Assembly (NCBI GenBank): GCA_000708835.1 | Contig: DF237361.1 | Coordinates: 18,789-82,788, forward strand | Length of the DNA: 64,000 bases | From: Klebsormidium nitens | Lineage: Eukaryota; Plantae; Klebsormidiophyceae | Direction of reading: 5' to 3' | Shown here: in pieces, positions 1-64,000 of the stretch | How the letters are laid out: each line of letters starts with the position of its first letter | Numbering within the stretch: the stretch's first letter is position 1 | Position numbers and translations under genes: made by a program | Notes under the pieces: generated by a model | Databases searched by the model: none | Seen by the model: the letters and a program-made list of their open reading frames with translations, nothing else | Told to the model about the DNA's origin: nothing

Positions 1-3000
1 CTATGCTGCCCCAGGTGAGAGCTAGAAGAATCAGAGAAGTCTTGTACACATGCATCATTTCAGATTTGCATAGCCAGGGATTTCGGAAGGAGGCAGTGGG
101 CTGTGGGTGGCGTTGCTGTACTTACTGGTCGGGCACTGGGAATCTCAGCCCCAGTCTGCGAGCTTGGTTGCTCTCGTGTTGCTAGCACTCATATCGTTTT
201 CTCCCCTCGCAAAAGTATCTCTTTTTTGTAGTGGCCGAATTTCCTCAACGTAGCGTCGCTTCCGCCTCAGGTGCTGATGTTGTACTGCGACAAGTGGGTA
301 GGTGTCCGGTCCGCTGCCGAGGCCGCTGCCACGGAGGTGGTTCGCAAGCTGAACAAGCACGCGGTCAAGGCTACCCTGCCCAGTGAGTCTGCGCTTGTTT
401 CAGTTCTCGCTTTGAGTCGTACTGCAGTGCAACCGCTGGAGACCGAGTCTTTACTTCTGTAGCTCTTCATTGACGCTTTGAGGCCGTGTTGCTGTCACGT
501 AGGAAGAGTTGGAGCTGTCGACGCCACTATGTTTTCGTACAAGACATAATCAGGCTCCATACTTTTTTTCTTTGGGCCGCAGCCGTATGCAAACCTTTGA
601 GATCTGGTCTCGAGAGCAGGTCTTGTAATCGACTATTCAAAGGCCTCAAGTTGTGAGGGTCGCTGGTAGTCTTTCTTACGCCTCCGGGGACGTTTTCTTC
701 TTCGTCCTCTCCCCACGTCTTGACCCCAGCATCTCGCTGTTGACAGTTTTCTTTGACGCCATGGAGAGCCCCAAGTTCTGGCAGGCCCAGGAGGGCAGCC
801 TGAAGCTGATTGGGCTGCTGGCCGAGACTGCGCCCGACCAGCTGCGGGCCGCCCTGCCGGAGGTGGTTCCCCGCGTGTCCAACTACGTGGCAGACGGCAA
901 GAAGCAAGTCATGGAGGCAGCATATGCAGGTACGTGCTGGCACTGCAGCCCAGTGCGACTGGATAAAAGCTTGGGTTTGTCCCTGCCGTATTGACCTCGA
1001 GATTGTTCAAAGCCACGTATGCGTGTGCAGAAGAAACATGTGCCTGCACGGACGTGCACTTCCTATGCTGATCCGCTTGCACATGAGAGTCTCCGTCTAA
1101 CGCTCTCGACCTCGGATTCTCAGCCGTTGCCACGATTGTGTGCAGCTTTGGACGCGTGCTTCAGCATCGTGGGCAACCGCGACATCGCCCACGTCATCCC
1201 GGACCTGGTCAGCTGCGTTGCGAGGCCGGGCGAGGTCCCGCAGACCGTCCACAAGCTGTCCGGAACCACGTTCGTACAGGTGGGCAGCCAGTCATTTGAA
1301 AGATTCGACCGTTTTGGGACAACCAGGTGCACCTACTGGTTTTCGCAGCCCTTTGTGTCGGCTTGCTCTCCGGCTGGCAGCAGTTGGAAAGTAAGTTTTG
1401 TTAGGTGGTATTTTGATTCCTGAGACTCTTAGGATAAGCATGTTCCTGCCTGCGGGGCTTCACCTGGGCACTTAAGGTGAAGCCCGTTCGCAAGAGAGTG
1501 GGCAATGCTCAATGCTTCCATTAGAGCTCAACCAGCGGCTTTGCTGACGTGTGGCCGTTCCTACGCAGACGGTGACGTCATCGACACTGTCGGTGCTGGT
1601 GCCGTTGCTGGTGCGGGGGCTTAAGGAGCGCACGACGCTGGACAAGCGGCGAACCGTGGTGGTCATTGAGAACATGAGCAAGCTCGTCAAGGACGCCGTT
1701 GACGCAGCGCCCTTCATCCCGCAGCTCCTTCCAGGTGGGTCCGCACTGTTTGCTTCTATCGAGAGATTACAGTTGGGCACGAAGGAATTGGCAGCTTTGT
1801 GGGACACGGAGATGTCCAAATCTGAAGCCGCTTTCGCACCGAAAGGCGTGCGAGAACGTGCTTCAACGGGTGACGTATGTCTGCTGGCTGCCGGGTAGAT
1901 CGATCGAGAGAAAAAGCAAGCTGAGCTCACCCACTGTCGATCAGTCGGTGTGTCGTCTGCGAGTACGCGGAGGTAGATTCACACGTTCTTCATCGATGCT
2001 GATTCGTCAAATCCGCCCGTCCTTTCTCCCAGGCTTGGAGAAGGTGTCCAACGAGGTGGCGGACCCCGAGTGCCGCGAGCGCGCGGGCGTGGCGCACAGC
2101 GTGCTCTTCAACATCGACAAGGAGGCCAAGGCCATCATGAACGACCCCGAGAACCAGGCGCGCAGCATCGAGCCCGCTGCCGTCATCGCCGCCCTCAAGG
2201 TCAGAACCAGGCACCGACAAACGTAGTCAGCGAAGAAAAGGACCCTTACTAAGGCTTATGCAATTGTCATTTTCAGTCTGCGGTTCCTCACACTCTTTCA
2301 GAAAGATCTCTATTCTCCAAGTCAGAAGTAGTGTCCTGGGCGAGCAAGCCGTTCTCTTCAGTGTCGAAGCGTCAAGTTGAACAATCTGTTTGCGTGCTGC
2401 TGCTCGCAGGAAGTTCTTCCCCCTGACACTGGGGCCGCTGCGCCGGACCTCTTTGCAAAGACGCTGGATTACGTGGCGGCGCTGTGTGTTCTCCTGCTCA
2501 AACACAAGTCGATCGAGTTTGAAGGTGGGCACCGATAGGCTTTTTGCACCCAACTGCTCTCTACACGCTCCTTTTTTCTCTCGCCGAGCTATTTGCCTGC
2601 ATAGATTATACGCAGTGCTGAGTCAGCACAGTCAGATTGCCCAAGTCAAAGTTCCGTCTCGACAGCTGTTCAATGGCAAGCAGCTGATGGCATGTCGAGT
2701 GTGCACGGCCATTGTTAATAGGGCGTCGGATCCTGGGGTACACCCGCGCATTCGAGTCTTGAGAAAAATTCCCATCTGACGGCTCAGGTCCCATTCTGAG
2801 AAGTGTCTTGGGCGACCGAAGTAGTTCCATGGGTCAGTATCTGGTCGTCTGAGGGAGGACTGGTCTCCCGACGCCCTCTTTGCAATCCTGGTACGCTCTT
2901 GTGAGCAGCACCTCATCCCTACGCTTTCTGCGTTCGTTGCAGAGTGGTCTGGCACGGTGAGCCCGTACCTGGCGCCGTACGTGGGCAGCATGTCGGAGGC

Positions 3001-6000
3001 GGAGAAGGCGACCCGCGCGCTGGTGAAGAAGCTGGAGGGCGAAGCGGACGACGACAGCGAGGAGGAGCAGGACGACGAGGAGGGGGAAGACCTCTGCAAC
3101 GTCAGGTTCAGGTCAGCGCAGCGCACTTTTAAAAAGTTCCCGCAGGCTGCCCCAAACATCTGGCTCTTCTAGATTCCTGGTACCACTTTGCATAGGCAGG
3201 CTAAAGGTTTTACTTGTAATGAGGAGCTGGCTCGGGTGCGAAGATATTTGGAACTACTTTGTGAACGTCAAGTATAGACCTCCTCTGGTTGCCGGACGGG
3301 TTGGTGGAGGAGTGCACTCAGAAAGACCTCCAGATGCTTTTCTCGCTGCAATGGGTAAGTCAACAGTTTCAGGGGTTCTCACTGCTACTGATACCGTATC
3401 TGCGTTGTCACGGCAGCCTGGGCTACGGTGGCAAGATCCTGCTGAACAACTCGCGGCTGCACCTGAAGCGCAACCGGCGGTACGGCCTGTGCGGGCACAA
3501 CGGGTGCGGCAAGTCGACGCTGATGAAGGCCATGGCCAACGGCAAGCTGGACGGATTCCCGCCCCCGGACGAGCTGCGGACGGTGTACGTAGCGCACGAT
3601 CTGGACGCGTCCGAAGCGGACCAGTCGGTCGTCGACCTGCTGGCGACCGACCCCCTCATCAAGGGAGTCTGTGAGTCGCCGCTCTTGTCTCGGTATTCGA
3701 GCTTTGCGTGGAGACCGGTCTGCTACGAAAGCGCTCTTTGTGAAGTTTCTCTCGTGAGCTGCCAAGGCTTGCGAGGGGGGTTGCCGTTTGCATTCGTTTG
3801 ACATACTGTGAAGCGGTATTTGGAGGTCACCGGCTGGCGAGCTTACGGTGCCCGTGCGCCACTTTTCGTCCCCTCAAGACGACATCCTCTCGACTTGCGG
3901 TGCCAGCCTCGCTGACTCGGCCTGTTTCGGTTCCGCGCAGCTCGAGAGGAGATCTGCCGAGTGCTGTCGACGATGGGCTTCGACGAGGAGCGCCAGCAGC
4001 TGACCATTGCGGCCCTGTCAGGAGGGTGGAAGATGAAGCTAGCGCTCGGGCGAGCCATGCTCATGAAGGCAGATATCTTGGTACGTATCCTCCTCCACAC
4101 TCTGCCCTACCGATTTGCATTTTGCGCATCATCTTTATTCTACGATCCATTCGATGCCCTTCGCGAGTGCCGTAGCATCCTAGGGCTGGCGTTCCTTGTG
4201 TATGTGGTGATTGCTGACGTGTCGACATGCTTGGGCCGCAGTTGTTGGACGAGCCGACGAACCACATGGACGTGACAAACGTGGCGTGGCTCGTGAACTA
4301 CTTGACGACCATCCAGGTAAAACCCCCGGATGGCCCGGAGGCGAACTCGCCCTCGAATGAAGCATTTAAAACGTTGGGTTTTGATTTAAGTTGCGTGTCA
4401 GTACGATGAAACTGACATTGCCTTAACAGCCCAAGGTCAGTGCGATAACTCTCTGTCGCATTGACATTTACGATACAAGCACCCCAGTGACCTGCCGTAG
4501 AAAGGCGGAGTGTCCAGGATATATCCAGGGGAACATCTGTCCGGGAGTGGGCTCTGGCAGACCCCCTACAATGCCCCTATCCTGGCTATGTCTGAGGCTG
4601 GTGCTGCTGTGTGTGTAGGGCGTGTCGAGCATCATCGTGAGCCACGACTCGGGCTTCCTGGACAATGTGTGCACTGACATCATCCACTACGAGAAGCGCA
4701 AGCTCGTGCGCTACAAGGGCAACCTCTCCGAGTTCGTCAAGGTCAGCACCATGCCACTTCACCGCCCCTGGCGGCCCGCTCCGCTTTAGACTCCTGGAGC
4801 GAGCGAATCTACATCGCCATTTACGTGCTTCGAGTCGGGTGCCAGCCACCTGAGAGCAAATCACCTCCTTTTAGTCGCTTGCTCGCTGTGTTGAGCAAGG
4901 GGAATGCGAGGACCAAATTTCTCTCAGCGCCTTCCATCATTGCGGGAGGCTTCTCTTTCTCTCATTAGCCCATAAGCTCATGAATTCTCTTTCCTATTGC
5001 CCCGCAGCAAAAGCCTGAGGCGCGCGCGTACTACGACCTGAACGTGGTGACGCTCAAGTTCGTGTTCCCGGCGCCAAAGGCGCTGGACGGCATCCTGCGG
5101 CGCGACATGCCCATCGTACGGCTCAAGGGCGTCGAGTTCACGTACGACAGCGCGGAGCGGCCGCAGCTGGAGGACGTGAACGTGCAGTGCAACATGGAGA
5201 GCCGGGTGGCCGTGCTGGGGGCCAATGGGGCGGGCAAGTCCACGCTCATCAAGATCCTCACCGGGCAGTTCCAGGCGCAGGTGAGCGGGCAACACTTGCT
5301 GGTGAAGTTTTGCAGGTCCCCTCCGTGCGTGTCCGACAGACCGGTTGAAACGGTGGAGGGCCGCGGGCGCTTGTATGTCATGAAATTCGAGAGTGCTGGG
5401 ATTGCAGCATGCTCCCGAGAGGCTGCGATAGTACGGCTCCTCTGCCGTAGCACGACCATCAATGTGTCAGAAGGGTGCTTAGAACCCGGCCATCTTGAAA
5501 CGAAAATAGCCACTGCAAGCGAGTGAAACGGCGGACTTTGTCTTCAAGCGGTTGGAGAGGCGGCCTTTCTTGACATTGTTGAGTCTTTGATTGTGCAGAA
5601 GGGGACGGTGTGGCGGCACCCGAACCTGGGCATTGCGTACGTGGCGCAGCACGCGTTCCACCACGTGGAGGAGCACCTGGAGATGTCGCCCAGCCAGTAC
5701 ATCTGCTGGCGCTACGAGACGGGCGAGGACAAGGAGGAAATGAACAAGGTCAGGCGCGGAGAGACGTTTCCTAGTCGCTCAGGAGGGCTGAAGCATTGCG
5801 ACGGGGCTCACGCGCATCCGCTGCCGTGCCCTTCGCTTATTGTAACGAAGCTCTTTGCACAGCGGGTCCTCGGGATTGCCATGTTAAGAGTTGAGTTTTA
5901 GAGTTAAGAATTGAGTTTCATAAAGCCACGTTAATAAGATGTTTGCTGCCTGAAAGCGGCAAGTTCTCTAGCACTTTGGCCAGATCTGGTGTACACCAAG

Positions 6001-7770
6001 TCGAAAAACACGGAGCCGAAAGCTCTGGTTCCTGTGAGGTTGGTGCTTTAAGAGCTGCGCTGACCTCCTTGTACGTGCTGACGTGCACAGGTGACGCGGC
6101 GCATCAGCAAGGAGGAGCAGCGGCAGATGGAGAAGATGGTGATCATCCGGGGGGAGAAGCGCAACGTGGAGAAGCTGGTCGGCCGCCGAAAATATAAAAA
6201 GACGTATGAGTACGAGGTCAAGGTCAGCGACAAAGCTTGCATGCGCTATACCTGGAAATACTCTTCCGGCTGCATTCCAGTTTTATACGATTGCCACGTC
6301 AATATACGGCCTTCTTTCTGTAGTACTTGCCATATCGCCAGGGCAATATTCTAGCACCCAATCTTCTAGCACCGGAGGATTGAGGAAGAGATGGCCTCTT
6401 TGTGTCGAGGGGTCTGTCCAAGCACTTTGAGCGGTAGCTCGAGCCTTCTGCTGACTGCAGTCTCAAAGAGGTCCAAAAGGAACATTGCTGCTTCCCCTGC
6501 TCTCCTTGCCTGCACGCCCCTCACTTTGTTTACGTTTTCGTGCCCAGTGGAAGGACATGCACCCGGTGCACAACGCGTGGATGACGCGCGCGATGCTGGA
6601 GGAGATGGGCTTCCAGAAGATGATCCACGAGGTGGACGCGCAGATGGTCGCCAAGCTGGGCCTCTACAACCGGCCGCTCACCATCGCCGGCGTGCAGCAG
6701 CACCTCTCCGACTTCGGCCTCGAGCCCGAGTTCGGCACCTACGGCCAGATCAAAAACCTCTCAGGTCAGCGCCGCAGGAGTTTTGAGGCAGCGAGACGGG
6801 GTTGTGTGAGTTTGGGGCCCTTGCGGTTTGTCTGTCGAGCAACTGTCCAAGGTGGTCTGAACGAATTGTGAGGGCGAAGAGACTCAGCGGGCTGATTTGC
6901 TTTGAGGAACTGAGCTTTTAGCGGACAACGTTCGCGCTGCTTCACCTACGATCCTACCGCTGCTGATATGGTAGAGGTGGAAAAAGAAGATTGAGGGAGT
7001 GCTCGAGAGGAACTGTTAGCCGCTTCTGACTCCTGGAGAGCTTGTCGTTCCGCAGGTGGACAGAAGGTGAAGGTGGTGTTGGCAGCCGCCATGTGGGCCA
7101 ACCCGCACATGTGAGCACTTCATCGGTCCCTCATTGACCCTCCTCTGCGTGCATTAGAACCTCATACCCGTAGATTTGCGTATTGTGCTGGGTTGATTCT
7201 GTACCTTACTCAGGCCCCACACAGCGCTGTCACTAATTGCTTAAAGCTTCCGTGTTGCAGGATCGTGCTGGACGAGCCCACCAACTACTTGGACCGGGAG
7301 GCCCTCGGCGCGCTGGCTTCCGCTCTCAAAGAGTACCAGGTACGGCACACTTTCGCGGCCAGCGCGCCAAAGCCTCGAAGCGAGGACTCGTGGCAATAAG
7401 GAGCCAAAAGAGCGAGGAGAAGTTGATGGCCTGCTGCAATTACCAAAAGTCTCTGCTGGCCGCAACTATTTGCAGCTTTCCGTAAAATGGCAAAGCCTTT
7501 TACACTGTTCGTTCCAGTCAAGGCTCTAGAGAAGCGTGTGCGTTCCGTTACTGATTCTCGTACCGGTTGCTTGCGCAGGGTGCGGTGGTGGTTATTTCGC
7601 ATAACCACGACTTCGTATCGTCGGTCTGTACCGAGGAGTGGCATGTCGGAGGCGGCAAAGTGATTGCGGAGGGCAACCCGGCATACGAGGCGGCAAAGGA
7701 GAAAGCAGGCAAGGAGGCGAAGAAGGCAGCGGAGAAAGCGGAGAAGGAGGCGAAAAAGGCAGCGCGATAA
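1..7770 (+). CDS. eEF3: Elongation factor 3 (eEF3/YEF3-like ABC-F ATPase), 5' end outside window. Inferred exons: <1-14, 271-382, 747-929, 1146-1279, 1569-1734, 2033-2199, 2410-2524, 2943-3111, 3417-3670, 3941-4080, 4242-4316, 4619-4741, 5008-5280, 5599-5748, 6091-6222, 6548-6764, 7056-7110, 7261-7339, 7579-7770
   Basis: HEAT-repeat N-terminus ([11 protein letters not shown]...[14 protein letters not shown]; GNRDI...TTFVQTV) and the [19 protein letters not shown] linker. ABC1 has GHNGCGKST / LSGGWKMKL / [13 protein letters not shown]2 has GANGAGKST / LSGGQKVKV / [10 protein letters not shown] with a chromodomain-like insert ([16 protein letters not shown]...NAWM). Ends in a Lys/Ala/Glu-rich tail. 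All joins are GT-AG and keep frame. Confidence 0.93.
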
Positions 7771-8843
7771 TAGCCTAGAGTGTTTTACGCCGCTATATGC
7801 TGCAGCTTTCCAAAGATGCAAGTGTCCGTGTTTTGGAGGGCACTTCCAATATGGGGTGGGGTGGGACTGATGCTTCCGAGTTCGTTAACATTCTTTGCTC
7901 CGCCAGCGCATCAAGGATACTGGGGGGCTGTTGCACGAATAATGTAGAGCTAGTAAACGCTTTCGCTGGAGACAGGTCGTTAAATCGCCCCTCCGTTGGT
8001 CCACAAATCAATAGCAGGGGCTGAGTCATCATCAGTGTCAGGTTATAAGAAATGGTTCTTTGCTAGCTTCACAATGCATACAGTAACGGCAACATAGAAA
8101 CTTGACCGCTAAGTGATTCTCATAGAACTGCAGTCGATATTGCTCCACCTTGCTTACGGTCTTCATATGAGTTATAGTTATGGGATACTGCATAGGGAAT
8201 CTCTGCGTCGCTGAAGCAGCTGAATTTGATTCATGCATGCACTTGTCTGCATGAAAGTATAGATTCTGCGCATATATATGCATGTACGGTGCCTACTATA
8301 TACTAAGCACGGCTTAAATTACTTACTTTTTAAGATGGAACCACCATGCAGACTGACATACTAAAAGCGCAACGGCGAGTACGTGCCCTGATCTCTTATT
8401 GCCGCCACATGTGCACGGCAACCTCATGCATGCATGTGCACATGCAATCAGTGACGGTAGCCCATGCAAGTGCGTTGCATGAGTACCGGCCCGAGTAGCT
8501 AGCTTTGTTTAAGGCTTGCACATGAGGCCATGAGCCAGTTCGAGCTGGCATGGTTTGTCCATGCATTGGGATGTGCGTGGGGGGCAACTCTACGCATGTA
8601 AGTAGTATGCAAACCTCAGTGCAGGACGCCTTGATGAGTCAGTTCATTATCTGAACCATGGCCTTCTGCATTTTCTTCCTTTCCTGTAAATCTAGGCACT
8701 TAATCGATGCGGCATGAGTAAAGGCGCTGGTATACTAAATCCCCAAGGCATGCAGCCCGACTATAATTGGCCCCGCAATCATGTACAGTAAGCAGCTTGC
8801 AATGACCACAGTCATGAATTCCTAACAAACGACAGACTTTGAA

Positions 8844-11800
8844 TTATAGTGCGTGTTTTCTTTCTTCCGCGACGCTGTCTCGTCTCCTATACACATGAGG
8901 TGGCGACCTCGATGAAACCCCAAAAATCGTTTCCCTCGCCCGGGGCAATTTCGGTGACTGCACATTGAACCCGTCCCTACCGTCCCGGTGCCCCGGGCCT
9001 TGAGCTTCCGCTAGCATATTCCACTTCTTGGCCTGCTTTATCAACTCGTCAGCCTCCCCGTTGAACTCGGGGTGGTCCAATATAGCAAATTTTAGTGAGG
9101 CGCACACAGAGTTGTTGATCCGCCCACCGAATCGCTCTGCGTGCCGAAGTAGCTCCCGAAAGGCGTCCATTGCCTTGGCCGCCATGCCCATCTTGGCGTA
9201 AGCGTTGATGAGCCCGTTGTACGCGTCCGAAATAAAAGGGCCTTTGAGCAGCCCCTTGCTGCGCATAGCCTGAAATGCGATCTCCGCACGGGGCACGTCC
9301 CTTGCCTGGAAAGCAGAATGAGGATCAATAGCTAGCCCAGGTTATCCCCCGTAATGACGCTATACTGAACCAAGATATTTTGTCAGATTGGACAGTTACA
9401 AGCACAGTCCAAAAACGTCTCTGTCCAACTAGCTTTGACTTTCAGCCGTTGGCCAAGTGGACTAGATCCAAAGGTTGGCAAGCTTTCGCAGCCAGAGGAA
9501 TGCGAGGAGCGCACGCGTTCTCAGCAACAGAAGTCGAAAGTCCTGTCTCGCCACCCATACTATACACGCAACTCACGGATTCCTCGATCTTTAGGAGGCC
9601 GCAGATTACGTTGTTTGGGCCATGCGCGCGGGCTCACCCTGCAGTAGAGGTGGATGAGCTCCACCATGGTGTATGCGTTCGCCTCGTACCCGTGGCTGCG
9701 CATCGCGTGCACCACGCGCTCCGCGAACTCGACCAGCCCCGCCTTGCTGAACGCGTCCAGCATCATCTGGAACACGGCCTGGTCCGGCTCGATGTTGTTG
9801 TCCTTGAGGCGCGCGTAGATGGCCATGGCGCGCCCGGGCTGCTTGCTGTTGGCGTACGCCTGGATCAGAATGGTGTACGTGTACAGCTCCGCCTTGATCC
9901 CCGCCATCTCCATGTACGTCAGCACCTGCTCCGCCTGCTTGTACAGCCCCGCCTTGGCGTACCCCGACAGCAGCGTGTGGTAGCTCGCCTGCGCAACAAG
10001 AATGGAGAGGGGGGTTCTCATCCTGAGAATTCGGAGGGGAGGCAGTCTCCGTTCCGCGACTCGCAGAGCTGTTCGTTGACAGTCGACTCGGTATTGACAT
10101 GCATAGCATTACCAGGGCTCATAATCTTTGGGAGCAGGTTGTAGCTTCGAGTCGACACAAGAGCGCGGAGGCTTAGGCCGCACTAAGAGATCTGGAGTGC
10201 CACGCAGCTTTCGCCACGCAGCTTTCGAATACGCCCAGAAAAGCCCGGAGGACTTGTTCGGACATCTGCATGACCGGCGAGTGACGTCTGCAAGGGAATG
10301 TCGGATGTCCCGAACACGAGCCTCTCTGCTGGAGCCACTGTCTGTTTCTGAACATACAAACTAAGATAGGCTATGATCATGAAAGATTAGCAAGGCGAGG
10401 CATTTTGACCTGAACTCTTTGCCTCGACGACAGAGTCCCACCCAATTCAGGACCGACCAAGGCCCACATCTTGCGATCCAGCCGTCCCGGCTCACCCTGT
10501 TCGGCCGGATGCCCTTCCGCTTCATCTCCGTGAACAGCAGAATATCCGCACGCGTATACTCGTGCGCCTTAACATACGCGTTCAGCAGCCCGTTGTAGGC
10601 CAGCAGGTCCAGCTCCAGGCCGCGGCTCTCCATGCGCTCCAGCATGCGCTGCGCCTCCGGGACCAAGCCCAGCCGCGCATAAGCGGTCAGCAAGGTCGTA
10701 TATATGCTGGCGTCCATGGCCGTGCCACTTTCTTCGGCCTCGCGGAGGAGCGCTTCTGCGCCGGCCTGGTCGCCGATGCTAGAATACATGCCGATAAGGC
10801 ACGTGTACGTGATCACGCTAGGCTGGCCGTGTGCGCGGAGCCGTGCGAGGTGCGCCTCGGCCTTTTCCACCAGCCGCTGCCTGCGGGAGCGGAATGGCGG
10901 ACCAGGTAAGCTAAGAAGAGGACGATCCCTTTTAGGTTTTAAATAAGGAGGGACTGTCTGCAGCAGCATTGGAAGCGAGCGGAGACGCTACGGGCGATCA
11001 AGAACGAGCCATGGCCGAAGTTTCTGCCGCCTTCCTTGTTGATGTTTGGGAAAGCGAGCCCAAAAAACAAAAACGAGAACTGATCAAAAATAAGCGGCGC
11101 GGGAACAAGGGGGAGGGAATCGGGCTCGATATTTGCTACTCCTTATTTTCAGGTCAAGATGCAGGTTGTTTCTGCGCTCATGTCGAGGATAAGGCGGCTT
11201 CAAGTGTTGAAAGTAGTGGCGGTAGACCCAACAGACGGGAAGTCTGCTTCAAGGAAGTGTCACATGTCTGTCGTGGAGGGTCTGTACCAAACAACCCGAT
11301 GAAGGGGCTGGGGAATTACAAACACCTTTTCCTGAACGTCAACTGAAGCAATAGTTTCGAATTGCCCAAGGCAACGTTCAATCATGGGAGGGCGCTGACC
11401 GGCAGTAGAGGTCGAGCATGGTGTTGTACGTGACCATGTCAGGAACAACTTTGCTCTCCGCCATCCGCTGCCAGAGGTCCTCCGCTTCCTGCACCATGCC
11501 ATGCTGGCCGAAGCAGTTGAGCAGGATGTTGAACGACCTCGTGTGCAGCTTGAACCCCCGCTGTGGCCGCTCGTCAAACGCCTCCATGGCCGCCTGCACG
11601 TTCCCTGACTTGCTGTATGCGTCAATCAGCAGGTTGTGCTCGTTGTCGGAACATGGGAACTGCTCGCTTGTCAGCATCCACTCGATGACCTGACGAGCAG
11701 AAAGTAGATAAATATGACCAAACGTACGGAGATGTCAGTGCGCAACGAAGACTCGCAGGCAGAGTGACTCAACGGCAGCGGCCAGAGGTCATCTGCGTTA

Positions 11801-12888
11801 AGACCAGATGACCTTGGGTACATGTGAGCCATATGGTACAACAAACAAGTCCTTTGTGACCAGTAATCTTTTCATTCTGACTTCTCGTAAAGCTGGTCCA
11901 AGGTCACAATTTAACCCATCCAAGGTCACGTTATGGAACCTGAGGAGAGCTTTTACGCCACTTCTAAACCCCCTGAGATTCAGACCTAGGGAACTGCGCG
12001 TCAATCTGTAAAATTAATCAAAGTGACCTCCACCAAATCTCAAACAGAGGCACTTGAAGATCTCAGTATCTTTGACCACCTTCGTACAGACAAACGCTGC
12101 GGTACAAGTATTCCACTAGTACGGTCTTCCTGTCGATTGTCACAACCTCTTGGTGGCACTATCGCTGTTGCTCTTACCTGGACTGTGCGGCCCCAATGCC
12201 GCTTCTGCCGCAGTGTCCCTATTAAAAACGCGAGGTCATGCCGGGACGCCCCCAGGCACTTGGACCAGTACTCCAGTGCGGCCGCCACCCCTTCCCCCCC
12301 CTCCGCTTCGCTGACCTCATCCAGCAGGCGCTGCGCGTGCGCGCTGTTCTGGCTGTCATCAACCTTTTTGGCTACCCCGAACGCGTGCCGCAGGCGCTCC
12401 TTCCTCTGCTTGCTGTTCTCGATCGGCCGCCGCACCGGACCCCTCTGCTGCCGTGCCCCCCGGGGCAGTGGGGGCAGAGTAGGGTCGATCGGCTTCCTCC
12501 CCGAAAAGATCAGCGGCTTTGGAATCTTGACAGGGCTGGAGGCCCGTCTTCGGCGTGACGGACGGAAAATATCGGTCACACTCTCGTCTGTTGCTGGGAC
12601 TTGCCCTGTATCAATGGGCAGGCTGACAGGCACGCTAGGTGGTCCTGACGCTGTCGACGCTTGTGAATCTACCCCCAAGGCTTCAGCTTTTGTGGCCCGA
12701 ATGCAGGGGCGCGACGCTGTCCGAAAGATCAGCTGGCCTCCGCTCCCAGCGGCATGATTAAAAAGTGGCGGTGTCTTTAAATATGTGTGTTTTGGGAAGG
12801 ATGAAGACCGCCCGCTGAAAGTTGCTTGACTCATGGTGCAGCAGTCTTGAGTGGCCCGGACACCAGCAATGCATTGGGTGGCCTCCAT
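8844..12888 (-). CDS. P-class pentatricopeptide repeat protein (about 11 repeats) with organellar transit-peptide-like N-terminus. Exons: 12888 (or ATG 12834)-12178, 11689-11400, 10880-10496, 9988-9638, 9305-8844
   Basis: Tandem 35-aa motifs such as VTYNTMLDLYCR, ITYTCLIGMYSS, AYNGLLNAYVKA, SYHTLLSGYAKAG and YTYTILIQAYAN. The N-terminus is Ser/Arg/Pro-rich. No E/DYW or SMR domain is visible. The start codon is uncertain. Confidence 0.9.
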
Positions 12889-13655
12889 GGCAGGCTACCT
12901 CAAAGGGAGATCTGCACTGGAAAAGGGACGTGATCAGAGAGGAAAGTTTCCCATTTTGGACCCTCAGATCGAGGGCGGAGGGATCTCATTGCAGCTTTGG
13001 TCAAAGCTGATGGATCGTGTATGAGGGTTTGGCCGCACCACCTCCAGAATTTGGTAATGGTGAGCACAAGAAAAGAGGGAGGGAGTCCAATATTTGAGAA
13101 GTACTCACACCTGTGCTGAAAGCAATCCATCGTATACAAAAAGTGGAGGCTGCTTCCAGTACCACACAACCCTCTGGAGCAGTTATTAGCCGCTTATTAC
13201 CACGCTTCAAAGGCCAAATGCCCTTTGATGTACTTGGATGCTGAGCTTTTGACTTGTCAGATGCGCGATGCCTGCTCGAAAGCGACATGTTTGCAAGTGC
13301 AGGGTGTCCAAAATGAGAGACAGTTACCTACCTCTCCAGTCCCTGCTTCAGAACTGCCAACATGCCCTAGACTCTGGGGCCTCCCCTGCAGGCGGACTGC
13401 TGCTCAAGGAACTCTGTACAACGAAGACAGCAAGGGACGACTTGCTGGACCTTCAAAATTCGTGGCTCCAGATTGTCGGGTACAGCCCTAACCCTGAGCT
13501 AAACCTCCGATTTTGCTTGGACGCGTTGCAACACAACAATTTGCAATGGCAAATGGTGACCGCATTCTCTACGAATTACATTATCTTCGCTAGCTAGTCG
13601 TTCAAGGAGTTAGAAGGCGGCTCCTTTGTCAAGGTCCGATTGCAACTTTTGCGAA

Positions 13656-13681
13656 CACTTTTTCGAACACTTTTTCGAACA
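13656..13681. repeat. 12-bp-period tandem repeat in the PPR/trhO divergent spacer
   Basis: GAACACTTTTTC twice, followed by GAAC. Confidence 0.8.
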
Positions 13682-13928
13682 AACGAGGAGAGCGCAGTTG
13701 CGACTAACCCGGTTACTGTAGTAACCACGGTCCAGCTGAAGAAGAAGCAGCTGGTCAGCACAACCTGGAGGCAGCACGAAGCTCAGCACATTTTAGGAGG
13801 CCATCTGTTGGGCCTCGCTGCAGCAGAGGCGACAAACAACTTAGCTGATACCTATTGTAGCTACTGTAGGTTGGTTGAAGGAATGCATTTTGGCGTGAAA
13901 ACTTTCTTTGCTGACGGGCAATGCTCCA

Positions 13929-16742
13929 ATGACAGCCTCTGCGACCAGCTTCTCAAGGCCCGCTCCTTGTCAAGGGCCCCAGCTCAAATCAGGGACGCAG
14001 AACACTGTGCAAACTCACCTCTCAGCTAAATTTCTGTCTGCAAAGGTCCCTCAGGCCCCTCTTTCCACGACCTCTTCGAGGTGCCTCTTCAGCTTGCGGC
14101 CTCAACCGGGTCTTACATTCGTTGCCTCACAGGCATTTTACCGGCGCACAATCTGTGATGCTGGGGTGGTAAGGTCGTTGCATGCAAAAGCACCCGCAGC
14201 CGGTCAAGCTGATGGACAGACAATGGCAGGGGTCGAAGAAGGTCATTCTCAGGAGCACCCCCTCGTGTATGTCAGCTTCTACAAGTTTGCCAGCCTGCCG
14301 GACTACGAGCAGCTAAGACTGGCCATCAAGCAAAGATGTGACGAAGAAGTAAGTCACAACCCACATAGCTACAACCACTTTGGTTCGCTCGGATGGGTCA
14401 CGTTGTGGGTACTCATGGTCCTTCTGTTGTTTGGCGGCCTTTGCCCCTGCATCACTTATCAATACCTTATCTCCAACTTTCCCCGCTTCCAACATTTTGT
14501 GTTGCTTCTTGTTGAGTTAGTTTCCTTCAGCAGTCAAGGATGGCAACATTTATCACGCTGGAACATCCCTGCGTTCGCAACGGCACGGCCAACGCGCTAC
14601 CTGACTTGTGCTACCCACTGCACAGGGTGTTGCTGGTGGCATCATTGTGGCGCCAGAGGGCATCAACGGCAGCATCTGTGGCACAAGGGCCGGCATCGAC
14701 TCCGTCCTTGCGTACCTGCGGTCCGACCCGCGCTTTGCCACCATGCGCAACACTGAGGGGCCAGGCCCTTCAGAAGCTCCCCCAAGCCCAAGTGCAACGG
14801 GCGCCCCGAAGGCCACCGAAAACGTGAAGGGGAATGGATGGGTCGGGCCCAAAGGGGAAGAGTGGAAGGCGACGCCCTTTCAGCGGGACAGAGTGAATGT
14901 CAAATTGAAGAAAGAGGTGAGGAGCCATGGTGGCGGATCAAAGCACTTCACAGGGGCAGGTAGAGTTTTCCCTTCTTTGAGTGCAGGCGCTACAACTCAA
15001 GTTCCAAAACGCTCGTTGGAAGATGCATTTTCCATTGGTCCATATCCGCGAGCGCCTGGCGACCACTGTGGCAGAGTCTCAGTCCGTTGATTGGCCTCAA
15101 CCTATCTGCAGGTCATTCCACTAGGGGTGGAAGTGGACCCCATGCAACGGGTGGGCACATATGTGAAGCCTTCGGAGTGGAACGCCCTCCTTGAAGACCC
15201 GGATGTGGTGAGCAAGCTTTTGTGTGTCTACTATTGATGACCGTTCTGCTGTTCGAGTCGAATGAGGGGAGGGCCGCTGGCCTCCATCCTGATGTTCATT
15301 GGTAGTCGCTCTTCAGTCCATCCTACGGTGGCTGCTAGTTTCCTGCAGTATATGACAAGATATGCTGCAATACGCAGTTGATCCAGGAAACAAGCTTGGG
15401 GCTTAGAAGTGATGACCACTGGCTCCTGTCCAGGTTGTGGTGGACGTTCGCAACGCGTACGAAACGCGGATTGGCAAGTTCCGAGGTGCTGTTGACCCGC
15501 GCACCGAGAGCTTCAAGGACTTCCCGGAGTGGGTAGAAAGAAACCTGCTAGAAGCGACGGCAAGTGGTCTCGACAGGGCGTCTAGTGGGGGAGCAGCTAG
15601 TACGGCAGGGAGAGGGGAAGACACTGAGGTCGATCTGCCCGACCAGACTGAGGAGGGTGACACACACAGACTGAAACGGGGCAGAGAAGAGGAGTCGGCC
15701 GCTAGAGTCTTCTGGGACACTGGCGACAGCGGGGAGCATGAAGCAGGCACTGGGGGGCAGCGAAGCGAGACAGCAGTGCAGAACGGCTTATCAGATCTGT
15801 CGGACGGGGATGACTCCATTGTCAAAAGTGACCAAGGGGACGAGACAACTGCGGGTGTTGCAGAGCCGGACGTCCGAACCACTGCGGACTCGGCCAAGGA
15901 GAAGAAGGTCGCCATGTACTGTACCGGGGGCATTCGATGTGAGAAGTCGACTTCGTTGCTGCTGCAGATGGGCTTCAAAGAGGTCGGTGTAACATTCCCT
16001 AGCCTGTTGTACAGTTTAAGACATTAATTGCTTGTACGCCACAGCCTGTTATCGGAGGGTTGTTGATAAATGTCCTTCATTAGCATAGCACAAGCCTTTT
16101 GATGTAACTGAGGCCGGCTTCAGCCAGGGCCGCCAGCCGACCTTCCAGGTTCTCGGGGCCTACGGAGAAGTCTACATTTGAAAACTTGAATGCTTTCAAA
16201 GTGAAACGAGAAACGGCGGCTGTTTGGTCGAACAGCCGGTGTCCCCTGTGAAGGCTTCAGCCTTCGGGTTTTGAACTCAGAATGTTGGCCCTACAATATA
16301 CTTTGAGATCCCCGTTCTACAGGTGTATCACTTAGAAGGCGGGATCCTCCGGTACCTGGATGAAGTTCCGCCCGAAGAGAGCCTGTGGGAGGGCGAGTGC
16401 TTCGTCTTCGACCGGCGCACGTCCGTGAAGCACGGGATGGAGCCGGGGAGCTACTCTCTGTGCTTTGCATGCAAGGAGCCCATTAGCCCGGCGCAGAAAG
16501 AATCGCCCTTGTATATCACGGGCATCCAGTGTCCCCTGTGCGCTCACAAGAAAACGGAGAAGCAGAAGGAGCGGGATCGCCAGCGGCAGAGGCAGTTTGA
16601 AACGTACGGGCTGATAGGAGGGGCGCTGACCCGGAGCAGGCCTCCCAAAAAGGCTGTTGCCGGCACGAAACGAGAAGTGGCGGAGACGGAGAGAGTTGGT
16701 CGCTGGGTGACATGCGGAGAACAGGACAGACGAGAGCATTGA
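13929..16742 (+). CDS. trhO: TrhO/YceA (UPF0176) rhodanese-family protein (tRNA U34 hydroxylase-like; plant STR7/8-like) with transit peptide. Exons: 13929-14348, 14626-14916, 15112-15207, 15434-15982, 16323-16742
   Basis: Motifs [92 protein letters not shown] and [12 protein letters not shown]-terminal CxxC...CxxC (CFACK...QCPLC). Confidence 0.92.
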
Positions 16743-17902
16743 CCCAAGTTGGTATTCGGGTTGGATTTCGCTTGTTTGGAACGGACCATTCAAGCGCAAT
16801 CGTATGTTGGGCTTTGAATGGATTCAAGTCAGCTCCGAAGTACCTCGGAAGTCTTATAACTCCCTAACATTATCATGAACCGTCGGATGGGTATGCAAAC
16901 GTACATGCTGGTGGAACTCTTTCCAATCTAGCACATGGAAGATTTGAGGCCTAATCTGTAAGATGATATTATACGCGGACGGTTACCGCGCTTTTATTTA
17001 CTTTCATGATGGATTTTTCGCATAGCATCCAATATGGCTGGTAATTGTAATGCTGGCCGGCCCCGGCCATGCCAGGCGGCCCTTAATGATAGAGTGCCCA
17101 TGCGCATCGCGACCTTGCTATCATTCATGACACAGGATTGGTGTACGGTCCCCGGCCATGCGCATGCCAGCTAGCTGCACCGTCTGACGAGACTGGAAAG
17201 CTTTTGCGTACGCGCTCGGATAGAATTTGATAAGGGGAGAAGTCGACACTTTCCAAATATTGTCCATCTAGTGTCTCCGCGCGCCGGCGCAACAGGATGA
17301 AAGCTTTTGAAGAGAGTTCACTACAAGACCCAGTACGACTGCGCAAGGATGACGCACTTTTGGACCTAAGACGGTACTAGTACGCCGTGGCGGCCACCAT
17401 AGCCATCATCGCTGTTGAATCCGGAGAAGTGCTTGCTCGACGCCAGCAGTCGAAGTAATTGCTCAGCGCCGCTGCGTCTGGCACAGCTAATCTACAACAA
17501 GCTAGCTCCACGTGCAGCCTCTGGTAGCGGCAAGCGTCCAGCCATGCAAGAAGGGCGGCATCTAGGAAAAAATGAAGCACGACTTTCAATACCTGGTTCA
17601 GTCTGGTTCTAGATAAGACTCAGAACCCAAGTGCTTCCAGTCCTGAGTACTGATCTTTCTAGCATGGAGGGTTGCGGCAACCGCAACTTGATTGAGCAAG
17701 TCCTACTGGGAAAGTCAAGCCATAACTTCCTCCATCAGCAGCAAAGTCCTTTTGTAACCTGCGAGCAGCTTCCGGACCCGAGACGACAGACCGTGATCGC
17801 CAGGCTTGACAACCCGACACGATCGAGCGTTCACAACCGGACCACTTCAACCCGACCATTTTATTGTACACTTCAAGACGATGCTTCCAAATAACTTAGA
17901 GG

Positions 17903-20900
17903 TCAACGCTGCTCGTCGACCGGCAGCCGCCGGCCCACCCGCGGCCGGTCATCCATTAGCCCCCAGTTATCCGCTCCCTCCGAAGCTGCCCTTTTCTCAG
18001 CTTTCCGGCTCCGCTTGAGCCGGTCCGTGTCCGGATTATCGTTCTCGACCTCCTCCGTCTCCTCCGTCTCGTCTTCCTCATCCCCCTCCTTTGCTCTGCG
18101 AGTGGGGGTTGTCCCTTCATCCGCCCATTCCCCTCGCAGAGCTCCCCAGACCTCAGCCTCCTCCTCTTTCCTCGACCGCGTACCCTGCTTTTCCCCCCTC
18201 CCAACCTCCAGTTCTTTCTTTTCCCTAGCACCGCGCTCTTCCCACCCGTCTGCTTCTCGTCGCCTTGTTTCCGCTTCTGCCTCTCCGTCGCCCAGTCCCA
18301 GGTTCCTGCCCCGGTTCTTGATCCAGCCCGGGTCCTCCTCCTCTTCCTCGTCCTCCGGCGCGTCCTGGTACCCCGGTTGGCCTTCCCGGCACATGCACTC
18401 GGGGGCAGGGTACGAGTACAGCGACTGCTCTCGCTTGCGCTCCGCTACCCCATGCAAATCGTTGTCCTCCCGCATCGCGCGCAGTTCAGCGGAGAAGTCA
18501 GCCCACCTGCAAGCGCCACGAAATTGCCGCGTCTCATCATTGGACCGACCGAAGACTACTTCTGTAAACTATAGCGCGCCATCCGTCTTTGCTGTTCAAG
18601 CAACAGCAAGCATCATAAACGACTTTCAAGGGCTTTCAGGAAGTGATCAGCGGGCAGGCCACAAATCTTCCCTTCTTGCTCTCAGAAAACGCGTATTAAG
18701 AAGCAAGCCATGACTCGACTAGACGCAGACGCAAACCAGTGGTTCCGGCAGCCGCTCACTGGAGCGTGTGGTTGTCGAGGAGGCGCGCGAGGGCCTTCTT
18801 GTCGGGGCTGACCGTCTTCCAGTGGTTCTGGTTGCGGTACCGCCGGTGGCCCTCCACCAGCTGCGGGAAGTTGCCCCCCTGCGTCGCCATGAAAACTTCG
18901 GCCGCCACGCACACCGTGAAGTCCAGCGCCGCCAGCTGCGACGACCGGCCCTACAAAGCGCCACCGCGAAGGCATGTCAGCTAAACCGTTCAGCCGTGAG
19001 AACCACGGTGGTCAGTCATGTTGAAGCAAGCAAAGCGCGCCTCTTCCCTGTTGTCGCAAGTGCCCGAAAGCAGTTTGAAGAATTTCAGAATGCGGTTCGT
19101 GCTCCTCGCTCAAGCTGAGCAAATGAAGCCCCGCGACATTTTGCGGCGGGGGTCCCGGTTGCCAGCCAAAATCCAGACTTGATATCTTTCCAAAAGGCCT
19201 TTGCAGCACAGCAGGAGGAAAGCCCCACAAGTTCCCCCATAGCAAAGACACCCGGCCCACCTTGAAGGGTGCCAGCTCGTCCGGTGAGAGGAGCGTCTCC
19301 TTGGTTTGCAGGGACGGGAACATGTCACGCAATGCGGGGGGCAGCCCGCCGTAGACGTCGCCCGCTGCCAGGTACACGGGGGTGCTCGCCGGGAAGCCCA
19401 TGCCACGCAGGATGAGGCCCACCTCGAGCGGCGTCAGCGGACATTTGCCGGCCCTGCAACCAGACCGTCTTGCGTGAGGCCCCGGAAGCCAGTCCCAACT
19501 TGCCTAACCGTTTGCTTTTTGCCGTGCTCAGCCAGACAAGGGATGGCGGATTTTTTACAGTGGTAAGATGGCTCAGCCCGGACTACGCCGAATCCGATAT
19601 GCAAACCGTGTTTCTGCTGAAAGCGATGCTGGCAAGGCAAGCAGAAGAAGCGCAGCGGCCAAGGGATCCCTCTCGAGAGAGAGAGAGAGGTGCGGTGTCG
19701 ACAGCAACAAGCTCCGTCGTCTTGAGAGCAAAACGCCCGGGCTTACAGAAAGCTAACAAACCGGTGCTAGCGAAGCATAACCCCGCCGGCCTGCAGATAC
19801 TGCTAAGTCTCCGCCCCAAGACTCCGAGACACCCCCCGTCCGCGCTCACCTCCTGACGGACCCTGGGTCGATCGCTTTGCGGCCCGGGCGGGTGAATTTG
19901 CCGCTCCAGCCGACCTCCCGGAAGGCAGCCATCTCCTCGCGCTCCTGGGTCCCGCCGTCGTACAAGCAGTTGCTGAACGCGACCATGTCCTTCTCGAAGC
20001 GCAGATGCACAGCCAGGTACCGCCCGCCGGGGCTCCGCGCTACCATCTGAACAGAGGTGTGCCGTTCAAGAGCTTCACCATGCTTGACAATGAACCAGCA
20101 GAAGAGCGGGTTGGATGGGCCAGCATGACAGAAGAGGCAACTACACCAAAACCGTTTGCTTGATGTATACAGCCAGGAAAAGCTGACCACACGAAAAGCC
20201 ACCACCAAACTCGGCCCTGGCAAGCTCGCCATAACAATCGAGGACTACATTCTCCCCTCAAGTGTCAAAAGGAGAGTCGAATATAGAGGGGTCCCTCGTG
20301 CGAAACAACCTCCAGCAAATCTCAATCAGCTTACCCGTTCAACAATTGTGTCTGCCATGGACTTTATGCGGGGTGCGAAGCGCAGCGCGTGGAAGTTGGC
20401 GCGGCAGCGCAGCTGCTGGAGGGCGGGCTCCACATCATCGTAAGTGAGGCGGTTCGCAAACGGGTCGAGGCGCAGGGCGCCCTTGGCCCGGAGCAGGGGC
20501 AGGACCTCCGTCAGGTAGTACGAGGGAGACGACCATGCGGGCACCTGGGTAAACGTGGACAGTATATCAAATACTAGATCGGATTGTCAGAAGAAAGCAT
20601 TCATGGTTTGGGGGCAGAAATGTAACTGAGGAAAGACTTCGCAAAAGAGTCTCAAGTTGCTTGATGCAAGCGTAAGAAGCAGACCTAACGAGATTTGGAA
20701 TGTTTCACTCTGAGCAGTCTGCAAAGACCAACTGGCCGACAGTATGCTCGAGAACGCCTGAGCGAACGCGGAAGTAAGACAAATGACCCCTTTTCGTTGT
20801 TATGGTTCTTAGAGAAGGGCACAGGTCCGACGCCAAACAGGTGAGAAGGCGTCCTGACCTTCGTCTTCTGCCTGTAGTCTTCCGTCAGGAACTGGTACTC

Positions 20901-22644
20901 CTTTGGCAGCTGGTGTACTATCTCGATGTCAGCAAACAGCGCCATGATGAAGTGGTTCACGTCGAAGATGTCCTCGAAGGTGCTGACGTGGCAAAAAGAC
21001 GGGTTCAGTCAGTCGGAGCAGAAAAGCTGGAAGGCTTGCTTCAGTCACTTTGGCTGCTGATCAAGTTCGTAACAACCTGGGACTGACGTGTGGCAACCTT
21101 TTAGGTGGCTCAAGCAGATGGCCGGCCCCTTCCGACGTTAGTAAATGATGCAGCCGGATGGTACGAGTACTGGTGTGCTGCAGAGGGTGACAGCCAAGAA
21201 GGATACTAACCTTGGGTCTTTCCAGATGGCGTGATAGTAGAGGTGTGGAATGACCAGAGTTGCATTGAGCAGCTTTGCAATCGCCACCGCATTGCAGATC
21301 TGCAAAGGCACAGATGTCGAGTGGAGTCTACATTCGTCGCACTTCCTTTGGATGTCCAGCAGATTGCACGTTCTCCTTCCCATTAAGAATGGATGCAATC
21401 GGGCGCAGAGACGCGCGTGAGAGCAATCGAGAAAACCACGACTCACCGCCGATCGCTGCTGATTCAAGCCGCCGTTGACAACAGGACTGATGTAGCCGTT
21501 GCTGGTATATCGTGACTCTGCAAGTACGGGTGGTGCAAAGTCAGAACAGACGCCATCAACTCAGAGTCTCGGCTTCGCGCAAGACTGGGAACAAACCAAA
21601 GCGAGCAATCCTTTCGGGTTACAAGTACTTTCACAATCCACTACGCATGATTGAGGCTTCACACGTGGACGCACCAGGCACAACCCGTTTCCGCCCAGCG
21701 CAGGGCCGCCAGCCAGTGTCGGACTTCAAAGCCTGCCACTCCAGCGCTCCCTGCAGCAGAAAGGGCCCTAGTTATATGTCCTGAGCATGCTCAAACAGCT
21801 TCTTCTGGATGTGGCAGCCTCAGCTTGTGTTTTTTGTGTAAAGATCAATTATTCTGTTTTACCCCCAGTCTGTACGCAGCCTGGGGATGTTGGTTCACTG
21901 CAGTCCATGGTGATCAAGAGAGTATGCAGGAGGAATACTTCCAATTTTGAGTTGGCAAAAGCAAGTTGGGGGAGCGCCGACAAGCCACTCAAGCGAAAGG
22001 GCGCAAGACCGAAATTGCATTCTGGATTCAAAAGTAAATTGGAATCATCTTTTGAATGGAAGGCTTACCTCCACCGGAATGTCATCTGCTGCTGACATAT
22101 TTGCTGCAAAACGTGCGTATGCAAGGTGGCTTCTATACACGGACCCCGGAGGCTGAGAGTGGGCGCGTCTGGTGGGGAGGTCAACCATGGCGGAGCCAGA
22201 ATATAGGCTACGGCCAGCAATGACGAGGATGGCTGCTAGGCACAATACAGCGGGCCTGAAAGAAGAGACAGGAATGTCATCAAGCACCCAGCCAGGCCTG
22301 GAGAAGTTTGATGTTTGGGACATGTGCATATAATCAGACACTTGCACGCGCTGCAATGCAGTGCAGATACCGATGCATCAGCTGTCTTTGCACATCAATC
22401 GCCACACGGAAGAAAGAAGAGCTGCTAACGTGCAAATGAATCACCCATGGTGGTGACTCCTGTTAGTCTCTCACCTCCGCAGAACGTTGAAGAAGGACAG
22501 CCAAGGCCGCTTTACCCCTGATGGTTTCAGAAGGGTACGAGAACGTGCGCCAAGTGGTCCTCTGGGCAGCACATCCTTGGTTGTCACGGGAAGTCCAACC
22601 CCATTATCCACGGCCCTTGCCCGAATGCCCATCTCGTTGGCCAT
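17903..22644 (-). CDS. O-fucosyltransferase-family (DUF246/GT106-type) type II membrane glycosyltransferase, ESMD1-like. Exons approx. 22644-22475, 22297-22069, 21750-21675, 21517-21447, 21299-21211, 20982-20859, 20544-20335, 20046-19850, 19453-19261, 18950-18760, 18506-17903
   Basis: Signal anchor [13 protein letters not shown]. Motifs [101 protein letters not shown] and [10 protein letters not shown]. Long charged C-terminal tail. Confidence 0.9.
19674..19689. repeat. (GA)n microsatellite in an intron of the O-fucosyltransferase-family gene
   Basis: Run of about 7 GA units. Confidence 0.8.
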
Positions 22645-23314
22645 CTTTGATACCCGAGTAAGTCCTATGCGCACTCAGGCTTTCTTGGCTTCCGACGGCC
22701 CACCCTCCTGGGAGCCAATCACAGGCCGATGGCTGATGAACGTCGACTCCGCTCAACCACAGACTATTTCCCCCCAAATGCGCGCACAAGGGCTCTCAAA
22801 GCTTGACGAAGTACAATTCCCTTCAAGCTGGACTTTCTAGGCCTCCTGGCAGGAATGACCGCTGACGCGGCTCACAATAAGCAGGAGGGCCATTGATCAA
22901 ACTTAAAGCCGCGGCAGCTGGCTTGAAAAAGACCGCTTCAGATAAGCAGGACCTTATAACTGTGCGAGGAAGTCCTGTTACTCCAATCTGATGGAGTTCT
23001 GAAGGACCCCCCAGAGCGGACCGAAGCATAACCTTTCTGCTACATCGCTGGCCCGCATTTTCGTGCCGTCGATCCGTCTGGTGAAAATGCCACACTGCAG
23101 AAAGTTTGAGAAGCACGCAGCAATTGCAATTTGCAATGGAGCCAATGCTCCATGGACCATGACCACATGATAGGTATTATGTGCATGATGCATGATGCAC
23201 CCGGTGAGCGATAGCCCTTGCGAAAGCTAGACCGCCATACCTGGTACATACCGCTACGGTAATCCTGATACGTACAGTAGGTATCAATTGTGTCCGGTGC
23301 GTACCCCTTGATCA

Positions 23315-24264
23315 CGTGGCTTCATGGGCAAACCCCCCGTGCTCAACAACACAGCCGCCTAGAGGATACAGCGCGCAGGAAGAAGTGCCAGCTAGATAGA
23401 GCATCAGATGTGAATAGATATCAGCGCGCTGCCTCACCAGCCGCTTCCTGGTGCTCGGGCACTTCTTCCTGCAGTGCCGCTCGCCCTCTGGGACCAGTGC
23501 AACTCGATGGTCGTCCCCGCCACATTTCTCTCTAGTGCATGCAGCCGCTCTCTTCTGCAATATAGAGGAGGTGAGATGGTGAGAGCGACAGGAAACACCA
23601 GGATTCGGACTTCTAGGACCTCGGGGGCCAAAACATGACAAATACTTCTCGAGCGTGATTGGCGGTCTTTTCCAACCATGATGCGATGCTTCAAGGACGT
23701 TCATCGTTCCTCATAGACTCATACGAAGGTAAGATTATAAGCCATGCATCCAGCCTCTTGAGTAGGACTTGGGGCCGGTAATTCCGATTTCGAAGAGAAC
23801 CGTAGGCGCTCCGTAGGCGTAAGTTAACAGGCAATCATCCAATCAGCCTACTCCTCATTTCCTCTTAAGCTGCGCTCAAAGAGAAAAGCGTTGTTCGTTT
23901 TTCCGCCAATCCGGGCAGTTCTGAAAGAACTAAACTGTTCTGACTGTGTTTTCTCAGTGTCGTCTGCCTTGACGCCTTGTCTTTTAAATCCTAAGGGCGC
24001 CTCTGAAAACTTCCTTTGTTGCGTTCTCAGGTCGGGGTATTGATCGAGGAGCCGTTCTCGATCCTGGCGCTGCAAGCCATTTGCAACTCGGCTGAGAAGA
24101 ACGTGGCGAAGGTGACCCAGGTGCACAAGGACTTGCGCAAGCGGCGCGTGCAAAGGGCGCTCGACGACGAGAAGCAGGCCGAGCACGAGCGTTGTCACGA
24201 GCATGGGGCGTGGCAAGAGGTCGGCCGGAACGAACGGAGCATCTCATTGAGGGAGGGTACGTAG
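23315..24264 (+). pseudogene. 5'-truncated, frameshifted relic of a bestrophin-like UPF0187 (VCCN/BST-type) anion channel gene; last two exons at about 23435-23570 and 24031-24264
   Basis: Pieces LTSRFLVL(G)H, VPLALWDQCNSMVVPATFLS (in a shifted frame), AAALFC(N)IEE | VGVLIEEPFSILALQAIC match the VCCN C-terminal region as I recall it (RLTSRFLVLWH..P..LW..C.W.VVPATF.SAASLFCIEEVGVLIEEPFS.LAL..LC). A phase-0 GT-AG intron at 23571-24030 is intact. An in-frame TAG lies at 23415-23417 and there is no room upstream for the missing exons. Confidence 0.8.
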
Positions 24265-25260
24265 CACTCATGCTTTAGCTGACGCAGTCTGTGAGAGGAA
24301 GCGGGTTTGGGGTCGATGCAGGGGATCTGACGGACGAGATGTGATTGAACGGAAGCGTGCTAGCCAGGAGCAGCTTTGAGCTTCGGTTCAATACAAAGAT
24401 CTTAGTAGCAGCGCACATGACAACAAGTTTGCTACCAACCTTAAGTTATTGGACACAGAAGCCAGCTCTACATGAGACCGGTTGTATATTAAGTACTCTG
24501 AATCATGCTCCGTTAAAATAGCTGCCTTCCATATGGAACGACATATTACATGGCAAAACAATCGAAGTAGGTTGAAGTTGAATTGAAATGAATGCTCACA
24601 TACAGGTATATAGGTTAAATCAAGTGAAAACATTGAATAGAGGAGTCAGCGGTAGGCGGACATCGCGTTCACGAATAAGGGTGAAGCAAATAGGGTTGTG
24701 GCCGACGTAATTGATTGTATGATTTGGTAGACGTGCGCGGCCTCTTCTGGTAGATAATCTGTGATTGAATACAAAGCTAACATATACGAAGTTTAGTACT
24801 AACAAACTTGCTGCGCGATTGTTGCCATGTCGACAGCAAGTTCATTAACTTACTGAATCTGCTCATAGCCGACTCTTGTCTAGGCTAGAGTCAAAACGGT
24901 GAATATCAATAGAAAGGGTATGCGGCTTGACGCATGGGGGCTTCGCTCGGACTAGCCAGTGCTTCATGGCCTTTCTTTTTCAAATCAACCTGGCGCATTG
25001 TGGTTAATGCCCTATGAATCCTTTGCGGCTGTGCCACGCGCTCAAGTCACGATCGATCACCGACAGAAAAACGTTCATCAACAAGATTGTGTATACCAAC
25101 AACTACCGAAATAATTCCATAATGTTTGGTGGACCGGAATCAAAGGTCCAATAGACTGGATGACTGCTAAGTGTTTATATTACTTATTACACGACAAAAT
25201 TGATTTCCTCTTTGCTCTCCGGAATTTGTCAAAATTATGTTCTTGCACTCTCAGTGTATC

Positions 25261-27656
25261 CTACTCTTCGAAGATGGCAGTGGGATCCGACAGACTCATT
25301 GTGTACAGGGTAATCCCGCCATCCACAGGGATGTTCACCCCGCACATGTACTGAGAAGCCTTCTCGCTGGCCAGCAACAGCAACACGCCCATCATGTCAC
25401 GCTCAGGATCCCCGTACCTGCGTTTAGAAGCCAGGGTTTCGATTGGAGCAACCGCAGAACGTTTCCCGCAACTGACTGACATCTCACGATGAATACTTCT
25501 TGATGTACTTCACGTCCCCAAATGGTGTGATAGCTATGCAAGAAGCCATATCTGTACTTCACAGACCGCCTTTTGCCACTGCTTTTCGGCTTCACGGGTT
25601 CACTGAGAGTTCACTGTGAAGACGTGCTCTACGACAGGCCATACATTTCAACGATAACCAGCATGAAAATAAGGTTGCTAGGTGAGGAAAACGATTTATG
25701 GTGGCAAACACAAAGGCACAGTATACCAACAAACTAGGTTGAGGCAGAATCCTCACCGCTTGCACGGGATGGCCTTCTGTGCCTTCTCCTTGTTAGGGGA
25801 GTTGACCAGCTTGTCGCTCATGGGGCTGGGAAACACGCCTGGCGCAATTGAGTTGACGTTGATCCCCTTGGGGGCCAGCTCAACGGCCATGGCCCTGCAA
25901 AACAACATGGGCCAGTAGCACACATGATGCGAGTTCCTGAAACTTCCCTTCGTTCTTGACAAACAATGCTAAAGAGCGCGGAGGCTCTCTATATGCGCTC
26001 CGAAACTGATTGGCATGCTTCCCATGCGCACGAAGATGACCATACCTTGGAGACTGGAACATCAACTACGATTGGTCACCACCTGTCCACCTGAGAAGCT
26101 AATCCAACACTAGAAAGCGGCTTCTACCTTTGATAGTGAGATTGCTCAAAGCAATGCTTGGCAGGGGGGTCTGCGCTTCAGTTAATGAGAGTTGCTTGAA
26201 TGTACTGTTGCCACATAACTTGAGAATTGCTTGAATGTACTGTTGCCACATAACTTGGCTTTCAAGCCAGTCTTGCAGGGGGGTCATACCTTGTAAGCTG
26301 AATCACCGCAGCCTTAGACGCAGAGTAGATAGCCTGGCCCTTCTGGACCAGCTCCCCCCCAGCAATCGAGCTGGTGTTGATGATGCGTCCCTTAATGCCA
26401 TTGTCCACCATGAGCTTAGCGACGGCCTGTGCTGTGAAGTACAGCCCGCGCACGTTGGTGCTGAAGACCTTGTCGAAGTCGTCCTGGCTGTCCTTCAAAA
26501 GGCCAGCCCCAGTTGCAAAGCCAGCATTGTTCAACTGCACACAAATTGTTTTGAGACACACGTTCACAACAGGTGGAAACAGGGCAAAGCTGCTAGACGA
26601 GCAGCAGGAGCAGCAATTCTTCCTAACGCCCCTCATAAAAAGCTCATTGGCAGTGGCCTTGGATTTTGAACTTTGAACATTGGAGGGACTTGATCGAATG
26701 CATGTCCAATGATGTCTTGGAAACATTCATTCAATGGTCGAAAGCAATGCTGAGAACTTGATAGAGAGACTGCACACTCACCAAAATATCCAGGTGACCA
26801 TAGATGTTCCAAGCATCCTGAACTCCCTTTGCAACCTCTTCCTGGGGTCCGGAGACGTCCAACTGGATGGACTCTGCCTTTCCACCAAACTGCGTGATCT
26901 CCTGCAAAGGGATCAATGGAACGACAGGTGTTATGCAATATCCAACATCTTTTTAGATGATTTTTGCGGCTCAATTGGTGCATCTCCAGCACTTAGTATT
27001 CTTTGAGTAGCTGACTCCATTTTACCAACTCTTGATGGCCTCCGATTCTATCGTAACAATTTGTGTGTTCCTTATCCACGAGCTACGACGGTGCTAGCAA
27101 TGCTTGCTCGAAATAAACTCTTGGGCTACTATCACGTTGAACAGGTTTACCAGTATGAAGTTGAATAGTAAACCAATTGCAAAAGCAGATATGAAGGCCC
27201 CAGATCAAAAACCAGCTGTTTAGTACATGCTCATTAGTTCCTTACAAGGTTGTGGCAGGCTGATTCTGCATGGTTGATTTGACAAAACGTTTTAATGCAT
27301 AAATTGTCCAACATCCAGTAGATCCCATGATTAGACTGCTTCTGCTATTGAATGTGCTTGCATGTTTCATTTAAGAGCACTCCGCATTCAAGTACCACAT
27401 ACTGCTGGTGGGCTGGGCACAGCTAGGCTTGGAGAAAACGAGTTGCTGGATTGAAACAGATTCAAATGCTGACAGCACTTTGACTTACGTCCACCAGATC
27501 CTGCAGCTTTTCTTCACGCCGAGCTGCCAGAACCACCTTGGCGCCCTGGGTTGCCAGGAACACAGCAAAGCGCGACCCAATTCCAGAGGACGCGCCCGTC
27601 ACCAAGCACACCTGGTCCTTGATGGACATGAGATCGCTATAGTCTGGGGGAGCCAT
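25261..27656 (-). CDS. Classical short-chain dehydrogenase/reductase (FabG-like SDR), 5 exons
   Basis: TGASSGIG Rossmann motif, LNNAG, catalytic S (NTSS) and YSASK, INVNSIAPG, and C-terminal VDGG. ATG at 27656, TAG at 25261-25263. Confidence 0.92.
26186..26255. repeat. 35-bp tandem duplication (1 mismatch) in an SDR intron
   Basis: TGAGAGTTGCTTGAATGTACTGTTGCCACATAACT followed directly by TGAGAATTGCTTGAATGTACTGTTGCCACATAACT. Confidence 0.95.
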
Positions 27657-28550
27657 TGTGAATGACACTAATCAGCACAGCTACGTAGGAAGGTGGGTTG
27701 AATCGCCGGCCTTTTTGTAAGCAGCAAGCTGAAAGCTTCGAAGAAGCAAACCTGATTAACCTCGTTTTCAAAGTGCTGAAAAGAACGCAGATGGAAATCT
27801 TGCAATTTCGTGTTTGTGGTCGAGACTGCAGGTCTTCCTCTCGAGCTGGCAGTCCGATCCCAGCCCTCTCTCCTGCTACAACACCCACATTGCAGCTGGT
27901 TGCGGACCTGGTTTCCATCTGCATGAGCCGCAGAGCGGTATGCATGTGAGGCTGCTTCTGGAACCGCTGCTTCTGTGGCTGCCTGCCCGTGTCGTCCTCC
28001 ATGGTTCCAACGTGGCGCTCTGATTCCGCCCTGATTCCCTTGCTGGACTGCAGCTCGCTATCCAGCTGGACTAGCCTCTTGCCAATGATCACTGATCCTT
28101 GAGCCGCAGCCAGCCGCAGCTACTACCGTAGCAACTTTTCCGGGCAGCATGCACAAACTCTCCATTTAAATTTAAACTGTGTTCAAAGGACCTAGGAGAC
28201 GGCAAGGCGCGACGATATCTCACTGGAGAACCGGCAGTGCGCAAGCGAACACGCCGGAGACCAGATGTGCTTGCGCGCATGTACCTAGTACCTATACAGT
28301 AGTCCCCTCTGTTTGTGAAACATCGCGCGTCTGACCATTGTCGCGCAGATGCATCGATGTTGCAGGCTGCCGGTTTTAAAATGTGAGTCTGTGGTAACAA
28401 AATGAATTTGGAAGGAGGCGTGAAAGGACGCTATATATTATACCAAGCCCAAGCCAAGACCAAGCCCCCCTGGCATTGGGAGCCATATGGCATTTTGAAG
28501 CAGCTTGTCCTCCCTACATAAACGCGAGTTGCTCAAATAGGCGGCCCAAA

Positions 28551-31500
28551 ATGGACGCAGATATTGACCCCAGTTCCTTTGACCTTGTGGTGGTCGGCAC
28601 GGGGCTCCCGGAGTCCATCATTGCAGGCGCTGCAGCGCAGGCGGGCAAGACCGTCCTCCACCTGGACCCAGCCGACAATTATGGTTCACACTGGGCCACC
28701 CTGCAACTGGACACGTTTGTGGAGTGGGCCAAGAGAGGCGGAGCAACGGCCCCTTTGAAATATGGGTCTGATGGGCCAGATTCTGGTAAGTTTCTAAAAG
28801 CTTCAGCCCTGGCATCAATCGATTTCATTCTCAACTGTAACGACGTTGTCCGCTTTGTCATATTCTTCATAGTTGCTTATTGAAATACTAGCAGCTGTGT
28901 GCACAACCTTGGTGCTAATCGGTGTCTACACCATCCTTCTGACACAACGTACACCGAGTTTCTCTAGGCGCAACCCTTGAACCCTTGGTTGCCAACCTTG
29001 ACTTTGCAGGAACGAATCCAACCCAAGCTCCCACAGCATCCGCCTGCCCTACAATGGAATCAGAACTAGAAGTTGTCCCTCTCGCTGCGTCTGCCCCAAT
29101 CTTCAGCGACTTCGCTTTACAAGTGGGAGATGCAGCAACGCACTTGGCCAATTGCGTGCTGCCCCCTGGCGTTGAAGCTCCCAAAAAGTATGGGGTGGAC
29201 CTCGCTGGGCCGCGGCTTGCTCTGGCGAGTGGGGCGGTCATTGACCTCTTGATCCAGTGTGGGGCGCACAACTACCTAGAGTTCAAGGTCAGCTGTCTCA
29301 CTGATCCTTCAACTTGAACAGCCCAGTCATCGTTTCACCCGGACAGCACGGGTAGTAAGCAAGATTGGGTACCTTGAAGTCCTCTCCTGGGAATCTTACA
29401 AGATTCTTATCATTGAGCTTGGATCTTTGTTTGACTCCAAGTATGGGTTCAACATGCGATTTGTGCTGTATACTAAGGACGTCGCTCGTAGCTCAAGCCT
29501 AAGTATCGGAGGCCGCTGCTCTGCTGCAGGCTGTGGAAGGCAGCTTCACCTGGCGCAACGGCCAGCTAGAGCCCGTCCCTTCTTCTCGTGCGGACGTGTT
29601 CAAGAGCCGCTCGCTGAGCCTGGTTGAGAAGCGGCACCTCACCAAGTTCTTCAAACTAGTGACTGAGAGCAACATCGAGAGGGATCCCTCTGACGGCGGG
29701 GATAGTGTGTCTGAAGAGGACCTGGACATGGCTTTTGGGGCCCTCCTGACCAAGCACAACCTGCCGCCGTCTATCAGACAGTACGTTTGCGCTCCTGCAA
29801 ATAATGAACGATTTGAATAATTTTGAATGATATCAGCGACCGCGGGTTTCAAGTAGTGCGTGCGCTTGAACAAACAGAGCTTTAGGACCTGCACTGTTCT
29901 GTCATCTGAGCACCCTCCTTTGGACATTTCGTTGGCACATCCGATGATTGTACATTACTGTTGGTGCTCTTCTGTGAGTATCAGAACATGTCTGTATCTT
30001 GTCTTCTTCCAGTCACTCTGCCGCCTCCATCTATGTGTTTCACGTTGTCGCAGGTCCCTGCTGTACTCTGTTGCCTTGCTCACCCACGACCAGGACAGTG
30101 GCCCCGCTGTTACTGCCCGGGAGGGCCTGCGTGCCATCACAGCCTACCTGCACTCCGTTGGAAGGCAAGCGTCTCTTGCTGGTCGCTCAACCAGTTCCTA
30201 GCCCTTGGTTCGAAATACCACCTGACAATCTATGCGGCCATGCATTTCTTTGCGTTTTCTGGGAGTCACCGTCCTCACCAAAGCATTTGGGTCCGTCCTC
30301 TTCGTCAAGCCAAATGGACTCAAGCTTGCTCGTCTTGTTTCTCTTTCACGATTCGAGCACTCCTCTTTCCAGGCTGACGAGTTGTCTTCGTCTGCCCACA
30401 GGTTCGGTCCTGGCGTTGGCGCCTTCCTGTATCCCCTGTACGGAAGCGGAGAGCTGCCCCAGGCCTTTTGCCGCATTGCTGCCGTCAAGGGCGCCCTCTA
30501 CGTGCTGCGGCGGGGCGTGCGCGCCCTTCTGCTCGACAAGGCCTCGCGCCGCCTCCGAGGCGTTGTCACGACCACCGGGCAATCGCTCCGCACGTCCAAA
30601 CTCGTCTCAGGGCCTGGGCTTCTCGAATCGCTCCCAAAAGCAGAGACGCAAGCTGAGTCTCTCGGGACCATTCCCTTGGAACTATATAACGGTACGACGA
30701 CGCCCTCAGAAGAGCGCTTCATCGCCCGCTTCGTTTGTATAACGGATACGCCCCTGACGCCCGGCCAGTCAAACATCCTCGTCACCTTTCCGTCCGGGTC
30801 GCTGTCCATGGCGCTGCCGGCGCATCCCGTGCGCGTTTTCCAGGCTGGGGAGAGTGCAGCCGTCGCTCCAGCGGGGCGCTTTTTGGTACAAGTTTCGACA
30901 ATTGGATCGGAGGGCCGCTCTGCTAGGGAGGACTTGCAACCCGTGGCCGAGGCCCTGTTCGAGACGAGAGGAGACGCGGACGAGGAAAGCGGACAGGGGG
31001 AAGAGGCCAGTAACAGGGCCTTGGAAGCAACTGATGAACAGGGAGCTTCGCGGGGGACCCGTGAGGCCGGAGGCGTTGGGGAACGGATTGAGCAAACGGG
31101 TAGCGATACGGCGGGGAATGGGGGAAGGCCTGCGGAGGAGAACGGGTCCTTCTCTTCAGGCTTAGGAGCAGCTTCTCCGGAGCCCAATTCTGGACCGACC
31201 CCTTCCCCCTTCAACGCGGATGTGCCGGGAAGCGGGGTCGCAGCCGAAGCGGGCATTTCCGGAACGGATGGGCAGCAAGTCCGGACGGTAGACGGTGCAA
31301 ATTCGGACGGTGCTGCTGCTCAAACGTCCGAATTTCGGAAGCCCAGGCTGCTCTGGTGTGTGTACTTCAAGCAGAGAGTTGCGGCGGGGCAAGAGGTGAG
31401 GGGCGCGACGGAGTGCTTCATAACTGTCTCGTCTCTGGTTGAGACATTTGGATGCATTTGTTCTTCAGAAGATTGCCTGGACCTCGTCGAGAATCTTTTG

Positions 31501-32292
31501 AGGGCAGGCCTTCGCAATCTAGAGCGTTGTTAGGTAGGAGAATAGACAGACATACACACTATCCGTTATCAATCCACGAGAACCTGAACTGGCGTTTCGG
31601 AATGTCAGAGGATCGGAAGTGGCACCTCTTCTTTCAAACTGTACAGTATGGGACCAAGGACAGACTTTGCGTTTAAGAGTCCCACAGTCCGGGCTTTTCC
31701 ACGACGTCGTGAAAGATGGCGAGCAGTTTCCCTGTCAGCATCCATGCTTGAAAAGGACAGGTCTTCTCTTCTTACGCAGCTAGCGGAAGGGGACATCTAC
31801 GTATGCGGCTCACCTGACGAAAGCCTCACGTATGGACACGTGGCGGAGGAGGCGGAAACGGTGAGCGCCAAACGAAGCGGAAGGAGTCTCTGCTACGCTG
31901 CCAGACGACCTTGAGTGCGCAACGTTCTTCTCTACTCATCAAGTCAAAGGCGGCCGGCTTGAAAGGAACGTGGCAATAATGAAACTCAACCTCCAAATAA
32001 GATTCTTCCAAGGACCCCTGGTCAAACGTGCTCGTCAGCCCCGGTTTTGCTACGAGAGCAGCGCCTCTTTCGACTTGGAGCTGCGCTTGTACTTAGTATG
32101 GCAAATTCCAATCTTCATCTGGAACCGCTGTCCTTACACGCTTTTCAGGAGTATCTGCGGCGTCTTCTTTTGGCTGATGGGTGTTCCTCCTTCCCCCAGG
32201 CTTTTAAGCGGCTGTTCCCAGACCTACCGTACTACCCTCCTCAAGCTCCGGAGCCGGAAGAAGCGCCCGACGAAGACGAGGCCGCGGAGTGA
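28551..32292 (+). CDS. REP: Rab escort protein (Rab geranylgeranyltransferase component A; GDI/REP family). Exons: 28551-28785, 29010-29287, 29530-29780, 30054-30164, 30402-31395, 31780-31860, 32200-32292
   Basis: FDLVVVGTGLPESIIAGAAAQAGKTVLHLDPADNYGSHW, YLEFK, VPSSRADVFKS, FLYPLYGSGELPQAFCRIAAVKGALYVLR and KPRLLW. Ends in FKRLFPDLPYYPPQAPEPEE. Intron 4 needs a GC donor. Confidence 0.92.
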
Positions 32293-32358
32293 CGGAGCTG
32301 GAGGCACGGCTCTGGCCTGCCACATGACTAGTGCATCTTGCATAACGGGCAGGATGTG

Positions 32359-32400
32359 GAATAAGCACGCATTCTCACTTGAATAAGCACGCATTCTCAC
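32359..32400. repeat. 22-bp-period tandem duplication downstream of the REP stop codon
   Basis: GAATAAGCACGCATTCTCACTT followed by GAATAAGCACGCATTCTCAC. Confidence 0.93.
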
Positions 32401-33143
32401 GCAGCTTCGTCTCTCCTTTGAGGAAGACATCCGGTGAGGAGTTTGAGCGCAAAAAAGGGGTCGGTGATGTATGCGTACCGCACATGTTGCAAGCAACCGT
32501 GCATTTAAGGCGAAGACTCATGACAGCGGAGTGATGCATGTCGGAAATATAGTTGAGGATATGCAAAGCACCCCAAACGCCGTGTATGGCAATTAAGATT
32601 GCTACATTAGTGGCTCTGGCAGTCTGGTCTATATTCTGATGTACTTAGTACTCAACCACCTTGAAATCATTTACCCCAATTTCAATTGGTGTCTGGATCC
32701 TGCACACGTGCCAGGCGGGCCATGCGCGCTGCATCCTTAAGGAACCGTCCCTTCCCTCCCTCCTTGATACCTGCCACGCTAGCGCGAGCACGCGTGCGCA
32801 TGTAATGATTGTCGTGCACTGGACAATCATTACGGGCATGAGCCCCAATGTGCCACGCTGCCGGCTGGCCAGGCATGCATGTCCGTCAATTCCAATCTAG
32901 TTCAGTGACGTCCGCCCGTGGGTATAGGTGGGCCATACTAGGCCTCAATACAAATCCTGTCATGGTCCGACTGTGGTGAACAGAGCTGCTTATCGATATC
33001 AATAACGGTTTCGATCACGTCTGGCATGACATCCTGACTTTAAGCGTCAGGGGTTCACATGCAGTACTGCTCACTTTTCTGTGGTGATCATCGCTATCCT
33101 GTAGCGGGCACGGTAAGATGCATGAGGTGCAATGGCAACCTCG

Positions 33144-36100
33144 TTATGACGATGTTCGCGAGAATACACCATACAAAGGGTTCGACTGTGTTGCGACCTG
33201 CTTCTCTTTCAAGCCTTTCCTTTTCTCCTTTCTCTGCCCCGACGTTGCATCCGGTTGCAACTGCGTTTCATCTTGCTCCTTTCTCGTGGTTCCGCTCTCT
33301 TCCTCTGATTGCACCTCGGGTCTCAATCGCGTTCTAACTTCCTCCACTCCCGTGGTCTCGCGGTCCTTCTTTCTTCCCACCATCAAGTTCACCTCGCTTT
33401 TCAACTGCAATCCATCATTTGTGCCCCCGCTTGTGTCCCTTCTCCACACACGCCTCGTGTCAGGTGTCGACCGCTTGTCAACCTGCTCCCCTCCACCAGT
33501 TTCGCTCGGGTCGTCCCGCGACGCCCACTTTCCCTTCACTCGCCGCGCCGACCGGGGATCCACGCCCGCCTGCTCCCTCCTCAGCAGCGGCTTCGCCGGG
33601 TCCAGGCCCAGCCACGTGGCAGCCTGCGTGAAGGTGGGCGCCGTGATCCCGGACTGGCACACCTCCGCAAACGTGCCGTACGTCTCCACTTTGGCGACCA
33701 CCTCCCGCCCCGGTTCCAACTCCAGCGTCGCTCGCCCGCCGCAGCCCAGCTGACCCTGCAATCTCAGGGCCGCCTCCCAGTACGCATCCGCCAATTCAAC
33801 GCTCGGAAATTGCACGAGCGCCGCGCGCGCGTCGAGGCGGCCGATCTTGTGGCCCGCCTGCCCCTGCTCCGCCGCGATCGCGTCGCGGATCTGCTCGTCC
33901 GAGAGCGTGTCCGGAAACGCCCACAGGAGCAGGACGTCCGGGCGGTGCTGGGCCCACTTGCCGCGGTGCATGGCGTCGTGCTCGGCGCGGCACGCGCGCA
34001 CGTGGCCGTTCCGCAGCAGGCTGAAGGACGCGCGCGTGTTGTGGATCATACCAGCGTACAGCAAGTTGGCGGTCCTGGGGGAAGACGCGGGATGATGATT
34101 GGGCCAGGACTTGTGAGCTGCAGGATTAGTAAGCTAACCACCCCAGAATCTGTGGGGTTGGTTTGAGGGTTTCAGGTGGGTCCGGTTGTGAGGCAGATTC
34201 ATCTTGGAAATGGGCTTTAGCGTTTGCTAGCAGCCTTCAATACTGAGGCTCACTGTTGCTAGGATCCGGCCTTCTTACAGGCGGCAGCGAGATGGGCTGG
34301 AATGAACAATAACAAAAGCGATGCAGGCGCAAGGATGACCGGCCCCGGAAGACAACGTCGGAAGTCACTGCCAAACCAGATACAAAAACGTACAACGATT
34401 GCGAAGCCGGCTTGAGAGTAAGGCAATGCTGCAGCTTCGAGCAGCCCGCCGATGATCCCTTTCTGCGGCGAGGATGGTGATGATGATGATGGAAAAAACA
34501 AAAGAAAAAAAAGGAAAGAGAAAAAAAGATGGTCTGAGCCTCGGGCCCGGTGGGCTCACGCGGCAAGCTGCTTCAGCGGCTCCGTCGCGTCCCGTCCTTT
34601 CCCGGATCTTCCGGAGCCGTCCTCCGCGTTCTGTCGCGGCGCCCACATACTGTGCCGCCCTTGGGTCAGTTCGGGCAGGCGGCGCAGCTCGCCGGGCTCG
34701 ACGCCCCGCCGCTTGGCCAGCCGCGCAAACAGCAGGCCCGCGGCGAACGCGTCCAAACCGCCGTCGTGCTTCGCGGTGCCCGAACGCATAGCCGGGGACG
34801 GCAGGTCGGGCAGGCTGAACAAGGGGACGTCACGTAACGTCAGCGAGAAATGAACAGCTTGCAAGGATTGGGGAAGGAGTCGAGCTCACTTGACGACTGC
34901 AGAATGTGTGATCGCATCAGTATCAGATGTTAGGAAAGCCCTGCTTGCCAGCTGTACTGGCGGTATCAACCGTGAACGACAGAAGTCCAAGCGGCCATCC
35001 TGGAAAGAACAACTGCTCGTGACACGATATCGTTCGCGTCAGAAGAAAAGCGCAGTACGTGATCAGGTTCAGGCGCAGACGAAGCAGCTCACTTTTCAAA
35101 GCCTTTCGCTTTCTTGACCGGTACGTCGTAGTCGTTGGTCCGCTTGAACAGGTGGTACAGGCTGGTGAACTTGCCCCAGCCGTCGGCCATGCCGTCGCTG
35201 AACACCATGTGCTTGGTGTCGAAGAGGGCCGGGAACCGGGAGCGCACTTCCGCGGAGAACTCTGGCGGGGTGGGCGGCACGCCGGGACCGAACTTATCCA
35301 AAATGTGCATCAGATCTGCGCGGGAATTGGAAGCAGAGGTCACCCCGAGCAACGCCGCCCGATGGTGGTTTGGCTAGCGCTCTTCGGTACGGCAATCTGA
35401 AAGCATTTGTATCATGCGCTTGTCGAAGCTTCTGAGTGCGAAGCGAAGCGTCTGTTTTCTGGAACCGCACCGACTAAGACTTTCCTCTACCTCTCACGCA
35501 GTGCTTTGTCGCCAGGCCGCTGAAGGACACCCCACAGACTCGCAGCGATCGACGAGGGCACACTGATGCTGAACAAGAAGCGCCTTCACACTTTCACTGC
35601 GACTGCGTTTACCCCCTTACCGTTTCACCCTTTCCTCTAGCTCTCCTGCGCTTCTTGGTCACCAGGCGGCTTACGCAAGCCCGCAGGTTCACAGCAATAG
35701 CTCAAGACACACTGGTGTTGCTCTCTCAAATCATTGCAAGTGCGCGCCTCGCCTCACCAAGCATGCAGTTATGGCCCACAAGGAAGGCGGGCCCCCCTGC
35801 CAGCTCCTCGACGACCCGCTTGAACCCGGCGTTTTTGTCTATGTACGCCTGGGTCTGCGCCTCGATCTCTGTTCGCAGCCGCGCTTCCTGTGCGGTTTTC
35901 TCTTCTTCGCTCTCCGCGTATACAATCTCCAGCGTGCATCTCAACTTGGCTTCCGTGCCGGCCCCCATCTCGTAGGTGTGCGCGGCGGCATCGTTCAAAG
36001 TGACCGGCACTACCATCGGGAAGAGACGGCGCAGGGCCTGGGTGGGGCAGAAGCATCCAAGAAGTCAGTTTGCGGGCTTTGTGCCTTAGTTAGCATGAGG

Positions 36101-37918
36101 ACGGGGAGGCTTTTCTGCAATTGCCTTTCTAATAGCTTTGAGCAGGTGGAAGATTGAGAGCTCGCCTTGATTGCCGTCTCACGGATAATGTGCCAGTGAC
36201 TATAGATTGAAGAATTGGCCGCAGTAAAGTTACTGAAAAAAAGCAAACGAGAGCCAGACTCAAACTCCACATTTCGGGGTATCAAGCTACCATGCCGTGA
36301 GCAGCATCGAAGTATCACAGCTGCGCGCCGAAAGCAGGCTCTTCCTCACCTCAACAATCACTCGCCTTTGCAGCAGGGTCAAGGAGGGTAACCGAAGTCT
36401 CGATGAAGGCGCCTCTTCATGCGTTGAAGCAGCAAGGATCGCGCCATGCCATTCTGAGATCTGATGAACCATCTTTTCGATGGAGATGGTGTCCTCGGGG
36501 GACAGATCACCGTACTCGTGGTCCCGGAAAGAGGCCGCCTCCCGCAGCTTCCGATCCAGGTGCAGCTCCTTAAAGGAGCGCTCCCCATCGTCGGACAGAT
36601 ACGGAATGCCTGCGCAAGGCAACAATCAGGCTTAAGCATGAGATGATGCAAACTAACAGTGACGAACCTACTTCATTTTCAAGCACATCAGAATTTGGAA
36701 TGAAGGTGATAATGCAAAGCCACTAGTGGGGGTTCCATTAATGGAGTTGCAAAGATGAGCTATTCAAAACTTTTGCTGCACCTCGACCCCGCACATTGAG
36801 ATGGCCTAAGAAAAATCTGAAGGCCTGGGAAAAGCAGAAAGAGCACAACATTGCGCCTCACCATTGTTCAACGATTCTGTCATCTCGATCCTGTTGAGCA
36901 ACAGGAACTTCAAGGAGGCCGCCTCGCAGTAGAACGAGGGGGTGTTCTTGACAGGGGGGCTGATCAGGAAGTTGAATGGAGACACCTCAAAGCGGCCCTT
37001 GCCTGGCTCCCACCGGAAGGGACACAGGCCAACTTGCAACACCACAAAGTTGGCGGCGCTCTGCTTCCTCTTGGCGTAGATCGTGTCCTTGTTGTCAAAC
37101 TCGCCCATCTGCTGCCACGGCGCGGCGTTGATACCCGTGTATTCAAGGTCAAAGGCGACAAAGTCCGCTTCTCGGATTGCCTGAAAGACTCTCGGCAAGC
37201 TGTCCTGGAACGTGTGGCCCCGTATGCGCGTGTAATCAAGTAGCCCTCTAGGTTTCGATCTCGCCCCACCCGGCGACTGCCTCTTCTGCTTCGGAGCCGC
37301 CAGTCCCAAACCTGCTGCTCCGGTGTCTGCACCACCACTGGTCCCTGAGCTTTGCATGCTGCCAGTCTCAGGCGGCGTGTCAGAGGCCTTTTCGGCGTCC
37401 TGGCTGACTCCATCGCTTGTGACCGCTTCTGGAAAGTTGTCTTGAGCGATGGATGTGGTGGTGCTGGGCTCGACCGGTGCTACATCGTTGCTGCTGATGC
37501 TGCTACATGACCTGACCGGAGCCCATGGCGGTTCTCTCAAGAAAAGGTGACTCTTCCCAACCCAGGGCGCAGCAACGCAGGCTCGTAAGGAGCTCGGGGC
37601 CACAGATTTCTGAGGCGTCAGCGATTTCTCTTTGTGTGGGACTGCAGGCACAGCTAAGTGGTGGTAGTGTCGTCCATGTGACCTCCCTGCGCGAAATGCA
37701 GCTTTCAAAGAGGCCGCGTCCACAACAGCTTGGTGGGCAAATGAAAGTGCGCCTAAAGGCACTTGCTGCACCCGACCATCAGAAGCCCTTTTGAGGTTGG
37801 TTGCCACCGACTGGATGCGGTTCTTGTTTCGTCCAATGGGTGCGAATGTTTGGAAAGCTCTCCGGTTGAGAAGAAGGTTCAAGGTCGCTGATGCGCGAAC
37901 AGCACTATACGAAAGCAT
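33144..37918 (-). CDS. PARN: Poly(A)-specific ribonuclease PARN (DEDDh/CAF1 family) with long N-terminal targeting-like extension. Exons: 37918-36862, 36609-36350, 36037-35758, 35315-35093, 34814-34647, 34074-33144
   Basis: ExoI FDLEYTG, VLQVGLCPF, FNF..., an R3H-like segment (LPSLTLLQRRVI), ExoII VGHNCMLD, FDTKHM and ExoIII HDGGLDAF. RRM-like C-terminal region (VLLLWAFP...AALVQF). Confidence 0.88.
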
Positions 37919-38556
37919 GCCTCCCGGGGCGCAAAATCAGAACGCTAGCATCCCCTCTTCTGGTGGCCGCAGTTACCTGACAATTCAGGGACTCACCTAC
38001 CGTGCTAGCCCATCTGACACTTTAAGTTTAACTGAGGACAGCTCCAATCCTAAGCTAGGCGCAGGAGGCGAGGAACCTCGGTGGCAAAATGTGGAACTAG
38101 ATTCAGAGCCCAATGGCTCTGGTTCATACTCCGGGTTTCTCGGCGACAACTGTAGCCAGTAGGACGTAGGCACCCGTCAAATTCACCAGGTGTCGGGGAT
38201 CCCCCAGGCTCAGAATGGGAGAGTCAGGACTCAGAAGCTAGAAGCTCTCGAGTCTTCACCCCTTCTTCACAAGGAGGATTCAGGGCAAACTCAGCGGCTA
38301 AAAGATGGAGGAAGATTGAGAAGGAAGAAGGACGGTCTAGGTTTCTTCTGCTAGGTGCTCTCCTGTACTAGAAGCTGGGATCAGCTCTTGAGTAGTAGCT
38401 TAATTGGCCAAATTGGGGAGGATCCACTAGCTGCGCTTTGTGGCATTGACGTGGCGCCAACATCGTCAACGCCAATCTCTTTCCTTAATCAACTGGATCT
38501 GGCTCGCAGTTTGTCATGAAGCGCAATCGCGGCAGGTGGATCAGAGGCCAGTGAAA

Positions 38557-40264
38557 ATGATCAAAGCGGTCCTAATTATCAACAATGTTGGGAAGCCGCG
38601 CCTGACAAAGTTCTATGAGCCAGTAGTAAGTCATTCTTGCGACTTTTAAGAAGCAAAATTGAATCTGTTGCTGGGGTTCATGTGGAATCTTGCCTGCTTG
38701 AATGATATCTCCGTTTCCATAAGTTGCTCCTATCAAATGTGTTATCTGTTTCCTATGTGGCAATATAAGATGAGAGCTCTCAGCAGCAGGACATGGTTGC
38801 GAGCAGTGCTTGCATTGGCCATTGCATCAGGGTTCGTGTCAGCATTGGCAACCTCCAGAGCGATTATCAGCACCTGCCCCTCTGACGAATTGTCGTCTCT
38901 GGGTCCGCTCAAGCATTGACCGTGAAGGGTGGTCAGGCCCTTCATGGGTCCGCTCAAGCATGTCACTCGCTTCAAGAGCAGGTGCAGGATTACGGTTCAA
39001 TCGGTTTCAAAAGGGACTGTGTGTAAGTGATACGCTCTTAAAGTGTGCAGGTTCCTGAGAAGCAGCGTGAACTCATTCGCACAACCTACTCGATCCTTTC
39101 AAAGAGGGCGGATAATCTGTGCAGCTTTGTTGAAGATGAGAGCGCTTTTGGCAAGGTGAGCGCAGCACTGCAAAGAGGGCACTCCCAGAGGATATTAATG
39201 GCAGCTCTTGAGAGGCTTGGTCAAGACAGGAGACAGTACATGCTGCTCGCATGTTTAGGTTGCAAGTCTTTTGTAATGATCCAGAAGATATGACCTTGGC
39301 GCACAGCAGCTAAACACAGCGATGAAATTCAAGCAGGTGATTCAGGAGAATTGATGACCATGCAAGGTGCTGGAGCATTCAGCCCCTCAAAAGCCTAGAC
39401 CTCTGAACTATGCAGGGAACGAAGGTGGTGTACCGTCACTATGCCACACTCTACTTTGTGTTCATTGTTGACAACACGGAGAGCGAGCTAGGCATCTTGG
39501 ACCTCATCCAAGGTGAGTGAATACAAATCTGGAGCCCTCACAAAAAGCGACCTCTTCTGTCCTGCTCTTCCACCTTAATATTCAAACTGATTGAGTCTGC
39601 TCTTGGATCAAGATCTGCTCATTTCTGCCTGGCAACATTCAAAAATGAGAGGTCCTTGCTGTGTTGCTGGTTCCAAACAGCCAGGGTTGCATTCTGCTTG
39701 TTCTTTGCTGTCGGTTTACACTAGTTTATAGCCTTCGGCAGGTCACCCGTCCGCGCGAACCTTTAGGCCCAAAATTCTTGAAATGAACAATCCTCATAAG
39801 CATCTTTCAAGATTCCTCGCAAATAAGTATACGGATATCTGACCGCTTCCACTCATAAGCCAACAGGAACTGCTCGGCTTGCTTGCCGCTTGCCACAAGC
39901 ATTTTAATGACGAGGCATCTTCCACTCCAATCTTGAACTTTTAAATGCTGCCTCAAAGTTTCCCTATTGACCAGAGTGGGGGCAAGAAGAAGCTTTATAT
40001 GGCTCCTATCAACAGCAGGGTAAAAGACGATTTCATAAGGCTCCAGTTTACCGCAAGGCAAAAGAAAGCTTTTGAATGCCGCCCTCTCTCTATGCAGTAT
40101 TCGTGGAGACACTCGACCGCGTGTTCCAGCACGTGTGCGAATTAGATCTGGTGCACAATTTCCCGCGCGCTAATGCCGTGCTGGACGAGATCGTGATGGG
40201 CGGCCAGGTGCTCGAGACCAACAGCGCCGATGTGGTCAAGGCACTCAGCGACATGCAAAAGTGA
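38557..40264 (+). CDS. AP3S: AP-3 adaptor complex sigma subunit. Exons: 38557-38625, 39051-39155, 39416-39512, 40098-40264 (a short extra terminal exon after the GT at 40261 is possible)
   Basis: MIKAVLIINNVGKPRLTKFY, VVYRHYATLYFVF.VD..ESELGILDLIQVFVETLD, VCELDLV and DEIVMGGQVLETN. Confidence 0.92.
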
Positions 40265-41499
40265 GGCCCTAGATCATCTTCAAAACAAACGAAATTCATC
40301 AGGCGAAGTACATAGTCTATGCACAGAAGAAGAGGGGCGCGCTTGCTTGCATGTACATGGTCTGCGTTTTCGTCTTTTTCGAAAGCAGGGTCTTCTGTCT
40401 TTGTAAGGTGTCGTGTCTTTGCTTGAATGTGGCGTCTTAAACCTGACGTGTGAAATCAAGGGTTGTTCCTCAACAACCAGGCGTCCTTGAGATGAGGCTG
40501 ACTTGTGAAGGATGAGGACTGCTGGATTGATATCTCGAACGAATCCATGATTGATCCATCCTAGCTCGTACCTTTTGTGCAAGGGCGCCGTTTGGATCCG
40601 TCAACTACCCTTTCTGGGGTGATGTGAATATCTGCCGGCATTCAGTTACCGTTATATCTCCTCTGGCACAGCAAACTTCAAATCGATCTTGAAAAGACGG
40701 TCGTTCTTATTGAATGCAGGTTGGATAGGCAGCCGAGTGTGACCACCATCCGAGCACCCGGTGCTTTGCGAAGTTAAGTGAGTTCCAGAAACGTACCAAG
40801 TTCAGAGATTGGTAATTTCAGCCCTGCTCATCAAGTGCAGCTAGCAGCCCGCAAGACCATGTTTGACGCAATAATGGTCAAGCCGGGGTTTACAACGATG
40901 CATCGATGCAACGACGATCGATGCCATGGCCAGTCCAAAAAAATTGAACATGTTCATACCTGACAATTGCTTGACGACACTTTATCACCGGTACCGTCAT
41001 GAATAGAAATTGCCCGGCAATATAGAATCGACCATCGGTGTGATTTCAAGGTTTTCTGCAGCAGCTAGGATCGCTGGGTTATAGTCGGTCATGAAGAGCT
41101 TCTTGTTTGCAAAGGACATATACATATGCGTAATATATCGGATCGAATTTCTTTATACTCGTGTACAGAATCTTCATCCAGACATGCGCGTGAGGAAGCA
41201 TGTGAACATGGACGGCTGGGCATGCACTTGCACAACAGCTTTTCAACCCGTGCATGTGACATGCTGATTTTTGGAAAGTGGCTTATAATCTGGATGAGAG
41301 TAATTCGATTAAGAAGTGGGCGTACACCCGCATAATCGCATGTATCTCCAACACCAGTTCTTTCAGGATTGGGAACTCTTAGACAAAAGCATGCCGCGCT
41401 CCGAAGAGGTCTGACTTTGCAACGCAGCAAGGACAAGCGCCAATCGCTCGCTTACTTAAAATGGACAGCAAGTTCTGCATAAATGTGACACTGTCGTAC

Positions 41500-44032
41500 C
41501 TAGAACAGCAAAGGAACAATTGCTTTTCTTTCTTTAGGATAATCCTCGAACTTTGTAACGTACCATCGTCTTGCTAGCTGTGCAGCATATGTCAAGTTGG
41601 CGACCTACAAGACGAACGAAGCGAAACCTTCAGCAATGAATGGCTGGAGAGCTAATGGCCGTGACAATCGTAGAACGTGCCAACAACTCCGACAGCTTGG
41701 TTGAGTTGCTCCCAGTCAGAACAAGATACTTTCGGCTACTAGAGTACAGCCCAGATCGGGCAATGAGTAGAGCGGGACCCTACTTGTGCGTCCAAAGCCG
41801 GAGTGCCACAGAAACAGACTTTGGACCCTTCAAGGAAAGTGCTTGGAGTGAATCGGACAGCCGCTTGTCCTCGAAGCAACTTGTGAAGCATGTGTTCCAA
41901 GGCATGTGTCCAACTAGCCTCCGCTATGTTTGGTTCTTCAATTCATCATGCACTCCAACCCCTGCCTAAAGCTCCACCGAGCGAATCCAGAGGCTACAAA
42001 CAATTTTACAGGCTGAGAGAGAGTCTCTGTACCCGGAAAAAGCAATACTTACCACCCAGGAGAACATGAGCCAAATAGTGAGATCCTTTCCTTCACTCAC
42101 GACGACCAAACCTAGGTATAGAAGCTGCACACGAGGAGAGCACTCGTTGGAAACTACACGGAAGATGTTCACACCGTCCATAAGCAGAGGAAGAGCCTGC
42201 GCTTACAGCAGGGATATGCGGCGCAATCTCTTGTCTGATCCGTATGCACATGGTGGTGGCTGCGGCCACAAGCACGCGGTGAACGAAGTTGTACACATTG
42301 ACAAGCATTCGGAAGAGCCGTCGAGAAGAGCGACCTTACAATTTCTGCCAGGTAGTGCGGACAGGCGACCCATTCGAACCAGTCCCCCCGAGGGATTCTA
42401 TAGACCGGGATCTTGTCGAAGGGGCCTGACCGATGTCGTAGCCCAGCCTGCGTGCAACACTTTCCTGATCAGAAACCAGAAGGTTGGGAGTCGCGTCCAG
42501 AGATCGTCATCTGGTGGGCGAACTTTGTGAAGTCGTCAGATCCGCTTGAACGAAGACCTTTCAGAGCAGGCCCGCAACACGAAGAGCACAGCGCGTCACC
42601 CTGGGCCTTACTTCTGAAGGTGCGTTGCAAATCAAACGCAAAACGGCAAGGACTGATTACACTGCCGGGAGCAGTTTTTGTTTCAGCAATGAAACGAAGA
42701 CGTGGAGTGGACGATCGTGTTTCAAAGCAGTTCTTGCCAGCACAAAGCCAAAGATGCGCAGTCTGAGTTGCTCACCAAAATTTGCCCCAGTTGATGTTGC
42801 TTGATGTTGGCAAAGATAAAGAGGAGGCCTCCCAGCACTTCGTGCCAGGAGAAGAGGCCCCAGACCGTCTTCACCTTCTTGGAGCGGTGGACATAGAGGG
42901 TCAAAGGTGCCGCCACGTAGTAACTGCATAGAACGACTACTTGTCTAAGAAAACTCTCAGGCGCCGACCTGGTCGAAAGCAATTGCACCCTCACGTACCT
43001 TCAGCAGACTTCAAAAGGAAGAGTCTACTTGCGGAAGGACGTGAGGTACGAGCGCGCATCCTTTCAATCAACCTGCCCAAAAATCCTCGATTAGAATCTC
43101 AGTATGATTCAACTGAAAAAGTGACCAGAAACATGGGCGCAGAAGCTACTTACCAGAGGCCGTACACGTAACTCGCAATGTGCATCCTGGACCCCGGGGC
43201 GTGCTTCTCCAGCATCGTGCTTTCGCACAGCCGCCGAGCAGTGTGAACTAGCATGAGGGCCAGCAAGAAGATGGACTCCGCATGTTCGAAACCCTCAGCG
43301 AACGGGTGTGGTTTCTTGGGCTGGGGTGTGTCTGACGGTGAGGGCCAGAACCTGAAGTTCTCGGGATAGAACGTGTGGTGAATGAGGCCGAGGGTGCTCA
43401 TGAAGCCAACCAGGTAGAAATGGGAGAAGTAGTCCTGGGGGACCGTGACGTCCTGCACGCAGAAGAAGAGTGCTTACACGATGCTTGCGGCAAAGTGCTT
43501 ACATGATGCTCTTGTTGTTGGTCTCTGGTTCTGCTGTCCTGCGTTCTGAGGGCATGCGAGAGAGAAGGTTGACTTAGGATGTGCTGTGGCTTCTTAAGCC
43601 TCATGATGTCTGGACAGAAGTTTTTTTTAGTCACGCAGAAAGAGCATCTCGTTCAGCGATATGTTTGGTAGCAAACCCGTCACATTCAATCAAGTGATTG
43701 ATTAGCCACTCTACAGACTCTTGTGCTGGCAGAGCATGAATGATGGTCAATCATCTGACGTCAAATCGTATAGGCTCCATCATTGTCGCATCACTCACCC
43801 ACAAGCGGGCCAGGGGCCCCTTCTTCGCACCAGGATCGACTTTCTCAACAACCCGAAGCTTCCCCCGTCCCGCACTCTTCCGGAGGAAGCGCTGGTAGAA
43901 ACCAAATGGGAGAACACCCAGGACCACAAGAGTAGTTGACAGCAACCAGAAGACTCTCAGTGCGCCGATGAGAAAGCTCCCAGCCAGGGCGTCAGATAGA
44001 ACTGATGCGCCGGAATCCACTGCCTGTTCCAT
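41500..44032 (-). CDS. PPRD: Polyprenol reductase (SRD5A3/DFG10/PPRD; steroid 5-alpha-reductase family). Exons: 44032-43799, 43452-43154, 42923-42776, 42447-42340, 42124-42053, 41604-41500
   Basis: RGK, VPQDYFSHFY, HTARRLCES, SRMHIASYVYGL.YY, YRIPRGDWFEWVACPHYLAEI and VANL...WYVTKFEDYPKERKAIVP. Several hydrophobic segments. Confidence 0.9.
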
Positions 44033-45061
44033 CACTTCTGCAGATTGTCGACGAACTGACTCCTAGAAAGCCCTTGCCGATGACCCTTCAGCCCTTGGAC
44101 ATCTGGGTTCTCCCCTGCGAGGCAGATATGATTATACTTGTCTCAAAAACTTTGGTTGCTGTAATATGTGGCATCTGGTAGCTGGAATGTAGCAACATTC
44201 TTGACTACAGTAGAGAAAATCAGATGAAAAGCCTGAGAACATGGTGTACCTCAAAAGAAGTGCACACAGTATCGTCATCTAGAAGCTTGACCGCAAAATC
44301 GTCAGCAGCTGTTTGTTCCGCAGGGCTTTGTTTCTCAATGCGTCCAAGAACTACAGAGCAAATCCTTTGAAGTTACTGAGCTCACAGGTCTGCCACAAGG
44401 CATCAGGGGCAGGTCCGTCGAAGACAACGTCCCCGTCATTGACAACATCACTGACAAGGTTTTTAGAACCAGTCATTCTGCAATTCCCTGGACAAATCCC
44501 TGGATAGAATTACCTAGCTTCGAAACCAATGTTGAAGAAGTTGATGCTGTGCTGTTTCTTATCTTGCAGCTTCACTCATTGATATGTGGCGTAATAGCTT
44601 GGCAAGGTAATAACAGAGCCCAACTTTTTTAAAAGCAGGGAGGAATCACCTGTCAGTGTCACTCTCCCACCGCACTCTGAGCACTATAAAGTACTGCCGA
44701 AACGTTGGCTGCACAAAGTCTTGCACACCAGCACCAATCAGAAGAATGTGAGAAACTAACATTGACAGCTTACCAGCTTTGGCGCCTGCGCAGAATCCAG
44801 CACAATCGGCTCACAATTATGTTTTTTTCTAGCTGGCTCCGCCCCAACTTGAGCCCCTTCGAATGCAGACGCAAGGGGGGGAGCGAAAGCGAGAAAGGGA
44901 AGAATGGTGGAATGGAAGGGAAAAGAAGGGATCGCTGGAGGAATGAAAAGCAAAACAAGCACAACGTCTCAGACACGGGCGCCTACGACGATGTTTTGAA
45001 GGCGAATTTGTGGCGAATGTTGCTCTTCTAGCCAAAGACGTTGCACCGACCGGCTGTAAAC

Positions 45062-45620
45062 CAGGGATGCGGACAGGATTTTGCCCCGGGGCGCTTCTGC
45101 GCCCCGGGCCTTTGCCCTGGGGCGCTGGCCAGCTTCGCTGGGGCGCAGAAAGTAGTACCGGGCTCCAAATACGCCCGGTTCCCTTATCACGTGCTATATT
45201 ACGGGCCTGCATGAGACGCCTTATACTCCTCCAGAAGTTGAATTATCTATGGTACCTATTGGATCAAAACGCTACTGACTACATTTCGCTTATACAGGCA
45301 GTAGTTGCAAATATGTATAAGAAGATTTTCTCATCTGGCACAAATTGTCAGATAATGATCCGATAAAATGCTGGCAAGTAGGCACTTATAATACTGAGAT
45401 CCTCATCCAAATCGTCAGCCAGCGCTTATGGCATATGTCATCTCACCTGTAGTATAGCCTGTTCAAATTTTACCACATAAAGTATCCGAATATAGTCCAT
45501 ATTCATGCTTAGGCCCAGATTTGCCCGGGGGCGCTTCTGCGCCCCGGCCCTCTGCCCGAGGGCGCAGGATATTTCCCGGGGGCGCTCCGCGCCCCATTCT
45601 GCGCCCCGCCAGCACCCCTG
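45062..45620. mobile_element. Non-autonomous hAT-type DNA transposon (MITE-like, 559 bp)
   Basis: Termini CAGGGATGC (45062-45070) and GCACCCCTG (45612-45620) form an 8/9 inverted match. A perfect 8-bp flanking duplication CTGTAAAC lies at 45054-45061 and 45621-45628. GCCCC/GGGGC-rich subterminal repeats occur at both ends around an AT-rich core with no transposase ORF. Confidence 0.85.
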
Positions 45621-45964
45621 CTGTAAACCGCAAGAACGCCTAGATCTTGCGGAAGCGCACTTTCAGCAAAATTTCGGAGAACCCGCTCCGGATACCGTTT
45701 CTTGGGCACATTTAACTTTTATGTAGATTCCAGGGATTTGTTGCCATTTCCCCATCCTGCCCCTTTCACATTCTAGCTGCCGCTTCCCATTCTGCCCCAT
45801 GTGCACAGGTTCTGCGGTGAAGAGGTGTGTCGTTGGTAGCAGCTAGAGAGTCGATTCCTTCTACGTGCAAGCATAGGAAAGGAAAGAGCAAGGTACCAGC
45901 TTGCTTGTTTGGTGCGAGGCGAACGAAGGCCGCGCACTTTGACCTGCGGGCTAGCGTGCTAAAG

Positions 45965-48693
45965 ATGGGGCATCAGGATGTTGACACTCTTTCTGCAGAA
46001 TGGAAGGAGTTGACGCAGCCACAGGGTGCTCCGCTGGCACGCAGCTCGCATGCTGTTGCAGTGATTGGAAGCAAGGTGGGCTGGCAGTTTCCATCAGTCC
46101 TTGGAGGATAGGACAAGCCCACAAACCTTTGCTGGTTCCTAAACCCAGCAGAATGTGAGGGTCACAAGTAAGCATGAAGGATGCTTGCGAGACTCTGACC
46201 TCATAAACAGTCAATGCAGCTAAACGTCAGACTGTTGTGCTCAGAGGGCTGACCATTTCGAAAAAGACAAACCTGTGGAAGTTGCCAGTCATACTTTTTG
46301 AGGCCAGGGATAATCTGGTCCAGAATCTGGCGAAAGGGCAAGCTTTTTGGTGCTTATACTCCAGATGCGCACTGCTTCGTGAAAGTTGCATTTGCTTTAT
46401 GCCATTGAGTACGGTGATTGAGTGAATGTCAACATCTAACTAGATTAGGTGCCTTTGGATAGGATTGATGCATTGATGAAGCGGCTGACTTGCCTTGTGA
46501 AACCTGGTGGGTAAAAAAGCTGGGTTTGCATACTCACCTGCTCTGGTGCGCCTAGCTTAAAAGAGCTTTGAAGCTGCTATTTCTGAGCACTGCTGTTTAG
46601 CCTTCCAGTCCACATTCCACAGGCCTATGTATTTGGTGGCGAGCACAAGCCGCGGGTGCCGATCGACAACTCCCTCCACGTCTTTGACCTCAACCAGCAG
46701 GCTTGGTATGTGGAGATAGCGAAGGGCACTGCCCCCCCGGCACGCCTGGGCGTCACACTGGTGGCTGTGGGCAAGACGCTGTTTATCTTTGGAGGTGCGA
46801 GGCTTTGCTATCTGAAGGAGGAAGTTAGATTCGTTGTTCAGAGATTGATACCCGAAAAGTCCGAAGAGGAAGCTTGGTTTTGCCATGAGCTTGATGTTGA
46901 CATGTGGGTAAAGATTAGTGACCTCACAGTCTCTAGCTGGATATGGCATTCGGACATACCCACGTAGGCTATATCAATGAGCATACGTCCATTTCAACTT
47001 TCTGCTTTTCTTTCTTTCGTTCTGTCCCAGAACGACACCTCAGACCGGGAGCCTTTCATTTGTACCACATGATTGTGCATCACATTTGCCCAACATTCCC
47101 TGTTTAGCTCCCACCACCTAGGGTGCCTGGACTGACATGAGATTTGTCTGTGCAGGCCGGAACGGTGATAAGAATGAGCTGTCCAACCTGTATGCTTTCA
47201 ATACTGCTGCTGGCGAGTGGCGGGACCTGACTGATCTCCCAGGAGCGCCGGCGGGGCGGTCGTACCACGCCGCGGTGGCGGACGAAAAGCGCAAGTCCTT
47301 CTTCGTGTTTGGCGGGTGCGCGGCGGACGGGAGGCGCAACGACCTGTACGAGTTTGACACCAGGGCAGAGGCGTGGACGTCCTACCCGACGTCAGCGGAG
47401 CTTCTTCCGAGGGGCGGGCCGGGATTGGCGGTGGTGAGAGAGAAGGTGTACGTTCTCTTTGGTGAGTGGCGCCTATTTCGGACTGACTATTTCCAAGCGT
47501 CTTACACTGGTTGGTGGTGGCGTTCAGACGAAGCTTCAAACAGATGCTATGCTGATGATCCTCAAGCGAGAAGCGCTGCAACCTTTGCTCAACCGTATTC
47601 CCGTTCACATTCTGTGGTCCTTCCGAAAACGACGTTCAAGATTTGCATTCGTGTAAGCTTGAAAGCAAATTCGAGTGGACTGGCGGATGTCAATCGAACA
47701 GCTGAGATGGCAGAAGTAGGAAGTTAAACGGCTCCAAGGACCTCGTATGAATTCAAATCGGGTCTCGTTTTTTGAGTCTTTCACCACTGTCATCCTCAGG
47801 GTTTTCTGGTAAGGAGCAGGGCGACATCCATGCGTTCGACCTGAAGTCCCAGACGTGGCAGCAGCTGGAGACGAGTGGCGAAACGCCCACTCCTAGAAGC
47901 GTGCTCGGCGTAACGTCCTTCAATGACCGATACATCGTGGCCTTCGGTGGAGAGGTAAGATCCGGCCGCACAGCAACCTGAGCTCCTCCGTCGTTTTCGT
48001 GTCATTGCAAAGGGGCTTGTGCAAGTCTCCAACCTGTCCTCTTCGCTTCAGCTTTGCTGACTCATGCAGGGCTTTTTCATTGGAGTAGCCGCCTTTCATG
48101 ACTCCTCGTTGACATGTTACCCAATTCACTACTTAACAACAATCGGTAGACTTAGACTGACAGGAGTAGAAAAAATGGCAAGAAGAGCCCGGATGGATCG
48201 TTCCAAAGGTGGACTGGTAGTCGCGCTAGATCAATGTACATCTTCAGAATCACATCATCCGTAAAGAGGCGTTGTCTTATCCCGTGCAAACTGAATCTTG
48301 TCCACGTCAAACATTGAACAGAAGCATGTCTGCCTGTGTTCTTTGGGACCCACCCGCATCTATGTCATCAGTGCTAACATTCACGGAACCTAATTGTTGT
48401 CCTCCAACTTCAATCTACTCTGAAATCCGTTCTACATTCCATCTCAGTCCGATCCGAGCGATAAGGGCCACGAGGGCGCCGGCGCATTTTCCGACGAAGT
48501 TTTCATTCTTGACACCACGTCGCTGCGGTGGTCGAGACCTGAGTTGCGGACGGAGGTTGGTGCCAAGCCGCCCTGTGCGCGCGGCTGGTTTGCATTCGCT
48601 CCAATCGGAAGGTCCATGTTTATCTACGGCGGAAACTCAGAAACGAACGAGAGGCTTGATGACTTACACCTCCTTACTGTCGGCACTGCGTAG
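45965..48693 (+). CDS. Kelch-repeat beta-propeller, nitrile-specifier-protein (NSP5)-like. Exons: 45965-46075, 46623-46794, 47156-47461, 47800-47954, 48448-48693
   Basis: Six kelch blades: P.ARSSHAV..IGSKAYVFGGE, PPARLGVTLVAVGKTLFIFGG, RSYHA...FVFGGC, RGGPGL...YVLFGFSG, RSVLG...VAFGGESDPSDKGHEGAG and ARGWFA...IYGGNS. Confidence 0.88.
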
Positions 48694-48985
48694 CATATTC
48701 CAGCTAGGAACTGCCACCTTTTGAGTACCCGTGTAGCTTCCGAGGACTTTGCCTGCTCGCGAATCTTTGATTTGAACAACCTTCATGCCCATCCTGATTC
48801 TCGATGTAGATGTTTGTAATAGCAAGGCAAAAGATGAAGATTAGGAACGCGCAGACGTCAATCTGGAGCTCAATATGAGCATCCTCTAGTGTAGTGCTGC
48901 AGTGCAGCCGGTACGGTCATTTCAAGCCTTCCAGAAGTGTCCATCGTTGTGCTTGTTTGTCCCGACACGTATACATATGCGAAGC

Positions 48986-49100
48986 AGGGGGAAGGAAGGA
49001 GGAGGGAGAAGGAGCGGGGGGGAGGATGGGGAAGGGATGGGGAAAGAGGGATGAGAAGCGGAAGGAGGAGGAGGGACCGGAGGGGCGAACGTGATAGAGG
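48986..49100 (+). other. G/A-rich polypurine tract containing a canonical G-quadruplex motif (49016-49050)
   Basis: G7-AGGAT-G4-AA-G3-AT-G4-AAAGA-G3, downstream of the kelch gene stop codon in a convergent spacer. Confidence 0.6.
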
Positions 49101-49907
49101 GAGGGCGTCGAGCCTCAGGCCCATCGAGGTTTATGTTGCACAGACGTGCTGGCAAAACGAAGAAGTCAGGCTTTATCTGGACACACTTACACATTTGTAC
49201 GGAGCCGGTTTGTACGCCGTGCAATCCTTGGTCGTATTCAGCCGCCTTTTCTTCATGGTCCATGTTGACGCGTAGAAAAGTCTCGTATGGCAACCATTAG
49301 GTCGCATAATCGATGCCCGGCTAGCTAGCTGCAGATTCGAGTGATATATCCATAAATTTGCTGAGCCCAAAGCAATCATTAATGCCTATGTCACGACACT
49401 GTGAACATTGCATGCTGCCGCACTGCATGAGTCACGTCCTCATAGTGAGCGCCTCGACCTCTAGCGCTTTCTGAATATATGTACTTAGTCTGTCATATAT
49501 AATCAATCCGCATAAGCTGTCCGCGCGGTTGGATTGCAGCATGAGCACTAGGCGGCTAGCTGAAGTATCATGCATGTTGTGAAAATCTAGCTTCATGCCG
49601 CCGCGGTAGTGACCATTTCAAGTTTTGAACATGTCCGACATACAGGTTCTGCATGTGACCAGTATGACCGTCGTGCAACCATTCAATGACTGCAGCAAGA
49701 CATGGCTCATGCATGGCCAGGCCGCCGGGCCACATTTGTGTGCACCATAACCGGTCATGGCATGTGCGCAGCCGCAAAACAATCTCAAAGTAACGGAGAG
49801 CTCATATCTGGAGGCCCCACTTGGGAGTTGCTCATTGAAATAGCATTAAGATCAATAAGGCGGAAAAGCAACTTGTCCCGAAGAGCATATGTTGCAGTCA
49901 TCAGGTA

Positions 49908-52900
49908 CTATCCTCCTTCACCGTTCTGTTGATTAGGTAACTCGTCATTGACCTCGCTATCTGCTTGAGTTCTTTCCCGTCTTCGTCTCTTGAAGGATTG
50001 CTCGACCGCTCTTCGCAGATTGAGGAGGTGCTTGTCTATATCTGCTGAACTGTCTGTGGGCGAGACACTGCTCGCAGGATGCGCGACCTCACCTTTCTCG
50101 TGCCTGCTCTCGACTCTCTGACTCGCAGTTTCTGCAGCTGCTATTCCCCCTACCTCACTTGGTAGACCCACTTCGAGATCACCAGCCTGCACAACGCTAT
50201 CGAGCCCATCATTTGGGTTCCAACGTCCCTCATCCACCTCTAACGCTGCACGGGCCTTCCGAGGTGACTCTGCTGGCTTCTCGCTTGAGTCTCCCAACCC
50301 CGTTTGTTCTGCAATCTTCCGGTGCTTCTTTCTTCTCGAAGGCTCACGTGTCCTTTTCCCTGGGATTCCCGCCACTTCTTCGCTCTCCCCTCCTTCTTTC
50401 CGTTTCTTTTTGGAACGGTGGGGTCGTCTTTCTCTAGACTCGTCCCTCCGTTGTTCCTTAGTCGGCGACCCTCCCTCCACCACTTTGTCGGCATTACCTT
50501 GCCACCTGTCCCCTTCGTCTCTTGACGCGTCCTTCCATTTCTCACGTGAGGTCTCCGGTTCTCGATTGTTCCTTTCATTGACCAGTGGCCCCGGCGCCCA
50601 TTCTCGTCCCTCACTGAGCCGTTCATCCCTTACCGACACTTCCTCACCCCACCGACCACCCCGACCCCTTCTGCTCCGTTCCTCCGAACCGTCTTGCGTC
50701 CGGTCCCTTGACCGACTTCTTTGGCTCCCCCATCTGTCTGTTTCGCCAGACCCCTCCCGGCGCCTCCTCTCCGATCGTTCCCGGTGCCCACTCTCCGATT
50801 GCCGCCAGCCTCGTTCGTCCCGGTCTTCCCTCCCATGCCTTCGGGCCTGCGGACTCTGACTCTCACTTCGATACGTGGAACCCCACCCTTCGTTTGACCC
50901 CTTCCGTCTGTGCGACCGGTCCCTCTCCCGGTCCCTCTCCCGGTCCCTCTCCCTCCTGTCAACCGACCGCTCTCTCTTACTCCTGCGACTCTCTGAGTGC
51001 CACCTGTCATCTGCTCCGTACTCTCTTCTTCGCTCATGCCTGTCCGAGCCCCTCGAGGGCGACCGAACCGACCGCCCCTCGCGCCTGGAGGCACTTCTGT
51101 ACGGCGTGGCTTTGTCCGCCGAGCGGGACCGGCTCCTGCGGGACGGTGCGGGCTGGTCCACCGGGCCGAAGTCGGCCTGCGCGAAAGCACCCCCCGGGTT
51201 GCGGAAGCAGTGCAGGTAGTTGCAGTTGCCGCCGTGCTGGCACCGCTGGAACAAGAGAGAGAGACGGCTTAGCCCGCAGAAGAACAAGCAGGCTTTGGAG
51301 GCGGGCTTTCAGACGCGGAGCGATCGCGAAATTGTTCGTCGATATGGTGAAGGCTTGTACTCTTCTGGTCCCCGGTTGACTGCTGCCGTGGGTGTGTCCT
51401 TTCTCTTGCTTTCGGCACAGCACAATCTCCGCTTCCCCCGGAGGTAGGAGACTGCAACCCTAGCACTGGTGACCCTCGCCGAGAACAAGCTTTCATCCTT
51501 CAACGATGGGTGTTCTATAGAGGACAGCTCATGGACGCCGCGTCGACTCACCCCCGTGGTCCGCTGGATTCCGCAGATGGCTGCCCTCCACTGGGTGAAG
51601 GGGGCGTACTCGCAGACGAGCTGGACGAGCATAAGACGTGGCGTTGGGACTGCTTGTCTCATCGAAGCTCAGTAGAATAACCGGCAACTCAGCGGGAAAT
51701 GTCACGGCTCACGAAGACACAATAGCAGAGACGACACGACTCCCTTGCGCTTTAGCAGGTGGCTTGCGAAGGTCAGTCCCGTCTTGAAAACCGGCAGACG
51801 TTTTGAGGCTCTCGCAAAATCATCTCCCGACAATCTTTTCACGAGACTCCAGGTATTCGAACAGGTGCCAGACAACCTTCACCGGATGCACGATCGAACA
51901 AACAGGCCTGCTGCCGAGAAACACAAGCTCTGATCGTACCGTTCAAGAACAAACAGGATAGCCAACCTGCTTTCCACTGTAGAAGCGCCCGCGGATCGCC
52001 GCAAACGCCTGGACAGCAGCCTGCTTGTCCGTGAACGAGACGTACACGTTGCCTCTCAAGTGCGGACCCAGGTTTCGGCACACCTGGGAAGTGGATAAAT
52101 ATACGGGTTGTGAGCACGCTGGAACCACGTGTGGTGCGCTCTGTCGTGGCACATTCTGGGGACGTCGTTTCGGTCTAGCCTTTCGCCAAGAAAGCAAGCC
52201 GCTCTCACTTCGCTGTTGGAGTCCCAATTGCGAGCCTCATAATCTCGAGTTTAATTCGATTCAATTCTTCGATTCAAGGCAATGCGCGGACAAGCTAGTC
52301 ATGACAAGCTCTTCCTGGGCCTACAATCATTGTGTTCATCTATGTGCCAGATCTGCAGAGCAGCCCGGCACTTCGCTGCACCGTGTCCAATCGAACAATA
52401 TCCTAGGTCGAACATAGTCTACTTGAAGGCAACGACAACAGCTTACCTTGAAGTTCGTAACGGTCCCATGCGCTTCAAACTCTGGCAGGACGTCGTCATA
52501 GAATTCCTCAAATTCTCGACGAACCTCGTCTTCAGTAAGCTGCAGGAGGCAGATCAAGGCGAAACAAAATGTGCACATGTTTTGCAACGACATGGAAGTC
52601 CTAGAAATTGTCTGTGTTCGCCACGAATCACAGACAATCTGCAGGCAAGTCGACATACCCTTTTGAAAAGGAAACCTTTCTGGAAGCTCGAGTGTGTGTT
52701 TTTGATTCAGATAGACCACCATGTAAAACGACCTTACAAGCGACACAGCACGGGTAAGAACAGAAGGTGCTCTTCTTGTACCTCCAAGTTAGCATCATCT
52801 TCCGTTCTTGCAACTCCCGGCGACCCAAGGCCAGTAAACATTCCCCTGATCATGATGACATGCGAAGGAGAAGGATACGGATGCTTGCGGCTGCACTTGT

Positions 52901-54646
52901 CAAAGTGTCGACAGGCGCCAGTCCGCATGAAGAACTGGCACAGCTCCCGTTTGTCCTGCATTGGAAGGACAACCGCTCTTTCATTGGCAGGCCCTGCGTA
53001 AAACAAACAAACTCAAGTGCAGAATGCTTTACACCTGATCAAAGAGCCAACATCGGCATGTTTGTGAGAACTGACTCTTAAGACGGGCAGCAGAGTTTTG
53101 CGACCTTGGGAGCTGGATAACGAAGTTCAGATGCTGCCAACTCTCTAGTGCTGCCAACGCTCTATGTCACACTTACCGCGTCTGATTCTGCCTGAGCCAG
53201 GAGCACAGCTGTGTCTGGAAATTGGATGGGAACGTACAGCGGATTGTGTGTTGGACCGTCCTCCTGCCAAGAATCAAAATGTACTTTTGGACTCGAGTAG
53301 ATCTGTGTCTGTGTTCCTTAAGCCGAAGTTCTACTCAATTCGATCTGTGTCTCTGCTCGTCAAAACATAATGGGGAAGCAGGACATCTTTCCTTCCCTGT
53401 GCATTCCAGCAGTAAAGAGAATTCCTTGTCAGGACGGCAGGAACAAAGATCACCTATGGACGGCTTCGGTCATGAAGATGTTGTAGATACGTCACAATTC
53501 TTGCTCACCTTGATGGCAGGTTCTACCTCACTTTTCTTGACCTTCCTTTTTCTGACTGTGATCTGATTGCCCTCCCAGATGATCTCGGGAGGCCCGTCTA
53601 TCTCTTCTTCAGACTCTGTGTTGCCTGCTTGTGGTGGCTCTGCTTCTGGTGGCTCTGCCCGCTCCTTGGGCACGCTTGGAGTTGGCTCTAGCTCTTTCAC
53701 CACCTGTGCAAGTGTTGGCAAATGGGAAGAAAACTTCACGAGCATAGCCATAGCTGCCCCAAGGTCACATGGTGCCTTCAAATATGTTTCATGATTGTTA
53801 CAGCAATTGGCGATCCAATGAACGACTTCCTTTGATTGACCAGGTTGAGCAAGAAATTTTCTTAGGCCATGAAGGAACTGGGTGGACTTCATGACTCCTC
53901 TGTCAACTCCACATCCTGGAATTGATGAAAATCAGTACAGGGACAATTCCAGACCAATCATCTGGAGCACCACACAAGCAGAGACAGCAACTTGCTTGCC
54001 TTCTCCTCCTCGACAATCGAGGCAGCTTCCAGCTTCTGTGCAGTAGCGGCAGCCAGAATCCTCTCTTGCTCAAGCCACCGTGCTTCATTTTGCCTGTGCT
54101 GCTCTTCTTCCAGACGCTGTTTCTGTTCCTCTGCTGCTTGCTACACACACGAAAATGGTGGCAGTCAGGACTTCTTCTCAATTTCTAATTTTGACAGGTG
54201 ATATCTGGACAATCCTTGATCATCTGGAGGGATTAAACATGGCAGTGCTCAAGTCTCTCCTAGATATCACCGTGAACAAAAAGCAAGAAATGGCAAGGGG
54301 GGCTGAATAAATTCTAAAGAGCATTTGCAATCATCTGCTTCAATGGGCCAACTGTATGACATACCTGGTCTAGCAACCGTCTCTGGTGTAAAGGATCCTT
54401 TGCGAGGGCGTCTGCTTCCTTCTTCAGGTCCTCAGCAGCCTTGATTCTTTGCTGCTTCCTTTTTGCTTTCTTAGCAAGCCTACGTTTCTCCTTCCGTGAG
54501 ACAACCCCTCCTTGGACACCAGGTGCATTTTCAGACTCAACTTCTTCGATCGTTGGTGGCGTCCCCTCCAATCCATCGCTTTTCGTCACTGCACCACCCC
54601 CGTCATCAGACTCCGGGGCAACTCCAGGCTGTGCCAGTTGCTCCAT
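49908..54646 (-). CDS. ZRSR2: U2AF35-related splicing factor ZRSR2/RGH3 (CCCH-UHM-CCCH plus RS/RD-rich tail), multi-exon. 5' exons: 54646-54365, 54140-54000, 53704-53509
   Basis: N-terminal SRKEKRR..KKAKRKQ, GPPEIIWEGNQI and PTHNPL match the plant form. ZnF1 CQFFMRTGACRHFDKCSRKH. UHM with FEEFYDDV..EF...G and VCRNLGPHLRGNVYV. ZnF2 ends GGNCNYLHCFRNPGG. Long Arg/Ser/Asp/Glu tail. Confidence 0.92.
50915..50951. repeat. 12-bp coding tandem repeat (x3) encoding RERD in the ZRSR2 tail
   Basis: CCGGTCCCTCTC three times on the + strand, read as (RERD)n on the - strand. Confidence 0.85.
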
Positions 54647-55011
54647 TGAGCCGCTTCCTCACAATTGCTCAGCTGCTCATGACCTGCTTGCTCATCCCTC
54701 ACAGGCTCACTGCATCAGGACGCCCCTCGTTTGCCGACCTTAAGTAATAAGTCTGTTCAGAACGTCGCCCTGTTCTGAAGTCGGACCAACTTTGACAGAA
54801 TCCTTGAAGTGGTCCAGTGTTTGAGTCACCCAGTGGGCCTGAGGCCCTGAGCAGTGATCAGTCATTTTGATCGCATTCACTGGCAAGTGAGTCCTCAGAA
54901 ACTGCCTTTCAAAAGCTGGTGAAGCTAGCGCTCTGCTGCCCTACAGTATCAGGTGCAACTTTACACGAAGCAGCTGGCACTCTGCCTGGGTCAGCCAATG
55001 GGCTGGCTATA
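54647..55011. promoter_or_regulatory. Short divergent intergenic region, candidate bidirectional promoter (ZRSR2 / pseudouridine synthase-like)
   Basis: Only 365 bp separate the two inferred head-to-head ATGs. Contains a site II-like TGGGCC near 54835. Promoter function is inferred from geometry. Confidence 0.5.
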
Positions 55012-57832
55012 ATGGAAGCCATTGCGACCACCACTTTCAAGCCAATAAGTTGGCCTCATCTGAACGATGGAATGCTGTGTCTAGATGCGGTCACAAGCGG
55101 TGATGAAGGGCACGCCTTGGTCGACTTTTATACGCAGCGCTATGCCCACTCTGCTTCTGTTGTTGGCTGGAAGCTCAGAATAGAAAGAGGACAGGTCATG
55201 GTAGGCAAGGAAGTCTGCAGAGATCCCCAACAAAGATTACGGTGATTTCTCTTTTCGTGCACGACTCCTGTGGAATTTCTGGAACTTTGTAGCAAAGTCA
55301 ACAGGACAGTTTCAGATATTTCACTCGATGAGGCCTGAACTGGCTTTTGTTGAGGAAGCTTCGTAGCATTGGGCACCAAGACAGAGAATGCAAACTTGAA
55401 GACCCCGCTGAGGTGCAATAGGTTGCTCAAAAATCCCTTATAGCCCTCCTCTTATTGTCGAGCAATGAATGTTCCTTCTAAACCACGGTTCTGACGCCCC
55501 CCATTCACTCTGCAGGCAGGGGACAACACTTGAGTATCACCGATTGCCCTGGCAGGAGCCAGATGTTCCGTATGCACTGCCTGTCCTGTATGAAGACGAG
55601 CACATAGTAAGTTCCCCCTTGGCGCCCCATCTATCAGCTCAACCCTGCTTCTGATTGATTGCTTGCCTATGATCGCTGGGAGTCTTGATTAGTCCTGGCT
55701 AACCGATCCCAACAAATGTGTGTGGGGCACATGATTTCGTTCTCTGACACCTGATTTTGTTCTTTGAAGTGTTTCATTCCAACAGTTGTGCGTCAATCGG
55801 TTTCACCAGGACTTCATCACAAGCCCTGCCCAGTGGCCCCAACGGATCGTCCAGCCACATTGCCACAACCTTATAGCTGAGCTTATTCTGTCGCCGCAGT
55901 TGGCGGTGTCAAAGCCATCTGGCCTGCAAGTCCTGCCCGGCGGTCCTTTTCACCAGAGGACGGCCCTGACACTGCTGCAATGGTGGTACACAAGGGGCGG
56001 GGTAACTCCAGCCCCTGTTCATAGACTGGGACGGGGCACGTCGGGGGTGCTCCTATGCGCAAAGACGCCGCAAGCGCGAGCGGCCCTCGCAGCAGACTTT
56101 GCGGAAGTGACGATGGGCAGGTTAGGCCCACTTCTCACAGTCCTGTTGTCACAAGACCCCGGGTTCAAGCAGCAGGTTTCGCGTGCTGGAGGAGGAGTCT
56201 GGGCGTCAATTGGTGTCTATTGTTCTTCAAAAGAGACGTCTTCAGGATGACAGTCCGTTCATTTTGCTCGAGATGTGACATCGCTATGGACTTCGGCTGT
56301 GTTTTTCGTGGGAAACTTTTTATGCTTCGAAGCGGATGGCAAACAAATCTTGCACCTTCAGTTGAAGTCCCAAGAAAACTGTTCTTTTGCAGGACGAACC
56401 CAGCCCTCGAGACGGAGTCCATCATGTGTGACGGGGTGGGCCCTGTAGGGGGTCCGCTGGCGCCGTCATCAGCCTCGAAGAAGCGGATCGCCAAAACGTA
56501 CAGGGCCCTTGTACAGGGGTTGATTCCGGAGGACTATCTGGATGTAAACCAGCCCATAGGGCGAATCAAACACGGCGGCGTCAGGGGCGGCTTGCACGCA
56601 GCAAGCCCAAACGGAAAGCACTCTCGAAGTCGAATCCGCGTGATCTGGAGGGATATAGAAAAGTATGCGACGCTTGTAGAAGTTGATCTTTTCACTGGCA
56701 GGCCGCATCAGATTAGAATACATTGTGCAGCTGCGGGCTATCCTCTGGTCGGAGATCCGTTGTACATAAAAGGGGGCATCCCGGCTGAGACGCTTCAATG
56801 GGAACGGACTGCGGTTCAGGGAGGAGCAAGGGCCGAGGAAAAGTTCGAGGGCGCTGAAAGAGAAAACGAAGGGCTGGCCGCTCGTGAGTCTGGGCTGGGA
56901 ACGGATCCGAAAAAAGGCGGGGATCCGAGAACGGAGGCGCTTGAACATCGTGAGGCGGAGCGGAGAGGAGAGTCTAGTGAGCCGCGGGAGGCCATCCCTA
57001 GCCGCGACGAAGTCGAAAGAGATATTGATATGGAAGACGACGGGTGAGCTTGCGTTCGTCAGCTACAATTAGGACACCTCGCCGGTTCTTTCGCTCGCGC
57101 ATGTTGGTATGGAGGCCTCGTAAGCTGATTGGGTGTTCATACGCTGTTCAGGCAGAGTTCTGGATTGACCCCACGGTCATGCTTAGCAGGACAGCGATCC
57201 TGCTGTTGAGTTCTCCTGTGCGTCTCCGTAACGGGTCGTCTCGAGGAGCAACTTCAGCCTGCAATTCAACAGCACATACAAGCACTTTAAAGAGACGGGA
57301 AGCTGCATTCGCGTGTCCTTCGACCGTCGCTTAGCCCCCGACTCATTGCTGCAGGGGGCATAGCAAAGGGGCTTTACCCATGCCTGGAGATTGCGGATAT
57401 CTTCTTCACGCTATGCGACTGGCGTTCGATCACCCTCTCACCAACGAGGTAAGTGTCGAAGGGGAGCCGGCAGAGTGTGTGCGTAGAGTGTCTTCCTTGG
57501 GCAGAGTCTTCCTTGTGTCGACCTTCGCGTCTTCACAAAGTCGGAGGATACAACTGTTTCAAAATATGCTTCTTCCTCCTGAAGCCGGTTTCGACTTCAG
57601 TGATACAGATCCTAATACTACACGGAAGAAAGGCCAGGTTATTTCTTCCCCTTCTGTTTCTGAGTCCTTTTCTCACTCTGCCATCGTTTCGTCTCTGCAG
57701 AGACTTGTGATCGTCGCGCCTCCTCCACCATCATTATGCGCACCAGATGAAAGTCCAGAAGCGTTGCACTCTTGTCTAATCACTTCAAGTGACGACTGTA
57801 TTGCACTTTCTTTGTTGACACATTCTTCATGA
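55012..57832 (+). CDS. RluA-family RNA pseudouridine synthase-like protein (plant PUS5-type) with Gly at the catalytic Asp position. Exons: 55012-55241, 55516-55606, 55900-56120, 56393-57044, approx. 57354-57448, approx. 57700-57832
   Basis: S4-like N-terminus (WPHLNDG...FY..RY.HS...GW..RI..GQV). VLYEDEHILAVSKPSGLQVLPGG, PVHRLGRGTSGVLL, KTYRALV, LFTGRPHQIRIH.A..GYPLVGDPLY and GYLLHA.RL.F.HP. Confidence 0.9.
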
Positions 57833-58795
57833 AACGCGTTCCTTGAGGACGAAGCTAGAGTCAGATGAACATTCGACGCGCTTCGTTCACACATGGATCT
57901 GCTACATGGGTACGCGTTTCTCCGGCTGAGGGTGCCAATTTTGATCTGTGCCTCGACGTCAGATCTGACGTAAGAAGCTCCCTGAATAGCCTGCTATACC
58001 GTGGTATACTCGCAGTTACCTGTTGTTGCCCAGCGTTGCCTTTATTGTGCTCTTAGTACAACCCTCGTATTTTATTTACGAATAATGACTTAAAAAGCGA
58101 GCTAGCGAGTCCATATAAGATATAAAGGCCTTTATTGAAAGACGCCCATATATTGTGTCAATCGCGGACATGTCACAGAGCATGTGTGCGCATTCCATGG
58201 AAACGCCCTGGCCGCCCCTAGCTACCGGCGTACTCATCACATGGTAGCCCAATGTCAATCAGCAGCAATTGAGCAATTAATAACCGGCCATGGTACGTTT
58301 TTGCGGCTACCGTCTTGATGATATCATGACGCTAGCTGGCGGCAGTATACACTCAACGATCGCGGATATGTAAGCAATGCCTCATTTGCATAAGTTATAT
58401 GCTTCGTCTCTCATGAGTTTGCTGCATGACCGGCTGCACATGCCTGATACATATCTTATGTCACAGCGCGAGCTCCTGCTGAGTTGGGAAACTATGAAGA
58501 TATACTCTGTTGTCAACGCCGTAGTCACATGGACCATACAGGCTTCCATGGCATACAGATGTGAATCCACATTTGATCGGTTTCGGAGACCTAGCTATCA
58601 ACAAGACGATTCAGTGCATGCCTCAAGCTGCACGTGGTGGAATGACATTCAGTAAGTCCGCAGTACTCATAGATCTTTAATGAGGTCGCAGGCACGACTG
58701 ATGGCCCCGACCGCGGGTGCCGACTTCTTCATTCCCGCAAGCGGCAATAAATCCGAAGTTTCAGAACTTCAAAGCTTCCGCAGAACATGCCGCTT

Positions 58796-60621
58796 TCAGG
58801 ATTGTTTTCGGCCCAACAGCTTTTCCAACCTCCTAGCCCAACTCTGACCTTGAGGGTTCAATACAAATCGACGTGGCCGTTTGTCAGAGTATGTCTCATC
58901 CGTTGCAGCATCCTCTTCTAAGTCATCCTCGTCAGAATCGTCGTCACTAATGTCAGCAACTTGTCTGCTTGACGTTGCTGTTGGTAGACGCGACGAGCTT
59001 TCGAGCACCGGTTCCGAATTTTGCAACAACTGGGCTAGCTCGCTCACCGAAATCACTTGGTCACCAGGTTGTGAAGGGGCCATGTCTATGTGGATGTCTA
59101 GATGTTCTTCAGGAAGATTGTTCCCAAGACACTCAGGCCATTCGATGAGGCTGATGGCTGCAATATAAGGACAACAACAAACATTTGAGACTCCATCCAA
59201 CTTGGAACATCCAATCATCCATTATTCAACTCGTGTATGGTCTGAAGGGAGAGAAAGGCCATCCGAGAAATGCACAGAAACAGGCAGAGAAACAGGCATA
59301 ACCGTGCACTCGAAGGTACACTCGAAGACAGGTTCGAACCTTTACGATTCCTCAGGAAGTCGAGCTTGCAAAATAGGAGGGTGCTGTGCAATTCATGAAG
59401 CGATCTGCGGATTTTCCAACCACGTGCAGACATCTTACCAGTCTTATAAGACTCCTCCATGCCCAGCCGCTCGAAATTCTCAGTTGGTCCAGTCAATCTA
59501 TACAAATCGAAATGATGCACAGGCCTGCGAGGCCACGAGATTGATGGTCAGCAAGCAGCAGTGCCCAGTACAAGCGCCTTGCAGTAAGGCTCTGGACAAC
59601 CAATGGAATGCACAAAGAGAATGCAATTTACACCAGTTGATAAGACTCCGATACGAAATGACTTTGCCACAAGGCTGTTGATCAACTTTCATGCAAGAAG
59701 CGCAGCCACGTCGCCGTGCATTTGATTATAGTTCGGAACCTGCGAACGACAGGCAGGACTTACGTTCCAGGATGATCTTCATAGACTTGCTGAAGAAGAA
59801 ACGTGGGGGAAGGCACGACCAGGTTCGCATCAGCTGCCACTGCTCGTATGAACGCCCGACTGCAGAACAGAGGGAGCATGTCTGATTAATGGACTGTCAC
59901 ATGTGCTGACCTTCGTATCCTTCTGACTTAGAATCAACTTCAGTTGCGTCTGTCTGCAAGCAGCACTCTGACACATCCACAAAGAAGGAGAAGCCACAAG
60001 GGAGATGCGGGCGAAACGCGGGGAAGAGGGGGCATACCTGAAGACACTTTTGCCAGCTCCGACCTGGCCGTAGAGGCAGATCACATCTCCAGGATTTGAC
60101 ACTTGCACAAGGAGCTGCGCCAAGAGGCCAGTTTCATCTTCCCCACTGGACACAAACGTGACGCCTGCGGGCGCCAGTGGTGGGCTTGGCGCCACGCCCC
60201 CTGTTGGAGCACAGTCTCTCAACATTGCCCTACTTGCAAAGCACCTACTTCTAGCCTGGGCCGGTGCGCCTGCTGCAATCTCAAAAGTCCTGATCAAAGG
60301 GGCTTTGCCGCGTGTTGTTGGAGACAAGCAGCTCTGTTCCAACAATGAAGTTGGATCTGGCTGCTGTCCCAAATGTCCGTATGCCCTGATCAGTGGCAGA
60401 TGGGCCACCCCAGTAAACAAACCAAAAGGTGCTGTGTGCAGATGTCCACAGAAGGTTGCTCTTGTTGAGAGTGACGGCGAGGTGGTGGTAGTACACTTCA
60501 TTCCCACCGCATCTTCCGAAGCAAATCTGGCGCGCAAAAACTCGTAAGGACAGAGAACACTAAGGAATGCTTGTTGAGAAACAAGAGCTGATCTTAACAA
60601 CAAGCTGCGTTGAAGAAACAT
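58796..60621 (-). CDS. tsaE: TsaE (YjeE) tRNA t6A-biosynthesis P-loop ATPase with long N-terminal transit-peptide-like extension. Exons: 60621 (or ATG 60501)-60038, 59859-59764, 59524-59439, 59157-58796
   Basis: GDVICLYGQVGAGKSVFSRAFIR (Walker A), VPSPTFLLQQVY, PVHHFDLYRL and AISLIEWPE are the four TsaE signature blocks. They are joined by frame-consistent GT-AG introns. Confidence 0.9.
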
Positions 60622-61011
60622 GAGAAAAGCGCCTGCAAATCTGAGCACCTCCAGGATAAGCAGCACACCTTGCGCGTTCTTGATCAATTGATCGAAGTTT
60701 CTGCTACTAACCGGAGTCGTCAAACAAAAATAACGAATCAAGAAGTTCCGTGTTCCCTATAGAGAGTTGAAAGCGTAACGGAAACCGTCGCAATCGGTCC
60801 AATCGGTCGAGAGCCCCAGTGCCACCACACGGAGCCCAGAACCGGCACGCCTACGGGACTACGGTACTGTTAAACCGTGATCAGAATCGAAGGCTCCCTT
60901 GGTTAGTCGAGGTTTTGTGCACATGGTTTGAAGCACCTCGTCCAACCTCGCATTGCTCGTGCAGGCAACTGGCGCCACATTCTGATCAGCAAGCTGGCAC
61001 CTGGCAGCACG
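60622..61011. promoter_or_regulatory. Short divergent intergenic region, candidate bidirectional promoter (tsaE / CbbY)
   Basis: About 390 bp separate the head-to-head ATGs. A tandem CAATCGGT / CCAATCGGT (CCAAT-like) lies near 60791-60807. Confidence 0.5.
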
Positions 61012-63515
61012 ATGGCGTCCGCAGCGTGCATCGCCCGCCACTCCTCCTTTTTGGGCTCCCCTCTTTCCCGAGAGATCAGACAGCTTGCCAGCTTCAATTC
61101 CTTTCAAGCGACGCCCTTGCCTTTCTCTCCGCCTCATGCATCTCAAACTCAATGCCGTAAGAGTGGGAGCTCCGGGCATAGCTTGACGCCCAGCAGATAC
61201 TCGATTCAATTAGGAAAGCTCCCTGCATTGCCACTGCAAAGACTGAGTGTGGAGTCGCAAAAGGCCAACAGGACAAAATGTGCCGCAGCTCAGGAGAATG
61301 CAGGGGGCTCAGATGGGATGCCAGCTGCTCTGCTGTTTGACTGCGATGGTAAGAGCGTTTTTCTTTCTGTTCAAGTGGTCTATTCTTTCCTTTGGTGGTC
61401 TGCTCTAGCTGGAGACGAGTCCGCCTCTCATGGCAGGTAGAAAGGAGAAGGGGCAGAACATCTCTGTAAACTTTGGTACTATCTATTTAGAACCTACACA
61501 GTTTCAAAGCCCAACCAAATTTGTGTTCCAACAACTTGTAATGCAGGTGTGCTAGTGGATACTGAACGCGACGGTCACCGCATTGCTTTCAATGAGACGT
61601 TCAAAGAGGTGAGCAAGACAGCCTTACTTTATGGACCTCTCCTATTCGCAAGAAGTGCACAGCACGCTGCTTATCAGTTCCTTACCTTTCTAAGATGCAT
61701 CTACTGCAGCAAAGAGCAGCTTAGGTCTGGCACGCTTACTGACTTGAGTGCCTATGTTGCTCAGAAAGGTCTTCAAGAAGACTGGGATGTGCAGACATAT
61801 GGCAAGCTCCTGGAGATTGGGGGGGGAAAGGAGAGGTGAGTAGTTCTTTCTGCACTTCAGTCTTATTGAAGTCTAGACTCCTTGCCTGTTCAGCTTTGAG
61901 CCTAGGCCCACTTGCGTTTCACTTACGAGCCAAAACAACCTCCTCACTTGTCAGTCGGGGCCTGTGCCTGTTACTGGAAATACACTGGAGTATACATGCC
62001 ACCTCATCATGTCCCTAGATTGTTGTAATGCACGTCCCAATGCCAGGAGTATGCCTTGCTGGGGCTAAGAAAAGCCAGATCAGATTGTTTCAATTGACAA
62101 AAACCCGCTTTGCAGGATGACTCATCACTTTAACGAGGTCGGGTGGCCGTCTCAAATCCCCAGCGATGAGCAGGGGCGCAAGGACTTCGTTGCAGGAACG
62201 CATAAACGGAAGACTGAGATCTTCATGAAGATGGTCGAGAGCGGCGCCATGCCCCTCCGGCCAGGCGTTGCCAGGTGAGAGGCCGTTGCTGCGGCAGTAC
62301 AGGACCGAAGTACGATCGATTGTGCGGGCCAGATGCATTGGTGTTTACCGTGAGATAGGCTGCTCGTGGACCTCCATACTAGGGGCATGGTGAGAGGCTC
62401 CCCTTCTGTACGCATTACAGATCATTTTTGCCTATTCTATCCTACAACAGAATAAGCGCTGGGTTTCGAGACCTTGATTCTTCCAGTCCCAACATCTTTT
62501 GCCGTCACTCTCTACGCTCTCTGCAGCAATCTTCCCAATATCATCCTCAACACCCTCTCCGTCTATTACAGGCTGGTGGACGAAGCGTTTGCTGCAGGGG
62601 TGCCCGTTGCAGTCTGCAGCACGTCCAACGAGAAAGCGGTCTCGGCCATCGTGCGGGTGATGTTGGGTGAGGAGCGGGCTGCCAAAATCCGCATCTTCGC
62701 CGGTGATGTTGTGCCCAAGAAGAAGCCAAACCCCGCCATCTACAACCTGGCTGCCAAAGAGTTGAACGTGGACCCCACTAGGTTGGTGCCCTTTGCAAAT
62801 TGGTCTTTTATGGCTCGTTCTTTTAAGCTTAATCAATGTTTCCTTCCCGTCTTTTCTGCTTTAAGGACGTAACTTCAGCTCAAATGGGACTTCATCGAAG
62901 GTGGCTTGTTAGGTTTCAACTACTGTATCGGACAGCCAGAATAAGCAGCTGCACCAATGTCATGTGAGTTTTATCCGAACACTGTCTGATCATCACTCTT
63001 CCGCTTTCTGCAAGGGCAGCAATCTCCCTGATTTATGAGTTGCCGTACGTGTCGAACACTCCAATACTTAGAATCTGCCTCTCTTGCAGGTGTGTTGTGG
63101 TCGAGGACAGTTTCATTGGCTTGTCAGCTGCCAAGGCTGCGGGGATGACCTGCGTTGTCACAAAGAGCGTGTAAGTCCATTCCCCTCTCTCGGGTCCTTG
63201 ATTTGCTTCCACTTTTTCCTGAAGAAGGCCCTACTGAGAGCGACGAGTAGTTTCATGATCTGAAGCATGGGGAGTGTACATAAACAACGCGTTTCGCTGA
63301 GGAGGTCTTGCCGTGCTGTATTGTCATGTCGCTTTGCTAAGATTTTGTCATGTAGACAATCGACAAAGAGGTTGACGTTTCCATTACCTTCAAGGTACAC
63401 TCAAGCGGAGGACTTCACGAAAGCAGATGCGGTGTATGAGAGCATCGGCGATACCCCCAGCGAAAACTTCGGGCTTCAAGACTTAGCAAAGCTCTGCTCG
63501 CGAGCCCTTGCATGA
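61012..63515 (+). CDS. CBBY: CbbY-type HAD phosphatase (xylulose-1,5-bisphosphate phosphatase-like) with plastid transit peptide. Exons: 61012-61348, 61547-61608, 61765-61835, 62116-62274, 62572-62781, 63090-63170, 63395-63515
   Basis: ALLFDCDGVLVDTERDGHRIAFN, YGKLLEIGGGKERM, LRPGV, VAVCSTSNEKAV, FAGDVVPKKKPNPAIY and CVVVEDS.IGL.AAKAAGM. Ser/Ala-rich N-terminus. Confidence 0.93.
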
Positions 63516-64000
63516 TACCTTCTTTTGCCGCAATTAGAGGACGCGTTCGACTCCAAGTCCCGGGTCGTTTTTAAAATAGGAATCCGGCTAGTTATGATTC
63601 GATCGCAAGGCAACCGCTTTTGATGGCTACTATTGCGCGGGCATCATTGTAAGAAAGTGTCAGTTATCAGTACTGGCATCATTCACTAATTTCTGAAAAG
63701 ATCCACATCATGCACGTATCCGACTATATATTGTGCAACCCAGCACCTCGACACTAGTTCGACGAGCCACATTACTTGCATATCAGTTGCCTTGCACATA
63801 TATCACGAGCATTCATGCAGCCGCTCATGCTCATGGTCGACACAGAGGCCAACTTTGCATCAATCACGTATATTGAGAAGCATAAATGATCGCAATCATG
63901 CATGTTCGCGAGAGTTTTCGTTAGGACAAGGCCCGTTTTCCGTTTGCAGATTGCTGCAGGTGCAATAACTGCGATTGCTTAATCTACTGAGGTGAAGCTA

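What the first reader, a model, noticed from the sequence alone, without database searches (positions are those of the whole stretch)
1..63515. All 15 loci alternate strand without exception
The order is eEF3(+) PPR(-) trhO(+) OFT(-) VCCN relic(+) SDR(-) REP(+) PARN(-) AP3S(+) PPRD(-) NSP-like(+) ZRSR2(-) PUS-like(+) tsaE(-) CbbY(+). With independent random orientation, 14 consecutive switches have probability 2^-14, about 6e-5. The one apparent break among intact genes (OFT-, SDR-) is filled by the (+) pseudogene. The window therefore reads as repeating units: a divergent gene pair on a short shared promoter (365-1000 bp in most cases), separated by convergent spacers of distinct composition. 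This may be a genome-organisation rule of bidirectional promoters plus shared terminator/boundary blocks. Alternation bias is known in some compact algal genomes, but strictness at this level is unusual. The architectural interpretation is inference.
Basis: partly seen in the sequence, partly recalled or inferred. Interest (0 to 1): 0.75.

Follow-up and report, generated by a model that had tools for sequence, protein, structure and literature searches.

The report
Alternating gene directions in Klebsormidium
In this 64-kb stretch of the alga Klebsormidium nitens, fifteen unrelated genes point alternately right and left, and related algae keep the pattern even where genes have been rearranged. 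It therefore looks like a real rule of genome layout, but how strict it is across the whole genome is still unmeasured.

Summary
The window is the last 64 kb of Klebsormidium nitens scaffold DF237361.1. All 15 loci and their strands are confirmed by Pfam hits on exons, by the GenBank gene calls, or by both.

- **VCCN relic.** It is real. A distant relative has an intact plus-strand bestrophin-type gene at that position. K. nitens keeps only its last two exons, one with frameshifts.
- **One formal break.** It ends 55 bp before the PPRD start codon, looks non-coding, and is not conserved. It is probably the PPRD 5' leader.
- **Tail-to-tail spacers.** Six of seven carry CATG-dense palindromic islands. 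These islands occur nowhere else in the window.
- **Relatives.** A close relative is colinear in the same orientations. In a distant relative the PPR-trhO head-to-head pair is inverted as a unit. Five of six gene adjacencies not shared with K. nitens still switch strand.

The layout is not chance against a 50% expectation. The scan had already found perfect alternation on other pieces of this genome (s1-342586, s1-305665). The genome-wide switch frequency remains unmeasured. An Ectocarpus-like bias of about 62% would also yield a few perfect windows. The bidirectional-promoter and shared-terminator mechanism is inference.

The parts
1..7770 (+). eEF3-type ABC-F gene, cut at the window start
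   Evidence: ABC_tran hits on exons 3265-3798 and 4984-5523. The C-terminal exon ends in a Lys/Glu/Ala-rich tail, with the stop codon at 7768-7770. An orthologue in the distant relative is 85-100% identical in tblastx segments.
7771..8843 (.). Tail-to-tail spacer eEF3|PPR with a CATG island at 8,101-8,901
   Evidence: GC 0.47, palindromic hexamers z = 3.8. It holds 17 CATG per 400 bp against a window mean of 2.1.
8844..12888 (-). PPR protein gene
   Evidence: PPR family hits on four minus-strand exons. The first exon, 12043-12888, is conserved in the close relative.
12889..13949 (.). Head-to-head spacer PPR|trhO. The trhO start is uncertain: the ATG at 13,268 or one near 13,950.
   Evidence: Not alignable with the close relative between 12,966 and 13,892. 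No Pfam hit on ORF 13253-13594.
13950..16742 (+). trhO-like rhodanese gene (UPF0176)
   Evidence: Rhodanese and Rhodanese_C hits. Colinear ORFs in both relatives carry UPF0176_N.
16743..17902 (.). Tail-to-tail spacer trhO|O-FucT with a CATG island at 16,801-17,301
17903..22644 (-). O-fucosyltransferase family gene (703 aa)
   Evidence: GenBank call with PF10250. O-FucT hits on three exons.
22645..23430 (.). Head-to-head spacer O-FucT|relic
   Evidence: In the distant relative this interval is several kb long and holds the front of an intact bestrophin gene.
23431..24264 (+). Relic of a bestrophin-type (VCCN) gene: the last two exons only. GenBank carries a 78-aa model at 23,576-24,264.
   Evidence: The last exon matches the relative's last exon at 53% identity over 68 aa (E = 2e-20). 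The penultimate exon is 81% identical at nucleotide level but has 5-nt and 7-nt insertions that shift the frame. No counterpart of the domain body exists anywhere in the window.
24265..25260 (.). Tail-to-tail spacer relic|SDR, the only one without a CATG island
   Evidence: Palindromic hexamers z = -0.6. No island.
25261..27656 (-). Short-chain dehydrogenase gene (275 aa)
27657..28550 (.). Head-to-head spacer SDR|REP
28551..32292 (+). Rab escort protein / GDI-family gene (680 aa, GAQ88243.1)
32293..33143 (.). Tail-to-tail spacer REP|PARN with a CATG island at 32,701-33,101
   Evidence: An island sits at the same junction in both relatives.
33144..37918 (-). PARN-like CAF1-family ribonuclease gene (1001 aa)
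37919..38556 (.). Head-to-head spacer PARN|sigma-adaptin (638 bp)
38557..40777 (+). Adaptor-complex sigma subunit gene (163 aa)
   Evidence: Clat_adaptor_s on the GenBank product.
40778..41499 (.). Tail-to-tail spacer with a CATG island at 40,901-41,501
41500..44032 (-). Polyprenol-reductase-type Steroid_dh gene (321 aa)
   Evidence: The ATG at 44,032 opens the first exon.
44088..45597 (-). GenBank 103-aa model with no domain. It is probably the spliced 5' leader of the PPRD transcript, not a separate gene.
   Evidence: Its stop lies 55 bp upstream of the PPRD ATG. Exon 1 has GC by codon position of 0.71/0.64/0.50, against about 0.62/0.44/0.75 in real exons. Exon 1 sits on a 49-nt direct repeat. 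There is no protein-level conservation in the close relative. There is no CATG island between it and PPRD.
45598..45964 (.). Core of the PPRD|Kelch head-to-head spacer (367 bp if the 103-aa model is a leader)
45965..48693 (+). Kelch-repeat, nitrile-specifier-protein-5-like gene (329 aa)
48694..49907 (.). Tail-to-tail spacer with a CATG island at 49,201-49,901
49908..54646 (-). 831-aa ZRSR2/U2AF35-like gene
   Evidence: GenBank call without Pfam. A CCCH finger at 52,881-52,940 and a U2AF-homology-like motif are read directly from the minus-strand exons. Colinear minus-strand ORFs occur in the close relative.
54647..55468 (.). Head-to-head spacer ZRSR2-like|PUS
55469..57710 (+). RluA-type pseudouridine synthase gene (318 aa, KFL_004120180)
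57711..58795 (.). Tail-to-tail spacer with a CATG island at 58,101-58,601
58796..60225 (-). TsaE-domain gene (243 aa)
60226..61317 (.). Head-to-head spacer TsaE|HAD
61318..63515 (+). HAD-superfamily (CbbY-like) hydrolase gene (244 aa)
63516..64000 (.). Start of the next spacer at the scaffold end. It is already CATG/TGCATG-rich.
   Evidence: Six CATG and four TGCATG/CATGCA in 485 bp.

Best explanation
The alternation is real. It is the local view of a layout shared by Klebsormidium and its relatives. Genes sit in head-to-head pairs whose start codons are under about 1.1 kb apart. Pairs are joined tail to tail through spacers of about 0.7-1.2 kb that carry CATG/TGCATG-rich palindromic islands.

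Proposed mechanism (inferred, not shown): both junction types are strand-symmetric modules. A bidirectional promoter region serves two genes. A palindromic 3'-end/termination zone also serves two genes. A same-strand junction would need a terminator and a promoter back to back, and would expose the downstream promoter to read-through. Rearrangements that create such junctions would therefore be removed by selection, while rearrangements that move or flip whole pairs survive.

The one same-strand adjacency of intact genes here (O-FucT, SDR) arose because the plus-strand bestrophin gene between them decayed.
For: - All 15 strands are verified.
- The relic is orthologous to an intact plus-strand gene at the same position in a distant relative.
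- CATG islands (at least 8 per 400 bp, window mean 2.1) occur at exactly six places, all in tail-to-tail spacers. These spacers make up 11% of the sequence, so the chance of this is about 2e-6.
- Islands recur at tail-to-tail junctions in both relatives.
- The close relative is colinear in the same orientations over window 8.8-21.3 kb and 28.5-51.1 kb, while the spacers themselves do not align.
- The distant relative reads eEF3+ trhO- PPR+ OFucT- VCCN+ SDR- REP+ AcsF- UGDH- PARN+, which is 8 of 9 switches. The PPR-trhO pair is inverted as a unit between conserved flanks.
- Five of six adjacencies not shared with K. nitens still switch strand.
- The one same-strand pair in the relative has a 3.3-kb gap, about three times a normal spacer.
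- Earlier scan notes report perfect runs on other pieces of this genome. These are leads only.
Against: - The genome-wide switch frequency was not measured.
- The window was picked because it alternates.
- At p = 0.62-0.65, about two to four perfect 64-kb windows are expected per genome.
- GenBank has a minus-strand 103-aa model that formally breaks the run.
- The PARN-adaptin head-to-head pair is not kept in the distant relative, so pairs are not inviolable units.
- No transcript-start, poly(A), chromatin or expression data were available, so the promoter and terminator functions are inference.
Confidence: 0.6

Rival explanations
1. The genome has only a moderate, Ectocarpus-like bias, with about 60-65% of neighbours on opposite strands. 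This window is one of a handful of perfect runs that such a bias produces by chance, and it was noticed because the scan looks at every window.
For: 0.65^14 = 0.0024, which gives about four perfect windows among about 1,600. Only three or four alternation notes were found among 1,898 windows with notes. Ectocarpus shows 61.7% of genes in divergent pairs, and other Ectocarpales exceed 60% alternating pairs.
Against: Five of six unselected adjacencies in relatives switch. The pair inversion preserves the pattern. The only same-strand adjacency of intact genes in the window traces to the decay of an intervening gene. CATG islands mark junction type with no exception outside tail-to-tail spacers. 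First readers may simply not have tabulated strands in most windows.
Confidence: 0.25
2. The perfect run is a counting artefact. It needs a pseudogene fragment to be counted as a locus and an annotated 103-aa gene to be left out.
For: Without the relic, O-FucT and SDR are both on the minus strand. With the GenBank 103-aa model, PPRD has a same-strand neighbour.
Against: Even the least favourable counts, 12 of 13 or 14 of 15, are unlikely at p = 0.5 (P = 1.7e-3 and 4.9e-4). The relic sits where an intact plus-strand gene sits in a relative, and GenBank itself models a plus-strand spliced gene there. The 103-aa model lacks coding signature and conservation, and has no room for its own terminator.
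Confidence: 0.05
3. The alternation is real and selected, but the driver is DNA torsion rather than shared promoters and terminators. Divergent starts reinforce each other through negative supercoiling. Convergent ends collect positive supercoils at palindrome-rich zones where the stress is relieved.
For: Orientation-dependent coupling of neighbouring genes through supercoiling has been modelled and reported (PMC4154641, PMC11722375). The tail-to-tail spacers are palindrome-rich.
Against: Nothing in the sequence separates this from the shared-module reading. In Ectocarpus, close divergent pairs share a nucleosome-depleted region yet are independently regulated.
Confidence: 0.1

Closest known systems
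Alternating-strand gene organisation of Ectocarpus and other brown algae (bioRxiv 10.1101/2024.02.19.579948; bioRxiv 10.1101/2020.03.09.980763)
   Same: Adjacent genes tend to lie on opposite strands in a genome that is not tiny. Divergent pairs have short intergenic regions. In Ectocarpus, close divergent pairs share one nucleosome-depleted region.
   Different: The reported strength there is about 60-62%. Here the run is 14 of 14, with 8 of 9 in a relative, but no genome-wide figure exists. This lineage is a streptophyte green alga. Tail-to-tail junctions carry CATG-rich palindromic islands, which the passages I read in those papers do not mention.
[quoted passage not shown]
   Same: Six of the seven head-to-head spacers have start codons 0.64-1.09 kb apart, so the transcription start sites must be closer still.
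   Different: In those genomes such pairs are a minority of genes (about 10% of human gene pairs per PMC2194621). Here every gene in the window belongs to one. Co-expression and shared promoter activity were not tested.
Directional gene arrays such as dinoflagellate unidirectional blocks (PMC8110479)
   Same: Both are genome-scale rules on gene orientation.
   Different: It is the opposite rule: long same-strand runs with rare switch points. No same-strand run of independent genes occurs in this window.

Membership tests
Alternating-strand genome organisation (Ectocarpus type) | The genome-wide fraction of adjacent gene pairs on opposite strands is significantly above 0.5. | not testable with these tools
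   Only this scaffold's last 64 kb and about 70 kb of relatives could be read. Window: 14/14 (14/15 with the 103-aa model). Distant relative: 8/9. Adjacencies not shared with K. nitens: 5/6. No route to other K. nitens scaffolds was available.
Alternating-strand genome organisation (Ectocarpus type) | Intergenic regions of divergent pairs are shorter than those of same-strand pairs. | tested here: inconclusive
   The window has no same-strand pair of independent genes to compare. The single same-strand pair in the distant relative has a 3.3-kb gap, against about 1.4 kb for the neighbouring head-to-head spacer and 0.6-1.1 kb in the window.
Alternating-strand genome organisation (Ectocarpus type) | Close divergent pairs share a nucleosome-depleted region and histone-mark peaks. 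| not testable with these tools
   No chromatin data.
Bidirectional promoter gene pairs | Two adjacent genes lie on opposite strands, head to head, with start sites no more than 1 kb apart. | tested here: met
   ATG-to-ATG distances are 638, 786, 822, 894, 1,061 and 1,092 bp, plus 1,932 bp at PPRD|Kelch (367 bp from the 103-aa model's ATG). Start sites lie inside these distances. Exact TSS positions are unknown, so the two spacers just over 1 kb are met only by inference.
Bidirectional promoter gene pairs | One regulatory region drives both genes (co-expression or a shared element). | not testable with these tools
   No expression or TSS data. The spacers are not conserved at sequence level in the close relative.
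Processed or decayed pseudogene (VCCN relic) | Homology to a functional gene, together with loss of essential parts or a disrupted frame. | tested here: met
   The last exon has E = 2e-20 against the intact relative. The Bestrophin_2 domain body is absent from the window. The penultimate exon carries 5-nt and 7-nt insertions.

The most novel reading that the evidence does not exclude
Klebsormidium and its relatives obey a near-obligate alternation rule genome-wide, with roughly 85-95% of neighbours on opposite strands. That would be far stronger than the roughly 60% known from brown algae. The rule would be built from two strand-symmetric module types: shared promoters and CATG/TGCATG-palindrome 3'-end zones. 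The head-to-head pair would be the preferred unit of rearrangement, and a tandem junction would arise mainly when an intervening gene dies.
Probability: 0.35. Interest if true: 0.8.

Novelty: new member of a known kind. Interest (0 to 1): 0.6.

Why it matters
If the rule holds genome-wide, a roughly 100-Mb genome of a close algal relative of land plants would have the strictest alternating gene layout described. It would offer a natural system for asking three questions. Why are same-strand junctions disfavoured? Are promoters and terminators intrinsically two-sided? How do rearrangements respect such a grammar?

There are also practical uses:
- Strand alternation and CATG islands would be strong priors for gene finding in these algae.
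- They would help flag spurious small models, such as the 103-aa model here.
- They would help spot decayed genes, such as the VCCN relic, wherever a same-strand gap appears.

The test is cheap, because the public annotation already contains the answer.

Tried and rejected
- **GenBank calls for window 1-18,550 and the 18.8 kb upstream.** These needed K. nitens protein ids for eEF3, PPR, trhO or O-FucT. Their exons are too short for the length window of the word-indexed search. The representative search with a PPR exon returned only fragments from relatives (78-87% identity) and distant PPR proteins.
- **K. nitens paralogues for sampling.** None of the ten best full-length hits was from K. nitens, so no other scaffold could be sampled.
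- **One wasted look-up.** One search failed because the called ORF starts with GTG.
- **Literature.** Searches for Klebsormidium with head-to-head, bidirectional promoter, opposite strands or orientation terms found nothing relevant. The genome paper does not mention orientation.
- **Hidden genes.** tRNA and Rfam scans found nothing. The ten longest spacer ORFs have no Pfam hit.
- **ORF 7288-7884(-), 199 aa.** Rejected as a gene. It is the antisense of the repetitive C-terminal tail of eEF3.
- **The relic as an intact small gene.** Rejected, given the missing domain body and the frameshifts.
- **The 3.3-kb UGDH-AcsF gap in the relative.** Ten ORFs on both strands had no Pfam hit.


Full report
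**Identity of the window**

A REP exon found the K. nitens protein GAQ88243.1. The locus fetched around that protein is 100% identical to window 18,551-42,292. The window is therefore positions 18,789-82,788 of scaffold DF237361.1 of assembly GCA_000708835.1, that is, its last 64 kb.

Two further look-ups gave the GenBank gene calls for window 18.5-64 kb. Gene ranges in these calls run from start codon to stop codon. For example, the PARN range ends at the ATG at 37,918 listed.

**Check of the fifteen loci**

My own Pfam scans of stop-free exons, the GenBank calls, or both agree on every strand.

| Locus | Strand | Coordinates | Calls |
|---|---|---|---|
| eEF3-type ABC | + | stop at 7,770 | 17, 53 |
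| PPR | - | 8,844-12,888 | 4, 17 |
| trhO-like rhodanese | + | to 16,742 | 17; UPF0176_N on colinear ORFs of relatives, 50, 70 |
| O-FucT | - | to 22,644 | 10, 46 |
| Bestrophin relic | + | 23,431-24,264 | 42, 43 |
| SDR | - | 25,261-27,656 | 10, 46 |
| REP | + | 28,551-32,292 | 4, 9, 10, 31 |
| PARN | - | 33,144-37,918 | 4, 10 |
| Sigma-adaptin | + | 38,557-40,777 | 10, 35 |
| Steroid_dh/PPRD | - | 41,500-44,032 | 25, 35 |
| Kelch/NSP5-like | + | 45,965-48,693 | 24, 34, 35 |
| 831-aa gene | - | 49,908-54,646 | 24, 35, 78 |
| PUS | + | 55,469-57,710 | 4, 23, 24, 31 |
| TsaE | - | 58,796-60,225 | 4, 24 |
| HAD | + | 61,318-63,515 | 24, 46 |

- The 831-aa gene has no Pfam hit on record.
- There are 14 of 14 strand switches, which has probability 6.1e-5 at p = 0.5.
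- No tRNA or Rfam gene is present.
- Spacers between coding ranges are 638-1,214 bp except one of 1,932 bp.
- None of the ten longest spacer ORFs has a Pfam hit.
- Only two spacer ORFs show the window's coding signature together with a plausible role. Both lie on the trhO strand just upstream of trhO.

**The relic**

A distant relative is represented by JGI metagenome 3300060285, contig Ga0590115_0001279 (84.9 kb). It carries, in order, O-FucT(-), an intact Bestrophin_2 gene (+), SDR(-) and REP(+).

- Its last bestrophin exon matches window 24,025-24,228 at 53% identity over 68 aa (E = 2e-20).
- The domain body has no counterpart anywhere in the window.
- The penultimate exon aligns to 23,431-23,576 at 81% nucleotide identity. 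K. nitens has a 5-nt and a 7-nt insertion there that put about 20 codons out of frame.

GenBank models a 78-aa plus-strand gene here. By length arithmetic and the GT..AG sites, this model is the ATG at 23,576 spliced to the last exon. That reading of the model is my inference.

**The one formal break**

GenBank has a 103-aa minus-strand model at 44,088-45,597, between PPRD(-) and Kelch(+). The accession numbers confirm that it is the only extra model between REP and PUS: GAQ88243 to GAQ88250 leaves six models in between. I judge it not to be an independent gene, for these reasons:

- Its stop codon is 55 bp from the PPRD start codon.
- Exon 1 has GC by codon position of 0.71/0.64/0.50. Real exons here show about 0.62/0.44/0.75.
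- Exon 1 lies on a 49-nt direct repeat.
- The close relative shows only short non-coding islands of similarity there.
- No CATG island separates it from PPRD.

The simplest reading is a long spliced 5' leader of PPRD. If so, the true head-to-head core is 367 bp. This needs RNA evidence. If the model is counted, the score is 14 of 15 (P = 4.9e-4). If only intact genes are counted, it is 12 of 13 (P = 1.7e-3).

**Junction composition**

| Feature | Tail-to-tail spacers | Head-to-head spacers |
|---|---|---|
| GC | 0.44-0.52 | 0.50-0.53 |
| CpG observed/expected | about 0.9 | about 0.67 |
| Palindromic hexamers | z = 2.7-3.9 in six of seven | enriched in two of seven |
| CATG count (equal total length) | 99 | 23 |
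| CATGCA/TGCATG count | 32 | 7 |

- Islands of at least 8 CATG per 400 bp (window mean 2.1) occur at exactly six places, all in tail-to-tail spacers.
- The relic|SDR spacer is the one tail-to-tail spacer without an island.
- These spacers are 11% of the sequence, so six of six by chance is about 2e-6.
- Islands recur at tail-to-tail junctions in both relatives.

This confirms "convergent spacers of distinct composition". It also suggests, as inference, a strand-symmetric 3'-end signal.

**Relatives**

Contigs from Logan run SRR23617307 represent a close relative, at 70-90% nucleotide identity. They are colinear with window 8.8-21.3 kb and 28.5-51.1 kb in the same orientations. The spacers mostly do not align. 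In that alga the gene beyond the 3' end of PPR is an F-box gene, not eEF3, yet it still converges on PPR.

The distant relative's contig, walked over about 58 kb, reads as follows:

eEF3(+) trhO(-) PPR(+) O-FucT(-) VCCN(+) SDR(-) REP(+) AcsF-like(-) UGDH(-) PARN(+)

- Compared with K. nitens (eEF3+ PPR- trhO+ O-FucT-), the PPR-trhO head-to-head pair is inverted as a unit between conserved flanks. Both breakpoints lie in tail-to-tail spacers.
- Inverting an even number of genes is the only kind of inversion that keeps alternation.
- Not every pair is fixed. PARN is paired with UGDH there and with sigma-adaptin here.
- Of six adjacencies not shared with K. nitens, five switch strand.
- The exception is UGDH then AcsF, which has a 3.3-kb gap with no recognisable gene.

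**What remains open**

The window was chosen because it alternates, so it cannot give the genome-wide frequency. At p = 0.62-0.65, about two to four perfect 64-kb windows are expected. That number is close to the number of alternation notes the scan holds: s1-342586, s1-305665 and this one.

I could not reach other K. nitens scaffolds. As a result, the GenBank calls for window 1-18,550 were not seen. If locus tags step by ten, seven models precede O-FucT on the scaffold. I find three of them in the window.

**Comparison with what is known**

Ectocarpus is the described precedent. It has a strong tendency for neighbours to lie on opposite strands. [quoted passage not shown] Its divergent spacers are short, with a shared nucleosome-depleted region, and the paired genes are regulated independently.

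No paper in the searchable library mentions gene orientation in Klebsormidium. I therefore file this as a new member of that kind. It may be a stronger variant, but that rests on a computation I could not run.

Noticed in passing
window 8,101-8,901; 16,801-17,301; 32,701-33,101; 40,901-41,501; 49,201-49,901; 58,101-58,601: CATG-dense islands, rich in TGCATG/CATGCA, GCATGC and ATGCAT, occur only in tail-to-tail spacers and recur at such junctions in two relatives. They may be a strand-symmetric poly(A) or termination signal. They could also explain the 'palindrome-rich' texture reported in s1-285440.
   Followed up: partly
window 45,080-45,128 and 45,520-45,568: A 49-nt direct repeat, 440 bp apart, with the palindromic core GGGGCGCAGAAGCGCCCC. 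It is found nowhere else in the window. The first exon of the GenBank 103-aa model is built on it.
   Followed up: partly
window 44,391-44,416: A 26-nt block upstream of PPRD is 100% identical to the close relative (L006 13,653-13,678), in a region that otherwise does not align. It may be a regulatory element or a conserved upstream ORF.
   Followed up: no
window 23,431-23,576: The penultimate exon of the bestrophin relic carries two insertions (5 nt and 7 nt) that together restore the frame. The ORF stays open, but about 20 codons of a conserved membrane segment are scrambled. The flanking splice sites are still canonical.
   Followed up: yes
window 7,288-7,884 (-): A 199-aa open frame here is the antisense of the Lys/Glu/Ala-rich C-terminal tail of eEF3 (33-bp tandem repeat at 7,698-7,764). 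It is not a gene.
   Followed up: yes
window 60,226-60,756 (-): The TsaE reading frame stays open for 177 codons upstream of the annotated ATG, without coding signature. The annotated start may or may not be the true one.
   Followed up: no
window 52,881-52,940 (-): The 831-aa gene has no Pfam hit on record, yet it encodes a CCCH finger (CQFFMRTGACRHFDKCSRKH) and a U2AF-homology-like motif, followed by a 466-aa low-complexity last exon.
   Followed up: partly
L009 10,355-13,644 (JGI 3300060285 contig Ga0590115_0001279): UGDH and an AcsF-like (Rubrerythrin-domain) gene lie on the same strand, separated by 3.3 kb with no Pfam hit on either strand. This is the only same-strand adjacency seen in the relative. 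It may hide a decayed or orphan gene, as the K. nitens O-FucT/SDR gap does.
   Followed up: partly
window 54,647-55,468 and other head-to-head spacers: Head-to-head spacers are more CpG-depleted (observed/expected 0.48-0.78) than tail-to-tail spacers (0.70-1.04). This is the opposite of a CpG-island promoter picture.
   Followed up: no
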